A stretch of 64,000 nt of DNA, from positions 11,134-75,133 of the IMG/VR virus record IMGVR_UViG_3300017963_000253; one strand, 5' to 3'. The first letter of the stretch is position 1, and every line of letters begins with the position of its first letter. A program made the translations under genes and the position numbers. Below are positions 1 to 64,000 of the stretch, piece by piece. Under the pieces are notes generated by a model. That model saw nothing but the letters and a program-made list of their open reading frames with translations, did not search any database and was not told the origin of the DNA. The stretch comes from a virus.

Positions 1-912
1 AAACTGGAACCCGGAGCGGACGCGGAGCGGCGCGTCCTGGACCCGATCCTAGGGGAGATCCCCCCGGACCTTTTGAAGCTGGACGCGGAGGAGGACGCGG
101 AGGACGCGGAGAAGCTCCCCACTCTAGCGGAGGTGGGGAGGGTTCTTCCGATCGGGTTCGAGGACCAGAACGGGGAGCGCCACCGGGACTTTGAATTGGT
201 GGAGTGGAACTGGGACCTGGAGGAGGCCCTCGGGGAACTGGCGGAGAACGAGTCAGAGATGCTCCTGAACCAGTACGTCTCGGAGCTGATCGGTCACGGG
301 GTGAAGCGGATCGGGAGCGTGGACTTCTCCAAACTGAAGCGGAGTCAGCGCCGGACCCTGGTCCGGAACCTCTACTTCGCGGACGCCCTCTACCTCTACG
401 TCTGGATCCGCATCGCCGCCCTGGGACACGGGCTCAAGTTCGAGCCCTTCAAGCACTGCCGGGGCAAGTACATCGAGCGCTACGTCGGGGACCTCCGGAC
501 CCTGGAGGTCCGGACGTTCGACGAGGGGGTTCCGACCCGGGAGGTGAAGCTGGAGCACGGGGTTCAGTACGCCGGGAAGCGGTTGACGGACTTCACGGTG
601 GGGCCGATCCGCTGGGCGTTCATGGAGACGGACGACCCGGGACAGTTGACGAACCAGGCCAAGTACAAGAAGGCGGTCCTCCGTCAGGGAGTCGTGGGTT
701 TGAAGGGCGCGCCGGAGGGTCCGGTCTACCTGACGCGGGAGCACCTCCGGAGTATGAAGCCGCGGGAGATCGACCGCCTCGTGGACGAGATCGACCAGTC
801 CAACGGGGGTCTCGTGATGGAGGTCCGGGACAGATGCCCGCACTGCAAGAAGGAGTTTCGCCACCCGATCAACTGGAGACACGACGCTTTTTTCGCGCCG
901 TCCTCCCACTGA
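1..912 (+). CDS. tail assembly chaperone (5'-truncated by window edge)
   Basis: Frame is open from base 1; lies just upstream of the tape measure gene; C-terminal CPHC; slippery heptamer near the 3' end. Confidence 0.7.
   Translation, partial: KLEPGADAERRVLDPILGEIPPDLLKLDAEEDAEDAEKLPTLAEVGRVLPIGFEDQNGERHRDFELVEWNWDLEEALGELAENESEMLLNQYVSELIGHGVKRIGSVDFSKLKRSQRRTLVRNLYFADALYLYVWIRIAALGHGLKFEPFKHCRGKYIERYVGDLRTLEVRTFDEGVPTREVKLEHGVQYAGKRLTDFTVGPIRWAFMETDDPGQLTNQAKYKKAVLRQGVVGLKGAPEGPVYLTREHLRSMKPREIDRLVDEIDQSNGGLVMEVRDRCPHCKKEFRHPINWRHDAFFAPSSH
888..894 (+). other. programmed -1 ribosomal frameshift site T TTT TTC
   Basis: X XXY YYZ heptamer in correct phase (GCT TTT TTC); the -1 frame stays open to 1085. 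Confidence 0.75.
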
Positions 913-1085
913 CCAGTAGGAACCAGCTCTGGGAGGAGGAGTTTGCGATAGTTCTCGGTTCGGAGGGGGCCTACTCCCCGGCGGACGTTCGGGAGATGAC
1001 CCCGGAGAAGCGTATTTGGGTGCTACGGAGGATCGGGGACCTGGGGAAGAAGCGGAGGGAGGCGGCTAAGAAGAAGGGGTTCTAG
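894..1085 (+). CDS. frameshift extension of tail assembly chaperone (gpGT-like)
   Basis: -1 frame reads RAVLPLTSRNQLWEEEF...KKKGF* and fills the gap to the tape measure gene. Confidence 0.65.
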   Translation, partial: RAVLPLTSRNQLWEEEFAIVLGSEGAYSPADVREMTPEKRIWVLRRIGDLGKKRREAAKKKGF

Positions 1086-1105
1086 AACCCCGGGAGGAGC
1101 GGTAG

Positions 1106-3658
1106 ATGAAGAAGTTCGGGATCGCGGCGTACCTCTCCTTCGTGGACAAGGGAGCCACCGCGGCTATGGGCCGGGTAGGCCGTGCCGCGACCGTCCTCCA
1201 GAGTCGCTTTCGCGGGATAGGAACGGGGGTCTCCCAGGTCGGGACCGGGATGACCGGGTTGGCGATGACCCTGGCTCCCGCCGCCGCTGGACTCGGCCTA
1301 ATGGCCAAGAAGGGGGCGGACTTCCAGCAGAGCGTGGCAAACCTCCGCGCCGTGACCCTGGACGTCACAAACAGCACCACCCCGGCGCTTCGGAGCCTGG
1401 CTAAGACGCTCGGGGCGACCACGGTCTTCTCCGCGACTCAGTCCGCGAACGCGATGACGGAGTTAGCGCGCGCCGGTCTGGACACCCAGCAGATCATGGG
1501 GGCGGTTCGGGGCACCCTGGACGCGGCAGCGGCGGAGGGGATCGACCTCGCGTCCGCGGCTCGGATGGTCTCCTCGAACATGAAGGCGTTCAACATGGAC
1601 GCTTCGGAGGCCTCCAAGATCGCCGGGATGCTCGCGCTCGCCTCCGCCCGTACCAACACGAACATGACCCTGCTTCAGGAGTCCCTGAAGCTCGCCGCCC
1701 CCGCCGTGAAGGACTTGAAGATCCCGATGGCGGACACCGTGGCGCTCGTGGGGGCGATGGCGGACATCGGTCTGCGCGGGACGCTGGGAGCTACGGGGCT
1801 CCGGGCCGCGGTGGGTAAGCTCCTGAACCCCACGAAGGACGCCCGGAAGGCGATGTCCGCGATGGGGGTCTCCTTCGCGAAGGTCCAGGAGATGCTGGAC
1901 CGGAAGGACTTGGCGGGGGTCTTCAAGATGGTGATGACCCAGCTCCGGGGGATCCCCAGCAACTCGAAGCGGGCGGCGCTGGCGGTGCGCCTCTTCGGGA
2001 TCCGCGGTCGCTCGATGGTGGCGGCGATGGACCTCTCCGACACCGCGATGAAGCGGTTCAACGTCACGCTGGAGAAGCTCCGTAAGGAGACCGGGCAGAC
2101 CGCGACGGACATGAAGAACATCCAGCTGAACACCCTCCGCGGTCAGGTGACGCTCCTCTCCTCCGCATTCGAGGGTCTCTCCATCGAGATCTTCGACGCC
2201 TTCTCCACGGAGATACGGAGCGGGGTTGAGTCGTTGGGAAGTGGGATCCAAAACGTGGCGCTGGCGTTGCGGGTTATGAGCGGGGAGAAGATAATCGACC
2301 CGGACGCGGCGAAGCGGGTCAAGGAGATGAGTCCGGTCTTCTTCGAGATTGCTAGGGGGATCAGGGAGGGACTTGGGGAGGTTAAGTCCGCGATCCGGAG
2401 CGTGGGGGAGTCCGTCGGGTGGTTGGGGGAGAAGTTCGGTCTAACCGGGGATGGGAGCGCGCAGAGCACGGCGCGGATAATCACCAAGGTGACCCTACTC
2501 GCGGCGGCGTTCGCTCCGGTGGCGCTGGCTATCGGTGGGGTGACCCGTCTCTTCGTCTCCCTAGGACAGGTGGCGGCGGGGACCGCGAAGATCGTGGGGA
2601 ACACCTTGGCGCTCGCCGCGAAGGGGGCCGGGGGACTCCTTGGGGTTGTGGGGAAGCGGGTCCCGAAGCTGGGGGCGTTCCTCGGGAAGTTCGGCGGACT
2701 CCTCGGGAAGGCGGGGCGTTTGACAGAGCAGGTCACGGCGCAGCCGGTCCGCGTGGTGAACTTTGGGGAGATGGGAATGGGGACCGCGGCGGCGAAGGTC
2801 CTCCCGGGGACCTCCTCCGGGGCGCGGGAGCTGGAGTTGGCAGGGAGTAAGGTGAAGGGGGTCCTCTCCAGGTTCGGGACCGCGGTCAACGGGGTGACCT
2901 CCAAGCTGGGTCAGTTCGGACTCCTGGGGGCCGCGGCCGGGTTGGGGGTGGCGATCGGGACTCTGATAGACCGGATGACCGGGGCGTCCGATAAGATCTC
3001 GGACGCGGCGATGGAAGTCCGGAACTCCATCTCCAAGCCCGCTCAGGACGCCGCGAACTCGATGACTCGGACCCTGATAGCGGCGGAGTCCATCGAGAAG
3101 GCGGTGGCGTTGAGCAGGAGAGGGATCAAGACGGTGGGCGTAGCGGGGACCGACAAGCGGGTGGGGTTAGACCGGGCGGCGGTCCAGGCGCGTATCGTGG
3201 AGGGCTTTCGCCGGAACAACTTGACTCAGAAGCAGATAGCGCTGCAGCTCACGCGCCTCCAGCCATTCCTAGCGCGTCTACCCGCCGCTCCCACCGGGGT
3301 GAAGGTGAGCAAGCCGAAGGTGGCGCGGGACGCCATGATCGAGCGCGGGGGGCTGATCCCGGTCTCCGCCGGGGACGTGGTCCTGGACCGCGCCAGCCTG
3401 GCCAGGGCGGTCGTTTCCCAGATGAGGGGTGGCCTAGTACCCCGCGCCGTTTCGGAGGCCACCGCGGGCGGATCCGGGGCTCCTAGGGGGTCCGGGGGTG
3501 GGGAGACGGTGGTAGCGGTGCCGGTCTCCATAGACGGGCGGGAAGTGGCGCGCGCCGTCGCCCGGGTGAAGCTGGACGAGCTGGAGCGGAGCGGGGCGCA
3601 GATGAGGCCCGGGGATCGAACCAACCTGCTGGAGCGCGGCTTCGAGGGGGTGAAATGA
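1106..3658 (+). CDS. tape measure protein (TP901 family)
   Basis: 850 aa, Ala/Gly-rich; core LGATTVFSATQSANAMTELARAG...LDAAAA. Confidence 0.93.
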   Translation: MKKFGIAAYLSFVDKGATAAMGRVGRAATVLQSRFRGIGTGVSQVGTGMTGLAMTLAPAAAGLGLMAKKGADFQQSVANLRAVTLDVTNSTTPALRSLAKTLGATTVFSATQSANAMTELARAGLDTQQIMGAVRGTLDAAAAEGIDLASAARMVSSNMKAFNMDASEASKIAGMLALASARTNTNMTLLQESLKLAAPAVKDLKIPMADTVALVGAMADIGLRGTLGATGLRAAVGKLLNPTKDARKAMSAMGVSFAKVQEMLDRKDLAGVFKMVMTQLRGIPSNSKRAALAVRLFGIRGRSMVAAMDLSDTAMKRFNVTLEKLRKETGQTATDMKNIQLNTLRGQVTLLSSAFEGLSIEIFDAFSTEIRSGVESLGSGIQNVALALRVMSGEKIIDPDAAKRVKEMSPVFFEIARGIREGLGEVKSAIRSVGESVGWLGEKFGLTGDGSAQSTARIITKVTLLAAAFAPVALAIGGVTRLFVSLGQVAAGTAKIVGNTLALAAKGAGGLLGVVGKRVPKLGAFLGKFGGLLGKAGRLTEQVTAQPVRVVNFGEMGMGTAAAKVLPGTSSGARELELAGSKVKGVLSRFGTAVNGVTSKLGQFGLLGAAAGLGVAIGTLIDRMTGASDKISDAAMEVRNSISKPAQDAANSMTRTLIAAESIEKAVALSRRGIKTVGVAGTDKRVGLDRAAVQARIVEGFRRNNLTQKQIALQLTRLQPFLARLPAAPTGVKVSKPKVARDAMIERGGLIPVSAGDVVLDRASLARAVVSQMRGGLVPRAVSEATAGGSGAPRGSGGGETVVAVPVSIDGREVARAVARVKLDELERSGAQMRPGDRTNLLERGFEGVK

Positions 3659-4461
3659 CCGCTGGAATCGGGGGGCACGGGAAGAACCAGAAGCTCTGGA
3701 GCCTCTGGGACCAGGACCGGGACGAGGTGATCTACGGTCAGTTCACGGCGGAGGGGGTCCAACGGTTTCTGGGGGCCAACATCGCGCAGTCCTCCACGAT
3801 GAACTCCCAGTACCCGATCCTCCAGTGGGTCTCCGGGGACCTTGAGGAGATCTCCTTCGACGCCAGACTCTGGGCGAACGACGCGGGGGACTTCACGGTA
3901 GAGCAGCGTTTGGACCGCCTGGAGGATCTGATCCGCCGGAACTCGGACCTGGAGCGCCCGCCGGTCTGCACCTTTGGCTGGGGGGACGTTGCCTCCCTGG
4001 TCGTGGACTGCCTGGTTCGCTCAATGAGCGAGGGGTTCGACGAGGTGCGGGACGATGGGACCCTCCGCGGCGTCTCCATTCGGATCTCCCTCGCGCGGTA
4101 CGAGGCGGTGGAGTTCTCCCCCACGGACTCCTCTCTCCCGGAGCGGATGACCCGGATCCGGCGCGCCCGGAAGGGGGACACCTACGAGCGGATCGCCCTC
4201 CTGGAGTACGGAGATCCGGAGCTGGGGGTCCTCCTCCGGCAGCTGAACCCCCGCCTCCCCGGGATGCCCCTCGCGGACCTGAACCCGAAGGACCCGGTCC
4301 ACGTCTACCCGGAGGACTTCCTCCTGAGCAAGCCGATAGAGCCGGAGTTCCACGCGTTCAAGAGCGGGCCGGGGTACGAGGCGGCGGAGGAGCGGCGGCG
4401 GGAGATCTTCGACGCGCGGGGCGGGGACACCTACTCCACGATCTACCCGAGGAGCGGCTAG
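3655..4461 (+). CDS. tail tube initiator / P2 gpU-like with LysM (gpX-like) domain
   Basis: PILQWVSGDLEEISF, PPVCTFGWG, KGDTYERIALLEYGDP; follows tape measure gene. Confidence 0.75.
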   Translation: MTAGIGGHGKNQKLWSLWDQDRDEVIYGQFTAEGVQRFLGANIAQSSTMNSQYPILQWVSGDLEEISFDARLWANDAGDFTVEQRLDRLEDLIRRNSDLERPPVCTFGWGDVASLVVDCLVRSMSEGFDEVRDDGTLRGVSIRISLARYEAVEFSPTDSSLPERMTRIRRARKGDTYERIALLEYGDPELGVLLRQLNPRLPGMPLADLNPKDPVHVYPEDFLLSKPIEPEFHAFKSGPGYEAAEERRREIFDARGGDTYSTIYPRSG

Positions 4462-4462
4462 G

Positions 4463-4684
4463 ATGACCTCCCTGGAGTTCGACAGGAAGGACTGGGAGGC
4501 GCTCCACGAGTTCATCTCGGCGGCGAACGAGGCCCGTTTGGTTATAAAGCGGGCGTGTGACAAGGGGAAGCAGCAGATCTCGACGAATCAGGAGGCGATC
4601 CAGAACCTCCTGAACCAGGACATCCCTCCCGCGGTCTGGCTCAAGCTCGGGGGGATCCTCTCAGACCGCTTGAAGGGGGACTAG
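4463..4684 (+). CDS. hypothetical protein
   Basis: Tightly packed ORF between tail genes. Confidence 0.6.
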   Translation: MTSLEFDRKDWEALHEFISAANEARLVIKRACDKGKQQISTNQEAIQNLLNQDIPPAVWLKLGGILSDRLKGD

Positions 4685-4685
4685 G

Positions 4686-5885
4686 ATGCGGAAGGTAAAC
4701 GTCGATCACCTCGCTCCGCGCTACTTGATTCGAGTAGAGGGTACGAAGCTGAAGGCGGACGTTACCCAGTTCATCCGGGGGGTGGAGTACCACGAGGACG
4801 AGGACTCCGCCTCCCGAATCTCCCTGACCGTAGCAAACCCTCGGTTTCGATTCCTAGAGTCCAAGATCTTCGCGGAGGGGAACCGGGTGGACCTCTGGAT
4901 GGGTTACGTGGGGAGACCGCTCCGTTTCCAGAACCGCGGGATCATCGTCCGCCCCAACCCTCTCTTCCCCCGCGGGGGAATGCCCGTCTTGAACGTGGTC
5001 GCCCACGACGTCTCCCGGAAGTTGATGGAACCCGGGGAGGGGGATAAGGGGAAGCTGTACCGGAAGAAGCGGGACTCGGATATTGCCTCTGAAATCTTCC
5101 GGGAGATCGAGGCGGCTCCCTTCGTTTACGAGACCCGGGCGATTCAAACCCGGGTTCGGAAGCGGGGAGTCTCGAAGTGGGAGTTCCTCCGCCGGTTGGC
5201 AAGGCTCCACAACTTCGTGGTCTTCACGCGCTACGACCCGACGCGGAACGTCACCTACGGGTTCTTCGGACCCCCGGATCAGGAGGACCAGCCGCGGAAG
5301 TACTCCTTCGTCTACGGGTCCGGGGAGCCGGACGCGACCTGCCTGGAGTTCTACCCGGACCTCTCTCTGGCGTCCCAGGAGACGGAGTTGACGCTGGTCT
5401 ACACGGACCCGAAGAAGCGGAAGACCTACTCCCTCCAGTTGAAGGTCCGGGGGAAGACCGCGGAGGTGACCAAGTTCTCCGGGGTCTCCGGGACTCGGGA
5501 ACTGAAGAAGGAGATCCGGAACGGGACGGAGGTCCAGTTGACCGTCTTCGGGCAGCGGGCGGAGGTCGTCCCGGGGAAGCGGTTCTCCTCCGTCCGGGAG
5601 GCCAAGCGTTGGGCCGCGGCGTGGTGGGCGCGCCGGGAGTCCGAGTTCGCCTTCGCCACCGGCACCGTTCTAGGGGAGGCGGACCTCCGCCGCGGACAGG
5701 TCCACGCGTTCAGAGGACTGGGGAATCGCCTCTCAGGGGACTGGCAGTTGACTAGCGTCACCCAGCGTCAAGACGGGCGAAGCCTCTTCGAGTCCTCCTT
5801 CTCCGCGCGGAAGGTGGTACTGGCCAGCGTGGTGGGGGCACCGGACTCCGTGAGCAACGTCCGGAGGGAGGAGGCGGCGCAGTGA
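4686..5885 (+). CDS. baseplate hub (P2 gpD / late control D-like)
   Basis: EGNRVDLWMGY, SKWEFLRRLA, GLGNRLSGDWQLTSVT. Confidence 0.85.
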   Translation: MRKVNVDHLAPRYLIRVEGTKLKADVTQFIRGVEYHEDEDSASRISLTVANPRFRFLESKIFAEGNRVDLWMGYVGRPLRFQNRGIIVRPNPLFPRGGMPVLNVVAHDVSRKLMEPGEGDKGKLYRKKRDSDIASEIFREIEAAPFVYETRAIQTRVRKRGVSKWEFLRRLARLHNFVVFTRYDPTRNVTYGFFGPPDQEDQPRKYSFVYGSGEPDATCLEFYPDLSLASQETELTLVYTDPKKRKTYSLQLKVRGKTAEVTKFSGVSGTRELKKEIRNGTEVQLTVFGQRAEVVPGKRFSSVREAKRWAAAWWARRESEFAFATGTVLGEADLRRGQVHAFRGLGNRLSGDWQLTSVTQRQDGRSLFESSFSARKVVLASVVGAPDSVSNVRREEAAQ

Positions 5886-6589
5886 AGCGGGAACTCCAGT
5901 TGGGTACGGTCTTGGACTCCGCGGATCCCTCCGCTCAGGGTGGGGCGCAGCTGCAGATAAACGAGATCCTGGACGGTGCGGCGCTGGACCTCCCGGACTT
6001 CGTCCCCGGACGCTACCCCTTCGCGGGGAACGGGGAGGGCTTCTACTACGCGCCCCAGAGAGGGGCGCTCCTGGAGGTGGAGGTCGAGGAGGACCCGGAG
6101 GACGCGGTGGAGGAGTTGTCCCCCCGCTGGGTCGGGATGCTCTACTCTGACGAGGACCAGATCCCGGCGGAGTTTCGGAGCGACCCGGTGAATCGCGGGG
6201 GAATCAAGTTTGGGGAGGAGGTCTTCCTCCAGGACAAGGTGAAGGCGTTGACGGCGCTCATCTCCGCGGCGCTCCGCCTAGGGGAGGAAGGTGCGACGGA
6301 GGCGGTGATGAGGGGGGACGCCTGGAACTCCGCTTGGGACACCTGGGTCTCCGCCCTGGATCAGTACCTTAGCGCGGAGGTCACGTGCGCCAACATAACG
6401 GCTACGAACTTCCAGGCCCTGGCGACGGCGTCCGCGGTCCCACCCCTAACGCCCCTCCAACCTCTCTTCCAGGCGTTGGCCACCGCTTGGACGAACTTCG
6501 GGGCGGCTATCCCGGGGTTCCAGACCGCGACCTCGACCCGGAAGGGACAGAAGCAGACGTGGCTCTCAACCAAGGTGAAGACGGAGTAG
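5882..6589 (+). CDS. baseplate spike (gpV/gp5 OB-fold-like)
   Basis: GTVLDSADP...GFYYAPQRGALLEVE; C-terminal LSTKVKTE; synteny. Confidence 0.7.
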   Translation: MKRELQLGTVLDSADPSAQGGAQLQINEILDGAALDLPDFVPGRYPFAGNGEGFYYAPQRGALLEVEVEEDPEDAVEELSPRWVGMLYSDEDQIPAEFRSDPVNRGGIKFGEEVFLQDKVKALTALISAALRLGEEGATEAVMRGDAWNSAWDTWVSALDQYLSAEVTCANITATNFQALATASAVPPLTPLQPLFQALATAWTNFGAAIPGFQTATSTRKGQKQTWLSTKVKTE

Positions 6590-6592
6590 AGT

Positions 6593-7024
6593 ATGGCTAG
6601 AGGGATGGCAATTCCGGTGAGAACGAATCGGCGGGGCGGAGCCTTCCTGATAGAGGCGTCCCGCTACCTCCGGCAGGTGGTCTTCTACGGATTGACCCCA
6701 AACTTGAATATGAACCCGTTCCAGGCCGGGGGTGGCGTGGAGATTGGGATCTCCGAGCGGGTGATCTTCTCCAACCTGACCCCAGTGGCGCGGAGTCTGG
6801 CGCGCCGGGGGATAGGTCGGTTCTTCGCCAGGTTGAGGGCGGAGGACATCGCCCGCCTCGTACCCGGTGCGGAGGGTCTCTCCTTCGAGGACGCGGACGG
6901 GGAGCTGATCGCAAACGTCCGGTACCTGGATCTCGAGGCGGACGAGGAGAACGTGGTGAGGACCAACATGATCGGGGCGTTGGGGGGAACCGCTCCGAAC
7001 AACACCAACCTCTCGGAGGGTTAG
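6593..7024 (+). CDS. baseplate wedge / sheath initiator (gp25-like)
   Basis: Size and position between spike and baseplate J. Confidence 0.6.
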   Translation: MARGMAIPVRTNRRGGAFLIEASRYLRQVVFYGLTPNLNMNPFQAGGGVEIGISERVIFSNLTPVARSLARRGIGRFFARLRAEDIARLVPGAEGLSFEDADGELIANVRYLDLEADEENVVRTNMIGALGGTAPNNTNLSEG

Positions 7025-7028
7025 CGGC

Positions 7029-9485
7029 ATGAGCACGAGCACAATCGTCGTACCGGACTTCCAGTTCTCCGGTTTCTACTACGGGGAGATCGTCCGGAGG
7101 ATCCGGATCTTCAACCGGATCAACGCGCCGGAGATCACCGCGGAGGTCCCGGAGGAACCGTTTATCCAGCTGGAGCGGACCTTCGGCTTGGTGGGGCACT
7201 ACTGCAACGTCCTCCTGGACCTCGCGGCAAACGAGGTCCTCCTACCGACCGCAAAGCTTCAGGACTCCGTTCGTCTCCTTCTGGCGCTGATAGACTACCA
7301 AATCAAGGACTACGCTCCCGCCTCCGTGGAGCTTCTCCTGAAGTTGGCCCAGGTCCCGACTTCTTTAGTTCCTGTTCTAGAGGAGGACTCTCTCTTCGAG
7401 ACGGAGCGGAACGATGACGGGGAGACCGTCCCCTTCGAGGTCGCGGACGCCGTCTCCGTGGGTCCCTCCAACGTCCTGGACGGGGTCTTCGGACTCCAGC
7501 TGGACCGGCAGGGTGCGGATGGCGCTACGGTAGTGGGAGACCCGACGGTCCTCCAGTCTGGAGCAATGGCGGTAACCGCCGCGGACCTGAACGCGGAACT
7601 GGAGTTGACGGGGAGCGTCCTGGGTAACAACGGGACGTTCAAGATTTCGGAGGTGATAACCACCGGGGCGACCTCTCGGATCCGTCTCTCCGCCACGTTG
7701 GGCGGGGAGGAGCCGCTCTTCCTCTTCGAGACCGGGTTGACCTGGAAGATCCGGAAGTTCACCGCAAACGGGGCTAGCGACGTGAACACCGGCGGGGTTC
7801 CGTACTTCACTCCCTGGACCGGGCGCGTAGCGGGGGACAAGCTCTATGTCGGCTCCAGCTGGGTGTTGTGGACCAAGTTGGAGTTGGCGTTCCGGACCCT
7901 CGGGGCTAACATGACCGGGGTCTGGGAGTACTACGACCCGGACCTCTCGGACGAGACCCCGGACTCCGTCTCAAATCAGGGCACGTACTTGAAGGTCCAG
8001 GTGGACGGACTCCTGGACCCGGACGGTGCTAGCCTGGACCGGAGCGGGGCGTTGGTTAAAGTGACCTACCTCCCAACCGGAGTGAGTGAGACCCTGGTCT
8101 CCTACTGGGATGGACCCGGGAACTACGTGGACACCTCCGCGTTCCTGGGTCAGAGCGGAACCCCGAGCACGGCTCTGGAGGACTACGCGGTGGGGACGGA
8201 CTGGAATCCCCTGGAGGGTGCGACGGACGGGAGCGCGGACCTCTCCGCGGACGGGGACCTGGAGTACACTCTCCCGCAGACGCTGCTCTCGAACTGGAGC
8301 AAGGTGGAGGTGGAGGGAGTGGAAGGCTTTTACCTCCGCTTCCGGGTGATCTCCACCTCCGGAGCTGGGGATCCTGAGATAGACACTCTCTCCATCGCGG
8401 GCGGGGACCAGTACCTCCTGGAGGACGGGGTCCAGGGGGAGACGGTCTCCAGCGAACCGCTCTACTCCTCCACCGGGACAGCGAAGCAGGAGGTGGAACT
8501 TTCCACGACTCCGGGCCTCCGCGATTCCGTTCGGGTCTTCGTGGACGAGGGAGGCGGGGAGATCGAGTGGACGAACCTGACCGCGATCGGGGAGACCCTC
8601 CTGACCTCCGGGAGCAAGGACCGGCACTTCGCGGTGAAGCAGGACTCCACCGGGACCCTAACAGTGAGATTCGGGGACGGGACCCGGGGGAAGATCCCCC
8701 CGATCGGGGTGGAAAACGTCCGGTTCGAGTATCGGGTCAACGCGGTGACGGACGGGAACGTTGGGGCGGGGACAGTGGTGGTGAACTCCGGGGGAGCCGC
8801 GCTGGTCTCGGAGGTGACGAACCCTCGCCCCGCCTTTGGTTGGCGGGAGGCGGAGGGTGCCTCCCCGGAGTCCCTGGAGTTGGTCAAGGAAGCGGGTCCG
8901 GCTTCCCTCCGGACCGGGAACCGAGCGGTGAACCCGAGCGACTACGAGGACCTAGCGCTGGCCTTCACCGCCTCGAACGGAACCCGCCCGGTCGTTCGAG
9001 CTAAGGCAATCGAGGAGGGCTTCGGTCCGAAGACGATCAAGCTGGTGGTGGTGGGGACCAACGGAGTGGCGATCTCCGCCACCGTGAAGGCGGAGCTGGA
9101 GACCTACTTTAACGGGAACGAGGCGGAGGGGATCGAGGGAGTGGGGCAGAGCAACACGGAGGTGACGGTGGTCAACTTCACCCCGCGGTTGATCGTTCTC
9201 TCCATGACCGTAGAGGCCACCTCCGCCCTAACGGAGACCCTGGTCAAGACGAGGATGGCTACGCTCCTGAACCCCACCGCCGCGGAGGGGGGAACCTACG
9301 TCTGGAAGTTTGGGGGGAGAGCCCCGAACTCCAGGATAGCCTCGGAGGTCTTCAAGATCTCCCCGGGGAACGTCTTCGACGTGGACATCTCCCTCCCGTC
9401 CGCGGACGTCGAGTTGCTGGAGGACGAACTCCCGCTGCTGGACACCGCGGCTCTCAACGTAGCTATCTACCCCCCGAGCAACTAA
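7029..9485 (+). CDS. baseplate wedge J-like protein with large insertion
   Basis: LPTAKLQDSV, VRFGDGTRGKIPP, GNVGAG, RAVNPSDYEDLA. Confidence 0.9.
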   Translation: MSTSTIVVPDFQFSGFYYGEIVRRIRIFNRINAPEITAEVPEEPFIQLERTFGLVGHYCNVLLDLAANEVLLPTAKLQDSVRLLLALIDYQIKDYAPASVELLLKLAQVPTSLVPVLEEDSLFETERNDDGETVPFEVADAVSVGPSNVLDGVFGLQLDRQGADGATVVGDPTVLQSGAMAVTAADLNAELELTGSVLGNNGTFKISEVITTGATSRIRLSATLGGEEPLFLFETGLTWKIRKFTANGASDVNTGGVPYFTPWTGRVAGDKLYVGSSWVLWTKLELAFRTLGANMTGVWEYYDPDLSDETPDSVSNQGTYLKVQVDGLLDPDGASLDRSGALVKVTYLPTGVSETLVSYWDGPGNYVDTSAFLGQSGTPSTALEDYAVGTDWNPLEGATDGSADLSADGDLEYTLPQTLLSNWSKVEVEGVEGFYLRFRVISTSGAGDPEIDTLSIAGGDQYLLEDGVQGETVSSEPLYSSTGTAKQEVELSTTPGLRDSVRVFVDEGGGEIEWTNLTAIGETLLTSGSKDRHFAVKQDSTGTLTVRFGDGTRGKIPPIGVENVRFEYRVNAVTDGNVGAGTVVVNSGGAALVSEVTNPRPAFGWREAEGASPESLELVKEAGPASLRTGNRAVNPSDYEDLALAFTASNGTRPVVRAKAIEEGFGPKTIKLVVVGTNGVAISATVKAELETYFNGNEAEGIEGVGQSNTEVTVVNFTPRLIVLSMTVEATSALTETLVKTRMATLLNPTAAEGGTYVWKFGGRAPNSRIASEVFKISPGNVFDVDISLPSADVELLEDELPLLDTAALNVAIYPPSN

Positions 9486-9497
9486 GAGGTCCCTTCT

Positions 9498-10328
9498 ATG
9501 CGCTTTGAACTCCTCCCCCTAGACCCCCCGGACGGTTCTCTCCTGGTTCGAAAGGACGCTTGGATCGCTCTTAGAGTTCTGGGGGATGACCCGAACCTTC
9601 GCATCGAGATCTCCCGCGGGGGGAAGTGGGAGAAGGTCTGGGCTCACGGGGCTCCGCAACCCGGTTACCCCACGTTTCGCCGGGAGGTCTCCCCGGGGGA
9701 GGTGGAGTTTCGGGTGAAACCGGCCCGGGAGTTCTCCGTCGGTAACCTGATCTCCGTTCGAGTTATCTCTAGAGAGGAGCGAGCGGGGTATGAGTTCGAG
9801 ATCGGGGACCCCGCCAGCGTCCTGAACGTGGTTCAGACCGGAGCGGAGGAGGTCTCCCTGATCTTCTCCACGCCCCTGAAGTTGGAGGGTGCCGCCGCGA
9901 AGGCCCTCTGGGACCGGGACTCCTACCTCGTAGAGGGCAGCGTTTGTCTCTATCCCACGGAGGTCTCCGTGGTGAGTCCGACCCTGGTTAGACTCCGGAT
10001 CTCCGAGATCCCGAACGGGGAAGTGTTCCGCCTCTCCGTTCGCGGGGAACTGGAGACCTGGGAGGGACTCCCGCTGAAGGGAGCCTCTCGATATTGGACC
10101 TCCAGGATGGAGTCCCCGCGGGTGGCTCGAGTGGAGATGCAGGATCCCTGGACTTTGGACGTCTTCTTCACCCGGGCAGTGGGAGCGCGGGCAACGGACC
10201 CGGAGATCTACAACTTCACAAACGGACTACAAGCGGAACGTGTTCAGAAGCTGGACTCCAACTCCGTTCGCATGAAGTTGAAGACCGCCACGTTGCCGGG
10301 CGTTCAGTACGTCCTCAGCGTCTCGTAG
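9498..10328 (+). CDS. beta-rich (Ig-like repeat) putative virion protein
   Basis: Two similar units (VSLIFSTP / LDVFFTRA); lies between baseplate J and I. Confidence 0.55.
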   Translation: MRFELLPLDPPDGSLLVRKDAWIALRVLGDDPNLRIEISRGGKWEKVWAHGAPQPGYPTFRREVSPGEVEFRVKPAREFSVGNLISVRVISREERAGYEFEIGDPASVLNVVQTGAEEVSLIFSTPLKLEGAAAKALWDRDSYLVEGSVCLYPTEVSVVSPTLVRLRISEIPNGEVFRLSVRGELETWEGLPLKGASRYWTSRMESPRVARVEMQDPWTLDVFFTRAVGARATDPEIYNFTNGLQAERVQKLDSNSVRMKLKTATLPGVQYVLSVS

Positions 10329-10337
10329 GAGGTAGAG

Positions 10338-12359
10338 ATGGCGACTTTGGACCAACCCATAGACCCCTCCAGCGTCTCCTTTAGAGGGTTCTCCACCAGC
10401 AACGCGCCGGTCTTCCCGCACGACACCTACTCCTTCCTGATGGCGTCCCTCCGGGAGCAGGACGCGACGGAAGGAGAGGAACTACTCCTCCGCTGGCTTG
10501 CCTCAGAGCAGAGCGAGTTCGAGGACACCTACGCGCGGATAAAGACCCTCTTGACGTTTCCGGACCCGGAGATCTGTCCCGCGGAGGCTCTCCCCTATCT
10601 CCGCTGGATAGTGGGCCTGACCGCGAAACTGGACGGGGTGATAGGGGATATCTCGGAGGCGGACCTCCGACGACTGATCTCCGTAGCGGTCCGGATGTGG
10701 AAGTTGAAGGGAACGGAGAAGGGACTTGCAAACACGCTCCGAGCGCTGACCACGCGGACCGCGCGGATCCTCAACTGGTTCTTCTTCCGAATCATCCTCG
10801 GGGAGGCGGAGCTGGGACGCGCGGAACTCAGCGTGGATCCCTGGCTCCTGGACGAACTTGGGATGCAGACCTCTATCCTCCCGGACTCCGTGATCACGGG
10901 GGGTCCGTACCTCCGCGGGGACGTTCTCCCCTCCGCGGACACTCCCGCCTGGACTTACGTCAGCGAGGGGGAGTCGGAGGGAACTATCTTCGCGGTCTCC
11001 GGAGAGGCTCTATTTCAGTTTCAGAGCTTCGGAAACGCCTTTGGGGGTCGGTACTACCTAGACGCACCTTTGGACGCCTCCACGGCTGAAATAGGGGCCA
11101 TCTGGACGGCATTGGATCTAACCGAGGTGGGGGGTCGTCCGTTCAGGCTCTTTCTGGAGGACGGTTCCCGTGGTTACGTCTTGAGCTGGTCAGATACGGA
11201 GGTGGCGCTGGAGAGCGTCTCCGGTTCCGTGATAGTGAGTCCGCGGAGTCGCGGGTTCTCCGTGGGTAACTCCTACCGGATGAGACTCTACAAGGACGGG
11301 GCGGGATCCGTTCGCGCCTCCGCGGACGGAGTGGACCTCTTCGGGGAGGTGTCCTCCGCACTCTTCCCGGTTAGTGTAAACTCTCGCTACGGATTTGGGT
11401 ACCTGAACCTGGGGGAGAACCAAACCTGGACCGTTACTTGGGACGACGTGGGTCCCCTCCCGGAGTTGACTCTGAACCTGACCACGCTCTTGGGGGCAAC
11501 GGAGGCGGTTCCCCACCGGATCCGTGTGAAGCACGTCCCGAGCAAGTCGGTCCGGACCGTCTACTCCTACTGGGACGGGTCCTCCAATCTCTGCCGCGTC
11601 TTAGACGCCTTCGGGAACGGAGCGCCGTTCACCGTCTCCCAGAACGACCTCCGGGTGGGGGTGGACCCGGACGAGTACGTCTCGGATGTTCGGATCGTGG
11701 ACGACGGGACCGGGACTCTGGACCGGAACTTGATCGAGGGGATTATGTCCACGCTCCGGCCCTCCGGGGAGCGGTACTTCCTCCGCTACCTGGACTTCTC
11801 GGACGAGTTTCGACGGACCTTTGACTGGATTGCCGTTTCGGGGACGGCGGTTCCTAGTCTGGAAGAGGGACTCGTTACCCTGGGGGACCCCACTTTCGAG
11901 ACCGTGATCAAGACGGACTACCCGAACGACGCGACGTGGGAGCAACCGCAACTGGTTGCGCAGTTCTCCCTAAAGGATCCCACTTCCTGGGGGGAGGTGA
12001 GGTTCAACTACCAGGACGAGTTCAACTTCTACGCGATGCGGTTGGACGCGGCGGGGAAACAAGTTCTTCTGGACCGGATGTTGGGAGGGGTCCGGACGAA
12101 CCTCTCCACCGTGGGGATCCTGGTCTTCCACCCGGAGGTGAACTACTACCTCCACGTTCACGTGGAGAACTCCGTCACTCCCGGGACTTTGGTGATCAAC
12201 TTTCACTTAGACGGGAACCTCCTAGGGACCGTGATCGACGCCGGAGGGAGTACCTCCGGGAAGTTGGCGGTCGCGGCCGGGATAGGGCAGGAACTGAAGT
12301 TAACTTTCTCGGAGATGTTCCAGCTTCCGCTGGACTCCGTTAGAATCGGACCACCTTAG
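10338..12359 (+). CDS. baseplate protein I-like (P2 gpI) with lectin-like accessory domains
   Basis: DPEICPAEALPYLRWIVG, MWKLKGTEKGL; C-terminal beta-sandwich. Confidence 0.8.
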   Translation: MATLDQPIDPSSVSFRGFSTSNAPVFPHDTYSFLMASLREQDATEGEELLLRWLASEQSEFEDTYARIKTLLTFPDPEICPAEALPYLRWIVGLTAKLDGVIGDISEADLRRLISVAVRMWKLKGTEKGLANTLRALTTRTARILNWFFFRIILGEAELGRAELSVDPWLLDELGMQTSILPDSVITGGPYLRGDVLPSADTPAWTYVSEGESEGTIFAVSGEALFQFQSFGNAFGGRYYLDAPLDASTAEIGAIWTALDLTEVGGRPFRLFLEDGSRGYVLSWSDTEVALESVSGSVIVSPRSRGFSVGNSYRMRLYKDGAGSVRASADGVDLFGEVSSALFPVSVNSRYGFGYLNLGENQTWTVTWDDVGPLPELTLNLTTLLGATEAVPHRIRVKHVPSKSVRTVYSYWDGSSNLCRVLDAFGNGAPFTVSQNDLRVGVDPDEYVSDVRIVDDGTGTLDRNLIEGIMSTLRPSGERYFLRYLDFSDEFRRTFDWIAVSGTAVPSLEEGLVTLGDPTFETVIKTDYPNDATWEQPQLVAQFSLKDPTSWGEVRFNYQDEFNFYAMRLDAAGKQVLLDRMLGGVRTNLSTVGILVFHPEVNYYLHVHVENSVTPGTLVINFHLDGNLLGTVIDAGGSTSGKLAVAAGIGQELKLTFSEMFQLPLDSVRIGPP

Positions 12360-12372
12360 CGAAGGGGACGAG

Positions 12373-15300
12373 ATGAGCAACCGAACTTTCTTCGAGGACA
12401 AGCGATTCCTCCCGCAGCAGAGGATCAAGGACACTTTCTTCGACTACCTCCTGGACCGCTTCTTGGACCTCGCCTCCCGGGTCTGGGGCGGACAACGCGG
12501 GGTCTTCGGATCCCTGAACCTGGTCTCCGGGGGAAACGACAAGTTCTCCGTTCAGACCCTCCCGGCGGAACTGCTGGACGGGGACGGTAACATCCTGAGC
12601 CTGGACGGTGCGGACGGGACGGGGATCCAGTTTGAGAACCTGGCGGCGACGGACTACTACGTGGGGGCTCGTCACAACTTGATCCCCTCCGGGGTCCTCC
12701 GGAATCAGCGTAACAACGTGATCTTCTACGACACGGAGGAGGACCGGATCGGGGAGGTCGGGGACCCCACCTCCGTGACGGAGGTCGCCGGGACGCTGGA
12801 GATCGTGGTCGACTCCGTCTTCGAGGCGGGGGTCTCCCACGCCGGGAGGTTGGTTACGGTCTGGCTCCGGCGCGCGTTGACCACGGAGGAGTCCGTAGCG
12901 ATCGAGCGGAACTTGACGGTGGTCTGGACCGGGGGCGTGAACAAGGTCGTTACCTCCGGTCTCCTGGGACAGGCCGGGGGGAGCGCCTCAACGGATCCTA
13001 CGGACTACCAGGTCTTCGCTCAGGGGGTCACGGTCCGGAAGGCGGACCTCTCCCTCGTCTCCCCCTACGCGTACATCGGGAAAGTGACCGGCGGCGGCGC
13101 GGGGAACCCCCCGTCTGCCTTCTCCACCCTGGGACAGATTGACGTCTCGGACGGGATCAACCCGGATCTCCAGGAAGCGTACACCGCGGGGCGAGAGATC
13201 TCCCCCTCCGGAGCTTACGGGGGCGCGGTGAAGATCGCCTCCGCGGACTCCGGGGACGCCCTGAGTTCCCTCCTTCACCTGGACCGGAAGGGTGCCACGG
13301 AGACAAATCCCGTGGACCTAGCTCTCGTGATGGACGAGGACGGAACCGGGCAGTTGAACGTCTACCCCCTATCTCACTCGACGGTGCTGCAGCTGGACGA
13401 ACCGGCTCAAGTCAATGGGGGTACGGACGGACGCCTGGATCTGACCCGCGGCGGTGTGAACGTAGGGACCGCTAAGGTCCGCCGGGACTGCGACCTAGTC
13501 CTCCTGACCGGGTTCGCCACCGCCGCTGTCAACGGGCTCTACAAGTTCGCGTCTCCCCCCAGCGGAGCAACGGTTTTCCTTACCCGCTGGGACGACGGAA
13601 GCGTGGCGGGTTACTGGAGCGGTGCCGGGGCGGAGGCGGGGAACGCGAGCTTCCTCCGCCTGGGAGTGGGGATCTCGAAGCGCCCGGAGGGAACCGGGAC
13701 GGAACTCCAGCCCGGAAGACCTATGGTCGTAAACGGGTCGAACGAGACCGGAGACCCCGCCGCGGTCAAGCTCTACCCCAGGATGGGGTCCGCCGCGCTG
13801 GAGTGTTTCGAGGGAGACTCCGTAGTTCCCAGACTACAGGCGCTCCTTTCGAAGTTCGGGACGTTCGAGGGGAGAACTACCGGGAGTCCGGGGACCCCGG
13901 CGAACGAACTCTACCTCGCGGACCGCCTGGACAACACGGATTACATGCAGCTCGCGTACCTCGCCCTCTGCGGGGACTCCTCCACCGCGCCGTTCGCGGC
14001 GTTGCAGCCGGTTTTAAACTCCCCCTACCTCCTAGCGGAGGAGGACGTAACGCTGGCCGGGGACATCGTGACCTTCACGCGCGGGGGGAGTTTGGACCTG
14101 ACCCAGAAAGACGGGCGGATCAACTCGGACCTGAACCTGCTCCTCCTGACGGACGCGGCGAACGAGGCGGACAACGGGCTCTACCTGATCGGATCACTGG
14201 CCAGTACCTTCATCGCGGCGGAGGACATGGACGGGAACACCTCGAGTTTCTTGGGGGCCTCCGCCAAGGCCAGGTTAGTGATCCCCAAGTTCCTCGTTGG
14301 GGGCTCTCAGGCGACGGGCGGGGGGAGCGGAAATTGGCTCCGCGGAAGCACGTTCGTCCTTCGGGATCCCTACACTCAGGGCGCGGCACCGCTCAGGATC
14401 TTCACGGAGAACCAGGGCGGCGTGGAGGTCTACGACGGGGGTAAGAGCAACGCAACCTCCTACGCGGCACCGCGGACGTTCTTTGTGCTGGATCCCACGG
14501 TGATCGGGAACGACAACGCGCACCCGATCAAACTCCACCGCGCGACGGTGGTCCGAGGCGGAGGGGCCGGAGGGGGAACGGAGGAGGACTTCCACCTTCG
14601 GGACGGCGTTCGGATCTACGACGCGGGCGGCGGCGTGGACACCCGGGATCCGGCCTTTGCCCTCGCGGTGGACGGGGGCTTCCCGGAGGATCTCCCGACC
14701 CTTCACACGAAGCCGGCCTTCGCGGCGGATACGGTCGGGGGCGTCTCCAGGGGTCACAACTTCCGGGACGACTTCATGTCCTACGACCCCACCACCGCTT
14801 GGACGAACGCTTGGCCGCAACCCCCACACTACTACACGTTCTTCGTGGGTGCCGGGACGATCACCCCGCGGGACATCTCGAACGGCGCGGGGTACGGGCA
14901 CGGGTGCGTGGAGTTAGCCACCGGGACGAACGTCAGCGACGTTGCGGAGCTGGGGATCAACTCTATCTGCTGCAACCTGGACACCGCGAAGGACTTTCGT
15001 TGGTCCTTCCGCGGACGCTTGAAGGTGGGCAGCGTCACGAACATGACCTGCCGCTTCGGGTTCTACCGGGGAACCGGGAGTCAGAGGTACTACTTCGAGT
15101 GCAACAACGGGGTCTGGAGATTTGTCTACTGGAACGGAGCCGGGTACGTGGTCTCCGCGGAGAGCTGCAACGCCACGGTCGGGGAGTACCAGTGGTTTGA
15201 CATTTACCTGTCGTCTAGCACGGTCGTATTCGTCGTGGAGCGGAAGGATCACGCCGCTGGGAGTTACATGAGCGGAGCTTACTCCATCCCCAACCTGGAC

Positions 15301-15450
15301 GGTCAGGCCGGTGGGATCGGGGTGAACTGCTGGATCCAGACCCAGATCGCCGCGGCCTCCAAGTCTTGCGTCTTGGACTACTGGGAGGTCTTCGACACGG
15401 AGGTCTTGTACGGTAGGCTTGGAAACTCTCACAACCTGAACCACCCGTAG
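12373..15450 (+). CDS. tail fibre / receptor-binding protein
   Basis: 1025 aa, Gly/Thr-rich and modular; C-terminal lectin-like domain (FRDDF...LDYWEV); follows gpI-like gene. Confidence 0.8.
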   Translation: MSNRTFFEDKRFLPQQRIKDTFFDYLLDRFLDLASRVWGGQRGVFGSLNLVSGGNDKFSVQTLPAELLDGDGNILSLDGADGTGIQFENLAATDYYVGARHNLIPSGVLRNQRNNVIFYDTEEDRIGEVGDPTSVTEVAGTLEIVVDSVFEAGVSHAGRLVTVWLRRALTTEESVAIERNLTVVWTGGVNKVVTSGLLGQAGGSASTDPTDYQVFAQGVTVRKADLSLVSPYAYIGKVTGGGAGNPPSAFSTLGQIDVSDGINPDLQEAYTAGREISPSGAYGGAVKIASADSGDALSSLLHLDRKGATETNPVDLALVMDEDGTGQLNVYPLSHSTVLQLDEPAQVNGGTDGRLDLTRGGVNVGTAKVRRDCDLVLLTGFATAAVNGLYKFASPPSGATVFLTRWDDGSVAGYWSGAGAEAGNASFLRLGVGISKRPEGTGTELQPGRPMVVNGSNETGDPAAVKLYPRMGSAALECFEGDSVVPRLQALLSKFGTFEGRTTGSPGTPANELYLADRLDNTDYMQLAYLALCGDSSTAPFAALQPVLNSPYLLAEEDVTLAGDIVTFTRGGSLDLTQKDGRINSDLNLLLLTDAANEADNGLYLIGSLASTFIAAEDMDGNTSSFLGASAKARLVIPKFLVGGSQATGGGSGNWLRGSTFVLRDPYTQGAAPLRIFTENQGGVEVYDGGKSNATSYAAPRTFFVLDPTVIGNDNAHPIKLHRATVVRGGGAGGGTEEDFHLRDGVRIYDAGGGVDTRDPAFALAVDGGFPEDLPTLHTKPAFAADTVGGVSRGHNFRDDFMSYDPTTAWTNAWPQPPHYYTFFVGAGTITPRDISNGAGYGHGCVELATGTNVSDVAELGINSICCNLDTAKDFRWSFRGRLKVGSVTNMTCRFGFYRGTGSQRYYFECNNGVWRFVYWNGAGYVVSAESCNATVGEYQWFDIYLSSSTVVFVVERKDHAAGSYMSGAYSIPNLDGQAGGIGVNCWIQTQIAAASKSCVLDYWEVFDTEVLYGRLGNSHNLNHP

Positions 15451-15460
15451 GAGGATTGGA

Positions 15461-15751
15461 ATGCAAATAACCGTGGAGTGCGCGGAGTGCTCGAAGGAAT
15501 TCGAGTTGACGATCCCCAGGGATCTCCCCGCTCAGATGAGGTTACGGAACGCAGGTACGCTCTCCGGGGTGACATGCTCTCATTGCGGGGGAGAGTTGGA
15601 CTTGGAGACTCTGGATCTAAGCGAGACCGTCAACTCGAAGGCGAAGGAGAAGTCCCCCGCGAAGTCGAAGAAGTGCAAGAAGAAGGCTAGCGAGAGGCTG
15701 GCAACCCCTCCGGATCCGAACTTCGAGTACGGGGTGGGAGGTGCGAAATGA
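15461..15751 (+). CDS. small zinc-ribbon protein
   Basis: CAEC and CSHC pairs; GGAGGA RBS. Confidence 0.7.
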   Translation: MQITVECAECSKEFELTIPRDLPAQMRLRNAGTLSGVTCSHCGGELDLETLDLSETVNSKAKEKSPAKSKKCKKKASERLATPPDPNFEYGVGGAK

Positions 15752-16014
15752 ACGCCCCGGAACTGGATAGCAAGGTCACCGCAACGGAAGCGGACGGTTG
15801 GCTCGTGAAGTCCTTCGAGGTTCCGGCGGAAAGACCAGACCCGTCGGTCTTCAAGTTGAAGGGGGTTCCCCAGGTGGAGGGGTTGGACTTCACTCTGGAG
15901 GGGAACGTGGTAACCTGGCGGACCGCAATCTCCCCCTACGCGCGGGTGGAGATCTTCGACTCCGGGGACTCCCTGTCCTGGGGTTGGTCCGCGGTGGCTG
16001 GGGAAGACAGCTAA
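15748..16014 (+). CDS. hypothetical protein
   Basis: ATGA overlap; RBS GGAGG. Confidence 0.65.
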   Translation: MNAPELDSKVTATEADGWLVKSFEVPAERPDPSVFKLKGVPQVEGLDFTLEGNVVTWRTAISPYARVEIFDSGDSLSWGWSAVAGEDS

Positions 16015-16053
16015 CAACAGACCCCGGAGAGACCGGGGAGAAAGGTGGTTGGG

Positions 16054-16671
16054 ATGAGAAAGTACCTGATCGCGGCGTTCTTCGCCGCCCTACTTGCGGT
16101 TGAGATTGGAGGAGTCTACTCGGACGCGTTCGCAGGCACGGACGCCGCGGTCTCGGGGGTGACCGCTCCCTCCACTGCCTCCGCGGAAGTGAAGCTCCTG
16201 GACTCCTCCGTCGAGGTGAAGAAGGCGGACGCGGGGACCACCGCGGGGAGTTCCAAAGATCCCCCGGTAGAGAAGAAGGTGGAGGGGACTCAGAGTTGGT
16301 GGCAGGCGTTACTCTACGACGTTGTCTTCAACTTTATCCTCCCTGTCTTCACCCCGGTGATCCTTGCCCTTCTGATGTGGCTACTTCGAAAGTGGGGTCT
16401 GAAGATTGAGTACGAACGCCTGGAGAAGGTGGCGGAGTTCGGCTCGAACTACGCGGAGCAGAAGGGAGCGGAGTGGCTGAAGGAGAAGGGAGCGAAAAGC
16501 CCCGGGGCGAAGAAGGAGGAGTGGGCCTGGGAGCTGGTGGAGTCCCTGGACAAGAAACTGAAGGGCTCCAAGAAGCTCCAGGCGCTGCTCATCTCCAAGA
16601 TCCCCGGGGCGGAGGCCTCCGTCTCCGAGGCGGCGAGCTACAAACCGGACGCCGCGATAAGGGAGGAGTAG
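16054..16671 (+). CDS. holin-like membrane protein
   Basis: Signal-like N-terminus, central TM helix, YAEQ...GAKK pattern as in LL-H-type holins. Confidence 0.55.
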   Translation: MRKYLIAAFFAALLAVEIGGVYSDAFAGTDAAVSGVTAPSTASAEVKLLDSSVEVKKADAGTTAGSSKDPPVEKKVEGTQSWWQALLYDVVFNFILPVFTPVILALLMWLLRKWGLKIEYERLEKVAEFGSNYAEQKGAEWLKEKGAKSPGAKKEEWAWELVESLDKKLKGSKKLQALLISKIPGAEASVSEAASYKPDAAIREE

Positions 16672-16675
16672 GGAG

Positions 16676-17038
16676 ATGCCCTGGTGGGGTTGGTTGCTCC
16701 TGGGAGCCGGGGTCTCCCTCCTCTCCGTCTTGATCCTCTGGCTCATCCTGCGGAAGCGGGGAGGTGGGGAGGTGGACCGCGCCGCGCTGGCGGACGTGAA
16801 GTTTCGTCGCCTCCGGGAGGAGTTGGAGGCGGAGTCCGAGATGCGACGTAAGGCGGAGCGGATTGGAAGGGACCTCGAACTGGAGCTTCGCGGCGTTGCG
16901 GAGCGGAAGAAGAAGAGACTGGAGGAGGTAGATGAAGAGACTCGCAAGCGCTTTTCTGACCTTTCTGACGATCCTGACGCTCTCCTCTCCCGGGTGGACG
17001 AGATCCTCTCCGGAAAAACCGGAACCGGACCTCCGTAG
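16676..17038 (+). CDS. i-spanin (Rz)-like protein
   Basis: N-terminal TM followed by coiled coil. Confidence 0.55.
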   Translation: MPWWGWLLLGAGVSLLSVLILWLILRKRGGGEVDRAALADVKFRRLREELEAESEMRRKAERIGRDLELELRGVAERKKKRLEEVDEETRKRFSDLSDDPDALLSRVDEILSGKTGTGPP

Positions 17039-17393
17039 GGTCAAGGTGGAGGTTGGAAAACCGGCACCCTTCTCCGGGATCCTCCTGACCCCGGCGGCGC
17101 TGGCGAAGGTGATCACGGAGTTGGAGCGGAAGACGGTAACCTGTCAAACGGAGAGGGACGCGGAGCGCGCGGAGGCGGAGGCGAAGCGGAACGCGGCGGA
17201 GCAGGTCTGCACCGCTCGAGTGGACGCGGAGAGGGCCAAGACCGCGGCGGTAGCAGGTGAGCGGGATGCCCAGCGGGTGATCTACGAGAAGGCCCTCTCC
17301 AAGTGCTCCGCCTCTCCGCCCTGGTACAAGAGCCGGTACCTGGCGTTTATCGCCGGTGCGGCGGTCGCGGGTGGGGTCTGCGCCGCCCGTTGA
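16932..17393 (+). CDS. secreted/membrane protein overlapping the Rz-like gene (atypical o-spanin candidate)
   Basis: GGAGG RBS, signal peptide, coiled coil, hydrophobic C-terminus; no lipobox Cys. Confidence 0.55.
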   Translation: MKRLASAFLTFLTILTLSSPGWTRSSPEKPEPDLRRVKVEVGKPAPFSGILLTPAALAKVITELERKTVTCQTERDAERAEAEAKRNAAEQVCTARVDAERAKTAAVAGERDAQRVIYEKALSKCSASPPWYKSRYLAFIAGAAVAGGVCAAR

Positions 17394-17436
17394 GACATCT
17401 GGGAAAGACCGCTAGGAGATGAGCCGCCCCTCCGCT

Positions 17437-17464
17437 ATCCTCTAGGGGAAGAGAGGGATTTTTG
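17437..17464 (+). terminator. possible intrinsic terminator
   Basis: ATCCTCT...AGAGGGAT stem with a bulge, followed by a T run. Confidence 0.35.
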
Positions 17465-17489
17465 TTGACCGGCTTGACTGGTGGTTCAG

Positions 17490-17711
17490 ATGACGTCGTC
17501 TCTACTGAAAGGACTGCTGGAGACCGGAGCACCGTGGGGTATCCTCTGCGCGGTGCTCCTGGCGGCTGTGTTCGCGCTCTGGCGACGTTGCAACCTCGTT
17601 TCGGACAAACTGTACGCCCTCGGGTTGGCTCAGGTGGAGCACGATAAGGAGATCTGCTTCGTGATGGAGCGGATCCGCGAGGACGTGAGGGAGATCAGGA
17701 GGAACGAATGA
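17490..17711 (+). CDS. small holin-like membrane protein
   Basis: Single TM (GAPWGILCAVLLAAVFALW) followed by a charged coiled tail. Confidence 0.55.
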   Translation: MTSSLLKGLLETGAPWGILCAVLLAAVFALWRRCNLVSDKLYALGLAQVEHDKEICFVMERIREDVREIRRNE

Positions 17712-18109
17712 GTAGCAATTCCACCGGGGGTAACGGAGTGGGACACAGTATCGGGAGCGTCCTCCTGCAGATGAAGGTCCTCCGCCCCCGGGAACTGGCC
17801 GCGATCCTCAAGATCCAGGAGAAGTTGAGTCCGGAGGAACTCCTCGGGGAGTTACTCGTCTCCCGGGGGTTCGTCACCCGGGAACAGTTGGAGACCGCTC
17901 TGGAGTCCCAGCGGGCGCTCCGCTCCGGGAAGCCTCACGTTAGGGCGCTGGCGGTGGCCAGGGTTGCGGAGATCTCCGGGGGGAGGGTCCAGCGGTTAAT
18001 GCGACGAACCAGGGCGGAGTGCGAGGCGGCGCGTCGGAGGGTGACCGGGGAGGATCACCCCGCGGTCACCTCCCAGATGTTGGCGGTTGGGGAGGAGGAC
18101 GGGAGATGA
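17708..18109 (+). CDS. MshEN-type (GSPII_E N-terminal) domain protein
   Basis: Two tandem 24-aa motifs SIGSVLLQMKVLRPRELAAILKIQ and LLGELLVSRGFVTREQLETALESQ. Confidence 0.75.
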   Translation: MSSNSTGGNGVGHSIGSVLLQMKVLRPRELAAILKIQEKLSPEELLGELLVSRGFVTREQLETALESQRALRSGKPHVRALAVARVAEISGGRVQRLMRRTRAECEAARRRVTGEDHPAVTSQMLAVGEEDGR

Positions 18110-18564
18110 GCGGGGAGAAGCAGACGGACGGGCTGCAGAAGCTGAAGGCTCGAGCTATCAACGCCCTGATCTACCTCCTGATAGGGTCCCCCGGGGCCTA
18201 CGCGGCTTACACGAACCAGGACCGGGCCACGGTGGAGATTGTCCGGAAGGTCAACGTGAAGCGCGCGGACGACATCGAAGGACTTCAGGACTGGACGCGG
18301 TCGAACAAGGACCTGATAGAGAAGCTAGCGAAGAGCCTGGAGGAGTTTCGCCGGGAAGTCGCGGAGGACCGCCGGGAGACGAACCGGATCCTCTTCCAGC
18401 TGGCGAACCGGAGTCGAAGCAAAAGCGGGAGGATCCTCCGGGAGGAGATCCGGGATCGCCGGGAGAAGCCGGAACCGGTCCCCAGGATCACGGCGCAGAT
18501 CAAGTCGCAGCGGAGGAAGCTCCCCACCCTGAAGCGCCCCGCCAAGGCGCTAGCGGACCTCTGA
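18106..18564 (+). CDS. membrane-anchored coiled-coil protein
   Basis: ATGA overlap; hydrophobic AINALIYLLIG segment. Confidence 0.6.
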   Translation: MSGEKQTDGLQKLKARAINALIYLLIGSPGAYAAYTNQDRATVEIVRKVNVKRADDIEGLQDWTRSNKDLIEKLAKSLEEFRREVAEDRRETNRILFQLANRSRSKSGRILREEIRDRREKPEPVPRITAQIKSQRRKLPTLKRPAKALADL

Positions 18565-18575
18565 GAAAAAATCGC

Positions 18576-18604
18576 TAGACGTCACCCCAAATTTGGAGTA
18601 TGGT
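18576..18604 (+). promoter_or_regulatory. sigma70-like promoter
   Basis: TAGACG-17 bp-TATGGT with an A-tract upstream. Confidence 0.5.
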
Positions 18605-18610
18605 TCTCCG

Positions 18611-18716
18611 CGTAGATGGGAAACAGCCCGGGGCGGTCGAGACCTCCTCGGTAACGGAATCCCCGGGATGGTCTACTTGAGAACCCCGCTCTTCAAAAAG
18701 GGCGGGGTTTTCTTTT
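18611..18716 (+). ncRNA. putative ~105-nt structured small RNA
   Basis: Between promoter and terminator; GTAGAT/GTCTAC and CCCGGGG/CCCCGGG stems. Confidence 0.45.
18682..18716 (+). terminator. intrinsic terminator
   Basis: AACCCCGCTCTT-CAAA-AAGGGCGGGGTT followed by TTCTTTT. Confidence 0.85.
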
Positions 18717-18760
18717 ATCCGGAGTTAAGTCGAATGACTCATTTTGGGATAGATGAGGGC

Positions 18761-20377
18761 ATGAAGACGCTCCCGATCACCGTAGACTCCCACCTGAGGC
18801 TGAAGACCCGGGACCTGAAGGCGGCGGGTCTCCGCCTCCGGGACCTCTTAGACGAGTTCGAGTACGACAACCCGGAGTACTGGAAGAAGAAGCGGATGGG
18901 CTTCTATACCGGGGACACCCCGCGGAAGCTCTCTCTTGTGGTCCGGAGGGGACCGGAGATCGCCCTCCCCCGCGGGGGCTGGGACCGCCTGAAGGACCTC
19001 CTTCCCCGGGACGTCTCCTTGGAGATCCGGGACGAGACGGTCTCCGGGACCTCCCTCGGGATGACCTACGCGGAGCCGGCGGACTGGACGCTGGACCCGG
19101 ACCAACTCTCCGCGGCAAGAGCGGCGCTCCGCCGGAGGCAGGGGTTCCTGATCGGCCCCTGCTCCAGCGGGAAGACGGAGATCCTCCTCAAGTTCGCCTC
19201 GGACGCGGGGGAGCGGACGCTGGTGATCGTTCACACGGAGCGGATCCTCAAGGACTGGGCGGCGAAGGTCTCCGAGCGCTTCTTCGTCCCGGCGAAGGAG
19301 GTAGGTCTCCTCTACGGGAAGGCGAAGCGGGAGCGGACCCTGACGATCGGGATGGTCCGAACCGTCTTGAACCTGATCGAGAAGGACCCGGATTTTGTCC
19401 GGCGCTGGGGGACCGTGATCCTGGACGAGGCCCACCACGCCAGCGCCGCCACGTTCTCGGAGCTGATCAACTCCTTCCCCGCGCGGTACCGGATCGCGGC
19501 GACCGCGACCCCGAAGCGGAAGGACGGGAAGGAGGTCCTCACATTCGACGCGTTCGGATCCGTCTACGCGCGGAAGCAGCGGGGGACGGGCCGGAAGGTG
19601 GCCCCGAGGGTCCTCTTCGAGATCACGGACGCAGATCTGGACCGCTACGGGCGGATAATCCCGGTGGACGTGGTGGTGGTCCCCACGGAGTTCGACTTCG
19701 ACCTGAACCACGCCCGGAGGATGGAGGCGGACGGGTGGGAGCAGCGGGCGAAGGGGAGCCAGATCCAGGCGGCGAAGGACTGGGCCAAGTCCCGGAAGTG
19801 GGAGGGACCTCTGAACACCTACGCGGACATGCTGGACGAGATGAGCCGGGACGCCCACCGGCAGGCGCGGATCCTGGAGTACCTCCTCCCGGAGGTCAGG
19901 GACGGGCAGACCTGCGTCCTTCTCGCGGACCGGCGGGAGTTCTGCCTGGACACCCAGGCGTGGCTGAAGCGCCGGAAGATCCCCTGCGGACGCCTGATGG
20001 GAGGGCGGAACTCGAAGGAGCAGGACCGGACCGCGAAGGGGCTCTCCGACGGGTCCCTCCTCTGCGCGGTGGGGACGACGGTGGCGGACGAGGGGATGGA
20101 CATCGGGAGACTCTCCCGCGGCTTCGGTTGCACCCCCGCCGCCAAGAACCCGGGGAGGCTGACCCAACAGCTGGGGCGCTTCAAGCGCAAGTTCCCGGGG
20201 AAGACGGACGCGGTCTACTTCTACTTCTGGGACCGGAGCGTCCCGGACCTCCGGGGGCACGCCCGGGCTGTCTTCAACGCGGTGAAGGCCCCCCACCGGG
20301 TCTGGTTCTCGGAGCGACCGGGGGAGCGGGTCCCGATGACGCGGGAACTCCTTAGGAGGTTGGAAGATGAGCGATAG
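18761..20377 (+). CDS. superfamily 2 helicase (ResIII/UvsW-like)
   Basis: GPCSSGKT, ILDEAHH, TATPKRKDG, EGMDI, QQLGRFKR; start placed at the ATG downstream of the terminator. Confidence 0.9.
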   Translation: MKTLPITVDSHLRLKTRDLKAAGLRLRDLLDEFEYDNPEYWKKKRMGFYTGDTPRKLSLVVRRGPEIALPRGGWDRLKDLLPRDVSLEIRDETVSGTSLGMTYAEPADWTLDPDQLSAARAALRRRQGFLIGPCSSGKTEILLKFASDAGERTLVIVHTERILKDWAAKVSERFFVPAKEVGLLYGKAKRERTLTIGMVRTVLNLIEKDPDFVRRWGTVILDEAHHASAATFSELINSFPARYRIAATATPKRKDGKEVLTFDAFGSVYARKQRGTGRKVAPRVLFEITDADLDRYGRIIPVDVVVVPTEFDFDLNHARRMEADGWEQRAKGSQIQAAKDWAKSRKWEGPLNTYADMLDEMSRDAHRQARILEYLLPEVRDGQTCVLLADRREFCLDTQAWLKRRKIPCGRLMGGRNSKEQDRTAKGLSDGSLLCAVGTTVADEGMDIGRLSRGFGCTPAAKNPGRLTQQLGRFKRKFPGKTDAVYFYFWDRSVPDLRGHARAVFNAVKAPHRVWFSERPGERVPMTRELLRRLEDER

Positions 20378-20645
20378 CAGACTGATCAACGCCCTGAACT
20401 ACGAGCTGAAGCTCCCGGGGGAGAACCGGGTCGTAGACCACCTCTCCGCCCTGAAGCTCCGCGCCGCCGCCTTCTCCGCGGCGGTCCAGCTGCGGTTTGA
20501 CAAAATCACCACCGCCGTGACGCTCCTGGACTTCGCGGTCCTCCTCCTCTCCCTGAACGAACCCCGGTACGGACCGGAGCGGGTGGTGGAGGCGTTCCAG
20601 GAGAGTGTTCAACGTCACTACAACTTGAAGGGAGTCGGAAGATGA
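20367..20645 (+). CDS. hypothetical protein
   Basis: AGGAGG RBS; overlapping arrangement. Confidence 0.65.
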   Translation: MSDSRLINALNYELKLPGENRVVDHLSALKLRAAAFSAAVQLRFDKITTAVTLLDFAVLLLSLNEPRYGPERVVEAFQESVQRHYNLKGVGR

Positions 20646-20974
20646 GAACCGAGACAATGGGAACGGACGCGGCGAAGCTGGACAACTTCGCGGAGCTGAA
20701 GAGCGGGAACGTAGCGGGGGTCGGTACGTTGGGAAGGGACCTCGTAGTCTTCTTCCACGCCGGGAGCGCCTACCTATACCCGGAGGCGGCGGATCACTTC
20801 CCTCTACTGAAGCAGGCGGTCTCCCCCGGGGGGTACTTCTCCTCCAACGTTCGGAAGCTTAAGTACCGTAAGATCTGCGCCTTCTCCTCTTGCCTCGAAG
20901 CGGTGACCCCGCCGGATATCTACTGCCGGGGCTGTGAGAGGAGTATCTCCGAGGAGGGAGGGGAGGATGAGTAA
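20642..20974 (+). CDS. KTSC domain protein with C-terminal Cys cluster
   Basis: SGNVAGVG...LVVFFHAGSAYLY...AVSPGGYFSSNVR. Confidence 0.7.
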   Translation: MRTETMGTDAAKLDNFAELKSGNVAGVGTLGRDLVVFFHAGSAYLYPEAADHFPLLKQAVSPGGYFSSNVRKLKYRKICAFSSCLEAVTPPDIYCRGCERSISEEGGEDE

Positions 20975-21200
20975 ACCGGACTTGAAGGTTCACTTCTCCC
21001 TAGGTGAGGTAGTTACCACGCTCCTGGAACTGGCGGATGATCAGGGGAGGATCCCGGAGGAATTTGAAGATAGATACCAAAAGCTAAGAGACGGTGGGAC
21101 CGCGGACGGGGCTTGCGTCACCCTGGAGCAAGTTGCGGAAGACTGCCTCGCCCTGGGAATTACCTTCAAGGAGAAGAAGCGTCCCTCCCCCACCTTCTAG
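20967..21200 (+). CDS. hypothetical protein
   Basis: RBS plus ATG at 20967. Confidence 0.6.
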   Translation: MSKPDLKVHFSLGEVVTTLLELADDQGRIPEEFEDRYQKLRDGGTADGACVTLEQVAEDCLALGITFKEKKRPSPTF

Positions 21201-21227
21201 AAAACATCCAAGGCGGACCTTTCCCTA

Positions 21228-21243
21228 CATCTGGGGTAAAACC
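21228..21243 (+). promoter_or_regulatory. variant of the phage promoter motif
   Basis: CATCTGGGGTAAAACC in the intergenic gap upstream of the replication operon. Confidence 0.4.
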
Positions 21244-21299
21244 CCCCGGTAGCGAAAATTAGCCCGGAAGCACCAAACCCCCACCAAGGAGACCGGAAC

Positions 21300-21659
21300 A
21301 TGTTTCCCATCTTCGAACTTCCCCTGGCGGTCGCCTGCTCGCGCCGCCTCCTCCCAATATCCAAACTCGTCTACGCCTCCCTCCACTCCTGGCAGTACCA
21401 CCGGGAACCCGCGGACTTCGAGGAGATGGCGGACCGCGTGGCTATCTCGAAGCGGGAGTTCATCCAGACCCTGGAGTACCTGGAGGAGGAGGGTCTCCTG
21501 GAGTACACGACGGAGCCGGAGTGGTACAGTCTGATAGATCCCCCCTGGTTAGAGGAGGAGGCCGCGAGGCACAAGTGCCCGGAGTGGTTGACCGTACTGG
21601 ATCCGGACGGAGACCTCCTCCCGGACGAGGAGGAGGAAGGGAAGGAGGCCGCGCTATGA
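21300..21659 (+). CDS. winged-helix protein (paralogue of the initiator N-terminus)
   Basis: SKLVYASL...EEMADRVAISKREFIQTLEYLEEEGLL. Confidence 0.75.
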   Translation: MFPIFELPLAVACSRRLLPISKLVYASLHSWQYHREPADFEEMADRVAISKREFIQTLEYLEEEGLLEYTTEPEWYSLIDPPWLEEEAARHKCPEWLTVLDPDGDLLPDEEEEGKEAAL

Positions 21660-22891
21660 ACGCCAACTGCTACCTCTTCCTGAAGACCCCGCTCCCAATC
21701 CAGGCAACTAAGAAGATCTCCCGCGTCGAGAAGGACGTTTGGAGTGCCGTCTTCACCCTCCGGGAGATCAACAAGCGGAGGACCCCCACCGTAAAGAGAA
21801 TAGCCGCGGTGGCAACTAACGGGGACCGGCGAAACGCGAAGCGGGCGCTCCTCAAGCTGGAGTCGCTTGGTCTCATCTCCGCCCGAAAGAAGAGAACCCC
21901 GGGCGGCTACGCCATGGACTACCGCAGCGAGTGGCCGGACTGGATCGAAGAGGAGGGACGGCGCTTCCTCCTGAAGGAGAAGAACCGATCTGCGGACGTG
22001 GAGGGGGAGGAGTACTTCGACGATAAGTACCCCGAGGATGTCCCAATTTCACCCGAAAATGAGGGAGAGGGGGTGCGTCATAGTGACGCAGGGGGGGTGG
22101 GTCAAGGTGACGCAGGGGGGGTGGGTCAAGAGACCCCCCCCTTTAAGACTATAGAGACTAAGGAAGAGATCTTAAAGCAAACGGGTGTCCCGTTTGCCGA
22201 CGAAGAAGAAACCTGGGACGACCCGCCGGAGGACGATGAGGAAGAGGATCTGAACCCGGACGGGGACTCCAGGACCGGGAAAGAGCGCCTCGCAGCGGAG
22301 AGGGACCGCCGGAAGAAGGGGAGGAAGAAGAAGGTTCGGAAGGCCTCCGGGTCAGACCTCGCGGAGACTCCCTCGGAGCGGTGGGAGTTCCAGGTCCACC
22401 GCGGTAAACCCGTTCGTACTTGGGGCGGGATAGACATCATCGGATACTGGGTAAGTAGGTTTCGGGAGGTTTGGCGGAAGGAGGACCCAATGTTCTTTGT
22501 CTCCGGTGTGGACGCGGTCTACGTTCGGAGGTGCGCCAGGAACTCGAAGCTGTTCGTCAAGAATCACCTCGGGGGGGACAACCGGAGGGCGAAGGAGGCC
22601 ATAGACGGGATCCTGGAACACGCCAATGAGCGGGGTAGGCCGGTCTCCCTGGCTTACTACTTCACTCCGAAGAGTGACTCCGCGCTCCGGGAGGTCCTCG
22701 GGGAGCGCGGGTTGAGTAGACCCCCGCGGGAGAAGACGCTCCGGGAGATGAACAACGAGAGCGGGAGCAAGGATCTGGACTACTGGCGGGAGGAGTCGGA
22801 GCGCTGCAGAAGGAAGCGGATGGCGAAGCGTAAGAGAGAAGAGGCGAAGAAGAGGGCCGCGGGGGAGAAGAGGGCCGCGAATGGGAACTGA
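21656..22891 (+). CDS. replication initiator (lambda O-like organisation)
   Basis: N-terminal wHTH, internal iterons, upstream of DnaC/DnaB. Confidence 0.75.
   Translation: MNANCYLFLKTPLPIQATKKISRVEKDVWSAVFTLREINKRRTPTVKRIAAVATNGDRRNAKRALLKLESLGLISARKKRTPGGYAMDYRSEWPDWIEEEGRRFLLKEKNRSADVEGEEYFDDKYPEDVPISPENEGEGVRHSDAGGVGQGDAGGVGQETPPFKTIETKEEILKQTGVPFADEEETWDDPPEDDEEEDLNPDGDSRTGKERLAAERDRRKKGRKKKVRKASGSDLAETPSERWEFQVHRGKPVRTWGGIDIIGYWVSRFREVWRKEDPMFFVSGVDAVYVRRCARNSKLFVKNHLGGDNRRAKEAIDGILEHANERGRPVSLAYYFTPKSDSALREVLGERGLSRPPREKTLREMNNESGSKDLDYWREESERCRRKRMAKRKREEAKKRAAGEKRAANGN
22068..22141. repeat. 24-bp iterons / putative replication origin
   Basis: GTGACGCAGGGGGGGTGGGTCAAG twice plus a degenerate copy; internal dyad TGCGTCA-tag-TGACGCA. 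Confidence 0.75.
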
Positions 22892-23507
22892 GCGCAATCT
22901 GATCCGGGAGTTGAAGCTCCGCTGCGGGGTTCCTCGCGCCTTCGCGGAGTTGGAACTCTCTGAGATGGACTCCGGTGGGGACGAGAAGTACCGGGAGGAC
23001 CTCCAGGAGTTCCAGAGGATAGCCCGGGAGCGGTTGGACACCGGGAAGTTCCTGGATGATCCCCTCTCCCTTTACGTCTCCGGCCCGTTCGGGACCGGGA
23101 AGACCCGGATCCTAACCGGGCTCCTGAAGCGCGCCTACCAGCACCTCGTTTCCCGTCGCCCGGGACTGATCGCGCCGCGGACCTCCCCGCTCTTCGTCCG
23201 CGCCGCGGACCTCGTTGAACTCCGGTTTCGGAGGTTCGAGGAGGAGGAGGAGATGGAACTTCTCCGGGAGCGGGTGAAGAGTTCCGTCTTCCTGGCGATA
23301 GACGACGTGGGGCGGCTTAACGACTTCCGCGGGGAGATGAACTACCTGGAGCGGGTCGTGGAGGACCGGGTGGAGGAGGGTCTCTCCGTCCTGATCTCCT
23401 CCAACCTCGGGGGGCCGGAGCTGAAGAAGAGCGCTCCTCGCTTCCTGGACTTTCTCTCCTTCTTCGACGTCTACTCGCTGACTTGCGCGTCCTGGAGGGG
23501 TAGATGA
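22881..23507 (+). CDS. DnaC/IstB-like helicase loader ATPase
   Basis: GPFGTGKT, LAIDDVG, LISSN. Confidence 0.88.
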   Translation: MGTERNLIRELKLRCGVPRAFAELELSEMDSGGDEKYREDLQEFQRIARERLDTGKFLDDPLSLYVSGPFGTGKTRILTGLLKRAYQHLVSRRPGLIAPRTSPLFVRAADLVELRFRRFEEEEEMELLRERVKSSVFLAIDDVGRLNDFRGEMNYLERVVEDRVEEGLSVLISSNLGGPELKKSAPRFLDFLSFFDVYSLTCASWRGR

Positions 23508-24808
23508 GCCTGACCCTGGACGTCAACGTCGAGAACGAGCAGGTCGTAATTGGGGCGCTGATTAACGACCCGGAGGCGTTCCGGGACGTCCTTCCGCGCC
23601 TGGACCCCGCCCTCTTCGCGGAGGAGAAGCACCGGGCGCTTGTCTCCGCCCTCCGGGAACTCCGGAAGCGTGGGGCGGGTTACGCGGCGGACACCGTGGT
23701 GGAACTGACCGGGGAGGAGGTGAAGTTCAAGTACCTCCGGGACCTGGAAGAGAACTTCGGGGCGCTCCCGAAGGAGAACCTGAAGGTCCACCTGGAGGTC
23801 CTCCGCTCCAGCTCCGCGAAGTACGCCGCCTCTGAAGCCTTCTTCGAACTCTATGGCGCGTTGGATGACGCCCACGCCCCGGCGGCGGAGGCGGAGGCCG
23901 CGGCGCTCTCCGTCCTCCGGAACCTTCGGGAGCGTACCTCCGGAGGAACGCGCCTTCGCGGGGGGAATAAGCTCTTCTCCGACTGGTACGGGAACCTTGC
24001 GGACCTAGCCGCGAAGAAGACCCAGAACTTCGTGGGGACTCAGTTCTCGGCGCTGGACGCCCACCTCTATGAGGGACTCCGTCCCTCCAAGGTGGTGGTC
24101 ATAGCGGCGCGCCCCGGGATGGGGAAGTCCACCCTGTGCTCCAACCTGACCCTACGCCTGGAGCGGGTCGGTCTTAACGTCCTCTCCGTGCCGGTGGAGG
24201 CGGGGACGGAGAGCGTGGTTGAGCAGATGGCGTGCTGTAAGGCCAAGGTCTCCGCGGAGAAGGTGATCAAGACCCCGGACGAGCTGACGCCCGGGGAGTT
24301 GATGTCCCTCCAGCGCGCGGGGCGGAAGATCCTGAGCAGCGAGCGGATCCAGTTCGACGACGAGATGGCGAGTCTGGACGACCTGGAGATGGCGGTGGAG
24401 GGGCGGGACTTCGACGTCGTGATCCTGGACCTCTTTGAGTACCTCCTCCAGGGGGAGCTAGACTCCGCCTTCGTCACGGAGCAGCTCCGGAGGCTGAAGC
24501 GGCTCGCGAAGCGGCGGAACTTCTGTGCGGTGGTAGTCCAGCAGATCCGGAGGATTAAGCGGAAGAAGAACCCCCGCCCTCTCCTTGCGGAGCTGAAGAA
24601 CTCCGGCGGCTACGAGGAGGTGGCGGACCTGGTGATCCTCCTCCACCGCGCCGCCTACTACAACCCGGAGACGTGTGAGGAGGACGTCCTGGAGATGAAG
24701 ATCGCCAAGCAGCGGCGGGGACCCCAGAACGTGACGGTGGGGTTCAAGTTCCACCCGGATATCTGCCGGGTCGGGGCGCACACGAAGGACTACGATGGGT
24801 CGAGCTAG
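23504..24808 (+). CDS. dnaB: replicative DNA helicase
   Basis: EQVVIGAL, AARPGMGKS, PLLAELKNSGGYEEVADLV, IAKQRRGP. Confidence 0.93.
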   Translation: MSLTLDVNVENEQVVIGALINDPEAFRDVLPRLDPALFAEEKHRALVSALRELRKRGAGYAADTVVELTGEEVKFKYLRDLEENFGALPKENLKVHLEVLRSSSAKYAASEAFFELYGALDDAHAPAAEAEAAALSVLRNLRERTSGGTRLRGGNKLFSDWYGNLADLAAKKTQNFVGTQFSALDAHLYEGLRPSKVVVIAARPGMGKSTLCSNLTLRLERVGLNVLSVPVEAGTESVVEQMACCKAKVSAEKVIKTPDELTPGELMSLQRAGRKILSSERIQFDDEMASLDDLEMAVEGRDFDVVILDLFEYLLQGELDSAFVTEQLRRLKRLAKRRNFCAVVVQQIRRIKRKKNPRPLLAELKNSGGYEEVADLVILLHRAAYYNPETCEEDVLEMKIAKQRRGPQNVTVGFKFHPDICRVGAHTKDYDGSS

Positions 24809-25949
24809 GGACCTGGAGCGGACCCAGCGGCTACTCCGACGCCTGGACCTGGAGGAGGTCCTAGAGGAGGGCCTCGGGATCGACGTCCTCTGGAGGAGCG
24901 GGGCGGACGCTTACGCGGAGTGTCCGGACCCGGAGCACGTGGACGAGAATCCGTCTTTCCACGTCTGCGTGGAGGACGTCGAGGACTCTTCCGGGCGCTC
25001 GATGCTGGGGTGGTTTAACTGCTGGAGTCACCCGGATCCGGACGGGATGCGGGGCTTCAACTTCCTAGACCTCGTTGCCAAGGTCCGGAACGACCTCTGG
25101 GGGGAGCGGGAGGACGGGCGGTTGAACTGGCCGAACGACGCGCAGCGGGCGGAGGCCGCGGCCTGGCTCCGGGAGGAGTTCCTGACCGGGGAGGAGCGGG
25201 AATCTCGGGCGGAGCTGGCGATGCGCCGCCGTCGGAGGGTCTCCGCGCCGGAGTGGCGGGAGCTGCTCTTCCCCCCGAACGTCCCTATTGATCGGGCGGA
25301 GCCACGCTTCCGGGAGTACTTGGAACGCCGGGAGATCCCGCTTCAGCGCGCCCGGGAGTTGGACGTCCGGGTCGTCTACCACGCCGGGGAGGCGCTGAAG
25401 GGAGCTATCTCCGGGACGGTCCCGGGGGTCCTCTTCCCCATCCCCTGGGAGGGGCGGGTCGTGAACTGGTTCCTCCGCGGGGTGAACAAGCGGCTGAAGT
25501 CCCGGGACAAGGGGCGGTACTGCCCGGGCCTCCCCCTCGGGAAGGGAGCCGGGGTCCTCTGGGCTCCGGACGGGCTCCCGCCGGACCGGCCGGTGGTCCT
25601 CGTGGAGGGTATCTTCGACGCGGAGCGGGTCCGGGCGTTACTCCGACGGGAGGGTCTGGAGCGCTCCGTCGCCGCCGTCCTCGGGGGGCGGCTCTACCCG
25701 GCCCAGGCGCAGCGCCTCCGGACGGTCCCGTACCTCATCCACTTAGCGGACGGGGACGACGGGGGGTTAACCTTGGGTAAGACTGTGGATGAACAGGTGG
25801 GGAGCTTCACCCGGGCGGAAGTTCGGCAGCTCCCGGAGGGTACGGACCCCGGGGACGCGCCTGAGGACGTCCTCCTGAGGTACCTGGAGCCCCCGCGGAG
25901 CCGACTCGAGTGCAGAGTTCGGTTCCGGCGGACCCGGAGGTTGAGATGA
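24795..25949 (+). CDS. DNA primase (zinc-binding domain + TOPRIM)
   Basis: CPDPEH..ENPSF, FNCWS, VLVEGIFDA, DGDDGG, DPGD. Confidence 0.88.
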   Translation: MGRARDLERTQRLLRRLDLEEVLEEGLGIDVLWRSGADAYAECPDPEHVDENPSFHVCVEDVEDSSGRSMLGWFNCWSHPDPDGMRGFNFLDLVAKVRNDLWGEREDGRLNWPNDAQRAEAAAWLREEFLTGEERESRAELAMRRRRRVSAPEWRELLFPPNVPIDRAEPRFREYLERREIPLQRARELDVRVVYHAGEALKGAISGTVPGVLFPIPWEGRVVNWFLRGVNKRLKSRDKGRYCPGLPLGKGAGVLWAPDGLPPDRPVVLVEGIFDAERVRALLRREGLERSVAAVLGGRLYPAQAQRLRTVPYLIHLADGDDGGLTLGKTVDEQVGSFTRAEVRQLPEGTDPGDAPEDVLLRYLEPPRSRLECRVRFRRTRRLR

Positions 25950-26200
25950 GAGAGGAACTGGAAGAACTGAAGCGGGAACCGGAGGAGGAGGACACCGCGC
26001 AGCGGAGACCGCGGCGGACGTTCGTCACCCTCCCGGAGGTGGCGGAGGCGAAGGGGATCTCCCGGGTCGCCGTCCTCTACGCGATCCGGAGCGGGAAGCT
26101 CCCGGCCACCCGGATCGAGGGGCGGCGGGAGTGGATGATCCACGTCGAGGACGCGCGGAAGTACCTCTCCCTCCCCGTCCGCTCCCGCGCCGCGGTCTAA
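25946..26200 (+). CDS. excisionase-like HTH (HTH_17) protein
   Basis: TLPEVAEAKGISRVAVLYAIRSGKLPATR...WMI. Confidence 0.8.
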   Translation: MREELEELKREPEEEDTAQRRPRRTFVTLPEVAEAKGISRVAVLYAIRSGKLPATRIEGRREWMIHVEDARKYLSLPVRSRAAV

Positions 26201-26202
26201 TC

Positions 26203-26814
26203 GTGGGCCTCTGGGAGTTCGTCAAGCGGCACCGTTGGACGTTCGTCGCCGCCGGGGGCGTCCTCCTCCTGGCGCTCTCGGGTGTGATCTACGCGCTCGC
26301 GGTTCGACCGGGGGACCTCGGGTTTTTGGAGCGGGACGGCGCGGAGCTGAGGTGGGACCGGGCGGACGTTCCGGTCCCCTGCTTCTACGCACCGGAGGTT
26401 CCGGAGGAGTTCCTTCAGGTCTACGATCGGGTCCGGGAGGAGACCACCCTCCCGGGGGGCGCGCTCCTCTCCCCCTGTATGCCCTGGAGGCTCGAGACGC
26501 GCCCGGAGAGCCCGCGGACGGGCTTCCTCTACCTCCGGACCCTCCCTCCTTCTTCGTGGCCCTACGGGGCGTCTGAGGGCGTCACGGAGCACGCCTACGA
26601 TAAGAGGACCGGGCAGATCCTGGGGGCTACGGTCTCCGTCCGCGCGGACCTCGTCACGGACTTCCGCCTCCCCGTCCTCAGGCACGAGCTGGGGCATTCG
26701 TTAGGGCTAGCTCACGACCGGGAGCGGTCCTCTGTGATGCACGAGAATGTCTCCTGGAGGGGTGGGTTTGGGGATCGGGATCTCGAGGCGCTCCGGAAAG
26801 CCTACCTAGAGTAA
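26203..26814 (+). CDS. membrane-anchored matrixin-like (M10) zinc metalloprotease
   Basis: N-terminal TM; HELGHSLGLAH; Met-turn SSVM. Confidence 0.85.
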   Translation: MGLWEFVKRHRWTFVAAGGVLLLALSGVIYALAVRPGDLGFLERDGAELRWDRADVPVPCFYAPEVPEEFLQVYDRVREETTLPGGALLSPCMPWRLETRPESPRTGFLYLRTLPPSSWPYGASEGVTEHAYDKRTGQILGATVSVRADLVTDFRLPVLRHELGHSLGLAHDRERSSVMHENVSWRGGFGDRDLEALRKAYLE

Positions 26815-26899
26815 CTTTCTTTTAAGTAATTCCAAGAACTTAAAGCTAATAATTTATTTTATATCTGGATATTTTCTTACTATATATTAAGATATTAAT
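26815..26899. promoter_or_regulatory. very AT-rich intergenic region (strong promoter and/or recombinase site)
   Basis: Nearly pure A/T in a GC-rich genome; inverted repeat TTTAAGT-N10-ACTTAAA at 26821-26844. Confidence 0.55.
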
Positions 26900-27145
26900 A
26901 TGAGCCAAGGAGATAAAAAGATGGATACCCTGCTTTTGAAGGTTAAGCTCTCTACCCTGATTTCTAACTACGGGACCGCCTCTTCTTGGACCTCCCTTAA
27001 GGGCGGTAGGCTAGACCGGATGGTCTCCGCCGTAGTTAAGAACTCTTCCGCCGCGGAGGAGCTTATCTCTCTGGACGTTAATGATAATCTCTCCGCTTGT
27101 TCCTGGTTAGACCGTTACGCCGGTATCCTCCGGAGGGTAGCTTAG
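26900..27145 (+). CDS. hypothetical protein
   Basis: ORF after the AT-rich region; AAGGAG precedes an alternative ATG at 26921. Confidence 0.6.
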   Translation: MSQGDKKMDTLLLKVKLSTLISNYGTASSWTSLKGGRLDRMVSAVVKNSSAAEELISLDVNDNLSACSWLDRYAGILRRVA

Positions 27146-27170
27146 TTATAGCTCTAGAAAGGGATTAGAA

Positions 27171-27482
27171 ATGGATATCGAAAAGGCGTTGACCCCTTCT
27201 GAGACCTGGGACCTGTTGAAGGCCGGGAAGCTCTACATGGACTTCGAGGGCGACGTTCCCCTCCACGTTTGGAGCGTGGAGAACGACCGCTTCTTCCGTT
27301 ACCCCGGGGAGCGGGTCTACGTCGAGAGCGAGGACGGGTGGAAGACCCTTTGGGTCAGGCAAAAGGTGAGGTCGATCTGCAGAGGTGCCAGCGGAGACGG
27401 GGTTGTCTTGAACTTCAAAAACCACAACGGAGCCTCCGGGTGGTACCCGTGGCAGAACGTGCGGCTCGAGGTGGGAAAGTGA
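27171..27482 (+). CDS. hypothetical protein
   Basis: ORF coupled to the recombinase gene by a GTGA overlap. Confidence 0.65.
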   Translation: MDIEKALTPSETWDLLKAGKLYMDFEGDVPLHVWSVENDRFFRYPGERVYVESEDGWKTLWVRQKVRSICRGASGDGVVLNFKNHNGASGWYPWQNVRLEVGK

Positions 27483-28186
27483 AGTATATCGGGTATATAC
27501 GCGTATCGACGCTAGACCAAGCCCGGACGGGCGTCTCCCTCGCGGACCAGGAGGAGAAGATCCGTCAGTACGTGGCGCTCGCGGACGGGGAACTCGTGGA
27601 CGTTATCCAGGACGGGGGGCGGAGCGGGAAGGACCTCGACCGGGAAGGGGTCCAGGAGGCGTTCTCCCGGGTCCTGAACGGGGAGGCGGACGTCCTAGTG
27701 GTCTACGCCATCGACCGCCTCTCTCGTTCCGCTCTGGACCTCCTGCAGCTGGTCTCGAAGCTTAGGGACGGGAAGCGGGGGTTCGCTTCCGTCCGGGAGC
27801 AGATGGACTCAACTACGCCCCACGGACGGTTCACGATGACGATCCTCGCGGCGGTCGCGGAGATGGAGCGGGAGATGATTCGCTCCCGCTGCCGCGACGC
27901 CTCCGCGCGCTGCGTTCGGGACGGGCGGGTCTGGGGGAAGGTCCCCTTCGGCTACCAGAGGGACCGGGGTGGGAAGCGCCTGATCGAGGACCCCGTCGAG
28001 ATGGAGGTCCTCCGCGGGATCCTGTCTCTCCGGGACGCGGGGTACAGCTACGCGAAGATCGCCGCCCACCTGAACCGTCGCGGTCGGGGACCGAAGATCG
28101 GCGCGCGCTGGTACCCCTCCTCCGTTCGCTCCGTCGTACTGACCCACCAAAAGTACCGCGAGGTTCGTAGCTTACGAGAGGGTTGA
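27479..28186 (+). CDS. serine recombinase (resolvase + recombinase domain)
   Basis: GYIRVST, DGGRSGK, VYAIDRLSR, AEMEREMI, VPFGY. Confidence 0.93.
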   Translation: MKYIGYIRVSTLDQARTGVSLADQEEKIRQYVALADGELVDVIQDGGRSGKDLDREGVQEAFSRVLNGEADVLVVYAIDRLSRSALDLLQLVSKLRDGKRGFASVREQMDSTTPHGRFTMTILAAVAEMEREMIRSRCRDASARCVRDGRVWGKVPFGYQRDRGGKRLIEDPVEMEVLRGILSLRDAGYSYAKIAAHLNRRGRGPKIGARWYPSSVRSVVLTHQKYREVRSLREG

Positions 28187-28195
28187 GATTTACCC

Positions 28196-28224
28196 TTTAC
28201 AGGAGTTAAAAAAGGAGATTTAAT
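28196..28224 (+). promoter_or_regulatory. sigma70-like promoter for the phage sigma gene
   Basis: TTTACA-17 bp-TTTAAT. Confidence 0.6.
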
Positions 28225-28258
28225 CGCCGGTCTGACCAACCGAGGAGGTCTCACCAAA

Positions 28259-28903
28259 ATGGATAGTCGAGAGCTGGCCCTTCGGGCCTACCGTTCCAAT
28301 CCCTCCAATTCCACCTTCCGGCGCGTCGAGTCGGAGTACCGCGGCTGGCTGACGACGGTTTCCGGAAGCGTCCTCCGGAGGTACCCAGGTTTGACCGGGG
28401 TCCGGGAGGACGTCTTGAACGAGGGCCTCCTGGCCCTCTCCCGGAGCGTCAGGCGGTTTCTCTGGTTCTGCGGGCGCTGCGGAGCGCCGTTCCTCGAGTT
28501 CTCGGACCTCCGCGCTCACGCCGCGGCGGAGCACCGCGTCCGCGGGGAGGTGGAGCTGGTCTCCCTCCGGAAGTTCGCGGAGCAGTCCGCCGGGTACGCC
28601 ATGAAGCGGACCGCGCTCCGGCTCTACCGTCCGGAGGTCCCCAGCGAGTTCTCGGAGCAGGTCCCGGACGAGCGCTGGAGCCGGGACGTCCTAGACGTGG
28701 AGCTGCTGGTCCGGCGCGCGGAGCTTCGGATGAGCCGGGACGCCCTCCACCTCCTCCACCGCGTTCTGGGGACGCCGGAGCCGGATCCCCTCGCCCCGGA
28801 GGAGCCGGGTCTCCCGGAGCTGAGGGACCTCCTCCGGGACCTCCCTCAGGCTCATCTTGGTTATGAGTCCCCGAAGGAGGCGACATGTCGGTACCGGAAC
28901 TAG
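28259..28903 (+). CDS. sigma70-family factor with inserted C2H2 zinc finger
   Basis: Region 2.2-like EDVLNEGLLALSRSVRRF; CGRCGAPFLEFSDLRAHAAAEH; region 2.3/2.4-like SLRKFAEQSAGYAMKR. Confidence 0.7.
   Translation: MDSRELALRAYRSNPSNSTFRRVESEYRGWLTTVSGSVLRRYPGLTGVREDVLNEGLLALSRSVRRFLWFCGRCGAPFLEFSDLRAHAAAEHRVRGEVELVSLRKFAEQSAGYAMKRTALRLYRPEVPSEFSEQVPDERWSRDVLDVELLVRRAELRMSRDALHLLHRVLGTPEPDPLAPEEPGLPELRDLLRDLPQAHLGYESPKEATCRYRN
28853..28868 (+). promoter_or_regulatory. phage promoter motif
   Basis: CATCTTGGTTATGAGT upstream of AGGAGG and the ATG at 28885. Confidence 0.65.
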
Positions 28904-29592
28904 AGGGACCTCGTTTCAAGCAACTGAACCTGAGCACGCTGCGGAAGACGTCCGCGGAGGTCCTGGGCTTCGAGCCCCAGGGTCGGAAGATCCGGGAGGC
29001 TCACGCGGAGGTGATGGCGGAGCTGGACCGCCGGAGGCACGAACTCCCCTACGTCTGCGGGCGGTGCAACTCCTCCTTGGACGGGGAGATGAGCAAGTGC
29101 TGGGCCTGCGGGTCCGTGATCCAGGACGAGGCGGAGGACGCGCCGCGGATGACCACTGAGGAGGTCGAGAGTCGCGCCGGGAAGCTGGGGATTGACCCTG
29201 GGGAGAAGGGGGAGGAGGAACTCCGCGCGGAGGTGGAGGCGGCGGAGAAGCGGAAGCGGAACCGCCGCGGGGACCTCGGGGGGATGGAGGCGGAGCGCCT
29301 GAACGAGCAGTTGACGGAGGCGATGGGGGACGGTTGGCGGAAGGATAGGACAAAGTTGTATATTTCCTATTTTGATCCAAGTGGTCAGAAGAGAATCGGA
29401 GTCTACAATCGTGGGCTTCAAGTACAATTTTCCGTCAATGATGGAGTTTTGGATCACTTCGAAAATTTGGAATTTTTGGACAAGGATGCACGACGCAGAC
29501 GGCACACGGGGCGGACTAACTATATCTATGTTGGGGACGTCTCCCGCGAGGCCTTAGAGGTCGCTCTCTTCGTTCTACGCAAGTACAGCTGA
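28885..29592 (+). CDS. zinc-ribbon-containing hypothetical protein
   Basis: CGRC...CWAC; strong RBS. Confidence 0.7.
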   Translation: MSVPELEGPRFKQLNLSTLRKTSAEVLGFEPQGRKIREAHAEVMAELDRRRHELPYVCGRCNSSLDGEMSKCWACGSVIQDEAEDAPRMTTEEVESRAGKLGIDPGEKGEEELRAEVEAAEKRKRNRRGDLGGMEAERLNEQLTEAMGDGWRKDRTKLYISYFDPSGQKRIGVYNRGLQVQFSVNDGVLDHFENLEFLDKDARRRRHTGRTNYIYVGDVSREALEVALFVLRKYS

Positions 29593-29603
29593 CGGGGCTT
29601 CTG

Positions 29604-30551
29604 ATGAAGCCTGAAGAGACGCTCGTCCTCGGGGCCGGTCCCGTGGGCTTGATTGCGGCGGAGATCCTGGGGGCGCGCTACGTGGTGGGGAAGGATCCCG
29701 GGGGTTCCAAGACCCTTCGCAACCTGGCTCCAACCTACCTCTGGTGGACCCCCTCTGTGGAGCGCTTCCTCCTGGATCTTGGGCTGAATTGGGGATCTCG
29801 CTGGGTTAAGTTTGGGTGGCTTTGCTCGGGTGAGGTTAGGGACGCCCCCTCCGAGGCGGACTTGAAGAGCTATTACCGGCGTAGCCGCGGGGGCGTCTCC
29901 GGGAAAGTACCCTCCTCCGTGGCCTCCTCCGGGAAGCCGGGGGAGATCGAGGTCTCCAGCGTTCCCCTGGAGCAGATAATCGACCTTCTCTTGGAGAGGA
30001 ACCTGATTTACGAGATGGAGGTGGAGTCTATCTTCCACTTGGGAACGGTGATCCGGTTCAATCAATCCCCGACGGTGGAGTTCCCCGCTACTACGTTGGT
30101 CAACACGCTCCCGAGGTCGGTCTTCTGTGAGATGATATTCCCGAAGATGGAGTTCCCACCGGAGGCAAAGGCGGGTTGGAAGACCTTCGTAAGTGGGGAC
30201 GCCTACACTAGTGCGTTGGACCGGGTATGGGAGGAGCGGGAGCTTGACTTCCTCTACGTAGCGGACGAATCGCTCCCGTTCGAGCGCGTGAAGTTCCTGC
30301 ATGATTCCTGGAAGAACGAGAGGTTCGTCTACGAGTTCAACGCGGTGTCAGTCCCGCCGGAATTCCTGGATCTGGTCCATGGGAAGCAGGTTTACTCCGC
30401 GCCGCTGCAGATCTCGGAGGTCTCCACCCGTCCCAGGGTGGAGGAGTTGGGGGGTAGGGTCCGGAACGTCGGGCGGTTGGCGCGGTGGGATCACTCTATC
30501 CGCCTTCACGACGTGATAGAGGAACTCTATCGCTGGAGGGATGTACGATGA
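29604..30551 (+). CDS. FAD-dependent oxidoreductase (UDP-galactopyranose mutase / amine-oxidase fold)
   Basis: VLGAGPVGL, LVNTLP, C-terminal VGRLARW. Confidence 0.75.
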   Translation: MKPEETLVLGAGPVGLIAAEILGARYVVGKDPGGSKTLRNLAPTYLWWTPSVERFLLDLGLNWGSRWVKFGWLCSGEVRDAPSEADLKSYYRRSRGGVSGKVPSSVASSGKPGEIEVSSVPLEQIIDLLLERNLIYEMEVESIFHLGTVIRFNQSPTVEFPATTLVNTLPRSVFCEMIFPKMEFPPEAKAGWKTFVSGDAYTSALDRVWEERELDFLYVADESLPFERVKFLHDSWKNERFVYEFNAVSVPPEFLDLVHGKQVYSAPLQISEVSTRPRVEELGGRVRNVGRLARWDHSIRLHDVIEELYRWRDVR

Positions 30552-31495
30552 AGGACGCGTTGGAGGAGATCTTCGAGACCCAGACCGCGTTCAACCGGAG
30601 GTTCTTCGCGGATCGTGGCTTGGACCTGGCGGAACTCTCCGGAGCGGACCGGGCGCAGTGGACGAAGCAATTCGTCCTCCACGTGGAGGGGGAGCTTCAC
30701 GAGCTACTCCGGGAGACGAACTGGAAGATGCATCGCCTGGAGGGGAAGCGGGTCAACCGGGGGAACGTTCTGGAGGAGTGGACGGACTGCTTCAAGTTCC
30801 TGCTCGGGCTCGCCAACGTCTGGGGGTTCTCCGCCTCCGAGGTCCTGGAGGAGTTCCGCCGGAAGTCCCGGGTGGTGGACTACCGTTACGGGATGGAGCA
30901 GCGTCTCCGGGCGATCTCTCCGGGGAGTCCGGTGGTGGCGGTGGACATCGACGGGGTTCTGAACGACTACCCAGGTTGCTTCCTCCGCTGGGTTTCCCCC
31001 CCAGCTGAAGAACCGTTCGAGACGCTTGCGGCGCTCCGGGAGAAGGTGGGTCCCAAGCGGTACCGGGAGATCAAGGACGAGTACCGGAAGAGCGGGGCGA
31101 AGCGGGAGCAGGGGGTTCGACCCGGTGCGCGGGAGATGCTCAACGGACTCCGCGCCGCCGGTTACTCCGTGGTCCTACTATCCAAGCGTCCCTACTGGCG
31201 GTTCTACCGGATCTACGCGGATACGCTGGAGTGGCTGGAGCGGAACGGGCTCCGCTGCGACGCGGTCCTCTTCCACCGGGAGAAGCACCGGAAGATCCTG
31301 GAGGACTTCCCTAACCTTATCGCGATGGTGGAGGACGACCCCGCGGTGGCGCGGGAGATCCTCTCCATCGGGGTGGAGGTCTTCTTGGTAGAGGGGGAGC
31401 TGAACGTAGGGGCGGAGGTACCCGGGGCAAACAGAATTTCCAACGTCGCGGACGTCGTGACGGAACTGGAGGAGATTGGGTATGAGTCACGATAG
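30548..31495 (+). CDS. dimeric dUTPase/MazG-like NTP pyrophosphatase fused to HAD 5'-nucleotidase
   Basis: ELHELLRETNWKMH, LEEWTDCFKF; DIDGVL, TLEWL, MVEDDP. Confidence 0.85.
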   Translation: MKDALEEIFETQTAFNRRFFADRGLDLAELSGADRAQWTKQFVLHVEGELHELLRETNWKMHRLEGKRVNRGNVLEEWTDCFKFLLGLANVWGFSASEVLEEFRRKSRVVDYRYGMEQRLRAISPGSPVVAVDIDGVLNDYPGCFLRWVSPPAEEPFETLAALREKVGPKRYREIKDEYRKSGAKREQGVRPGAREMLNGLRAAGYSVVLLSKRPYWRFYRIYADTLEWLERNGLRCDAVLFHREKHRKILEDFPNLIAMVEDDPAVAREILSIGVEVFLVEGELNVGAEVPGANRISNVADVVTELEEIGYESR

Positions 31496-32603
31496 AGTAG
31501 AGGAGATCCGGAAGTTGCGACGCCTGATGGGAACCGCTCCAGAGGCGGAGCCTGAGTTCGAGACGAAGTTCTACCGCGGGGTAGAGGGGATCCGCGTGAA
31601 GCTGGTAGATGGACCTCGGAACCCCTACCGGGCGATGTACGCGATGGGGGTCTCTACCTGGGGGCATATTCACTCTTTAGCTACTGACCGTTGGGAGGAT
31701 ACACCGCCGGAGGCCCGGGAGGCGGTAGTCCGGGCGGTCCTAGGGTTTAACGCCCTCCCGCTAGCGATGGAGGCCCCGAAGTTTACGTTCGAGGTCTATA
31801 ACCTTACGCGGTGGAGCTTCGATCAGATCGCCCGCGCGCGGATCGGGGCGGTCTTCGCTTCCCTCGGGACGCGGGATAACAACCATTTGGGGATCCCCTT
31901 CCGGATGCACGAGGCGACTTGGAGGAACGAGTCGAAGCGAGGTCTCTTTGTGGGCAACGCCAAGAACGCCAAGGACGCGTACCGGACGTTGGTGGAGAGT
32001 GGGAGGGGGAGTTGGCAGGAGGCGCGGACGTTCCTCCCGATCTCGGTGGTCCATCGCTTCACGATGTCGATCAACTTCCTTGCCCTCCGGGGGATGTGCG
32101 CCCGGAGGATGACCTTCTCGGAGGCGGAGGACACTGTTGCGGTGGCGTGGCTCCTTCGAGACCGTTTGATGAAGGCGGACGCCTACCCGCTTCTCGCCGC
32201 CCATCTTCGACCCGCTTGTGACGGCGCGGGGACCTGCCGGTATCACAAGGCTCACACGATTTCAGAGGCCTTTGGGTGTCTTTTCAAGAGCTGTGGTCGA
32301 CACCCGGTGAAGAGCGCCCCCGGGAACCCGGATTTCGATTACGAGTATGCGGACTTTAACGTCAGTTGTTCGGACCGAAAGACGATTCAGGATCAGCTGC
32401 AGATTTCGATCCCGGAGCGGACCATGGATCCTGACAAGGTGGAACTTACTTCCCGCGACCGTTTCCTCTTAGGATTTCAGGCTCAGAATGAGGAGGAGTT
32501 TGAAGATTGGAGGTGGTACGCGCAGGCGGAGAGAGGGGTGGATGCAAACCCGTTCCCCCTCCCGGATTCCGGGGCTGCAGTTGAACCGGTGGACCTCCCG
32601 TGA
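31482..32603 (+). CDS. divergent ThyX-family flavin enzyme
   Basis: FTFEVYNLTRWSFDQIARAR, QEARTFLP, C-terminal Cys cluster; canonical active-site motifs altered. Confidence 0.8.
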   Translation: MSHDRVEEIRKLRRLMGTAPEAEPEFETKFYRGVEGIRVKLVDGPRNPYRAMYAMGVSTWGHIHSLATDRWEDTPPEAREAVVRAVLGFNALPLAMEAPKFTFEVYNLTRWSFDQIARARIGAVFASLGTRDNNHLGIPFRMHEATWRNESKRGLFVGNAKNAKDAYRTLVESGRGSWQEARTFLPISVVHRFTMSINFLALRGMCARRMTFSEAEDTVAVAWLLRDRLMKADAYPLLAAHLRPACDGAGTCRYHKAHTISEAFGCLFKSCGRHPVKSAPGNPDFDYEYADFNVSCSDRKTIQDQLQISIPERTMDPDKVELTSRDRFLLGFQAQNEEEFEDWRWYAQAERGVDANPFPLPDSGAAVEPVDLP

Positions 32604-33136
32604 TCCGCGCGCTGGAGGGGGTGAACTTCGTCGGGAAAAGTACGGCTACTAATCTTCTCTCTGTGGAGTTTGGTTTTCCTGTTTATTCGGATCCTGGAAG
32701 GCATGGATTGTTTGAAGATTGGTTAGTTCCGTTTTCTCCGCGTGAATGGCAGGTTCAAGGGACTCAAAATGCATTAGCTAGTACAGTGTTTTCCAACTGG
32801 GTAGACGTAATTTTGGATCGCTGGATCCTCTCGAATTTGGTTCACGATGAGGAGCGGGGATTGAAAATCCCGGACCGCGTTATCTGGAAAATTTTGGAGT
32901 TGACTGATAATGCGAGGGTGTACCTCCTACATGCGGATCTTTCGGTGGTGTTGGAGCGAGCGGAGGAGCGTGGTGTGGTAGTAACTGATTCGCTCCGGGA
33001 TACGATATTCAAGCGGGCAGAAGCCTTTCTTCGTTGGGCCACCGTTTTGGATTCTTACTATGGGGTCGAAGTTTATCTCGTTAACGCAAACTGGAGTAGT
33101 GGAGAGGTTTTCGATGCGATATATCGTAACTGGTAG
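32600..33136 (+). CDS. thymidylate kinase-like dNMP kinase
   Basis: LEGVNFVGKST P-loop, ILDRWILSNLV. Confidence 0.85.
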   Translation: MIRALEGVNFVGKSTATNLLSVEFGFPVYSDPGRHGLFEDWLVPFSPREWQVQGTQNALASTVFSNWVDVILDRWILSNLVHDEERGLKIPDRVIWKILELTDNARVYLLHADLSVVLERAEERGVVVTDSLRDTIFKRAEAFLRWATVLDSYYGVEVYLVNANWSSGEVFDAIYRNW

Positions 33137-34121
33137 CAGTGGGATGCTGGGTCATGTCTTGGACGAGACCCTTCGGTCCCTGGGTCACGAGCGGTTGATC
33201 CCGAGCGGTCGGAACTGGAAGAGCCCTTCCACCGGGGAGATAGAGCCGGACTTCCGGGACCCTGTATATCTTCGTTGGCTGGAGGGGGCGAACGTGGACG
33301 TCTTCTTCCACGCCGGGGCGTTGGTGGGGACGACGCGATGTGAGGCGCACGCGGAGGATGCCTGGAGCTGCAACGTCGAGGCGGTCCGGAGGATCGCGGA
33401 TATCCTCTCCCGGCGACGGATCTACACCGTCTTCTACGCCACTGCTGCGGAGATGGAGCCGGGGGAGTATGGGTTGGACCGGCCTATCGACGTGGGACGG
33501 ACCCCCCGGAACCCGCTTACCCGTTACGGGATTACGAAGTTGGCGGGGCGGGAGTTGATGGAGGTCCTTTTCCGGGAGCGTGGTGTGGAGGAACTCCTTC
33601 TCCAGGTCTATCCTAGCTTTGGCTTCGGAGGGGCGCGGGACGGGAACTCCTGTGTGGCCGACCTTCTGAAGTGTGCCCTCGGGGTTTATGACCGCAGACC
33701 CTTCCTCCCGCTCGCCCCGGAGAACATCAAGGAGGTCACACCGCACTCCTACATCGCGGAACTTTCCGTCCGCGCCGCGGAGCGACGTCTCTCTGGGAAG
33801 ATTCCTATCGCGTCTGGGGTCTGGACCCGTTACGCGGAGATCGTGGAGATGGTCGAGGATGTCACCGGGGAGAAGTTGGACCCGGAGTGGCGTGCGGACC
33901 TGGACTACAAGGGGGACTTCTTACATGTACGGGAGGACGTCTTCTCCTTGGCAGAGGATCTGGGGGTTCCGGTCCTGACGCGGGTGGAGATCAAAGCGGC
34001 TCTCGTGGATGAGATGAACGGGATCCTGAACGCGGAGGGTGCCGGGGTGATGGCGAATCACGAGTGGCGGTTCGCGGAGAAGCTTGTGGAGGCGTTCCCG
34101 GGTTGGGAGGGACGTAGATGA
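33114..34121 (+). CDS. NAD-dependent epimerase/reductase (extended SDR, RmlD-like)
   Basis: VTGSSGMLG, FHAGA, YGITK. Confidence 0.85.
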   Translation: MRYIVTGSSGMLGHVLDETLRSLGHERLIPSGRNWKSPSTGEIEPDFRDPVYLRWLEGANVDVFFHAGALVGTTRCEAHAEDAWSCNVEAVRRIADILSRRRIYTVFYATAAEMEPGEYGLDRPIDVGRTPRNPLTRYGITKLAGRELMEVLFRERGVEELLLQVYPSFGFGGARDGNSCVADLLKCALGVYDRRPFLPLAPENIKEVTPHSYIAELSVRAAERRLSGKIPIASGVWTRYAEIVEMVEDVTGEKLDPEWRADLDYKGDFLHVREDVFSLAEDLGVPVLTRVEIKAALVDEMNGILNAEGAGVMANHEWRFAEKLVEAFPGWEGRR

Positions 34122-34801
34122 TTAGATATTTGAATAAATTAGTTGAAGTATTGACTAATTTGGATAACGAAGAGCGTATTGAGGCTTTGAATTTGGTAAA
34201 GACGGAGCTTCATAAAATTTCTCCTTTCAAGGCGGAGCCTGTGGATTGTGTGCTTTGGGAGCGTACTTCTCGTGTAATTGCTAACGATTACAATCCTAAT
34301 GCTGTTGCTCCTCCGGAAATGGAGTTACTTCGGATTTCGATAGAGTCGGATGGATTCACCCAACCTGTTGTGACGGATTTCAGTGACGAGTCTGAGGTGT
34401 TTGTGGTGGTGGATGGATTTCACCGTAATCGAGTGGCTCGAGAGTGTGAATCTGTGGTGGATAAGTTGGGTGGTTACCTTCCGATAGTTCAGATACGTGC
34501 TGATCAGAAGGGGCGTTCAGATAGAATTGCTTCGACGATTCGTCACAATCGCGCAAGGGGTAAGCATCAAATCGCAAAGATGTCTGATATTGTGATTGAA
34601 TTGAAGCGGAGAAATTGGTCTGACAAGAAGATAGGTCGTGAACTTGGGATGGATCCTGATGAGGTGTTGCGATTGGCTCAGATTACTGGGTTAGCAGAAG
34701 CGTTTCGGGACAAGGAGTTCACTCGGGCCTGGGAGGCAGATTTGAAGTTGGATGACGAGTTGATCGAGGGATTGGTCGAAGAGGTCGACTTGGATGAGTA
34801 G
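34118..34801 (+). CDS. ibrB: ParB-like nuclease-domain protein (IbrB/YbdM family)
   Basis: SPFKAEPVDCVLW, ANDYNPNAVAPPEMELL, VDGFHR, STIRHNRARGKH. Confidence 0.9.
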   Translation: MIRYLNKLVEVLTNLDNEERIEALNLVKTELHKISPFKAEPVDCVLWERTSRVIANDYNPNAVAPPEMELLRISIESDGFTQPVVTDFSDESEVFVVVDGFHRNRVARECESVVDKLGGYLPIVQIRADQKGRSDRIASTIRHNRARGKHQIAKMSDIVIELKRRNWSDKKIGRELGMDPDEVLRLAQITGLAEAFRDKEFTRAWEADLKLDDELIEGLVEEVDLDE

Positions 34802-35210
34802 GTTGGAAACGATAGATTTTGAGAGAGTTCAACCTGGTAGAGTTTACTTTCATTACTTGGATTTGGAGGAGTATCACGCCGGGTTTTGGAAGTCTGTTTA
34901 CAATCGGGATATTAAGGCGCGCTTGACTGCTACTTCGGTTAAGATTTTGCGGGATCGGGATATTTTTAGTGGTGCAGTTCAACGTGTGATAAAGGAGTGG
35001 CCAAACTCTTGTCTAGCGGAATTTACTGCTCCTGGAAATCACAGGGCTTGGTTGGGTCAGGCTGCGTGCTGTCTCGTTGCTGGTGTTCCGGAGAACCTGA
35101 CTCGGTTAGCGTGGTGGAAGTTAACTGAGGTCCAAAGAATCGCCGCTAACGATATTGCGGAGATTGCTATTCGAGATTGGAGGATAAGACGTGTTGAAAC
35201 GAAGACTTGA
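34794..35210 (+). CDS. hypothetical protein within the ibrB-ibrA module
   Basis: Overlaps both neighbours; WPNSC...RAWLGQAACC motif. Confidence 0.8.
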   Translation: MSRLETIDFERVQPGRVYFHYLDLEEYHAGFWKSVYNRDIKARLTATSVKILRDRDIFSGAVQRVIKEWPNSCLAEFTAPGNHRAWLGQAACCLVAGVPENLTRLAWWKLTEVQRIAANDIAEIAIRDWRIRRVETKT

Positions 35211-36423
35211 GATCAACGTCTTGGAGGCAGCTCGGGAACGGATAGCGCGGGTTTTCGACGATTTTGAGAGAATTTATGTGGCGTTTAGTGGGGGTAAGGA
35301 CTCAACTGTGATGATGCACTTGGCGTGTGAAGAGGCACGCCGTCGGGAGTGTAGAGTTGGGATCTTAATGGTGGATTTGGAAGGTTACTTTGAAATCACG
35401 GTGAAACACTGCGTTGAAATGTTTGAAATGTACGCGGATGTGATAGAGCCGTTTTGGATTTGTCTTCCGATTCACCTTCGTAATGCAGTGAGTGTGTTTG
35501 AGCCGTTTTGGGTTTGTTGGGATCCTAAAGCAGAAGGGGCTTGGGTTCGACGACCTCCAAAGGAAGCGATTGTTGATTCAGGGTACTTTCCTTTTTTCCG
35601 TGAAGGTATGGAGTTTGAGGAATTTGTGCCGCTATTTGGGGATTGGTACGCAGATGGGAAGCGGTGTGCGTGTCTTGTGGGTATCCGCACGGACGAGAGT
35701 TTGAATCGCTTTCGAACAATTGCGATTTCCCAAAAGGAGAGATTTGAGGGTCTTTCTTGGACGACGAAGATCACCAAGGATCTCTATAACGTATACCCTA
35801 TTTACGATTGGTCTGTTGAAGATATTTGGGTATATCACGCGAAGTTTGGAGATAAGCCTCACAATCGGCTGTACGATTTGATGCACCAAGCGGGTATGAC
35901 GCCTTCCCAGATGCGAATTTGTCAACCTTATGGAGACGATCAAAGGCGTAACTTGTGGCTATTTCACATTATCGAACCTAAGACTTGGGCCAGGATTGTT
36001 GCACGTGTGAATGGTGCTAATGGGGGAGCACTTTATATTCAGGAGTGGGGAAATATTAATGGTTATCGAAAGATAACTAAACCTGTTGGGCATACTTGGA
36101 GAAGTTTCTCAGAACTCCTCGTGGCTTCGATGCCAGAAAAGTCAAAGATTCACTATCGTAACAAGATCCTTCTTTTTGAAAAGTGGTGGACAGAGCGTGG
36201 TTACCCTGAAGGGATTCCTGATGAGGCGGATCCACGAATGGAGGCTAATCGCAAAGCTCCAAGTTGGCGGAGAGTATGTAAATCGTTACTTAGAAACGAT
36301 TATTGGTGTAAGGGACTTGGATTTAGTCAGCAGAAGAGTGCTGCCTACAAGGCTTACTTGGAGTTGATGAAGCGGCGGAAGAAATCTTGGGGTGTCAGTG
36401 ATGTTAAGTTGGGGTTTGTATGA
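35191..36423 (+). CDS. ibrA: PAPS-reductase-family PP-loop protein with DUF3440 (IbrA/YbdN family)
   Basis: AFSGGKDS, VGIRTDESLNR, YPIYDW, MRICQPYG, PSWRRVCKSLLRNDYWCKGLGF. Confidence 0.9.
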   Translation: MLKRRLEINVLEAARERIARVFDDFERIYVAFSGGKDSTVMMHLACEEARRRECRVGILMVDLEGYFEITVKHCVEMFEMYADVIEPFWICLPIHLRNAVSVFEPFWVCWDPKAEGAWVRRPPKEAIVDSGYFPFFREGMEFEEFVPLFGDWYADGKRCACLVGIRTDESLNRFRTIAISQKERFEGLSWTTKITKDLYNVYPIYDWSVEDIWVYHAKFGDKPHNRLYDLMHQAGMTPSQMRICQPYGDDQRRNLWLFHIIEPKTWARIVARVNGANGGALYIQEWGNINGYRKITKPVGHTWRSFSELLVASMPEKSKIHYRNKILLFEKWWTERGYPEGIPDEADPRMEANRKAPSWRRVCKSLLRNDYWCKGLGFSQQKSAAYKAYLELMKRRKKSWGVSDVKLGFV

Positions 36424-39347
36424 GAAGTCCACGTGTTAAGAGACTTCAAGAGAACGGGTTTCGATCTGGAGCTTCTCTTGTAGCTGATGCGGACACTCAG
36501 GCGTTTGCGGAGGATCAAGTAGAGCACCGCGCGCAGTACCAGCAGACCGCTGCGTCCGTGGAGGAGGTCAAGGACAAGCGGAGCGTTGAGGACCTCCAGG
36601 ACGCTACGGACTTCGACGACTTGAAGAAGGCGGCTTGGACCTTCAATCCGGGGACGGAGTACTACCACGGGTGGTCGGAGGGAAACGACATAATCTTACT
36701 TCGGAGGGATCCGGAGACGGGGCGGCGGATCCGGGAGATTCACCCGTTTGAGTGGTACTTCTACGTCACTCGGGAGGACTATGAGAGTGTACCCAAGGAT
36801 TCCTGGGATTGGCTCTGTAGTTGTGGAACGCTCGCGGAGAAGGTGGTTCCGGACGAGAACTATCCTGATTTGTACTATCGGGTTTACGTAAAGAACCCTG
36901 TTCCGAAGTTGGATAAGAAGAGGATCTTTTCGAATGTCGGAGATCCGGATCGTGGTGCGAATTGGGCGATTCCTTTCTATCGAGGTGAGAGTTCAAGATC
37001 TATCAGATGGCCACGGGACCGGGAGAAGTGGACGAGAGTTCACAAAGTGATCAATTGGTGTGAGCGAAAGGGAGTGACACCGTTGGAGGCGGATCTTACG
37101 CCGAAGCAGCGGTTTCTCACGGATTACGATATAACGATCACTCCGAAATTTCGGATAGGGTTCTTCGATATTGAGACGGATGACTCTGTTGGAGGGTTCG
37201 ATAAGAAGGAGCAGTGTCGAATTCTCTCAATAGCTTGGGAGGGGGACCGCTTCGAGGAAGATCCAACTGATTGTGGATTCTTGTTGCTACAGGAGGAGAC
37301 GGACGAGGCTGAGAAGAAGTTGCTTTTGGAGTTCAAGCGTAGTTGCGTCAATAAATACGACGTATTGTCGGCTTGGAATGGGACTGGGTTTGACTTTCCT
37401 GTTCTATTCTATCGGTTTTGGAAGCACAAAATTCGAATCGACTGGCGTTATCACCTCTTTGCAGATCCGCTTCCTATCTTCAAGCGGCACTACGTTAGAG
37501 CCGGAGGGGATGCGATTTCCTACTCCCTTGATTCTATCGGGGAGAAGGTTCTGAAGATGAATAAGATCGACTGGAGGACGATCTTTCGGAAACGTCACCC
37601 TGGGGTGGTCCCGAAGTTCATCAACCTCTACCGGCACGACCCGGAGCTTTTGGAGGAGTACAACCGTCTGGACGCCACAATCCTCCGGAAGCTGGAGGCG
37701 TTCACCGGGTTCGTGGCGATCGAGCAGATCTTCTGCCGGATTGCGAACGGGTTCCCGAACGATTTTCAGATTTCGACTAAGGTGGACCAGCTCTTACTGA
37801 AGAAGGGGTTCAAGGAGGGGCATCACTTCCCGACGAGATACTGGTCTCCTGGTAAGCCGGAGAAGTACGAAGGAGCTTACGTATTTCCGCCGGTTCGCGG
37901 GATGCACCGGAACGTTGCCGCGTTTGACTTCAAGAGCCTGTACCCCTCGATGATCTCCAGTTTCAATATCTCCCCGGAGACAATCGTGAAGGAGGAGAAC
38001 AGGGCGGATTTTGAGGAGAAGGACCTTTGCAGGATCCCGGAACTTGATTTGGAGCGGGAGGACGGGGACGGGGAGATAGAGGTCTTGCAGAAGGGTGGTT
38101 CCACCTTCAGGTTGGACAAGCAGGGGTACCTCTCGCAGATGTTTGAGCGTACTTTGATGAGGAGGAAGAAGTACCAGGACCTTCAGAAGGAGCGTTTGAA
38201 GGTCACCGGGACGACTCAGGACGATCTCTTCCTCCTCTACTATCGCTTGGCTTACTCCTTCAAGCGGTTGGGGTTATCCTTCTACGGAGATATCGGGAAC
38301 TCCAGGTCCAGGTTCTACGACACTGAGGTGGCGGAGGCGATCACTCTCTCTGGTCAGTTCTTTATCAAGGAAACAGCTAAATACGCCCAAGAGTGCGGAA
38401 TGATTCCACTTTATGGGGACACCGATTCCATCTACGTCCAGTTAGCACCTACTGAACAGGAGTGGGATTCGCAGGAGGAGCGGATCGCGGAGTTGAACGA
38501 AATTGGGGAACGCTTCGTGGAGTATTGTCAGGAGCGTTATCTGAAGATCCTCAAGGAGCACAATTGCAACCTGGATTGGAACCTTATCTTCCTGGAGTTC
38601 GAGGACACCTACGACCGGATTTTCTTCATCGTCAAGAAGCGGTACGCCGGGAGGATGCTCTCCCACAAGGGGGGGAAGACGGACCACGTGGAGGTCAAGG
38701 GTCTCGAGGTGATGCGGAGCGATTGCTCCGGGAAAACGCGGGCGCTTCAGCAAGCGGTGTTGGACGGAATTCTCATGACGGGGATGACCGCGGAGCAGCT
38801 GGAGCGGGAACTGATAGAGCCGGAGTTCAACAGGTGCGTCTCCGGTGAACTTACCGTGGACGAGGTCTGCATCGGGAAGGGGATCTCCAAGGAGCCGGAG
38901 AAGTACAAGACGACCCCGCTCCACGTGGCTTTGGCACAGGAGATCAAGGACCACGGGCGGGAGTTCTTCGTTGGGATGAAGGTGGAGTACGTGGTCACCG
39001 GGGTGAAGCCGAAGCTCCAGGGCGTGACGCGAGAGGAGTACGAGGACTCGAACGGGGAGTTGGTTTACGACCCGGAGTACTACTGGGATCGGGTGGTCTA
39101 CCCCGCCTCGATGAGGATCCTGGAGGTCTGTTACCCGGAGAAGGACTGGACTCGCTGGAAGGTGGCGGACAATCGGAGGCGGCGGAAATTGGTGGACCGC
39201 TACAAGATCTGGTTAGCTGACCCGAAGCGGGTAGAGAAGGCGCTCCTCCAGATCCGGGAGAATAAGCGTGGACTCCTAGGACCGCCGGAACTGGCGGAAC
39301 TCCGGACCGCGCCCCGCGTCCGCATCTTGGATAGGAGTGAGGGATGA
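36420..39347 (+). CDS. family B DNA polymerase with 3'-5' exonuclease
   Basis: FDIET, WNGTGFDF, FDFKSLYPS, KRLGLSFYG, YGDTDS, KKRY, VKGLE. Confidence 0.95.
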   Translation: MRSPRVKRLQENGFRSGASLVADADTQAFAEDQVEHRAQYQQTAASVEEVKDKRSVEDLQDATDFDDLKKAAWTFNPGTEYYHGWSEGNDIILLRRDPETGRRIREIHPFEWYFYVTREDYESVPKDSWDWLCSCGTLAEKVVPDENYPDLYYRVYVKNPVPKLDKKRIFSNVGDPDRGANWAIPFYRGESSRSIRWPRDREKWTRVHKVINWCERKGVTPLEADLTPKQRFLTDYDITITPKFRIGFFDIETDDSVGGFDKKEQCRILSIAWEGDRFEEDPTDCGFLLLQEETDEAEKKLLLEFKRSCVNKYDVLSAWNGTGFDFPVLFYRFWKHKIRIDWRYHLFADPLPIFKRHYVRAGGDAISYSLDSIGEKVLKMNKIDWRTIFRKRHPGVVPKFINLYRHDPELLEEYNRLDATILRKLEAFTGFVAIEQIFCRIANGFPNDFQISTKVDQLLLKKGFKEGHHFPTRYWSPGKPEKYEGAYVFPPVRGMHRNVAAFDFKSLYPSMISSFNISPETIVKEENRADFEEKDLCRIPELDLEREDGDGEIEVLQKGGSTFRLDKQGYLSQMFERTLMRRKKYQDLQKERLKVTGTTQDDLFLLYYRLAYSFKRLGLSFYGDIGNSRSRFYDTEVAEAITLSGQFFIKETAKYAQECGMIPLYGDTDSIYVQLAPTEQEWDSQEERIAELNEIGERFVEYCQERYLKILKEHNCNLDWNLIFLEFEDTYDRIFFIVKKRYAGRMLSHKGGKTDHVEVKGLEVMRSDCSGKTRALQQAVLDGILMTGMTAEQLERELIEPEFNRCVSGELTVDEVCIGKGISKEPEKYKTTPLHVALAQEIKDHGREFFVGMKVEYVVTGVKPKLQGVTREEYEDSNGELVYDPEYYWDRVVYPASMRILEVCYPEKDWTRWKVADNRRRRKLVDRYKIWLADPKRVEKALLQIRENKRGLLGPPELAELRTAPRVRILDRSEG
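39323..39338 (+). promoter_or_regulatory. phage promoter motif
   Basis: CATCTTGGATAGGAGT, starting 21 nt before the ATG at 39344. Confidence 0.65.
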
Positions 39348-39943
39348 AGCGCGCAAGGACCAAGAAGCTCAGCTCTAAGGCGGCGCTGGAGGAGCACCAG
39401 AAGCGGGGGGAGCGGTTCGGCTTCCTCCGGCAGCGACTCGCCCGGGTGGACGTGGAGGAGGTCTGGGAGACCCTGGAGGAGGCCCTCTCCCTGGGGGAGG
39501 GGCGGGGGAACGCGGAGCGGATCCTCCGGGCGCTGGATACGACGGAGGCCAACCTCCGGCGGGCCGGGATGCTCCTCCAGGTCGCGATCGAGGAGCTGGA
39601 CGAGTTCGACATCCACTGGAGGGCCGCTTACGCGGAGTGGTCCCGGCACGCGCGGGACGCGCTGGAGCGGGACAAGAAGGAGAAGCGGATGTCCGGTCAG
39701 ATCACCACGGAGGTGATCGAGAACTGGATCGCGGAGAACCTCCCGGACTACACCCAGTGGAGGCGCGCTCGCCGGGACCTGGAGCGCAACCGGAACTTGA
39801 TGAAGCACATGTTCGCCGCGTGGGAGTTCCGCTCCGCCTCTCTTCGGAAGCAGGCGGATCTGGTGGAGCGGAGACGCGGCGTGGACACTAATATGCTGCC
39901 CCGGAGGGGCGAGAGCAAAGGAGAACGACGTGGGACTGAGTAA
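39344..39943 (+). CDS. helical protein, possibly a UvsY-like recombination mediator
   Basis: All-alpha; first gene of the SSB/RecA cluster; ITTEVIENWI...AWEFRSASL. Confidence 0.5.
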   Translation: MKRARTKKLSSKAALEEHQKRGERFGFLRQRLARVDVEEVWETLEEALSLGEGRGNAERILRALDTTEANLRRAGMLLQVAIEELDEFDIHWRAAYAEWSRHARDALERDKKEKRMSGQITTEVIENWIAENLPDYTQWRRARRDLERNRNLMKHMFAAWEFRSASLRKQADLVERRRGVDTNMLPRRGESKGERRGTE

Positions 39944-41339
39944 AGAGCAGCGCCTGGAGCGGGCGCGGAAGCGGCACGAGCAGCTCCGGAAGGCGACCAA
40001 GACCCGGGGTCTGACGGACCGGATGGACTGGAAGCCGAAGTCGAAGATCGTCCTTCACCCGGATTCAGACATCGTGGACCGACTCCGCGTCTGGTTCCCC
40101 GTCCTCCTGGAGGACGACGAGGAGAAGGAGGAGAAGCGCGGGAAGAAGGGGAAGAAGGGGAAGAAGGGGAAGAAGAAGCGGAAGAGCAACGTGGTTAACA
40201 TCCCCTTCAACGTCCCGGACGACCCGGCGCTATGCCCGTTCACTCAACTCCGGGAGAAGCTGGAGGAGGACGAGGAGATCGACGAGGAGGATACGGTCAT
40301 CTCCGTTGGGAGCGGGCGGGACAAGGTCGAACTCTGCAAGGGGGAGATCCTCGCCTGGGACGGGTACGACTTCCGGAAGAGTTTGAAGCCCCAAGCGGAC
40401 TTCGTCACCGTTGCCGTGAAGATCGAGGACGCCAAGAAGAATCGCCCGGATACTCTGAAGGCGGAGACGCTCGCCGCCGCCAAGTCCCTTGGGAACGAGA
40501 TCCGGAAGGAGATCGAGAGCGAGGTGGACGAGGGCGGAGAGGAGGCGTCCCCGTTCTTCGTTCCGTACCCGTTTCTGATCAAGTTTGATGAGGCGGAGCG
40601 CGGGTCTGACATGTACTCCGCGCGGGCGATGTCGAATAAGGTCTCCGAGGTAGAGGAGGACGTGGAACTCCAGGAGATCCTGAACGCGGAGCCTCCTTCT
40701 CTGGAGTCCGAGTTGGAGTTGGCGGACCTCGAGAAGTGCGTGGAGATGATCAACGATGCCATCGTGATAGATGGACTCTCCGTGGAGCTGAAGGGGGAGG
40801 GTCGGAAGCGCCGCAAGAAGAAGCAGGAAGAGCAGGAGCAGGAGGAGGAAGAGCCGAAGGAGGAGGAGGTCGAGGAATCGGAGAAAGAGGAACCGGAGGA
40901 GGAAGAGCAGGAGCAGGAGGAGGAAGAACCGGAGGAGGACGAGGAGGAAGAGCAGGAGCAGGAGGAGGAAGAGCCGAAGGAGGAAGAGGAGGACGAGGTA
41001 GCGCGAGCGGAGAGGATGCTTGCGGAGGCTAAGGCAAAGAAGGAGGCCAAGGCAAAGAAGGAGGCCAAGGCAAAGAAGGAGGCCAAGGCAAAGAAGGACT
41101 CCGAGGCAAAGAAGGACTCCGAGGAGAAGCCGAAGAAGACCGCGAAGCGGAAAAAGAAGGTCGAGAAGAAGAAGGTCGAGAAGAAGGAGGACGGGGAGGA
41201 ACTTGGTTGGGAGCCGGGGGAGGATGAGGATTTCGACATCTGTCCTAAGTGCCGGAAGAAGGTCCCTACGGACGCGATGGAGTGCCCTCACCCCACCTGT
41301 GATGCCGTCTACGCCCCGGAAGATGGGGACCCGTTCTAG
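39930..41339 (+). CDS. putative ssDNA-binding protein (gp32-like position) with acidic and Lys/Ala repeats and a terminal Zn ribbon
   Basis: Upstream of RecA; long acidic tract; ends EDGDPF like SSB tails. Confidence 0.5.
   Translation: MGLSKEQRLERARKRHEQLRKATKTRGLTDRMDWKPKSKIVLHPDSDIVDRLRVWFPVLLEDDEEKEEKRGKKGKKGKKGKKKRKSNVVNIPFNVPDDPALCPFTQLREKLEEDEEIDEEDTVISVGSGRDKVELCKGEILAWDGYDFRKSLKPQADFVTVAVKIEDAKKNRPDTLKAETLAAAKSLGNEIRKEIESEVDEGGEEASPFFVPYPFLIKFDEAERGSDMYSARAMSNKVSEVEEDVELQEILNAEPPSLESELELADLEKCVEMINDAIVIDGLSVELKGEGRKRRKKKQEEQEQEEEEPKEEEVEESEKEEPEEEEQEQEEEEPEEDEEEEQEQEEEEPKEEEEDEVARAERMLAEAKAKKEAKAKKEAKAKKEAKAKKDSEAKKDSEEKPKKTAKRKKKVEKKKVEKKEDGEELGWEPGEDEDFDICPKCRKKVPTDAMECPHPTCDAVYAPEDGDPF
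40140..40175 (+). repeat. 9-bp tandem repeat x4 (GKK)
   Basis: GGGAAGAAG x4. Confidence 0.9.
41025..41114 (+). repeat. 18-bp tandem repeat x5 (EAKAKK x4, DSEAKK)
   Basis: GAGGCCAAGGCAAAGAAG units, in frame. Confidence 0.9.
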
Positions 41340-41341
41340 GG

Positions 41342-42478
41342 ATGGCGGAGAAGAAAACCCGGAGGACTAAGGCGGAGGGGGGTTCTCCTCCGTCTAAGTC
41401 CCCTCCGGTCTCGAAGAGGAGCAAGCAACTATCCCGGGCGATCCGCTCGATGGAGGGCTTTCAGATCTGGTCGGAGGTTCCGCCGCCGCTGGTCTGCCCT
41501 ACCAGGATCACCTCCCTGAACCGCGGGATGAAGTGCGGGGGGATCCCCGGGGGGATGCTCGGGGTCCTCCACGGACCGTCCCAGGGTGGGAAGACGCTCC
41601 TCCTCGCGGAGATCCTCTACTCCGTCTGGGCCTCTGGGGGCTGGGGACTCTTCGGGGACGCGGAGTGTCGCGGGGTGGACCTGAAGTGGTTCTCCACGAT
41701 TTGCGGGTCCCTGGACGAGGTGGCGTATTGTAAGCCTAAGACGTTCGAGCAGTTCATCGCGCAGGTTGAGGAGTTCCGCGGGAAGTTCCGGGTAGCGAAG
41801 GAGAAGGGGGAGGTCCCACCCGGGGCGTTTCTGGGGATCGGAATAGACTCCGTCAACCGGCTGACACCGCGGACGGAGCTGGAGGAACTTCTGAAGGGGA
41901 AGGTGGAGGCGCGGGGGTACCCGCTCCGGGCGCTCCTGACCTCGAAGTGGTTGGACAAGATCATCCCGACGTTGGAGCGGGACGAGATCCTAGCCTGCGT
42001 GATGCGGGAGGGGAAGAAGCTGGACGCGATGCCCGGGCAGAAGACCTACACGGTCAAGGGCGGCGTTGCGGCGATCTACGACGGGGGTTGGATCCTCCGG
42101 GTAACGTCCGCCACTAAGATCCGGGCGGAGGACAAGGGAGAGAAGAAGGGACCTTTGATTGGGGAGAAGCACGAGATCGAGGTCCTGAAGAACTCCCTGG
42201 GGCCGCACCTGGAGGAACTGGCTTATTTCTACTCCTCCGTCGGGGCGAAGAATCAGACCCCGTTGGGGTTGGACTTCGCGCGGGAGGTCCGGGAGGAGAG
42301 TCTGACCCGCGGCTTAGTGAAGTACAAGGCGTCGAAGGGGTACTTCAAGGACGGGGAGGTCATCGCGGCTAGTAAGAGGGATTACCTCAAGTGGCTCCAG
42401 TCTCCGGCGTCGGACGGGGAGCTAAACTGGTACAAGGTATCGGAGGAGCTGAACGGTGAGTTCAACGAAGAAGGGTAG
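41342..42478 (+). CDS. recA: RecA/UvsX-like recombinase
   Basis: GGIPGG...GPSQGGKT, DAE, IDSV, VLKNSLGP. Confidence 0.85.
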   Translation: MAEKKTRRTKAEGGSPPSKSPPVSKRSKQLSRAIRSMEGFQIWSEVPPPLVCPTRITSLNRGMKCGGIPGGMLGVLHGPSQGGKTLLLAEILYSVWASGGWGLFGDAECRGVDLKWFSTICGSLDEVAYCKPKTFEQFIAQVEEFRGKFRVAKEKGEVPPGAFLGIGIDSVNRLTPRTELEELLKGKVEARGYPLRALLTSKWLDKIIPTLERDEILACVMREGKKLDAMPGQKTYTVKGGVAAIYDGGWILRVTSATKIRAEDKGEKKGPLIGEKHEIEVLKNSLGPHLEELAYFYSSVGAKNQTPLGLDFAREVREESLTRGLVKYKASKGYFKDGEVIAASKRDYLKWLQSPASDGELNWYKVSEELNGEFNEEG

Positions 42479-42767
42479 TACTGCGGCGGGGAGGTTAGCG
42501 CTGTTTACCGCGGCGCTGAATTACGCCAAGGACCTGGGAAGGGCGGATCCACTGGACGTGAATCAAATTTTGGGGCGTGTAGTCCGGGCGGTCAATGGAG
42601 TTGGGGACTTCCCGGAGGACGACCGGAAGCTGGTGAAGCTCTCCGCCGCCGCGGTCGCCTTCTACCGGGAGGTCCGGCGGATCTGCGCCGGTCCCGTAGA
42701 GTTGGATCTCCGGGAGGAGGAGGTCCTTCAGGCGGTCCTCCAGCACCTCCGGGAGGCGGGGAACTGA
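42456..42767 (+). CDS. hypothetical protein
   Basis: Packed between recA and sbcD. Confidence 0.55.
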   Translation: MSSTKKGSTAAGRLALFTAALNYAKDLGRADPLDVNQILGRVVRAVNGVGDFPEDDRKLVKLSAAAVAFYREVRRICAGPVELDLREEEVLQAVLQHLREAGN

Positions 42768-42768
42768 G

Positions 42769-43530
42769 ATGAGGCTCCTGGTCAGCGGGGACAAACACTT
42801 GGGGTTGATCTCGGACGGGATGGAGCGCCTCGAGGAGCAGGCGCGGGTCCTCCGGGGGATAGTCAAGACCCTGCTGGAGGAGGACCCGGACGTCTTCGTG
42901 GACCTCGGGGACCTCTTCCACGTCCCGAGACCAAGTCCCGCCGTCTACGTCCTGGCGTTGAAGTACTTCTTCGAGGTGAACTACTGGGCCTCCAGGAAGG
43001 GAAGAAGGGCCTTCTTCCTCGCGGGGAACCACGACAAACCGACGCGGGGGGACGTTCACGCCCTCTCTCCCCTGAAGGAGGTCTCCGAGTTGTTGGACTG
43101 GGGGGTCTCCAGTCCCGTGATAGACCTCCCGCTGATGGTGGAGGGGCGGAATTTGAACTTGATCTTCCTCCCGCACGTGACGGACTTCGAGGCGCTAGTG
43201 AACAGTGTTGGGGGGAAGAACGCGGAGGAGTACCTGGAGGAGTTCGCGGAGGTCTCCCTCCGGGATACGGGAGTGAAGAAGATCCTGGTCTTCTCCCACC
43301 TGGAGGTCCCCGGTGCAACTGCTTCCGTGGACGAGACGGTGCAGCGGGACGTGGGTCTCTCCGTTCCGCGGTCCCTCTTAGAGGCGGAAAACGTCCTACG
43401 GGTCTACGCGGGTCACATCCACCGGTATCAGGAACTGGAGAAGGTGACCGTGGTCGGCTCCTCCATCTACGTCGACTTCGGGGAGGCGGATGACCCGAAG
43501 GGGATGATCCTCTCGGAGGTGCGGACGTGA
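42769..43530 (+). CDS. sbcD: SbcD/Mre11 metallophosphoesterase (catalytic domain only)
   Basis: GDKHLG, GDLFH, AGNHD, FSH, AGHIH. Confidence 0.88.
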   Translation: MRLLVSGDKHLGLISDGMERLEEQARVLRGIVKTLLEEDPDVFVDLGDLFHVPRPSPAVYVLALKYFFEVNYWASRKGRRAFFLAGNHDKPTRGDVHALSPLKEVSELLDWGVSSPVIDLPLMVEGRNLNLIFLPHVTDFEALVNSVGGKNAEEYLEEFAEVSLRDTGVKKILVFSHLEVPGATASVDETVQRDVGLSVPRSLLEAENVLRVYAGHIHRYQELEKVTVVGSSIYVDFGEADDPKGMILSEVRT

Positions 43531-43754
43531 AGAAGCTGGTGGAAGAGAAAGAGACCCAGCCGGACCGGGTCTGGATGACCCTGGAGCGGAAGTACCGGGT
43601 CGCGCAGTACGAGAGCCTTCAGGTCTCCCTCGGTGCTTCCTCCAACGTGGAGCCGGGGGAGAACCTCTCCGCGGCGCAGAAGCGGGTCTTCTCGCAGCTC
43701 CGGGAGGACTTCTACGACGTCGTCGACGTGATGAGGGAGGCGGAGGGGATCTGA
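43527..43754 (+). CDS. hypothetical protein
   Basis: GTGA overlap; KYRVAQYESLQV. Confidence 0.7.
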   Translation: MKKLVEEKETQPDRVWMTLERKYRVAQYESLQVSLGASSNVEPGENLSAAQKRVFSQLREDFYDVVDVMREAEGI

Positions 43755-44248
43755 TGCCGCGAAAGAAGAAGCTTCGGAAGACGCGCTCGGAGGTCAAGGT
43801 CTCCGGGATGAGAGTTCGGTCCGCCGCGGAGGTGAGCTGCGTCTCCGGGCCGGTCTCCAACCGACTGATCCGAACCGGCGCGGACCCGACGGTGGAGGTC
43901 ACCTTTGAACTTCCCGCGGACTGGGACGGGAAGTTCCCCCTGGACCCCGGGGCGGTGAAGGGGACGCGGGTCAAGCCGGTAGTGGTCCTCCCGGAGGAGT
44001 TGGTCTCTGGGGTAGATAGGCACGCTCTGAGGACCGCCATCCTGGACGCCGGGGCGCTCTACTGCAAGGTCCCCTTTCTCCGGGTGATCCGGAGGAAGCA
44101 GACGCGGGACCGGAGGCACGCCCCGGACCTCCCCCTGGAGGAGTCCCTTCGGATCTTCGCGGAGGAGACCAAGACGGAGGATCCGGAGGAGGTCGTAAAG
44201 TTCGCGGCGGCGCTGGCCCGGGAGGCGGACGCGGGGGCTACGGAATGA
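43754..44248 (+). CDS. possible detached SbcD/Mre11 C-terminal domain
   Basis: GTRVKPVVVLPEE...LRTAILDAGA...PLEESLRIFA; directly before sbcC. Confidence 0.5.
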   Translation: MPRKKKLRKTRSEVKVSGMRVRSAAEVSCVSGPVSNRLIRTGADPTVEVTFELPADWDGKFPLDPGAVKGTRVKPVVVLPEELVSGVDRHALRTAILDAGALYCKVPFLRVIRRKQTRDRRHAPDLPLEESLRIFAEETKTEDPEEVVKFAAALAREADAGATE

Positions 44249-46461
44249 TCTATAAGACCGTCAGACTGAAGAACGCCGGACCCTTCCTCGCGGACTGGGA
44301 GGTGGAACTCCCGGAGGGGCCCACCGTGGTGGTGGCCCGGTACGAGGAGAGCGAGGTCCGGAGTAACCGGGGAGGCAAGTCCTTCTTCGCGGTGGACTGC
44401 CCCCTCTACGCCCTCTTCGGGCGGTTCCGCGGGAGTAAGGTGGACGAGTTCCCCCACCGCCTCGCCCGCGGGAAGGAGGAGTCCTGGGTGGAGCTGGAGG
44501 TCACCTCCAGCGACGGGCGGGACTGGACGGTCAAGCGCGGGAGGACCGCCTCCGGGGACCCGATCCGGGAGCTTAACGGGAGTCAGATCTCGGAGAAGGA
44601 CCTCCTCCGGACGGTGGAGGATGAGATCCTGGGTCTGAGTTACGAGGAGTACGTCTCTACCAACGCCTTCGTTCAGGGGGAGATGCACGCCTTCATGCAG
44701 AAGACCCCGGCGGAGAAGCGGAAGCTGGTCTCCCCGTGGTTCAAGACGGATCGCTGGGTCCCCCGGGTGGAGCTGGCCCGGAAGAGACTGAAGGCGGCTC
44801 AGCGGGACCTCCGGGTTCTGGCGGAGCGGGAGGCGGAGGAGCGGGAGGATCTGGACCGCCGCGCCGGGGCGGAGGAGGTCTGGACCTTGGCCGCGGCGGA
44901 GACCGCTGAGCTTCGGGAGGACTTGTCCGCGGTTTTGGAACGCGGAGGCACCCTGAAGGCGGACCTCGCCGCGCTGGAGGAGAGTCGGAAGAACCGGACC
45001 GCCCTGGAGGCGGAGCTGGAGCGCGCCCGGGAAGAGGCCGCGGAGGAGCGGGAGGCCGCGGAGGGCGCGGTGAGGTCCTCCGGAATGGCCCTAGATCGCT
45101 CCAAGGAGGCCCTGAAGGAGGCCCGGGTCCGGGAGGACCGTCGCCGGGTCTTAGAGGGCGAGGTGGAGCAGCTGGAGGCCCTACGCGCGGACCTGGAGGG
45201 GACCCGGGGGGACCTCCGGACCGCGGAGCGGGAGGTGAAGGAACTCTCCGCGCAGCGGGAGGTGCTACTGAAGCAGTTCCGGGAGCTGAAGGACTCCCGG
45301 ACCGGGGTCTGCCCCGTCCTCCGGGAGAGCTGCGACCGGGTGGAACCGGACCCCGCCGTCCTGGACGGTCTGAAGCGGGAGGGATTGACCGCCCGTCGCG
45401 CGATAGAGCGCGGGAAGAACTCGGTCTCGGAGTTGAAGTGGAAGCTGGAGAACGTCCTCGCGGAGGTGAGCGAGGCGTCTAAGGCGGAGCAAGATCTCTC
45501 CCAACTCCGGGAGGAGGTCTCCCTGGCGGAGGCGGAGCGGAACTACGAGGAGGCGTCCCGGAGGTTTCAGCGGGACAAGACCGCGCTCTCCAAGTTGAAG
45601 TCCAAGGGGAGCGCCTCCACCCGCGCGGTGAAGCGGCTCTGCAAGGAACTGGAGAAGCTCTCGGAGGTGGACGACTCCGGGCTTTTGGAGAAGGCGGCGG
45701 CGCTCCGGGAGGAGAAGTCGCTCCTGGAGGTCGAGATCAAGGAGGCGGAGGCGCGGGAGGTGGACGCCCTGGGTACCCTGAAGCGCTGCGAGCGGGCGGA
45801 GGTGGAGCTGGAGAAGATCTCTCAGGAGCGGGAGGAGACGCGCCGGAGGGTGAAGCTCCTCGCCTGGACCTCCTACGCCTTCGGGGCCGCGGGGATCCCG
45901 AGTCGGGAGCTGGAGAACGCCTTCGGGGCCGCGGAGGACTCGATGAACCGGGTCCTCTCCGGTATCGGGACCCCGCTCCGGCTCTCCTTCTCCCCCACCC
46001 GGGAGTTGAACGACTGGGAACCCGCCTGTCTTGCCTGCGGGGAGACCTTCGAGAAGGGGGAGCGGACGCACGTCTGCAAGGAGTGCGGGACCCCGCGGCG
46101 GAAGCGGCGGCGGGACGAACTCCGGTTGGAGGTGGAGGACGGGGGACAGGAGTCCTCCTTTGATCTGGACTCCGGTGGGGGGAAGGTCTTCCTCTCCATC
46201 GGGGCGCGCTTGGGGCTCTCCGCCCTCCCCGGTTCTACTAGGGCGGTGCGGTGCGAACATATCCTGATAGATGAGCCAGACGGGGCGCTGGACGAGGTGA
46301 ACCGCGCCGCGCTCCACGAGTTGATCCGGAGTCGGATGGCGGAACTGGGGATCCGGCAGGTGATCCTGGTCACCCACGCGGACGTCCGCCGGGAGTTCTC
46401 CTCGGTGGTCACGGTTCACCGCTGGGAGGAGGAGGACCGCTCTGCGGTCTGGAAGGAGTAG
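44245..46461 (+). CDS. sbcC: SbcC/Rad50 ABC-ATPase
   Basis: SNRGGKS, FVQGE, coiled coil with CPV hook, SGGGK, ILIDEPDGALD, VTH. Confidence 0.9.
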   Translation: MIYKTVRLKNAGPFLADWEVELPEGPTVVVARYEESEVRSNRGGKSFFAVDCPLYALFGRFRGSKVDEFPHRLARGKEESWVELEVTSSDGRDWTVKRGRTASGDPIRELNGSQISEKDLLRTVEDEILGLSYEEYVSTNAFVQGEMHAFMQKTPAEKRKLVSPWFKTDRWVPRVELARKRLKAAQRDLRVLAEREAEEREDLDRRAGAEEVWTLAAAETAELREDLSAVLERGGTLKADLAALEESRKNRTALEAELERAREEAAEEREAAEGAVRSSGMALDRSKEALKEARVREDRRRVLEGEVEQLEALRADLEGTRGDLRTAEREVKELSAQREVLLKQFRELKDSRTGVCPVLRESCDRVEPDPAVLDGLKREGLTARRAIERGKNSVSELKWKLENVLAEVSEASKAEQDLSQLREEVSLAEAERNYEEASRRFQRDKTALSKLKSKGSASTRAVKRLCKELEKLSEVDDSGLLEKAAALREEKSLLEVEIKEAEAREVDALGTLKRCERAEVELEKISQEREETRRRVKLLAWTSYAFGAAGIPSRELENAFGAAEDSMNRVLSGIGTPLRLSFSPTRELNDWEPACLACGETFEKGERTHVCKECGTPRRKRRRDELRLEVEDGGQESSFDLDSGGGKVFLSIGARLGLSALPGSTRAVRCEHILIDEPDGALDEVNRAALHELIRSRMAELGIRQVILVTHADVRREFSSVVTVHRWEEEDRSAVWKE

Positions 46462-46467
46462 AGAGAG

Positions 46468-46860
46468 ATGGACGCTTCTGTGAATAAGGTCATTTTGATC
46501 GGGCGGCTGGGAACGGACCCGGAACTCCGGTACTTTGACTCCGGGAAGGCGCTCTGTAACTTCTCCCTGGCGACTAACCGGAGTTGGAAGGACCGAAACG
46601 GGGAGAGTCAGGAGCGGACGGACTGGCACCGTATCGTAACCTGGTCGCGACTTGCGGAGAACTGCTCCAAGTACCTGGAGAAGGGAAGGAAGGTCTTCGT
46701 GGAGGGGCGTCTGGAGACCCGGAACTGGGAGGACGAGGAGGGGAAGCGTCACTACATCACGGAGGTGGTGGCGAGCAATGTACTCTTTCTCGGCGGCGGG
46801 AGCGTTAACGAGGGACCTCCTCCGACGCAGGAGGAATTGGACGAGGACCTTCCCTTTTGA
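46468..46860 (+). CDS. ssb: single-stranded DNA-binding protein
   Basis: [19 protein letters not shown]...DEDLPF. Confidence 0.96.
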
Positions 46861-47714
46861 GACTGAAGCAATCCATTTGCCCGGGGTACGTTTGGGAGGA
46901 CCCGGAGGGTCTGCACCTGATCGCTTGCGGGGACTTCCGGGACCCGGGCCTGCTTCGCGGGCTCCTGAAGCGGTTCGGGGAGGAGGAGTTCCAACTCACG
47001 CTCGCGGATCCTCCCTACGCGGTGGCATCGGAGAAGCAGCGGATCCAGTTGGAGGGGCGTAAGGACCAGTTCCTGACGGAGAAGTGGGACCTCCTGACAC
47101 CGGAGGAACTGAGAGACCTCCTCGTTCGTCTGTGTCTGGAGGTCACGCGGGTTACTCCCGCCGGGAACGTCTGGATCTGGACCTCCGACTGGTACGTCTC
47201 GGAGCTGAAGTGGGAGCTGAAGCGTCTCGGACTCCGGGTCTGGCCCACCTACGTCTGGTGCAAGTCCAACCCACCTTGGCAGGTCCGGAAGTCGAACCCC
47301 GCCTCCGCCTGCGAGTTCCTGGTGATGGCCAGCAAGAAGGGGAACTATTTTGAACTAGACGCCCTCCCGAAGCAGCGAAACTGGTTCGTTGCCTCCGCGT
47401 CCGGGGAGTTGGATTACTCCCCTGCGGTCTCCCCCTACTGGGTGGAGCGCCCGGTGGTTCACGCCGCGGAGCGCCTCCGGAAGGTGGGGGAGAAGGAGTT
47501 CCTGAATCGCGCCCAGAAGCCGCTAGACGTGACGGAGGCCCTTGTTCGCGCCGGGTGTCCGGAGGGTGGTTTGCTCCTGGACCTCTGCGGGGGGACCGGA
47601 ACAGGGTTACTCGCAGCGGAGCGGACGGGTCGCCGCTGCGTCTACGTGGAGAAGGACCCAACGCAGGTGCGGGCGGCGGGACGCCGCCTCCTGGAGGAGC
47701 GGAGGAATGGTTAA
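46857..47714 (+). CDS. orphan DNA methyltransferase (N6A/N4C, beta class)
   Basis: [17 protein letters not shown]. Confidence 0.88.
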
Positions 47715-48414
47715 GAGACTCAGGGACCCCGGGTACGGTCCCTTCGTGGGGATAGACCAGTCCGCGCGTGGGACCGCCGCGGTCGCCATCGTGGACGGGA
47801 AGATGGCGGGGCTTTTCTTCTACGCGGACACGAAGACGAAGGCGGCGGAGATCCGTAAGTCTTTAGACTCTAAGGATATCACCGTATTGGATCCTATAGA
47901 GGTGAAGGCCGCTGATGAGTGGGGTCGAGTGGAGCGACTAGCTCATTTACGGGGGTGTCTCCGCGCCTTTCTTCGAAGATGGAATCCCGTCAACGCTGCC
48001 TTGGAGGATTACGCTTTATCTAGGAAGGCATTCGTTCACTTCCTTGGGGAGGTGGGTGGCGTCGTTCGATTGGAGTTTCGAGCGGCTGAGATCCCGTTCC
48101 GGGCTTACGACGTGCAGGCGGTGAAGATGTTCGCCACCGGGAGGGGGGACGCGGAGAAGGCGGACATGGTTCTGGCCTGCCGGGACCGCTGGGAGGGTCT
48201 GAACTTCCTGGAGTACGGGAAGACGGAGAAGGCCGCGGGGAACGTGGCGGATGCCTACGTCATCGCGCAGCTCCTCCGGACGGAGATCCTCATTCGCGCC
48301 GGGGTGGTGAAGCTGGAGGATATTCGGGAGGAGGAGCGCCGGACCTTCCTCCGGACTACGAAGCAGCGCCCGGTGAACATCCTGGACACCCCGTTCGCGG
48401 TGAGGGCCAGCTGA
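47707..48414 (+). CDS. ruvC: RuvC-like Holliday junction resolvase
   Basis: VGIDQS, ALEDY, LGEVGGVVR, VKMFATGRGDAEKADM, VADAY. Confidence 0.85.
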   Translation: MVKRLRDPGYGPFVGIDQSARGTAAVAIVDGKMAGLFFYADTKTKAAEIRKSLDSKDITVLDPIEVKAADEWGRVERLAHLRGCLRAFLRRWNPVNAALEDYALSRKAFVHFLGEVGGVVRLEFRAAEIPFRAYDVQAVKMFATGRGDAEKADMVLACRDRWEGLNFLEYGKTEKAAGNVADAYVIAQLLRTEILIRAGVVKLEDIREEERRTFLRTTKQRPVNILDTPFAVRAS

Positions 48415-48701
48415 TGACCCGCTACTTCGACATCCCCGGGGGGTTGGTTCTAGAGCTAGAGGACGTCCTGGAGGGGATCACCGGGGACTTGAACCGGGAG
48501 ATGGAGAAGAATCTCCGGGAGGTGGTGAAGGACGTCTACCAAGACGGGGCGGCGGACCTCTCCACCGCGGTGGTCGAGGAGGCGCTGAACGTACTGGACC
48601 TCCCGTTGAAGTTGCTTGTGGACGAGCTAGACCGCGCCGGGTGGGATTTACGCAGGCGGCACCGGGGCGGTAGGATGAGGCGCGTGAAGAAACTCGCTTA
48701 G
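48414..48701 (+). CDS. hypothetical protein
   Basis: TGATG coupling. Confidence 0.65.
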   Translation: MTRYFDIPGGLVLELEDVLEGITGDLNREMEKNLREVVKDVYQDGAADLSTAVVEEALNVLDLPLKLLVDELDRAGWDLRRRHRGGRMRRVKKLA

Positions 48702-48716
48702 AGAGGAGGAGATGTT

Positions 48717-48977
48717 ATGTCAGAGTTGCTGCAGGAGGACGCGAATCCGGAGGAGGCGATCGAGTTCGCTAAGGACCTCCTGGACGACATCGAGATCCTG
48801 AGGGAGAAGGAGGACGGAGGGGAACTCCCCTCCTACGCCCGGGACTTCGCGGATGAGGTGGACGAGAAGGTGGAGGGGATCCTGGACTGGATGGACGTGG
48901 AGTCCCACGTGACGGAGAAGCAGATCTCCACCCTGAACGGGATCCGCGGCGGCGTGGACCGTTGGTTGGGTAGGTGA
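48717..48977 (+). CDS. acidic hypothetical protein
   Basis: GAGGAGG RBS. Confidence 0.7.
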   Translation: MSELLQEDANPEEAIEFAKDLLDDIEILREKEDGGELPSYARDFADEVDEKVEGILDWMDVESHVTEKQISTLNGIRGGVDRWLGR

Positions 48978-48978
48978 G

Positions 48979-49464
48979 ATGCTGGCGGGACTCCTCCTCC
49001 GGACCGGACTCCTCCTCTCCCTCCGCGGGGAGGTCCTGGAGTCCGGGCTCCTTTCCTACTACTGGCCCGGGGACTCGACGGGGACGGGTTCCGTCTTGGC
49101 GTGCGACCGTCCGAAGCGGCGGAGGTTCTACCGGAGGGGGAGCGTTCACGTGGCGATGCGGACCTGGTACCGCCTGGGGTGCGGGACTGAGGTCCTTCTC
49201 TGCGCCTCGGACACTTCTCGCTGCGCGCTGGCTCCCGTCCTGGACTCCGGTCCCTGGGGGATCGTCCGGGGACCGCTCCGGAACGCGCGGGCGGAGGGGC
49301 GCTGGAGGCGTCCCCGGAGCGCGGTGGAGGCAAATACCTGGCTCCGCGCCCTCCCGGAGGGGTGGAGGTTTCGCGGGGTTGCGGACCTCTCCGTAGCGCT
49401 CTGGAAGAAGCTCGGGAGACCGTTGCCTCTGACCCAGATCTCGATCTACCGCTTGAGGCGCTGA
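48979..49464 (+). CDS. RlpA/DPBB-like cell-wall protein
   Basis: SYY, HVAMR..LGCGTEV, VLDSGP, ADLSVALWKKLG. Confidence 0.65.
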   Translation: MLAGLLLRTGLLLSLRGEVLESGLLSYYWPGDSTGTGSVLACDRPKRRRFYRRGSVHVAMRTWYRLGCGTEVLLCASDTSRCALAPVLDSGPWGIVRGPLRNARAEGRWRRPRSAVEANTWLRALPEGWRFRGVADLSVALWKKLGRPLPLTQISIYRLRR

Positions 49465-49466
49465 GG

Positions 49467-49877
49467 ATGTATTGCAAGATGGACCTGGACGACGCCTTTG
49501 TCATGGAGCGGATGGAACCGCGGACGCGCGCTTGCGCCTGCAAATCGGTCCCGGTTGCGTCCTCGACTTCCTACGGGTGCGTCTGCCCCGTTTGTAGATC
49601 TGAATGCCGGGAGTGCCCCGGGTTCGGTTACGCCGCGCCTCCGAAGAAGCGGGTTCATCAGATCCTCTCCCGGGTCCGGGGGCAGATCCGCCGCCGGATG
49701 AGAATTCACGGTAGACCACCGGGGTTCGTCCGTTTAACCTTCCTGGAGATCCGGCAGCTGCTCCGGAAGCGGAGCGCGGAGGAGGCGGATCACTGGATCC
49801 GGGACTTTGTGGAACCGGGTCCACCGCTAAGAGTTTACGACGTGATAGTGGTCACAGATCGGAGAAGAGAGGAATGA
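49467..49877 (+). CDS. Cys-rich hypothetical protein
   Basis: CACK, CVCPVC, CREC. Confidence 0.55.
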   Translation: MYCKMDLDDAFVMERMEPRTRACACKSVPVASSTSYGCVCPVCRSECRECPGFGYAAPPKKRVHQILSRVRGQIRRRMRIHGRPPGFVRLTFLEIRQLLRKRSAEEADHWIRDFVEPGPPLRVYDVIVVTDRRREE

Positions 49878-51001
49878 AGCAGGTAACGCAGTATACGACC
49901 GCGGAGGCCCGGGACTTCTTCGAGCGCCTCTCCACCTACAGCGCGGAGTACGTCCGGGTCGCTATCCCGAAGATTCACGCGCACTGGCCCTCGAGCAACT
50001 ACTACGACGAGTGGAGGTACGATCACCCAATCGGACACGTTCTACACTACACGGCGGGGACCTCCTTCGCGGGGACGGTCCGTCACTTCGTAACCCAGCA
50101 CCGCGCCTCCAGTCACTGGGTGATCGGGAAGGCCCTGGACAGACGCTTCGAGCAACTCCGGTTGAACCTGGACCTAGACTTGGCGCTCCGCTCGGAGTGC
50201 GTCCAGATCGTACCCCCGGACCGACCGGCCTGGCACGCGGGGTGGGTCAACCGAATCCTCGCGGGGACGGAGTTGCGGAACGCCGGGATCCTCCGCCCCG
50301 TCCCGAAGGGGAAGCCGGTTCACCCCGGGCGGATCTCCCGGGGCGACTTCTTCTCCTGCGGGAAGTACGAAGTCGAGGACCTGGATTTCTACTGGTGGCC
50401 GGGTGGTTGGAGCACGCCCTTCCGCGGGGAGGTCCTTCGGGTGAAGACCCCGGGCGGCGTTTCCTTTTGGGAGACCTTCTCCCGGGGGCAGCTCTCCACC
50501 CTTGTCACCGTCCTGCGGTACCTGAACTCCCTCTACCCGGAGAAGTTGGACCCGGTCTGGACGCTGGCTCACCACAACCTCGACCCCGGGAAGAACGACG
50601 TGGTCCTACCTCTCCCCCTGAACGAGATCCGGGAGTCCGTCCTCTTCTCCAACGAACACGTCGACGAGTTGGACTGGCTCGCGGAGTACGACGACTTCGA
50701 GGACGACTTCGAGGACTTGGACGATCCGCTCCTCCTCCGGGAGTCGGACGACCGCCAGCGGGACAGAGCGGAGGAGGACCTGGACGACTTCGACCCGGGG
50801 GACATTCGCGGGAAGGTGGACACCCCGGAGGAGACCAAGGAGGCGCTCCGGCGGTTCGCCTTCTGGACGGAGGAACCGCAGGACGTGGTTCGCTCTGTTC
50901 GGATCTTCCAGCGCGGTCGTCGCCTTCGGGTGGACGGGGACGCGGGACCGGAGACCAACGGACGCCTGGAGCGGGAGCTGAAGGAGTGGCGGATCCGCTG
51001 A
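49874..51001 (+). CDS. endolysin: N-acetylmuramoyl-L-alanine amidase (Amidase_2) + peptidoglycan-binding domain
   Basis: VLHYTAG, ASSHWVI, AWHAG, AHH...KND; FQRGRRLRVDGDAGPET. Confidence 0.88.
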   Translation: MKQVTQYTTAEARDFFERLSTYSAEYVRVAIPKIHAHWPSSNYYDEWRYDHPIGHVLHYTAGTSFAGTVRHFVTQHRASSHWVIGKALDRRFEQLRLNLDLDLALRSECVQIVPPDRPAWHAGWVNRILAGTELRNAGILRPVPKGKPVHPGRISRGDFFSCGKYEVEDLDFYWWPGGWSTPFRGEVLRVKTPGGVSFWETFSRGQLSTLVTVLRYLNSLYPEKLDPVWTLAHHNLDPGKNDVVLPLPLNEIRESVLFSNEHVDELDWLAEYDDFEDDFEDLDDPLLLRESDDRQRDRAEEDLDDFDPGDIRGKVDTPEETKEALRRFAFWTEEPQDVVRSVRIFQRGRRLRVDGDAGPETNGRLERELKEWRIR

Positions 51002-51003
51002 CT

Positions 51004-51019
51004 CATCTCGGTTAGGAGT
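51004..51019 (+). promoter_or_regulatory. phage promoter motif
   Basis: CATCTCGGTTAGGAGT, starting 20 nt before the ATG at 51024. Confidence 0.65.
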
Positions 51020-51023
51020 AGAC

Positions 51024-51635
51024 ATGTCGAGCGAACTCTTCTACGTCCGCGTCTACCGCCCCTCTGAGGTCTTCGAGTGCGAGGTAGAGGTGGACCCGGA
51101 CCTGATCGGCCTAGACGACGAGTCGGAGGCGGAGAACACGGACCCGAAGCGGGAGGCGCTCCGGCTCGCGTTGAAGCAAGCCAAGTCCGGTCGGGGGAAG
51201 CAGGTTCCCGGGGCGGGGGAGGAGTTCGTCGCGCTGATCTGGAACGAGGAGAACGTCCTCTCCACCCACACCCTCTTACGGTCCTCCGAGAAACTCCGGA
51301 GATTAAAGGAGATGACGGAGGATCCCGTCTACGGGCTGATGCCGGACGTGAGATTGAAGTTCCTGGAGATCTTGAACCCGCTTCTGGGGGAGGTAGAGCG
51401 AGATGAATCCGAACACCGGGGGACTATACCCGATAGAGAAGGACGAGAACTGAGTGGAGAGGTTCCGGAAGCAGTCGGAGAGCCTGAAGGAGGCGCTCCG
51501 GCGGGCGCGGGAGTCGGAGGACCGCAGAGCGGCGGACAGCGAACCGCTACCCGGAACCGCCGTCCCCGCCGAGTGGCCCCGGTTCAACGTCGGAGACGAA
51601 GTCGGGCCGGTAAAGGGGTGGCTGATGACGGTTGA
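51024..51635 (+). CDS. hypothetical protein
   Basis: ORF after the motif; 3' third overlaps the next gene. Confidence 0.6.
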   Translation: MSSELFYVRVYRPSEVFECEVEVDPDLIGLDDESEAENTDPKREALRLALKQAKSGRGKQVPGAGEEFVALIWNEENVLSTHTLLRSSEKLRRLKEMTEDPVYGLMPDVRLKFLEILNPLLGEVERDESEHRGTIPDREGRELSGEVPEAVGEPEGGAPAGAGVGGPQSGGQRTATRNRRPRRVAPVQRRRRSRAGKGVADDG

Positions 51636-51741
51636 GTCCATCGACGTCCTGAAGCAGACGATCACCCTCCGTCCCTCCCGGAAGGCGGGTCGGAAGAGCA
51701 AGCGGGGGAACCGAAGGAAGCGGAAGCGGGGGCGTAAATGA
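51403..51741 (+). pseudogene. small basic protein interrupted by an in-frame TGA (51451-51453), or starting at GTG 51454
   Basis: GGAGG...ATG MNPNTGGLYPIEKDEN*VERFRKQ in one frame. Confidence 0.4.
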
Positions 51742-51932
51742 GTGAAGACCCCAGAGACCCCAGAGATCGCTACGTGACGGTTTGCGCAGCGTGTCTCCGT
51801 GCTTCCTGCTGGCAAGGTCGCTTCTACTGTGACACCGCGCGGGACGCCGGGACTCGGGAGCTTTCTGTCTCTCATCTGAAGAGGTTAGACCTGGAAAATC
51901 CTGAGTACTGGGAGGAGGATAGAGATGAGTAA
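51738..51932 (+). CDS. small Cys-rich protein
   Basis: VCAACLRASCWQGRFYC. Confidence 0.65.
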   Translation: MSEDPRDPRDRYVTVCAACLRASCWQGRFYCDTARDAGTRELSVSHLKRLDLENPEYWEEDRDE

Positions 51933-52599
51933 GCGCGTGATCGTTACGGGCGGGTGCGGATTCCTGGGTTCCCACGTCGTCGACGAGTTGCTGGAGAGGG
52001 GTCACTCCGTGACGGTGGTGGACAACCTTTCCTCCTGCTGGATGGAGGAGTCCGGGGGAAATCCAACCCCGAGGTTTCAGCGGGATGAGGCGGAGTACAA
52101 CTTCTTCTGCATGGAGGAGGGTCGCTGGACGCTTTTGGAGGGCGTGGCGGAGGCGGAGGCGGTTATTCACCTCTCCAAGCGTCACCCCCTGGAACCGGAG
52201 CGCCCGTTGGTCACTTCCGCCTGGAACGGGTACGTCTCCGGGGGGATCTCCCTCCTGAACTTCCTCTTGGACATCCGCGCGCCGTTGAAGCGCTTCGCGG
52301 CGGTGGGGACCGCGGAGGCGTTCGACGCGCGGGGTAGACCCGCCCCGTTCTTCCCGGTAGAGCGCGCGCTGAGTTCCTGGCTGGAGCACTGGCACCGCCC
52401 ACCCGCGCTTGGGGCGTACATGGTTAACTTCCAGGAGTTGACCGGGGAGAGAAGACTCCCGGAGGCGGGGGAGGTGGGTCCGGGGTACTCCGCACCCGTA
52501 ACTTGGGCCGCTCGAGAACTGGCGGATCTCGCGGACGGGACGCGGAAGCATCAGAAGGCATCGAGACTCTTCCCGATATACAAGTTGACGGAGTTATGA
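51925..52599 (+). CDS. degenerate NAD-dependent epimerase/dehydratase
   Basis: VTGGCGFLGSHVVDELLERGHSVTVVDNLS; no YxxxK visible. Confidence 0.75.
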   Translation: MSKRVIVTGGCGFLGSHVVDELLERGHSVTVVDNLSSCWMEESGGNPTPRFQRDEAEYNFFCMEEGRWTLLEGVAEAEAVIHLSKRHPLEPERPLVTSAWNGYVSGGISLLNFLLDIRAPLKRFAAVGTAEAFDARGRPAPFFPVERALSSWLEHWHRPPALGAYMVNFQELTGERRLPEAGEVGPGYSAPVTWAARELADLADGTRKHQKASRLFPIYKLTEL

Positions 52600-52940
52600 G
52601 TAAGAACGGGTACGCCATACTCCGGACCTCCACCCTGGCGTGGCTTCTGGAGCAGTCGAAGTCGAAAGTAGGGGAAGCGCCTCATCAAGTCCTCTCGGAG
52701 ATTGCGGAGTTGGTGGAGAACCCGAAGGTGGAACCACCTCCGGATCTGGAGTTGGAACTCCGGGGATCCGGTCCGCTCCTGACGGTAGAGGAGCACGTCT
52801 CGCTCCTGGAGGACGCGGACCTGGGACTCCCGACGGATCGTCACGGTGGAAGCTTCTGGAGGCTGGTGGTGAAAGTCTGTCACGAGATGCTGGTAAACGA
52901 GGCGGAGGCGGCGCGCCGCATCTCCGCGGACGGAGGTTAG
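52596..52940 (+). CDS. hypothetical protein
   Basis: ATGA overlap. Confidence 0.6.
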   Translation: MSKNGYAILRTSTLAWLLEQSKSKVGEAPHQVLSEIAELVENPKVEPPPDLELELRGSGPLLTVEEHVSLLEDADLGLPTDRHGGSFWRLVVKVCHEMLVNEAEAARRISADGG

Positions 52941-52945
52941 AAGAG

Positions 52946-53749
52946 ATGAGCAAGGACAAGTTGACGCGCACGGAGCTGGAGCAACGGTTAAGGGAGATGG
53001 AGCAGAAGGTCTCCCACATCCGGGTGCTAGCCGCGGAGCTGGAGGGAGATAAGCGGAAGAAGTTGGCGGCGGAGGTGGAGCGCCTCGCCGCGGACGTGAA
53101 GACCGCTTTGGAGGGGTTCTCCGGTTTGTCGGAGGAGGTCCACGTCGCGTTCAAGCAGTTGGAGGCGTTTGGGAAGACCCTGAAGCAGTTGGTCAACTCC
53201 GTCAACTCCAACGCCGTCATGTTGAACGTCCTGGAGACTTGGATGGATAAGAACCACCCGGACTGGGACGAGGGGACGAGGCAGGAGGCGGAGATGCGCT
53301 CCAATCTCCTGAAGGAACGCGCCTCTATCGCTCAGGAAGCGCAGAAGATGGGCAAGGAGAAGGCGCTCTCCGGGGAGGAACTCGAGGAGCGCCGGAAGAA
53401 GGCCGCACGCCTCTGGGAGATTGCGAAGATCCTGGGGTGCGAGGGGAACGACGCGCCGATGATCCTGGCGATGTACCTCCAGGCCCGGGACGTGGAGACC
53501 GCCGCGGAGTTTGTCAAGGAGGTGGAGGAGTCCGAGGTGGAGGTCTTGGAGGAGGTCCTCCCGCTGATGAAGTCCCTCCTGGAGAGACTGGAAGACCTCC
53601 GGAATGAGGTGAAGTTGGAGACCGGGAACCTGAAATCCGTTCCTCCGGTGGATTCGGACGCGGAGGAGGCGGAAGCCGCGGAGACGCTCCGGGAGATGAG
53701 GGAGAGTCAGGCGAAGGCCTCCTTCGAAACACCGGAGAAGAACGCCTAG
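52946..53749 (+). CDS. coiled-coil hypothetical protein
   Basis: GGAGG RBS; helical, Glu-rich. Confidence 0.7.
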   Translation: MSKDKLTRTELEQRLREMEQKVSHIRVLAAELEGDKRKKLAAEVERLAADVKTALEGFSGLSEEVHVAFKQLEAFGKTLKQLVNSVNSNAVMLNVLETWMDKNHPDWDEGTRQEAEMRSNLLKERASIAQEAQKMGKEKALSGEELEERRKKAARLWEIAKILGCEGNDAPMILAMYLQARDVETAAEFVKEVEESEVEVLEEVLPLMKSLLERLEDLRNEVKLETGNLKSVPPVDSDAEEAEAAETLREMRESQAKASFETPEKNA

Positions 53750-53814
53750 CATCCAGGTGGATCCCTATTTTGAGGATCCGGTAGAGTGAGTTTCTTCGAA
53801 GCGAGACCCCTCTC

Positions 53815-54048
53815 TTGAGTAGAAGGTTCATAGCCAGCGGACGTCGCCGCGCCGTTGCCCCGAGAAGGAGTAGTCCCGGGGATCCTCCCGGGTCCCTCCT
53901 CGGGGAGAAGCGGATCTGCTGCTCTTACTGTGGGGAGGAGTTCCCCGCCTCCAAGTTGAGGCAGGTCCCGAAGAACGTAGACCCCAGCGCGCCGCGGCGG
54001 TTCGTCTGCCTCGACTGCTTGGGTCCGGAGGAAGGTTCGAATGAGTAA
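53815..54048 (+). CDS. small zinc-finger protein
   Basis: CSYC...CLDC; start uncertain. Confidence 0.55.
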   Translation: MSRRFIASGRRRAVAPRRSSPGDPPGSLLGEKRICCSYCGEEFPASKLRQVPKNVDPSAPRRFVCLDCLGPEEGSNE

Positions 54049-54406
54049 GGTCATTTCCGGGGTGTACCTGGACGGTATAGTCGAGGAGGCGGTGGAGCGC
54101 CTTGGGAAGTTTCAGACCCGAGACGCGGAGTTCGAGGCGCGCTTCGGTAAGTGGACCCGCCCGGAATTCGCTAAGCGGTATCCCCTGGAGGCGTGGGTGA
54201 ACAAGTTCATCCACTTCTCCCCGGTGGAGGAGGGGATCATCGACGTGAAGCCTTTCCTCCTCCGGATGGCCCCTGAGGACCGGAGGATCGCGGGGGAGAT
54301 CGCTCGCTTCGTCTCGGAGGAGGTGGAGGGTAAGTGGGCGACGGACTCCACCCTGAAGATGTTCCGCCTGAGCTTCGCCCGTAGGTTGGACGCCTGCGGT
54401 TTCTGA
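54041..54406 (+). CDS. hypothetical protein
   Basis: RBS and ORF. Confidence 0.65.
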   Translation: MSKVISGVYLDGIVEEAVERLGKFQTRDAEFEARFGKWTRPEFAKRYPLEAWVNKFIHFSPVEEGIIDVKPFLLRMAPEDRRIAGEIARFVSEEVEGKWATDSTLKMFRLSFARRLDACGF

Positions 54407-54421
54407 GAGAGGAAGGTCAAG

Positions 54422-57097
54422 TTGTCGGATTCCACCGTAGTGATAAAGGGTGGTCAGGTTACGTGCAAAAAGTCGGACTCTGGCGATCCAGACTCCGCGT
54501 TCATTCGGAGGTACTTCACCGCGGAGGGAGAGAGTCTAGAGGACTCTCTCTGTCTCAGCACGAAGTACGTTACGAGAACCGCTTCGATCACGGGGGCGGA
54601 CGGGGAGGAGGTCTTCCGGCAGGAGAACGTGGAGGTCCCGGAGGGTTGGAGCCAGCTCGCCACCAACGTGGTCGCCTCGAAGTACTTCCGCGGAAAGCCG
54701 GGGGAGGAGAACCGGGAGTCCTCCGTTAAGGGGATGATCTCCCGGGTAGTAAAGCAGATCTCCACCTGGGGGACGGAGGGCGGATACTTTACTTATCAGG
54801 AGGAGAAGTTGACCTTCGAGGCGGAGATGGCGCACGTCCTCCTGAGGCAGCGGGCTACGTTCAACTCCCCGGTCTGGTTCAACGTGGGAGTGGAGGCGGA
54901 GCCGCAGTGTTCCGCCTGCTTCATCAACTCCGTGGACGACACCCTCTCCTCTATCCTGAAGCTGGCGCGGACGGAGGGGATGATCTTTAAGTACGGCTCC
55001 GGAGCCGGGGTCAACCTCTCCCCCCTCCGCGGGGCGAAGGAGGGTCTCTCCGGAGGGGGGAGTGCCTCCGGTCCGGTCTCATTCATGAAGGGGTTCGATG
55101 CGTTCGCCGGGGTGATCAAGAGCGGGGGGAAGACGCGCCGCGCCGCGAAGCTGATCTGCCTTGACGTGGACCACCCGGACGTCCGGGAGTTCGTCACCTG
55201 CAAGCTGGCGGAGGAGGAGAAGGCGCGGGCGCTCCGGGAGGCGGGGTACTCCGGGGGGATAGAGGGGGATGCCTACGCGTCGGTCTTCTTTCAGAACGCT
55301 AACCACTCCGTTCGGGTCTCCGACGCGTTCATGCACGCCGCTGTATCCGGGTCTTACTGGGACCTAAAGTCCCGCCGGGACGGGGAGAACGTGGAGACGG
55401 TGAACGCCTCCGAACTTCTGGACCTCATTGCGGAGACCGCCTGGGCTTGCGGGGACCCGGGGATTCAGTTCGACGAAGCGGTGAACTTCTGGCACACCTG
55501 CCCGGGGCGGGGGAAGATCAACGCCTCGAACCCCTGTGGGGAGTTCGTCTTCCTAGACAACTCCGCCTGCAACCTGGCCTCCCTGAACCTGGTGAAGTTC
55601 GAGGACTCGAACGGGTACTTCGACTCCGCGTCGTTCGAGCACGTGGTCCGGTTGATGACCGTGGCTCAGGAGATCCTGGTGGACAACGCGCGGTACCCCA
55701 CGCCGGAGATCGAGTCTAACTCCAAGCGCTTCCGTCCGCTCGGGCTCGGGTACGCCAACCTCGGGGCGCTCCTGATGCGGCGGGCTCTTCCTTACGACTC
55801 CGAGGAGGCGCGGAACTACGCTGCGGGGATCACCGCTTTGATGACCGCTACCGCCTACCACGCCAGCGCGCGGCTGGCGCGCCGGAAGGGACCGTTTACG
55901 GGTTACGACGCGCGGGAGATGAAGCCGGTCCTCCTGAAGCACCTGGACGCGATTGGGAAGCATCGGAGCGTACCCGGGGCTTGGGGAGAACTCCTAAAGC
56001 GCGCGGAGGAGACGTTCTCCCGTGCGCTCCTGATCGGGGACAACTACGGGTTCCGGAACGCTCAGGTCACGCTCCTCGCACCGACGGGGACGATCGCGTT
56101 CATGATGGACTGCGAGACGACCGGGGTAGAGCCGGACCTCTCCCTCCGGAAGCGGAAGTCCCTCGTCGGGGGCGGGGAGTTGATCTACTCAAACGGATCC
56201 CTGGTGCGTGCGTTGGACGTTCTGGGGTACGATTCGACGGAGGTGGAACTCATCTTGGAGCACCTCGGGGAGCGTGGGACCCTAGTGGATTCGGAGGTCC
56301 TACCGGAGCACCTTCCGGTCTTCGACTGCGCGCTACCCGACGCGGTGGGTCGCTCTATCCCGTACCAAGGGCACCTGAAGATGCTCGCCGCGGTCCAGCC
56401 CTTCCTCTCCGGTGCGATCTCCAAGACGGTGAACCTCCCAGTAGACACTAAGGTGGAGGACGTACGCGCCGTCTTCGTCGAAGCTTGGGAGATGGGGCTA
56501 AAGTCCATTACCGTCTACCGGGACGGTTCGAAGGACGCGCAACCCGTGGAAGCGGTGGGGAAGACCTGGGAGGCTCCCCCACCCGTGAAGTTCTCCGGTC
56601 GGGAGAAGCTCCCGGAGACGCGCGCCTCCCTGACTCACAAGATCGACATCTCCGGGCACGAGGGGTACGTGATCGCCGGGATGTACCCGGACGGGCGACT
56701 CGGGGAGGTCTTCGTGGTGATGGCCAAGTCCGGGAGTACGGTCTCCGGGCTCCTGGACGCCTGGGCGACGGCGGTCTCCATCGGGATCCAGTACGGGGTT
56801 CCCTACGCGGTCCTCCGCGAGAAGTTCTCGAAGACCCGGTTCGAGCCCGCGGGGTACTCCAACCGCGGGCTGGTGACCTCCATCCTCGACTACCTCTTCG
56901 ACTGGCTGGAGGAGTGGTTCCCCGGGGGGAAGCGGAAGTTCTCCCGCGCGGAGGACGGTCCCCCTCGGGAGTTAACGGAGGCGGCGCGGACGCTCGGGGA
57001 CTCCGGTCCCCCCTGCCCGGACTGCGGCTCGATCATGGAGCCCTCCGGAGCCTGTCACCGCTGTCCCGTCTGCGGGTCCTCCTCCGGTTGCGGCTGA
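54422..57097 (+). CDS. nrdJ: class II (adenosylcobalamin-dependent) ribonucleotide reductase
   Basis: FNSPVWFN, QCSACFI, ASNPCGE, APTGTI, GAISKTVN, TSCPD-like domain, C-terminal Zn ribbon. Confidence 0.95.
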   Translation: MSDSTVVIKGGQVTCKKSDSGDPDSAFIRRYFTAEGESLEDSLCLSTKYVTRTASITGADGEEVFRQENVEVPEGWSQLATNVVASKYFRGKPGEENRESSVKGMISRVVKQISTWGTEGGYFTYQEEKLTFEAEMAHVLLRQRATFNSPVWFNVGVEAEPQCSACFINSVDDTLSSILKLARTEGMIFKYGSGAGVNLSPLRGAKEGLSGGGSASGPVSFMKGFDAFAGVIKSGGKTRRAAKLICLDVDHPDVREFVTCKLAEEEKARALREAGYSGGIEGDAYASVFFQNANHSVRVSDAFMHAAVSGSYWDLKSRRDGENVETVNASELLDLIAETAWACGDPGIQFDEAVNFWHTCPGRGKINASNPCGEFVFLDNSACNLASLNLVKFEDSNGYFDSASFEHVVRLMTVAQEILVDNARYPTPEIESNSKRFRPLGLGYANLGALLMRRALPYDSEEARNYAAGITALMTATAYHASARLARRKGPFTGYDAREMKPVLLKHLDAIGKHRSVPGAWGELLKRAEETFSRALLIGDNYGFRNAQVTLLAPTGTIAFMMDCETTGVEPDLSLRKRKSLVGGGELIYSNGSLVRALDVLGYDSTEVELILEHLGERGTLVDSEVLPEHLPVFDCALPDAVGRSIPYQGHLKMLAAVQPFLSGAISKTVNLPVDTKVEDVRAVFVEAWEMGLKSITVYRDGSKDAQPVEAVGKTWEAPPPVKFSGREKLPETRASLTHKIDISGHEGYVIAGMYPDGRLGEVFVVMAKSGSTVSGLLDAWATAVSIGIQYGVPYAVLREKFSKTRFEPAGYSNRGLVTSILDYLFDWLEEWFPGGKRKFSRAEDGPPRELTEAARTLGDSGPPCPDCGSIMEPSGACHRCPVCGSSSGCG

Positions 57098-57122
57098 GAG
57101 GGGGCTTCTAGGGTATAATTCA

Positions 57123-57241
57123 GGTAGGAAGGGGAGAGAGATCGGACGCCCCTCCGTTCCTACCCGCGGACCTCCGCGGAGACGTCCATGGGCTTTCTTC
57201 CTTTCCCCGCCGTTACAGCCTCTCTCCTCAGTGAGGTCCGC
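57123..57241 (+). ncRNA. structured intergenic element / putative sRNA 1
   Basis: TATAAT at 57114; stems GGTAGGAA/TTCCTACC and GCGGACCTC/GAGGTCCGC. Confidence 0.35.
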
Positions 57242-57246
57242 AACTT

Positions 57247-57262
57247 CATCTTGGATAGTAGT
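57247..57262 (+). promoter_or_regulatory. phage promoter motif
   Basis: CATCTTGGATAGTAGT. Confidence 0.65.
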
Positions 57263-57266
57263 AAGC

Positions 57267-57336
57267 ACAAGGGTGAGGGTTCCCGGGTAACGGATCCCCC
57301 CTCCTGATTCCCGGGAGCGCCTCGCCCACTTTTCTT
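57267..57336 (+). ncRNA. putative ~70-nt hairpin sRNA / attenuator with anti-SD loop
   Basis: 17-bp stem 57271-57287/57310-57327, loop TAACGGATCCCCCCTCCTGATT, T-rich tail. Confidence 0.45.
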
Positions 57337-57350
57337 CTGAAGGGGGAACC

Positions 57351-57770
57351 TTGAAAGACCTGAGAACGAAGGTGGAGAATAGCCTGGAACTCCCCGCGCA
57401 GTTAAAGCCGGAGGAGGTCGAGGCGATGCGCCGCCTCCAGCGGGAGCTGGAGCAAGCCGGGTACGCCGTCCGCCAGTTAGCGTTAGCCCCCGGGGGGAAC
57501 CCCCTCGCGGTTGTGGCGCGTAGGGAAGACGGGAAGCAACCGCTCCGGACGCTGATCGCGGCTTGCCGGACCCTCCTCCGCGCTTCGGAGGAGATCTCCC
57601 TTGGGGAGCGTGGGATCTCCGCGGAGGAGGCGGAGACCTTAGCGGCGGCTCGTCTGACCCTTCGTCAGACCCGGCAGCTCTTAACCGTGAAGCGGCGGGA
57701 GACGGTAGGGGCTTGCGCGCACCGAGAGATGGCGCGCGCGGTGGAGAAGTCTGAGGACTCTAAGGAATAA
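57351..57770 (+). CDS. hypothetical protein
   Basis: ORF with RBS and TTG start. Confidence 0.6.
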   Translation: MKDLRTKVENSLELPAQLKPEEVEAMRRLQRELEQAGYAVRQLALAPGGNPLAVVARREDGKQPLRTLIAACRTLLRASEEISLGERGISAEEAETLAAARLTLRQTRQLLTVKRRETVGACAHREMARAVEKSEDSKE

Positions 57771-57795
57771 GTAGATTTCAACGTGGGGAGGAGAT

Positions 57796-58026
57796 ATGCC
57801 GTTAACTACAGTACTCAGGATCCTGAGTGCGAAGCTCCTGACCCTTCCCAGCGAGTTCTGGCATCCGGCCGGAGACGCGGCGCGGAGCGGTGCTGACGCT
57901 CTGTACGAGTTAGGAGAATCGATTACGTTGGAACCGCGCTGTTACAGGCAGCGTCTGGTTCGAGGCGACCCGGGTGGTCAGCTGAAGAAGTCCCACCCGG
58001 GATCGTCGTTTCTTCTGCAGAGGTAG
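57796..58026 (+). CDS. hypothetical protein
   Basis: GGAGGAG RBS. Confidence 0.5.
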   Translation: MPLTTVLRILSAKLLTLPSEFWHPAGDAARSGADALYELGESITLEPRCYRQRLVRGDPGGQLKKSHPGSSFLLQR

Positions 58027-58034
58027 CTTTGGAG

Positions 58035-58583
58035 ATGAAGAGCGTAGAACTCGAATGGAGGCTAATCTACTCTATCGTCGTAGCGGGGAAGTCCGCCCGG
58101 TTCGCAAACAGAGTGGTGCGGAATCTTCGCGGGTTCGTACCCTTTCTGACTTCTCCGGTGGAGTTCCTGTCCGTTAATCCCTACGTTCTGAAGGAGTGCA
58201 AGACGGGACGTTACTTCGTTTTGAACAGCGCTCTTCTCTATTTGAGGGAAGACATGCACTCCTTCACTTTGAAGGAACGGCTAGATTTGAGAAGGTGCAA
58301 CCCGGAGAAGTTGGAGAAGATACCCGGAGTGGGGCCGAAGACGGCGCGATTCTTCATCGCCTGGACTCGTCCGAATGCCCGGGTCGCGGTCCTGGACCGT
58401 CACGTCCTCCGGTGGCTCCGGGAGAACGGGTACCCGGACGCGCCGAAGAAAACGCCCACCGGGAAACAATACCTGGAGTTGGAGCGTGCCTTCCTGAAAG
58501 AGGCGAAGAAGCGGGGGAAGACGCCCCGGGAGCTGGACCTGGAGATCTGGAGCGCGGCGGCGACCGCGCCTAATATAGCGTAG
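58035..58583 (+). CDS. HhH-family DNA glycosylase (8-oxoG Ogg2-like)
   Basis: IPGVGPKTARFF, VAVLDRHVLRWL, YLELE, ELDLEIW. Confidence 0.82.
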   Translation: MKSVELEWRLIYSIVVAGKSARFANRVVRNLRGFVPFLTSPVEFLSVNPYVLKECKTGRYFVLNSALLYLREDMHSFTLKERLDLRRCNPEKLEKIPGVGPKTARFFIAWTRPNARVAVLDRHVLRWLRENGYPDAPKKTPTGKQYLELERAFLKEAKKRGKTPRELDLEIWSAAATAPNIA

Positions 58584-58593
58584 GAGCATCTGG

Positions 58594-59442
58594 ATGAAGG
58601 ACGCGGAGAAGATAGTGCGGGCGGTCGCGGAGCTGGACGCGGCGCTGGACGGACTGGACAACGCGGAGGTCTACTACGCCCTCGCTCAGTCGAAGCGGGT
58701 CCCCCCGGGGCGGGGGATGTTCGCACAGCAGAAGGCGGAGTTGGAGGCGTTTGAGGACGGGCGATTGATCGGAGCGGTGGATGTGAAAAATGAAACGGGG
58801 ATGCACCCACTCGTAGATGACGTAGTTGATACTCATAATACCTCCGTCGTTAGGATACCTCGGATCCCACGCCTCCCCTGGGACCAGTTCTTCATGCTCC
58901 ACGCGCACCTAGCGGCGACCCGCTCCACCTGCGACCGGGGGCCGGAACTCTACTTCGACCCGGGGCGGCGCGGGGTTGGGGCGGTCATCGTCCGGGAGAA
59001 GCGGATCGTCGCCGGGGGGTACAACGGGTCTCCGCCGGGGCAACCTCATTGCTACGCCCTGAAGTGCGACTGTTGCGGGGTAGAGTTTCCGGAGAGTCAC
59101 ATCGAGAGAGCGGGTTTCGTAGATGGGCAGAGATGTCCCGCTTGCGCGCCCGGGAAGCTTTTCGGTGGGCACCTCCTTCGGGACGGTCACTGCGTGAGGA
59201 CGCTCCACGCGGAGGAGAACGCGCTCCTCCAGTGCGCGCTGGACGGGGTCTCCCCGGAAGGAGCTACCGTCTACACGACCGCCTCCCCCTGCTGGGACTG
59301 CGCGAAGCGCCTCGTACGGGTCGGGGTCTCCCGCCTCGTCTACTCAGCGGAGTACGGTTCCCGCTACGGACTCTCTGAGGACGCCGAAGGTCTCCTGGAG
59401 GATGCCGGGGTGGAGATGGAGCACCTGGAGGTCTCCCTTTGA
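58594..59442 (+). CDS. dCMP deaminase with N-terminal extension and Zn-ribbon insert
   Basis: WDQFFM..A...ATRSTC, GYNGSP, HAEENA, SPCWDC. Confidence 0.9.
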   Translation: MKDAEKIVRAVAELDAALDGLDNAEVYYALAQSKRVPPGRGMFAQQKAELEAFEDGRLIGAVDVKNETGMHPLVDDVVDTHNTSVVRIPRIPRLPWDQFFMLHAHLAATRSTCDRGPELYFDPGRRGVGAVIVREKRIVAGGYNGSPPGQPHCYALKCDCCGVEFPESHIERAGFVDGQRCPACAPGKLFGGHLLRDGHCVRTLHAEENALLQCALDGVSPEGATVYTTASPCWDCAKRLVRVGVSRLVYSAEYGSRYGLSEDAEGLLEDAGVEMEHLEVSL

Positions 59443-60317
59443 GGGACTACCGAACCGCGCTGATCGACGGGTCCGGGTTCGCCAAGGCGGCGTACAACCC
59501 GATGCTCCCGGAGCAGGCTCCCCACCGCTTCCTCCTCCGGATCTTCAAGGTCAACGCGGAGTACCCGGGGGTGAAGATCACCGTGGTCTGGGACCCGCGG
59601 GACAACAAGTCGGAGCGGCTGAAGCGCTTCCTGGACTATAAGAAGCGGCGGATCGGGAAGTCCTCCTTCCTGAAGGACGAGAACTACCTCCTGATGCTCC
59701 GGGAGATCTACCGGATCCTCCCCGCGCTCGGGGTCTCCCAGGCCTGGGCGGACGGTTGGGAGGCGGACGACGTGCTCGGGACGCTGGCGCGGAACGCCCG
59801 GGAGCGTCCCGTCCTCGTTCTGACGCGGGACAAGGACATGCTGCAGCTGGTCCGGGAGGACGTCCACGTGCTACTCCGGAGGGGAAGCGCGGAGCGGATC
59901 TACACGCCGCGGCGGATAGAGCGGGAGTGGGGCTTCCCGGCGGAGGTCATTACGGACTGGAAGGCCCTCGCCGGGGACACCGGGGACGATGTCCAGGGGA
60001 TCCCGGGCCTAGGAGAGAAGGCCGCGACCGCGATCCTCCGGAGCAGACCCTCCGCGGTCCGCTCTATCCTGAACAAGGCGGACCCCCTGACACCGGAGGA
60101 CCTCCCCGGGGACCTCGGGATCGGGAAGCGCTTCGCCAACCTCCTCCGGAAAGCGGCGGCGGATCCGGAGCGCCTCCGCTTGATGAGGTGGCTGGTCTCC
60201 CTCCACGAGGTGAGACCCACCTTCCGGAGGGCGAAGCGGGACCTCCGGAGAGCGAAGCGGCTGATGCTCCGGTTGGAACTGAACAAGCTAACGGCTAGAC
60301 TTCGGGAGTTCGAGTAG
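59439..60317 (+). CDS. 5'-3' exonuclease / flap endonuclease (PolI N-terminal family)
   Basis: LIDGS, WEADDVLGTL, RDKDMLQL, ALAGDTGDDVQGIPGLGEKAA. Confidence 0.92.
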   Translation: MRDYRTALIDGSGFAKAAYNPMLPEQAPHRFLLRIFKVNAEYPGVKITVVWDPRDNKSERLKRFLDYKKRRIGKSSFLKDENYLLMLREIYRILPALGVSQAWADGWEADDVLGTLARNARERPVLVLTRDKDMLQLVREDVHVLLRRGSAERIYTPRRIEREWGFPAEVITDWKALAGDTGDDVQGIPGLGEKAATAILRSRPSAVRSILNKADPLTPEDLPGDLGIGKRFANLLRKAAADPERLRLMRWLVSLHEVRPTFRRAKRDLRRAKRLMLRLELNKLTARLREFE

Positions 60318-60330
60318 GAGGAAGAGAGGT

Positions 60331-60945
60331 ATGAAGAGCTGGCTGGACGAACGGGAGGAGTATCAAATCTGGGCGGAGGTGGAGGAACCCATCGCGGTCC
60401 TGGAGGACAAGTCCGCGTGGTACTGGACCGCCCTCTACGTCCTGGGGGTGGTTTTCACCCTCGGGTTCCTTCTCTTCGGGATCTCCCTCCGGAGGTTTCG
60501 GGAGGACTTCGCTACTACGTTGATCACTCGCCAGGGGTACCCGGCGCGTTGGGCCTCCCTCTCCCGGCGGGTGGTGGTTCACGAGGGGAGGCACACGACT
60601 CAGGCGACTTGGTTCGGTTGGCTCTTCTTCCCGATAGCCTGGACCTCCCGCCGCCTCCGGGCTTGGTTAGGGGTCCCGGGGTTCGCGGCGGTCTACTTCC
60701 TCCTCCCCGTTCCCGTCGGGTTCGCTCTTGGGCGCTTCTTCCTGGAGCTAGACGCGGACAAGCGGGCTTGGGCTCGTTGCCTCTCGGAGCAGAGTATGAC
60801 CCCGGCGGACGTGACCTCCCACGCGGAGCGGAGGTGGAGAACCCTCTCCGGGGGTTCCTACTTCTGGGCGGTCCCCACCCCGTTCGCGCGGTACTTCTAC
60901 CGGAGCGCGGCGAAGCGCTCCCTGGTCAATTGGAGGGGAGAATGA
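60331..60945 (+). CDS. membrane protein with HExxH motif
   Basis: HEGRH, hydrophobic segments, downstream LELDA. Confidence 0.65.
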   Translation: MKSWLDEREEYQIWAEVEEPIAVLEDKSAWYWTALYVLGVVFTLGFLLFGISLRRFREDFATTLITRQGYPARWASLSRRVVVHEGRHTTQATWFGWLFFPIAWTSRRLRAWLGVPGFAAVYFLLPVPVGFALGRFFLELDADKRAWARCLSEQSMTPADVTSHAERRWRTLSGGSYFWAVPTPFARYFYRSAAKRSLVNWRGE

Positions 60946-61283
60946 GCCTAGAGCGTAAGATCCAGATCGGGGCTAAGGTGGAGTTTCGGGTTTCCTTTCA
61001 CCGCAGGGCGATGGTTCGGGACCGGGTGTCGGAGGGTAGTAACCCGGACTGGACGGAGGCTTGGACGGAGGAGTTGATCCTCCAGGACGAGGGTTCGGTC
61101 CTCTGCGCGGGGGACGCCTTCGAGGACGCGCTTCCGGACTTGAAGGGAGCCGGGACCGTTTCCCTGGAGTGCGCGCTAGCGGACGCGCTGGCGCGGACGG
61201 GGGACGGGGACGTTCGGGAGGAGATGAGGGACAAGGTGGAGCGCGCGGTTGACGCGTTCGAGCGGAAGGACGAGCCCTCCTGA
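60942..61283 (+). CDS. hypothetical protein
   Basis: ATGA overlap with RBS. Confidence 0.6.
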   Translation: MSLERKIQIGAKVEFRVSFHRRAMVRDRVSEGSNPDWTEAWTEELILQDEGSVLCAGDAFEDALPDLKGAGTVSLECALADALARTGDGDVREEMRDKVERAVDAFERKDEPS

Positions 61284-61369
61284 CTCTCATCCTGATGGAA
61301 AGCGCGAAACCTCATTTAGTACCGTTCCAGCGTAAGTAACCTACACTACGCAGGAGAGGAGACGCGCAA

Positions 61370-62836
61370 ATGTCCGATGATTACACTTACCCGCTTCCCC
61401 CGAACCTTTTCGACGGGCAGTTGGGTGCGATGGCGACGGAGGAGGGGCTCGTCGACCTTCTGAACGAGCTGAACGGTCGAATCGCCCTCCTGGAGGGTCC
61501 GAAGGTGGACGTTTGGGCGAACGGGTTGATCGGGGACGACGTCAACTTCGACGGGCTCTCCGAGGAGACCCCGGTCAAGTCCCTCTCGAAGCTCGCGTCG
61601 ATGCTTCGTTACTTCGTCCAGGTGAACGTCGCCGCGCATTTGACCGGGGACCTCTTCGAGGACGTTGGGCAGGTCTACTTCGACCTTCAGCCCGCGGCTG
61701 GCGTGAAAGTGGTTATCGAGGGGGAGAACGAGGTGACGGTCCTCGACGACAACGGCGGGAACGACTACACCTCCGACGCCGCGGGAATCAACTCCATCGG
61801 GGTGACGGGGGCCTTCACCCCAACCCCGGCACCCGGTTCCAAGTTCACCCAGTGGCTGGAGATGAGGACCGGGGACACCGCGGGTCAAGTTCGGACGGTA
61901 CAGAAGAACACGGCGGACTTGGTCACCCTGCATCGGGAGTTCTCTCAGATCCCGGCGGTTGGGGACAAGTTTCGCTTCGTGCGTCCGAAGACGGAGGTCC
62001 GCAACGCCTCCGTGGTGATCCAGAACCGCGGAGCCGGAACCGTCTACGTTCAGAACCTGTACTTCGGAGCCACCGCGACGGCGAACCTCATCGTTCAGTT
62101 CTCCAACCCGGTGAAGCTCTCCCACCTGATGAACAACTCCTCGAACCTCAACGCGTATAAGTTCGAGAGCTGTAGGTTTCCGGAGTTAGGAGACCGTCTC
62201 ATGGACACGGAGACGTATACCCAGAACGATTCCCTTCTCGGGAAGAGCTGCGGCGTCTCCCAGGGGAACGGGGGATCGTTTTTTGGGTTTTACTTCCTGC
62301 TCAATTCCGTCTGCCGTGCAAATGCTTGCGTGGGTTGGGCGATAATTAACTTTAAGACACAGGCGGTGCAGATCGGGAATGGGTCCAAGTCCCTCTTCGA
62401 GCTGTTGAACGGTTGCCCGTTCAACGGGTTATCGACCCCGAATATAACTACTAACGCGGGCTACGCTACGACGGAGATTGGTGGTCACCCGGTCTACGGG
62501 GCGTTCGGGGGGATCGATATGAACAACTCCGATCTCTGTATCGGGGACGGGGTGGATATCTCCGGTTCCACCAATGGGATCCGAGCGATCTACTCTCAGC
62601 TCCGCATGCACGAGGTAACGGGCTCGAATACCGCGTGTGGTGTCCTGGCGCAGCACTTGACTTCCATCCAGGTCCGCCCAACGAAGACTCCGACGCTCAG
62701 TGGAAACGGTGGAACCGTAGACGTCTCGGTGGACGGGGCGACGGAGGCGGTGGACTGGCCCACCATAATCGCATCGGGGTTCACGGACGCGACCCAGTTG
62801 ATCCGGGCCGGAGTCATTGCGGTCCCGGGTGACTAA
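61370..62836 (+). CDS. beta-helix tail fibre/spike-like protein outside the tail module
   Basis: GDDVNFDGLSEETPVKSL (DUF1565-like), Asn/Gly/Ser-rich beta-helix repeats. Confidence 0.65.
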   Translation: MSDDYTYPLPPNLFDGQLGAMATEEGLVDLLNELNGRIALLEGPKVDVWANGLIGDDVNFDGLSEETPVKSLSKLASMLRYFVQVNVAAHLTGDLFEDVGQVYFDLQPAAGVKVVIEGENEVTVLDDNGGNDYTSDAAGINSIGVTGAFTPTPAPGSKFTQWLEMRTGDTAGQVRTVQKNTADLVTLHREFSQIPAVGDKFRFVRPKTEVRNASVVIQNRGAGTVYVQNLYFGATATANLIVQFSNPVKLSHLMNNSSNLNAYKFESCRFPELGDRLMDTETYTQNDSLLGKSCGVSQGNGGSFFGFYFLLNSVCRANACVGWAIINFKTQAVQIGNGSKSLFELLNGCPFNGLSTPNITTNAGYATTEIGGHPVYGAFGGIDMNNSDLCIGDGVDISGSTNGIRAIYSQLRMHEVTGSNTACGVLAQHLTSIQVRPTKTPTLSGNGGTVDVSVDGATEAVDWPTIIASGFTDATQLIRAGVIAVPGD

Positions 62837-62886
62837 CAATTAACCCCTAAAGCTCCGCTCCGAAGGGGCGGGGGAGGAGAAGAGAG

Positions 62887-63087
62887 ATGGCTAATTGTCT
62901 AGGTTGCGCTCAGGAGATCCAGGTCGAGGCCCGGGAGTGCCCCCGCTGTCACCGGAAGGGATGCGACCAGTGCCTCACCCTCCACGGCCGTGGGGACGGG
63001 ACTCAGCACTGCGAGCGGTGCAAGGCGGAGGACGAGAGTGCTCTGAATCCGGATGCTCACGCGTTCAATGGCACCGTCCCGGAGTAA
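62887..63087 (+). CDS. small double zinc-finger protein
   Basis: Four CxxC pairs. Confidence 0.7.
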   Translation: MANCLGCAQEIQVEARECPRCHRKGCDQCLTLHGRGDGTQHCERCKAEDESALNPDAHAFNGTVPE

Positions 63088-63113
63088 CCCACCTTCGTAA
63101 CCTCCCGGAGACT

Positions 63114-63129
63114 CATCTCGGTTAGAAGA
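63114..63129 (+). promoter_or_regulatory. phage promoter motif
   Basis: CATCTCGGTTAGAAGA, starting 20 nt before the GTG at 63134. Confidence 0.6.
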
Positions 63130-63133
63130 GAGG

Positions 63134-63913
63134 GTGAAACGGGGAGGTACTCCATTGTCAAAACGGAAGTTACCTAGTCCAGGGGAGGTCTACGCGCTCC
63201 TATCCCCACGGTTCCCCCCGGGGTCCGTCTTTCGATTCGAGGAGGGATTGCATGTCCTCTACTCCGCCGGAGCCCGGTCCTGCTGGCCGGACTTAGATCA
63301 TTTAACCTTTGCCGTCCTGTTAGAACAACTCTGTAGTGCCAACGGGGGGAGACCCCCCACGCTGGTTGGAATAGGGCAATCTGATCAGTTCTCAGAGGTC
63401 CGGGTCCTGACCGCTCGGGAGTGTCTGGAGCGCTGGGAACCCCGAGACGCGCTCCTCCTGAACGTCCGGCGTCTAGCCCTCCGGGGTTTGGAGGAGGAGA
63501 CTTGGGCCGCGGCGGAGGGCCTGGAGGACCGGGGTTGGGCATCCGCCCCGAGCGCTAAGAGTCTGCAGGAGGAGCTTTCGGATGAAGTCGAAGATGGCGG
63601 TTCACTGCGGGGGGAGGATGGAGGCGGAGTTCAAGCCGGAGCGCGGGCGCTGGGTGACGACGCTCCCCTGCCCCGCGGGGTTGGAGCCGGGGTTGGAACC
63701 GATCCAGCTCTACGAGAGGTGCCTCCGGTGCCCGGTGAAGCGGAGGGTACGGTGGACGCGTACCGGGAGTTTTTGAGTCGTAACGTGGTCTACAACGCGG
63801 AGACCGGGGAGCGGATCTACGGGGTCCGATTCTCCCCGGAGTTCCACAAGATGAGCGACGGGACCCTGAAGTGGACCGGGGTCTCCGTGGTTCCCTTCGA
63901 AGAGGAGAGGTGA
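63134..63913 (+). CDS. hypothetical protein (may comprise more than one gene)
   Basis: Long ORF with an internal RBS+GTG near 63752. Confidence 0.45.
   Translation: MKRGGTPLSKRKLPSPGEVYALLSPRFPPGSVFRFEEGLHVLYSAGARSCWPDLDHLTFAVLLEQLCSANGGRPPTLVGIGQSDQFSEVRVLTARECLERWEPRDALLLNVRRLALRGLEEETWAAAEGLEDRGWASAPSAKSLQEELSDEVEDGGSLRGEDGGGVQAGARALGDDAPLPRGVGAGVGTDPALREVPPVPGEAEGTVDAYREFLSRNVVYNAETGERIYGVRFSPEFHKMSDGTLKWTGVSVVPFEEER
63582..63776 (+). CDS. small Cys-containing protein nested in another frame
   Basis: GGAGGAG RBS, ATG, CLRCP. Confidence 0.4.
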   Translation: MKSKMAVHCGGRMEAEFKPERGRWVTTLPCPAGLEPGLEPIQLYERCLRCPVKRRVRWTRTGSF

Positions 63914-63914
63914 C

Positions 63915-64000
63915 GTGAACGAGAAGGTAAGGAAGGTTCTGGAGACGGAGAAGAAGCGCCTGGAGTTGACGCTGGAGGAGCAGAAAAAATCCCTTGCGGA
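63915..64000 (+). CDS. hypothetical protein (3'-truncated)
   Basis: GAGGAGAGG RBS, GTG, open to the window end. Confidence 0.55.
   Translation, partial: MNEKVRKVLETEKKRLELTLEEQKKSLA

Follow-up and report, generated by a model that had tools for sequence, protein, structure and literature searches.

We encountered a 16-base motif (CATCTYGGWTAKNAGT) that recurs at gene boundaries in the genome of an uncultured high-GC phage and is probably the core of a phage-specific promoter serving the middle (DNA-metabolism) class of genes. Repeated phage-specific promoter boxes are in themselves common and are expected in large phage genomes, and the motif belongs to a well-known type of element, its sequence being new. 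If it is indeed a promoter, it delimits the transcription units of the middle genes in a phage lineage that has no cultured member, and the conserved helicase of this lineage would be translated from a leaderless mRNA. The motif also offers a concrete DNA target on which to test an unusual protein with a predicted sigma domain 2 fold and a eukaryote-style C2H2 zinc finger.

The window analysed here is the whole stretch of 64,000 nucleotides, corresponding to bases 11134-75133 of a 75,133-bp virus record (IMGVR_UViG_3300017963_000253, termed G0 to distinguish it from its relatives G001-G004). It contains four exact matches to the motif (28853, 39323, 51004 and 57247), all on the plus strand, and none was obtained in 100 shuffles. 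With up to two mismatches permitted, a single further site appears at 63114 (one mismatch), giving five sites where 0.27 are expected, and the minus strand has none. The first-pass annotation, which reported a recurrent plus-strand motif at gene boundaries, was correct in this respect (four exact copies and one with a single mismatch, versus 0-0.3 expected), and these five copies are real and beyond chance. The whole virus record contains the same five strong copies only; these and a weaker one, copy H, are located in the non-structural half, and there are none in the virion and lysis part. A sequence-only model built from the motif sites (R1, with a reporting cut of E<10) scored the five strong copies at E-values of 2e-4 to 1e-3, copy C (51004) being the best at 2e-4, and also recovered copy H (Table 1). 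Weaker copies had been proposed at 18740, 21228 and 17396, of which the first, copy H, is retained. The model gave no match to the other two at E<10; 17396 was dropped because it has no TA, and 21228 is kept, as a possible copy only, because the orthologous region of the nearest relative, G001 (CATCGCGTTAACA), also has a CATCGCG-TTAACA box.

Table 1. Copies of the motif and neighbouring features, numbered from the first base of the window.
Feature	Coordinates	Strand	Remarks
Intrinsic terminator, then UUUUCUUUU	18679..18712	+	15-bp stem; ends virion/lysis block
Copy H (weaker), CATTTTGGGATAGATG	18740..18755	+	One extra base; R1 E 0.015; helicase orthologues
Possible degenerate copy, CATCTGGGGTAAAAC	21228..21242	+	72 nt before ATG 21300; AAGGAG ribosome site between
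Putative host-type promoter of sigma-like gene, TTTACA-N17-TTTAAT	28196..28224	+	Read from sequence
214-aa sigma-like protein, classical C2H2 zinc finger	28259..28903	+	Fold matches; finger between region 2.2-like and region 2.3/2.4-like helices
Copy A	28853..28868	+	Exact match; non-conserved 3' tail of sigma-like ORF
Copy B	39323..39338	+	Exact match; inside last 8 codons of polB
Copy C	51004..51019	+	Exact match; 2 nt past stop of amidase-domain gene
Copy D	57247..57262	+	Exact match; 253-nt gap after class II ribonucleotide reductase gene
17-bp hairpin plus ACUUUUCUUCU	57271..57338	+	dG -38 kcal/mol, z -3.7
Copy E	63114..63129	+	One mismatch; T of TA 11 nt before GTG 63134

The five strong copies share the invariant pattern CATCT..GG.TA..AG. 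GGAG is present in only two of the five, and the variable positions are exactly those that a ribosome site needs. Conservation extends upstream, where ACT adjoins the 5' side of all five strong sites; the motif is longer than first described. CC is invariant at -9/-8 from the motif start, with G at -7 and C at -6 in four of the five (tCCGc), and a CCG element is thus common to the strong sites, contrary to the earlier statement that they share no -35. The hexamers beginning at the TA read TATGAG, TAGGAG, TAGGAG, TAGTAG, TAGAAG and TAGATG at the six sites. Primary sigma factors require a T at -7, the sixth position of this hexamer, and here T is absent from that position at all six sites, likewise in the relatives, G occupying it in all five strong copies. 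A TAKNAG hexamer without the final T makes recognition by a dedicated phage factor likely.

The T of the TA lies 12 nt before the start codon at 39344 and 11 nt before those at 51024, 63134 and 18761, distances which had been given correctly as 11-12 nt. Such a position is reported for leaderless genes, in which TANNNT has its first T about 12 nt upstream (PMC3160421) or the -10 motif precedes the ORF by about 6-7 bp (PMC12340547). The motif itself stands 4-5 nt from the start codon at copies B, C, E and H, about 16-18 nt from it at copy A and 88 nt at copy D. Where the start codon is farther off (28885 and 57351) a separate GGAGG-type ribosome site lies inside the gap, and such a site also separates motif and start in G001 at site A (17-18 nt) and at 30752 (122 nt), and in G003 (15-28 nt). 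A Shine-Dalgarno sequence is absent at 18761, at 63134 and at all the helicase orthologues, whereas 45 of the 70 genes of G0 are preceded, at a spacing of 3-11, by a ribosome site of 4 nt or longer. The gene at 63134 could alternatively start at 63155, where there is an in-frame TTG served by a GGGGAGG of its own. AGGAG precedes 39344 and 51024 as part of the motif at the ideal ribosome-site spacing (5-6), so that a leaderless mRNA need not be the only route to translation of these two genes; this perfect spacing counts against the promoter reading.

Counting from the first C of the motif, we infer that RNA polymerase would start approximately 20-21 nt downstream. Where a gene begins at that point (the helicase at 18761, 39344, 51024 and perhaps 63134) the product would be a leaderless or near-leaderless mRNA, and elsewhere transcription would begin shortly ahead of either an ordinary ribosome site (28885) or a structured leader (57351). 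At copy A the predicted start falls on the G/A immediately before the AAGGAGG of gene 28885, which opens a nucleotide-modification operon extending to polB, and at copy D it falls 3-4 nt before the 17-bp hairpin, both as originally described. This hairpin may be a leader of the attenuator type for gene 57351, or an RNA of ~70 nt may end with it, and no Rfam family was found within the window at the gathering threshold. The presence of a terminator-like hairpin right after copy D counts against a promoter. The gene at 39344, downstream of copy B, encodes an unknown 199-aa protein and is followed by genes for a RecA-like protein, SbcCD, SSB, a methylase and RuvC. Copies A and B are located inside coding sequence, which likewise counts against a promoter, and the CGCATC at copy B encodes a conserved Arg-Ile.

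Copy H precedes a gene encoding an SF2 helicase (ATG 18761) that has no ribosome site. The 38 nt between this ATG and the strong upstream terminator (dG -25.5 kcal/mol, z -4.4, none of 200 shuffles being equally stable) contain no other promoter-like element. A CAT/CGT...TA arrangement is located 20-22 nt before the ATG or GTG of the helicase in G0, in all four relatives and in a further contig (L194), and in the same six sequences there is no GGAG within 4-12 nt of the start, although the flanks have diverged. As judged from sequence, the promoter reading with leaderless transcripts agrees with every positional test run, namely the distance from TA to start codon, the ribosome sites in the long gaps, the terminator and the helicase footprint.

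In G001, the nearest relative, the gene strand carries two clear copies (E 0.0085 and 0.085), and degenerate copies stand at the sites orthologous to A, B and the helicase. Related boxes are found at the equivalents of site A in G001 and G004, at the same 9-12 nt before AGGAGG, and 12-23 nt before the gene orthologous to that at site B in G001-G004, the box being non-coding in G003. The model derived from G0 finds nothing convincing in G002, G003 and G004 (best E 0.13-1.2), so that conservation past G001 consists of looser, partly hand-picked resemblances. The loose core of the motif is enriched only 3-5 fold over block shuffles, and both points count against the promoter reading. The corresponding boxes of the lineages would be CATCTYGG in G0, CATTTYGG in G001, CATCCGGG in G003 and CATCYCGCC in G004. 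One G004 copy (CTCATCACGGATAGAAG) is followed directly by ATG, which places its TA too near that codon. A sigma-like gene is present in all five phage genomes, whereas outside G0 clear copies of the motif occur in G001 only, the others having looser, genome-specific variants.

The sigma-like gene of G0 encodes the 214-aa protein listed in Table 1, for which Pfam and PHROG gave no match. About 27 representatives of this family were found, in which CxxC...HxxxxH is invariant. In Foldseek searches almost all of the 50 matches listed for the AF2 model (pLDDT 87.6) were sigma-factor chains, at E-values of at least 0.009. VIA-align superposes the model on sigma domain 2 with Z 8-10 and an rmsd of 2.5-3.0 A over 85-90 residues, although helical folds can reach this Z by chance; T4 gp55 (PDB 7d7d chain F) is among these fold matches. 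ESM Atlas neighbours of the protein carry Sigma70_r2, and this domain matches the G003 orthologue at E 0.026. The predicted structure resembles that of sigma domain 2, an assignment at the level of fold only. CTTTAC(A/T)-N17-TAnnnn is maintained upstream of the orthologues in G001, G002 and G004, and the sigma-like protein would itself be expressed from this conserved, early, host-type -35/-10 promoter. The first-pass annotation had proposed that the motif marks the regulon of this C2H2 sigma. We infer that this protein is the best candidate reader of the motif, from two facts only: a neighbour with the sigma domain 2 fold, and a motif that lacks the canonical T of the -10. No T7-type RNA polymerase was found in our search, but control genomes gave no match either and the negative is uninformative.

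The proposed promoter would be tripartite, with a -10-like TA(K)NAG of minimal form preceded by the 8-bp box CATCTYGG and, ~9 bp farther upstream, by a weak CCG. It would need a phage factor for recognition, for which the neighbouring C2H2 sigma-like protein is the candidate. It resembles the -10-only leaderless promoters (TANNNT) of Deinococcus-Thermus and Actinobacteria in the position of the TA (~-11/-12), in having no strong -35 and in the absence of a ribosome site at the helicase starts (PMC12340547, PMC3160421). Unlike TANNNT, which is a loose host consensus, the phage element lacks the final T, has the invariant CATCTYGG adjoining the TA and consists of nearly identical, phage-specific repeats. 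There is also a likeness to late or middle phage promoters read by phage-encoded sigma-family proteins, in that a short box in the -10 region with little or no -35 is found in same-strand copies before one temporal class of genes, with a small divergent sigma factor (here a candidate). Examples are the T4 late promoter TATAAATA, which is read by gp55, and the SPO1 promoters read by gp28 and by gp33/34. The present motif differs from these in sequence and in its association with DNA-metabolism rather than late genes, and the candidate sigma factor carries a classical C2H2 finger.

A more specific form of this proposal is possible, and we put it forward tentatively. The promoter class would have no canonical -35 and be read by a phage sigma factor in which the C2H2 finger replaces the -10-recognition loop. 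The finger might read CATCTYGG as duplex DNA upstream of the TA melting site, giving leaderless mRNAs for replication, recombination and nucleotide-modification genes, and box and finger would co-evolve in each lineage. If true, this would be a novel mode of DNA recognition by a sigma factor.

It is rather unlikely that the motif is instead an operator for a phage DNA-binding regulator outside RNA polymerase (the C2H2-finger protein or another), repressing or activating transcription started elsewhere, for which the stoperators of Cluster A mycobacteriophages provide a comparison. An asymmetric motif with one orientation and many copies at gene boundaries is what such an operator would look like, the zinc finger of the neighbouring protein is a bona fide classical one, and read-through transcription is to be expected at copies A and B, which are internal to operons. 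However, the constant distance of 11-12 nt between the TA and four start codons is then left unexplained, as is a helicase without a ribosome site in six genomes; moreover the 38 nt following the terminator at 18712 offer no other promoter candidate, and outside the finger the predicted fold is that of sigma domain 2. A dyad-symmetric operator (CTCAT-N7-ATGAG), suggested in the first-pass annotation, was rejected on inspection of the copies: there is no inverted repeat common to them, the dyad is present at copy A only, and the hairpin there is shuffle-like (z +0.6).

Less plausible again is a start signal at the level of RNA, in which the motif is an extended ribosome-binding site or translational operator on polycistronic mRNA, comparable with the SAS of Cluster K mycobacteriophages or the targets of T4 RegA. 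SAS has a 13-bp consensus (GGGATAGGAGCCC) located 3-7 bp before the start at virtually all copies (PMC3203893), and its function is still unknown (PMC12699233). The phage motif shares with SAS its single orientation on the gene strand, its restriction to non-structural genes and, in most copies, a distance of 4-5 nt to the ATG; nine bases of the SAS consensus (GGATAGGAG) recur in copy B, and AGGAG is suitably spaced before 39344 and 51024. On the other hand copies A and D are far from the start codon and a distinct ribosome site intervenes, three of the five strong copies and copy H have no GGAG, and in the helicase orthologues it is the TA that is kept and not a purine-rich site. The motif further differs from SAS in its variable spacing to the start, its unconserved AGGAG core and the absence of the flanking 17-bp inverted repeats (ESAS). 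Identity with SAS, defined as GGGATAGGAGCCC with at most two departures, was rejected: a search widened to three mismatches showed no enrichment, with 33 matches in the window versus 44.6 expected, and none of them at any of the six motif sites.

Cleavage by a phage or host endoribonuclease, whereby polycistronic transcripts are cut before start codons or ribosome sites to yield processed leaderless mRNAs, would suit a strand-specific motif and is compatible with its positions relative to the start codons. We nevertheless regard it as very improbable, given that no nuclease candidate was found among the genes scanned, that the terminator before copy H leaves little upstream transcript for processing and that a DNA-promoter-like TA is present at the right distance. 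Least credible of all is a remnant of recombination at module boundaries without a role in expression, or chance: gene order in G0 and G001 differs at site C and the genes downstream of copy E are unique to G0, but sites A, B and H lie in conserved synteny, recombination scars would not be expected to keep such a spacing to start codons, and chance is excluded by the shuffles.

Viral contigs scanned for CTCATCTYGGWTAKNAGT gave 18 single-copy matches, which appear chance-like, and in de novo repeat-family searches of intergenic windows purine-rich coding-like words dominated and the G0 motif was not recovered. Among cultured phages tblastn found no match to the sigma-like protein or the helicase. 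An 8-kb stretch was without a match in megablast, and the lineage had no match in 50,697 phage records. Metagenome contigs scanned with ribonucleotide reductase, a poor choice of query, gave only cellular homologues at ~50% identity and no phage relatives. The stretch occurs in two DNA metagenome runs, from sediment and seawater, and no RNA run is listed with it. Genome contigs scanned with polB gave no match. The same contigs scanned with the helicase yielded one 4.3-kb contig, which is binned in a Gemmatimonadota MAG and may be a weak lead to the host.

The 16-bp motif CATCTYGGWTAKNAGT occurs four times as an exact match in the window, at 28853, 39323, 51004 and 57247, and once with one mismatch at 63114, always on the plus strand; shuffled sequence gave no exact match and averaged 0.27 matches when up to two mismatches were allowed. 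Scanning the entire record by position weights returned these five copies only (31-36 bits, next best 14), and the recurrence noticed in the first-pass annotation is real. R1, a sequence-only Infernal model built from motif sites, gave E values of 2e-4 to 1e-3 for the five strong copies. Of the weaker copies proposed, the one at 18740 on the plus strand, which has one base inserted, was recovered (E 0.015), whereas those at 21228 and 17396 were missed.

Alignment of the flanks reveals that the motif extends beyond its reported length, with 'ACT' 5' of most copies. All five strong copies share CC at -9/-8; G at -7 and C at -6 are present in four. The statement that no -35 is shared thus needs qualification: an upstream element is common to the strong copies, but its spacing of about 14-15 bp to the -10-like TA is unlike that of a canonical -35. 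The invariant positions are C-A-T-(C)-T-.-G-G-.-T-A-.-.-(A)-G, and the variable K and N of the hexamer TAKNAG are the positions that a ribosome site needs (TATGAG, TAGGAG, TAGGAG, TAGTAG, TAGAAG, TAGATG). The copies at 28853 and 39323 lie in coding tails; in the latter, CGCATC provides the codons for a conserved Arg-Ile.

The IMG/VR virus record (75,133 bp, window bases 11134-75133) has an estimated completeness of 74%. G+C content of the window is 64%, and essentially every gene lies on the plus strand (see table). No resembling genome was found among cultured phages by megablast, or by tblastn with two proteins.

Features of the window in map order
Feature	Position	Strand	Remarks
Virion and lysis genes	left part, up to about 18.6 kb		
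Intrinsic terminator	18679-18712		ends lysis block; dG -25.5 kcal/mol, z -4.4, U-tract
SF2 helicase	18761	+	
Initiator-like protein			between helicase and DnaC-like loader
DnaC-like loader	22881		
DnaB	23504		
Serine recombinase	27269		
Host-type promoter of sigma-like gene	28196-28224		TTTACA-N17-TTTAAT
Sigma-like protein	28259		214 aa
Nucleotide-metabolism block			after sigma-like gene, continuing into polB
Family-B polymerase (polB)	36420-39347		
RecA-like, SbcD/SbcC-like, SSB, DNA methylase, RuvC, amidase-domain protein			in this order after polB
Class II ribonucleotide reductase	54422-57097		
Glycosylase-like protein, dCMP deaminase, 5'-3' exonuclease			in this order after reductase

Two compositional anomalies were also seen. 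An extremely AT-rich island at 26815-27268 (e.g. TTAAGTAATTCCAAGAACTTAAAGCTAATAATTTATTTTATATCTGG) contains a small ORF (26900-27145) directly 5' of the serine recombinase gene and could be a regulatory region, an origin region or a foreign insert. At 34000-38000, across ParB-like/PP-loop genes and the 5' part of polB, G+C falls to 47-51%.

The best-supported reading of the motif, towards which we lean with some reserve, is that of a promoter with leaderless transcripts. When re-read, the distances from the T of TA to the start codons at 39344, 51024, 63134 and 18761 were 12, 11, 11 and 11 nt, within the 11-12 nt previously reported. Published surveys of leaderless genes in bacteria agree with this position: they place the first T of TANNNT about 12 nt 5' of the start (PMC3160421), and the -10 motif about 6-7 bp 5' of the ORF, with experimental proof in Deinococcus (PMC12340547). 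The locations given for the predicted transcript starts, directly 5' of AGGAGG at 28853 and of a hairpin at 57247, likewise agree with the sequence: the equivalent site is the G/A adjoining AAGGAGG-N4-ATG (28885) in the former, and in the latter a 17-bp hairpin (dG -38 kcal/mol, z -3.7) begins 3-4 nt beyond it, followed by ACUUUUCUUCU, a ribosome site and TTG 57351. Since the gap between motif and start codon varies in length and contains an ordinary ribosome site whenever it is long, the arrangement fits a transcription start signal and not a ribosome-binding element. Between the reductase and the 57247 copy (57098-57246), a canonical TATAAT without a -35 lies at 57114, directly 3' of the reductase stop codon, and precedes a long, imperfect hairpin (about 57123-57212). 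This region may give rise to a second small RNA, or the structure may act in termination or processing.

The most informative copy is that of the helicase. The terminator U-tract and the ATG of the helicase are only 38 nt apart; the motif occupies the 3' half of this stretch, and GGAG at a usable spacing is absent from it; under the strict criterion of at least 4 nt at a spacing of 3-11, a ribosome site is found in 45 of the 70 genes of this phage (G0).

Protein-anchored scans identified four syntenic phage genomes, G001 (80.6 kb), G002 (105 kb), G003 (110 kb) and G004 (106 kb, circularly permuted, 70% G+C), mostly 40-70% identical to G0 in amino-acid sequence, and one short contig, L194 (JBDHAB010000115.1, 4.3 kb). 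The latter, the only match among species-representative genomes, derives from a Gemmatimonadota MAG bin, which hints only weakly at the host phylum; its helicase is 56% identical and has the same motif-like box 5' of it. The helicase starts read ACTCATTTTGGGATAGATGAGGGC-ATG in G0, ACTCATCCCGGTTAACCGGATCCG-ATG in L194, CACATCGCTCGGTTATAACGGGTT-ATG in G001, GCTCATCCCGCCTACCTCCCCGC-ATG in G004, TTCGTCCCGGATATCTGCCCGGC-GTG in G003 and GCGCATTCTCCCTTAATTCCTGAC-ATG in G002. In all six, CAT (CGT in G003) lies 20-22 nt and TA 11-12 nt 5' of the start codon and a purine-rich site is absent at the start; the flanking sequences are divergent. Related boxes are also found 12-23 nt 5' of the gene 39344 orthologues in all four phage genomes, that of G003 being non-coding, and 5' of gene 28885 in G001 and G004, where they end 9-12 nt before AGGAGG.

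With all filters off, the G0-trained model found two good copies in G001, on the gene strand directly 5' of genes (E 0.0085 and 0.085), and no convincing match in G002, G003 or G004, where the best E values were 0.13-1.2. Plus:minus counts for the loose core CAT[CT]-N2-3-GG-N0-1-[AT]TA were 5:0, 5:1 and 5:0 in G001, G002 and G003 against 0.7-2 expected, an enrichment of only 3-5 fold; the uniform 16-mer is therefore a property of G0 and its nearest relative. More distant relatives have genome-specific variants, some chosen by eye, such as CTCATCyC(C)GCCTACC (twice in G004) and C(A/G)TCCSGGATA (G003), and one G004 copy is too close to an ATG for a leaderless reading.

It is conceivable that the motif is instead the operator of a non-polymerase regulator, or an RNase site, but either would leave the TA geometry, the terminator context and the helicase without a ribosome site unexplained. 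The CTCAT-N7-ATGAG operator proposed as an alternative is ruled out for every copy except that at 28853, the only one with the dyad, where the hairpin is no better than shuffles. Likeness to the start-associated sequences (SAS) of Cluster K mycobacteriophages, whose own function is still unknown (PMC3203893, PMC12699233), is superficial: the 39323 copy includes GGATAGGAG, but the SAS consensus is found at no motif site and is not enriched, the spacing rule is broken at 28853 and 57247, and the AGGAG core is not conserved. A separate sequence, GGGATAGGAGCGC (63194-63206, minus strand), one mismatch from the SAS consensus, lies 65 nt 3' of the 63114 copy on the non-coding strand within gene 63134-63913 and is probably a chance match.

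A repeated phage-specific promoter with some leaderless transcripts is a well-known kind of element; the motif sequence, the phage lineage and the candidate reader are new here. Primary sigma factors insert the -7 T of the -10 hexamer into a pocket, and TAKNAG has no T at -7. No T7-type polymerase was matched, although control genomes gave none in the same search either. Directly 5' of the 28853 copy lies the gene for the 214-aa sigma-like protein, which has no Pfam or PHROG match. Its family comprises about 27 representative sequences, in all of which CxxC...HxxxxH is invariant and matches classical C2H2 fingers. Its AlphaFold model (pLDDT 87.6) gave almost exclusively sigma-factor chains among the 50 Foldseek matches listed, with weak E values (at least 0.009), and sigma factors made up most of the top ~30 rows of an independent all-against-all structural search, among them SigB (Z 10.0), SigW (Z 8.6, rmsd 3.0 A, 89 residues), the SigC Pribnow-box domain (Z 8.3) and T4 gp55 (Z 7.6). 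A resemblance to sigma region 4 was seen in the C-terminal helices (Z 5.5). In the ESM Atlas, both feature-based and structure-based neighbours carry Sigma70_r2, and the G003 orthologue matches Pfam Sigma70_r2 weakly (E 0.026). The finger lies between a region 2.2-like helix (residues 49-66) and a region 2.3/2.4-like helix (residues 103-123).

CTTTAC(A/T)-N17-TAnnnn is kept before the sigma-like gene in G001, G002 and G004 as well as G0, and probably serves these phages as their early promoter. This suggests a plausible cascade in which host polymerase would transcribe the sigma-like gene, whose product would in turn switch on the motif promoters. The only links between protein and motif are adjacency and the non-canonical hexamer, and recognition of the motif by the C2H2 sigma-like protein is a reasonable but tentative hypothesis.

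G003 encodes, in addition to the C2H2 orthologue, a bona fide Sigma70_r2 gene (G003:C1:48114-48329, minus strand; 53 bits, 437-aa frame). In G004, an inserted HNH-endonuclease-like ORF separates the reductase from the motif-like box that comes next, and the helicase matches as two segments with about 880 nt between them; polB of G002 has an insertion of roughly 2 kb. These features may be inteins or homing elements. Near the record end of G001 (reverse complement about 77,990-79,540, the first ~2.6 kb of the record), an AT-rich repeat of ~80 nt (TCATATTTAAATCTTAGCACAGGGAAAGATTAGGTCAATAGGGAAACTGTATTTTTTTTTGAAAAAGTGTATC) is present three times; the G0 record lacks the equivalent region.

Follow-up and report, generated by a model that had tools for sequence, protein, structure and literature searches.

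Five overlapping genes that run into a DNA polymerase gene in an uncultured, high-GC phage raise the question of whether this phage makes a non-canonical nucleotide for its own DNA or assembles an ordinary supply of dTMP. The genes occupy positions 29604-34121 of the window, by which we mean the whole 64,000-nucleotide stretch of a metagenomic contig that was analysed. All five are co-oriented on the + strand, every one overlaps the next, and their GC3 values lie between 0.74 and 0.82. The first, g1 (29604..30551), encodes a small FAD-type flavoprotein of 315 aa with a UGM/protoporphyrinogen-oxidase/amine-oxidase fold. Its end is overlapped through an ATGA by the start of g2 (30548..31495), in which an N-terminal MazG-like NTP pyrophosphatase is fused to a probable C-terminal HAD/NT5C-type phosphatase. 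They are followed by g3 (31482..32603), a rewired ThyX-like flavoenzyme of 373 aa with a Cys-rich C-terminal extension; by g4 (32600..33136), a putative, thymidylate-kinase-like dNMP kinase of 178 aa that overlaps the preceding gene through a GTGA; and by g5 (33114..34121, with an alternative start at 33060), an extended SDR of the nucleotide-sugar epimerase/reductase type with 335 aa. The chain continues gaplessly on the same strand through g6 (34118-34801), g7 (34794-35210) and g8 (35191-36423) into a family B DNA polymerase gene (PolB, 36420..39347; Pfam DNA_pol_B 2.6e-45). An earlier sequence-only reading had described five such genes continuing via ibrBA into the polymerase. Coordinates and overlaps bear this out, and the genes and folds it had proposed (UGM-like, RmlD-like, altered ThyX, dNMP kinase, dUTPase/HAD) are all upheld. 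Also on the + strand, and named by that reading as a possible source of dUMP, are genes for a ribonucleotide reductase (RNR) large subunit (54422..57097; PF02867, 1.9e-131) and a dCMP deaminase (58594..59442; PF00383, 2.9e-20).

Conservation of the neighbouring genes bears on the extent of the module. Immediately before the flavoprotein gene lies a + strand ORF of 235 aa (28885..29592; hmmsearch 2e-96 to its cluster, c31), whose homologues directly precede the flavoprotein gene in loci L002-L006 as well as in the distant loci L013 and L016; the L013 member gives weak zinc-ribbon matches. Further upstream on the same strand, a 214-aa ORF of the c53 cluster (28259..28903; hmmsearch 2e-62 to homologues) has counterparts upstream of the cassette in L003-L006, and whether it belongs to the module is uncertain. 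Neither the c53 ORF nor the window copy of the c31 ORF matched a family in Pfam and PHROG searches. Downstream, the three + strand genes between g5 and the polymerase form a low-GC island (34118..36423; GC about 47%, GC3 0.44-0.46). They encode an IbrB-like ParB-domain protein (g6), a 138-aa ORF and an IbrA-like PAPS-reductase/DUF3440 protein (g8; 46-58% identical to phage IbrA proteins), with matches to PHROG 2159 and 2302. No homologue of the island genes was found in any of 69 related loci, and the island is probably a later insertion outside the conserved module. The polymerase behind it is 66-72% identical to those that follow the cassette in L002-L005.

At the centre of the question is g3, which shares with ThyX (TM0449, Rv2754c; PF02511) a fold, a Pfam match and the dUMP-binding arginines but departs from it at the active site. 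It passes the Pfam Thy1 threshold (37.5 bits against a cut-off of 24.8; E 2.8e-9) and superimposes on T. maritima ThyX (1o26) with a Foldseek TM of 0.73. In the alignment, its R110, R118, R131, R182 and R209, all invariant, correspond to M. tuberculosis ThyX R87, R95, R107, R172 and R199, which contact dUMP (PMC6514825); R120 is also retained. By contrast, the RHR-x7-S signature is absent and is replaced by R118-A119-R120 and G129, so that M. tuberculosis H96 of the RHR becomes A119 and S105 becomes G129. Among 27 aligned homologues the middle residue of the RxR is variable and the Gly at the motif-Ser position is invariant. M. tuberculosis Tyr108, the lid above uracil C5 and flavin N5 (PMC6514825), is replaced by Asp132, which is likewise invariant among homologues. 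The equivalent of M. tuberculosis R190 is an Ala, and that of T. maritima His53 is Ala98. This histidine reportedly stacks on folate in the T. maritima enzyme. The Cys-rich extension, 130-150 aa long in proteins of this type, has no counterpart in ThyX, and its C246, C252, H255 and C271 are conserved. The ThyX-like proteins form their own well-supported clade (SH-aLRT 99). Some of their genes carry inteins at the active-site region, a further trait in common with ThyX, for some genes of which inteins at that place are known. The family, with 77 cluster representatives at E<=1e-30, is essentially virus-only: a search of 185,579 species genomes gave 5 matches, each of them on a MAG contig.

The neighbourhood search that the sequence-only reading had called for reveals a constant core. 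It covered 37 viral loci, selected by the presence of a ThyX-like gene, with 10 kb on both sides and some near-duplicates among them. Each of the 37 has genes for a g1-type flavoprotein and a MazG-HAD fusion no more than 10 kb away from the ThyX-like gene; the kinase is found in 31/37, a polymerase gene in 33/37 and the SDR in 24/37. The SDR is missing from L004 and L005, the second-closest relatives, and is optional even among closest relatives. Gene order differs between loci, ThyX-like identity drops to about 30%, and the adjoining polymerase comes from three unrelated families (PolB, DnaE and PolA). What fills the slot among the core genes depends on lineage: an SDR, an aldo-keto reductase plus a radical SAM protein, a SAM methyltransferase, a PLP (PALP) enzyme or a mini ThyA-like protein. 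Biosynthetic clusters show just such a change of tailoring enzymes in one slot. Phage nucleotide-metabolism genes often adjoin replication genes, and a place next to the polymerase gene therefore says little by itself.

The partners of g3 were assigned from profiles, motifs and models. The N-terminal half of g2 passes Pfam dUTPase_2 (PF08761; 28.3 bits against a cut-off of 22.9; 2.6e-6), and its acidic metal-binding motifs EGELHE and EEWTD (ExxE/ExxD) are conserved in 51 homologues. Its C-terminal half matches NT5C/HAD at 21 bits, under the cut-off of 24.8 (3.4e-4), and has HAD motif I DIDGV (DxDG), present in the 51 homologues, and a conserved EDD; among the PHROG matches of g2, 415 and 173, PHROG 415 (PNK phosphatase type) outscores NT5C. 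A P-loop (GVNFVGKST) and a DRW motif characterize g4, which matches PHROG 761 (thymidylate kinase, 6e-10) and reaches 20.2 bits with Pfam Thymidylate_kin, under the cut-off of 27 (5e-4); it is homologous to the kin147 family of the related loci (hmmsearch 7e-6). The SDR g5 passes Pfam Epimerase (51.1 bits, 1.6e-13) and RmlD_sub_bind (32.7 bits, 5e-8). Its TGxxGxxG and catalytic YxxxK are conserved in 34 homologues, and its nearest solved structures are MoeE5 and dTDP-4-dehydrorhamnose reductase.

The flavoprotein g1 had no match in a Pfam search. It carries a GxGxxG at residues 10-15 and a C-terminal GRxAxWxH, and its cluster assignments in the Atlas are virus-only. When its AF2 model (pLDDT 88) was ranked by Foldseek and VIA-align, UDP-galactopyranose mutases (UGM, Glf) came first (VIA Z 19.3-20.7 over about 300 residues), followed by protoporphyrinogen oxidase (Z 18.7), with amine oxidases and renalase also close. 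The predicted likeness to UGM extends to a related C-terminal GR-x-x-x-aromatic motif. However, g1 is 12-15% identical in sequence to the UGMs it matches, is 50-190 residues shorter than these and much shorter than eukaryotic ones, and is accompanied in the genome by a nucleotide hydrolase rather than by the enzymes of a sugar-nucleotide pathway. In UGM the reduced flavin N5 serves as a nucleophile, as it likewise does in ThyX.

Among known systems, the cassette follows the part logic of the hmU phages (SPO1/SP8/phi-e and the first steps of PhiW-14, the latter with dCMP deaminase, dTTPase and hydroxymethylase; PMC5977210) and of T4 cytosine replacement (PMC5977210, PMC7824862): dCMP deaminase, dNTP pyrophosphatase, a C5 synthase at the dNMP level, a kinase dedicated to the dNMP and a polymerase encoded by the phage. 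Whereas those pathways use ThyA-family hydroxymethylases, the present cassette has a ThyX-fold enzyme, and it goes beyond them in building in a UGM-like flavoprotein, an SDR and a putative HAD phosphatase. The likeness to SP-15 proposed by the sequence-only reading found no backing in homology. The SP-15 group (SP-15, YerA41 and Carin-5), with 5-(dihydroxypentyl)uracil-type T made at the dNTP level, is a conceptual precedent only for the sugar-derived C5 chain, added ahead of replication, which that reading had envisaged: the ThyX-like profile had no match in SP-15, YerA41, RP13, Carin-5 or phiLo, and the flavoprotein profile matched none of this set except phiLo, where a partial g1-like match was obtained. 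SP-15 itself has two Thy1-family proteins, one of them proposed as a hydroxymethylase (PMC5977210, PMC12686479).

A better experimental anchor is provided by Pbunavirus F8 and 14-1, in which distant relatives of the core trio lie beside the polymerase gene (profile E 1e-12 to 1e-5). In F8, gp059 is a ThyX that lacks the His and has an extension with Cys residues; its tree branch is long and poorly placed, and its signature, RTR and T-R-A/D, differs from that of g3. The g1-like flavoprotein of F8 is gp065, in which the motif reads GRFATW. F8 gp057 is a HAD and MazG-like fusion with the domain order reversed relative to g2, and their fusion in either order speaks for a joint task of the two domains. 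In the F8/14-1 version of the module we recognised neither an SDR nor a kinase. In F8/14-1 virion DNA about 25% of thymidines are a TG-specific, sugar-bearing derivative of 362/390 Da (Yee et al. 2025, PMC12191111), to which no genes have been assigned (PMC12191111). By our own arithmetic, the masses given in PMC12191111 correspond to 5-hmdU joined to a tetritol or a pentose with loss of water.

Might the module, then, act in part after replication? It could supply 5-hydroxymethyl-dUTP only, or the Cys-tailed ThyX-like enzyme could act on DNA; a donor sugar from g1 and g5 would then be attached to hmU in DNA by a further transferase. The best folds of g1 and g5 and the F8/14-1 masses agree with such a scheme, the TG specificity of that mark points to a DNA-level step, and every characterised thymidine hypermodification begins from 5-hmdU in DNA (PMC8989533). 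A mark confined to TG is unexplained by a nucleotide-pool enzyme and counts against a pathway that tailors nucleotides. Some marine relatives moreover have GT1 glycosyltransferase genes at a distance of a few kb. Among the about 45 window proteins scanned, all of them encoded beyond the structural half (1-21000), we nevertheless found no glycosyltransferase, as the sequence-only reading had it, and no 5-hmU DNA kinase, aGPT-Pplase-type or other DNA-level transferase. In addition, g1 with its 315 aa does not reach the length of its UGM matches and is constantly partnered by the MazG-HAD fusion instead of a sugar-activating enzyme, and the dedicated dNMP kinase argues that the first product, at least, is a nucleotide. 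We regard a post-replicative mark as unlikely. A product not meant for DNA, which would reshape pools or act as a nucleoside or nucleotide analogue in host takeover or counter-defence, is very unlikely. It would resemble the work of PolB of polyoxin biosynthesis (4p5b), a ThyX homologue that methylates UMP and is among the structural matches of g3. With Asp in place of the Tyr, sugar recognition might differ; a MazG-HAD fusion can take a nucleotide down to a nucleoside; and the family is virus-only and variable. Against this, the module consistently adjoins genes for the replicative polymerase, for dCMP deaminase and dUTPase and for RNR, its thymidylate-kinase-like kinase points to a dNTP, and no export or resistance functions were seen.

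Ordinary dTMP supply is, in our judgement, a rather unlikely account. Here g3 would be a divergent working synthase, the MazG half of g2 a dimeric-type dUTPase and g4 a dTMP kinase, with g1 as a flavin/pyridine-nucleotide redox partner offsetting the lost histidines of g3 and with g5 and the HAD domain as accessory housekeeping enzymes. The retained arginines and the Pfam matches to Thy1, dUTPase_2 and Thymidylate_kin are as expected, a standard route to dTTP is made complete by dCMP deaminase and RNR, and the dUTPase reading of the fusion fits ordinary dTMP synthesis and counts against a tailoring role. In sister phages (G001, G003) a canonical thyX follows the dCMP deaminase gene; this syntenic site is empty in the present phage, no second thymidylate synthase was found on the window contig, and the DTR-complete relative G002 also has the ThyX-like gene alone. 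In these phages the enzyme could simply be the thymidylate synthase. However, a canonical ThyX or ThyA accompanies the ThyX-like gene in the genomes of 8/20 larger relatives and 5/9 complete ones, including three of the four closest relatives and sisters with ThyX-like proteins 60-66% identical to g3. The canonical ThyX of relatives scores 163 bits and has its EH, RHR and SQRF motifs intact. Coexistence in five of the nine complete genomes makes a plain dTMP role for the ThyX-like protein unlikely. Ordinary supply also has to contend with replacement of the folate-stacking His, RHR His, motif Ser and Tyr lid, two of them by invariant residues, and it leaves the nucleotidase-pyrophosphatase fusion and the changing slot enzymes unexplained.

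For the tailoring pathway that we favour, we infer the following chemical steps, substrate and fate in DNA. RNR and dCMP deaminase would lead to dUMP, and the MazG-like half of g2 would convert a dNTP (dUTP and/or dTTP) to its monophosphate. Bound through the kept arginines of g3, dUMP would receive a carbon unit at C5 by flavin-N5 chemistry; nothing in the window points to a carbon donor. Because the folate-stacking His is replaced by Ala and the Tyr lid by an invariant Asp, the exocyclic intermediate may escape simple reduction to a methyl group and be captured by water, yielding 5-hydroxymethyl-dUMP, or by another group. The substituent could then be tailored, or a competing or intermediate phosphate removed, by g1 and the HAD half of g2, with g5 taking part in this lineage. 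Phosphorylation of the modified dNMP by g4 would be followed by completion of the dNTP by a host NDP kinase and its incorporation by PolB. Co-occurrence of the core across distant phages, variable tailoring genes and coexisting ThyX/ThyA support the proposal of a dedicated tailoring pathway coupled to its own polymerase, as the sequence-only reading had envisaged, except that the SDR is not a fixed part of it. Pre-replicative base replacement by the cassette is plausible, and we see an even chance that the cassette is a nucleotide-tailoring pathway whose product, a non-canonical C5-modified deoxyuridylate, would replace some or all of the thymidine in the phage DNA by way of the phage polymerase.

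ORF analysis bore out the five co-oriented, mutually overlapping genes that the sequence-only reading had placed at 29604-34121, and we found that they run without a gap, through three further genes, into a family B polymerase gene (PolB). The first of the five (29604-30551), on the plus strand, has no Pfam or PHROG match. Its product carries a GxGxxG motif and a C-terminal GRxAxWxH motif, and its AF2 model (pLDDT 88) gave UDP-galactopyranose mutases (UGM) as top matches (VIA Z 19.3-20.7), followed by protoporphyrinogen oxidase (Z 18.7) and then amine oxidases and renalase. On the same strand lie a dUTPase_2/MazG-like pyrophosphatase fused to a HAD/NT5C-like phosphatase (30548-31495), with the catalytic motifs of both domains conserved; a ThyX-fold protein (31482-32603); a thymidylate-kinase-like P-loop kinase (32600-33136); and an extended SDR with TGxxGxxG and YxxxK motifs (33114-34121). 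A phmmer search of the ThyX-like protein and the MazG-HAD fusion against PDB sequences matched nothing, and complex prediction for the UGM-fold flavoprotein and the ThyX-like protein scored 0.00, giving no verdict either way. The dCMP deaminase and RNR that had been listed as a possible source of dUMP are both present, downstream of the cassette. Upstream, a serine recombinase with Resolvase and Recombinase domains (27269-28186) is kept in the closest relatives, as are two family-less ORFs directly 5' of the cassette (28259-29592). The ORF cluster that directly precedes the flavoprotein gene (c31) also does so in L013 and L016, which are distant loci.

The active site of the ThyX-like protein is rewired. 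In M. tuberculosis ThyX, five arginines hold dUMP, a Tyr keeps solvent away from uracil C5 and flavin N5, and R190 contacts FAD (PMC6514825). Alignment of the ThyX-like family profile to this enzyme revealed that the five arginines are retained and invariant. The His of the RHR motif is gone (Ala in the window protein, variable elsewhere in the family), the motif Ser has become an invariant Gly, the Tyr lid an invariant Asp, and the R190 equivalent is lost. A further loss is the counterpart of T. maritima His53, a residue that stacks on folate. The family has gained an extension of 130-150 residues, with Cys246, Cys252, His255 and Cys271 conserved.

Searches for this family recovered 77 cluster representatives (50% identity clusters) at E<=1e-30 among 1.84 billion, and 429 such clusters at E<=1e-10; among 185,579 species genomes, only five MAG contigs carried it. 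A quick maximum-likelihood tree placed the window protein within a 59-row clade (SH-aLRT 99) separate from the canonical ThyX clade, and only this clade is supported. A G-R-D signature was dropped as a family definition, as it required 14 changes on the quick tree and did not mark one clade. Searches by tblastn with the window protein and a low-GC relative returned canonical ThyX only, at <31% identity. In the literature we found no described function for a His-less ThyX or for the trio of ThyX-like protein, flavoprotein and MazG-HAD fusion, and no paper describing the family or the trio. Some database homologues contain inteins (PF14890, PF07591) placed near the RxR motif, and in the marine loci L031-L064 the ThyX-like gene (~10001-11460) appears as two overlapping ORFs or with a ~160-aa insertion.

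To examine gene linkage, ORFs were clustered across 69 related viral loci, and counts were taken from the 37 with 10 kb on both sides of the ThyX-like gene, several of which are near-duplicates. Both the MazG-HAD fusion and the flavoprotein (34 long forms and three short ones of 253 aa) occur within 10 kb of the ThyX-like gene in 37/37 loci. With some near-duplicates included, a polymerase gene is found in 33 of the 37, the kinase in 31, a mini ThyA-like protein of 160-170 aa in 26 and the SDR in 24. Gene order varies, and the adjacent polymerase belongs to one of three unrelated families: PolB, DnaE (often with an N-terminal UDG domain) or PolA. A slot between the core genes is filled according to lineage by the SDR, an aldo-keto reductase plus radical SAM/SPASM enzyme, a SAM methyltransferase or a PALP-type PLP enzyme. 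Since the SDR is present in loci L002 and L003 and missing from L004 and L005, it is a lineage-variable tailoring step and not part of the core.

A complete 111-kb relative carries an aldo-keto reductase, a DUF5651 protein and a radical SAM/SPASM enzyme, and no SDR, between the kinase and ThyX-like genes (L013:7297-9899). The mini ThyA-like gene lies inside the module in 35 related loci (e.g., L007:5208-5687 and L032:5348-5863) and is not in the window. Its Pfam Thymidylat_synt match spans positions 112-209 only; the protein has a conserved Cys and, at the position of ThyA's uracil-specifying Asn, an Asp like that of dCMP hydroxymethylases. It is possibly a further C5 enzyme, one that acts on cytosine. 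Adjacent DnaE polymerases (e.g., L007:6132-9932) bear an N-terminal UDG-superfamily domain, and a family-4-like UDG is a separate gene inside the module in 11 loci (e.g., L023:6101-6661). UDG-fused polymerases have reportedly been tied to T-modified phage genomes in a 2026 paper (PMC13697223).

Next, we compared the module with cultured phages. Pbunavirus comprises therapeutic Pseudomonas phages; END nucleases sense their sugar-bearing thymidine. Gp059 of Pbunavirus F8 and its 14-1 equivalent match the ThyX-like profile (E ~1e-12 to 1e-14), with an RTR motif and a Cys-bearing extension; gp065 matches the flavoprotein profile and has a GRFATW motif; and gp057 is a HAD and MazG-like fusion with the domain order reversed relative to that of the window. 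All three adjoin the polymerase gene. About a quarter of F8 and 14-1 thymidines are derivatives of 362 and 390 Da (Yee et al. 2025; PMC12191111). The authors explain these masses by a tetrose sugar alcohol and a cyclic aldopentose adduct, place the derivatives at TG only and assign no genes. By our own arithmetic, the 362 Da nucleoside of F8 has the mass of 5-(tetrahydroxypentyl)-dU. Similar sets also occur in Streptomyces phage Wentworth and Microbacterium phage RikSengupta. Neither the ThyX-like nor the flavoprotein profile matched SP-15, YerA41, RP13 or Carin-5, and phiLo gave a partial flavoprotein-like match only. The proposed analogy with SP-15 thus found no homology behind it and is one of chemistry alone.

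We consider the chances about even that the cassette encodes a nucleotide-level pathway, in which the ThyX-like enzyme alkylates dUMP at C5, tailoring enzymes finish the substituent and the kinase opens a triphosphate route for PolB. Bound dUMP would be alkylated through flavin-N5 chemistry. With neither the lid Tyr nor the folate-site His left, and with an invariant Asp facing the site, the intermediate would not end up reduced to methyl. The substituent would then be finished by the flavoprotein, the HAD domain and a lineage-specific enzyme (the SDR in the window), after which the kinase would begin the route to the triphosphate; the simplest product would be 5-hydroxymethyl-dUMP. A more elaborate version, which we regard as improbable, dispenses with methylene-tetrahydrofolate and yields a 5-(polyhydroxyalkyl)-deoxyuridine nucleotide for incorporation by the phage polymerase. 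By reduced-flavin N5 iminium chemistry, the ThyX-like protein and the flavoprotein would couple dUMP, at C5, to an aldose or its phosphate through the carbonyl carbon of the sugar. The terminal phosphate would be cleaved off by the HAD domain, and the final chain would be set by the SDR or, in other lineages, by aldo-keto reductase/radical SAM, methyltransferase or PLP enzymes. Reasons to entertain this version are the N5-iminium chemistry that ThyX and UGM share, the masses measured in Pbunavirus and the tailoring enzymes of reductase type.

Could the ThyX-like enzyme simply supply dTMP? Among 20 larger relatives, canonical ThyX is also encoded in seven (130-163 bits) and full ThyA in one, and five of the nine relatives estimated complete have such a second thymidylate synthase. 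The canonical ThyX of the sister genomes G001 and G003 has intact EH, RHR and SQRF motifs; its gene lies, with 1-3 kb of other genes, between those for dCMP deaminase and a FEN-like exonuclease. That close relatives carry both enzymes speaks for a role of the rewired one other than dTMP synthesis. The dCMP deaminase and exonuclease genes of the window overlap at 59439-59442, so canonical thyX is missing at the syntenic site, and the ThyX-like gene is the sole thymidylate-synthase-type copy both here and in the complete genome G002. Ordinary dTMP supply therefore stays alive, as a rather unlikely reading. Modification at the DNA level, with the UGM-fold flavoprotein and the SDR acting as sugar-nucleotide enzymes, seems unlikely to us as well. 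That the product is not for DNA at all appears highly improbable, in a module so regularly found near a polymerase gene.

An island (34118-36423) separates the cassette from the polymerase gene and encodes an IbrB-like ParB-domain protein, a 138-aa ORF of unknown function and an IbrA-like PAPS-reductase/DUF3440 protein. Its GC content is 44-47% against 64% for the genome, and none of the 69 related loci has a counterpart. We read it as a later, seemingly recent horizontal insertion. The 64-kb window comes from an IMG/VR virus contig of 75 kb (~74% complete), with nearly all genes on the plus strand. A look-up of sequencing runs listed two DNA data sets, one from sediment and one from seawater, as possible sources of the contig, and none of RNA. 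Although its polymerase has haloviruses as best cultured matches, a haloarchaeal-virus origin was ruled out, as the proteins are not acidic and Amidase_2 lysin, DnaB and RuvC are encoded. The host is a bacterium, given the Amidase_2 lysin, DnaB helicase, IstB-like loader, RecA-like and RuvC-like proteins and N6/N4 DNA methylase. The methyltransferase gene (46857-47714) indicates that the phage DNA is probably methylated too. Just upstream of the dCMP deaminase gene lies an Ogg/HhH-type DNA glycosylase-like protein (58029-58583; Pfam Ogg-HhH 6e-10), which may be relevant given that END nucleases sense hypermodified bases with HhH/EndoIII-like domains. A second, short SDR/epimerase-like ORF (51925-52599; 224 aa), matched in its N-terminal Rossmann part only, may be a truncated or distinct NAD-binding protein. 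A promoter/terminator scan of 26-42 kb gave nothing beyond shuffled expectation, and none of 50,697 phage records was matched by the cassette in a blastn search.

We class the module as a candidate for phage pre-replicative pyrimidine replacement. To our knowledge, all characterised modified-pyrimidine routes in phage DNA begin with a ThyA-family enzyme. If the proposed pathway is true, the module would hold the first ThyX-fold synthase devoted to making something other than thymine. With it come a virus-only flavoprotein of UGM fold, a fused pyrophosphatase-phosphatase and lineage-specific tailoring enzymes. As distant relatives reside in Pbunavirus, the module makes the biosynthesis of sugar-bearing thymidine testable in cultured phages. 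It bears on metagenomics, restriction evasion and sequencing bias, and could yield new enzymes for modified-DNA production. Were the polyhydroxyalkyl version true, it would represent a new enzymatic C-C bond-forming path to hypermodified DNA bases across hundreds of uncultured phages.
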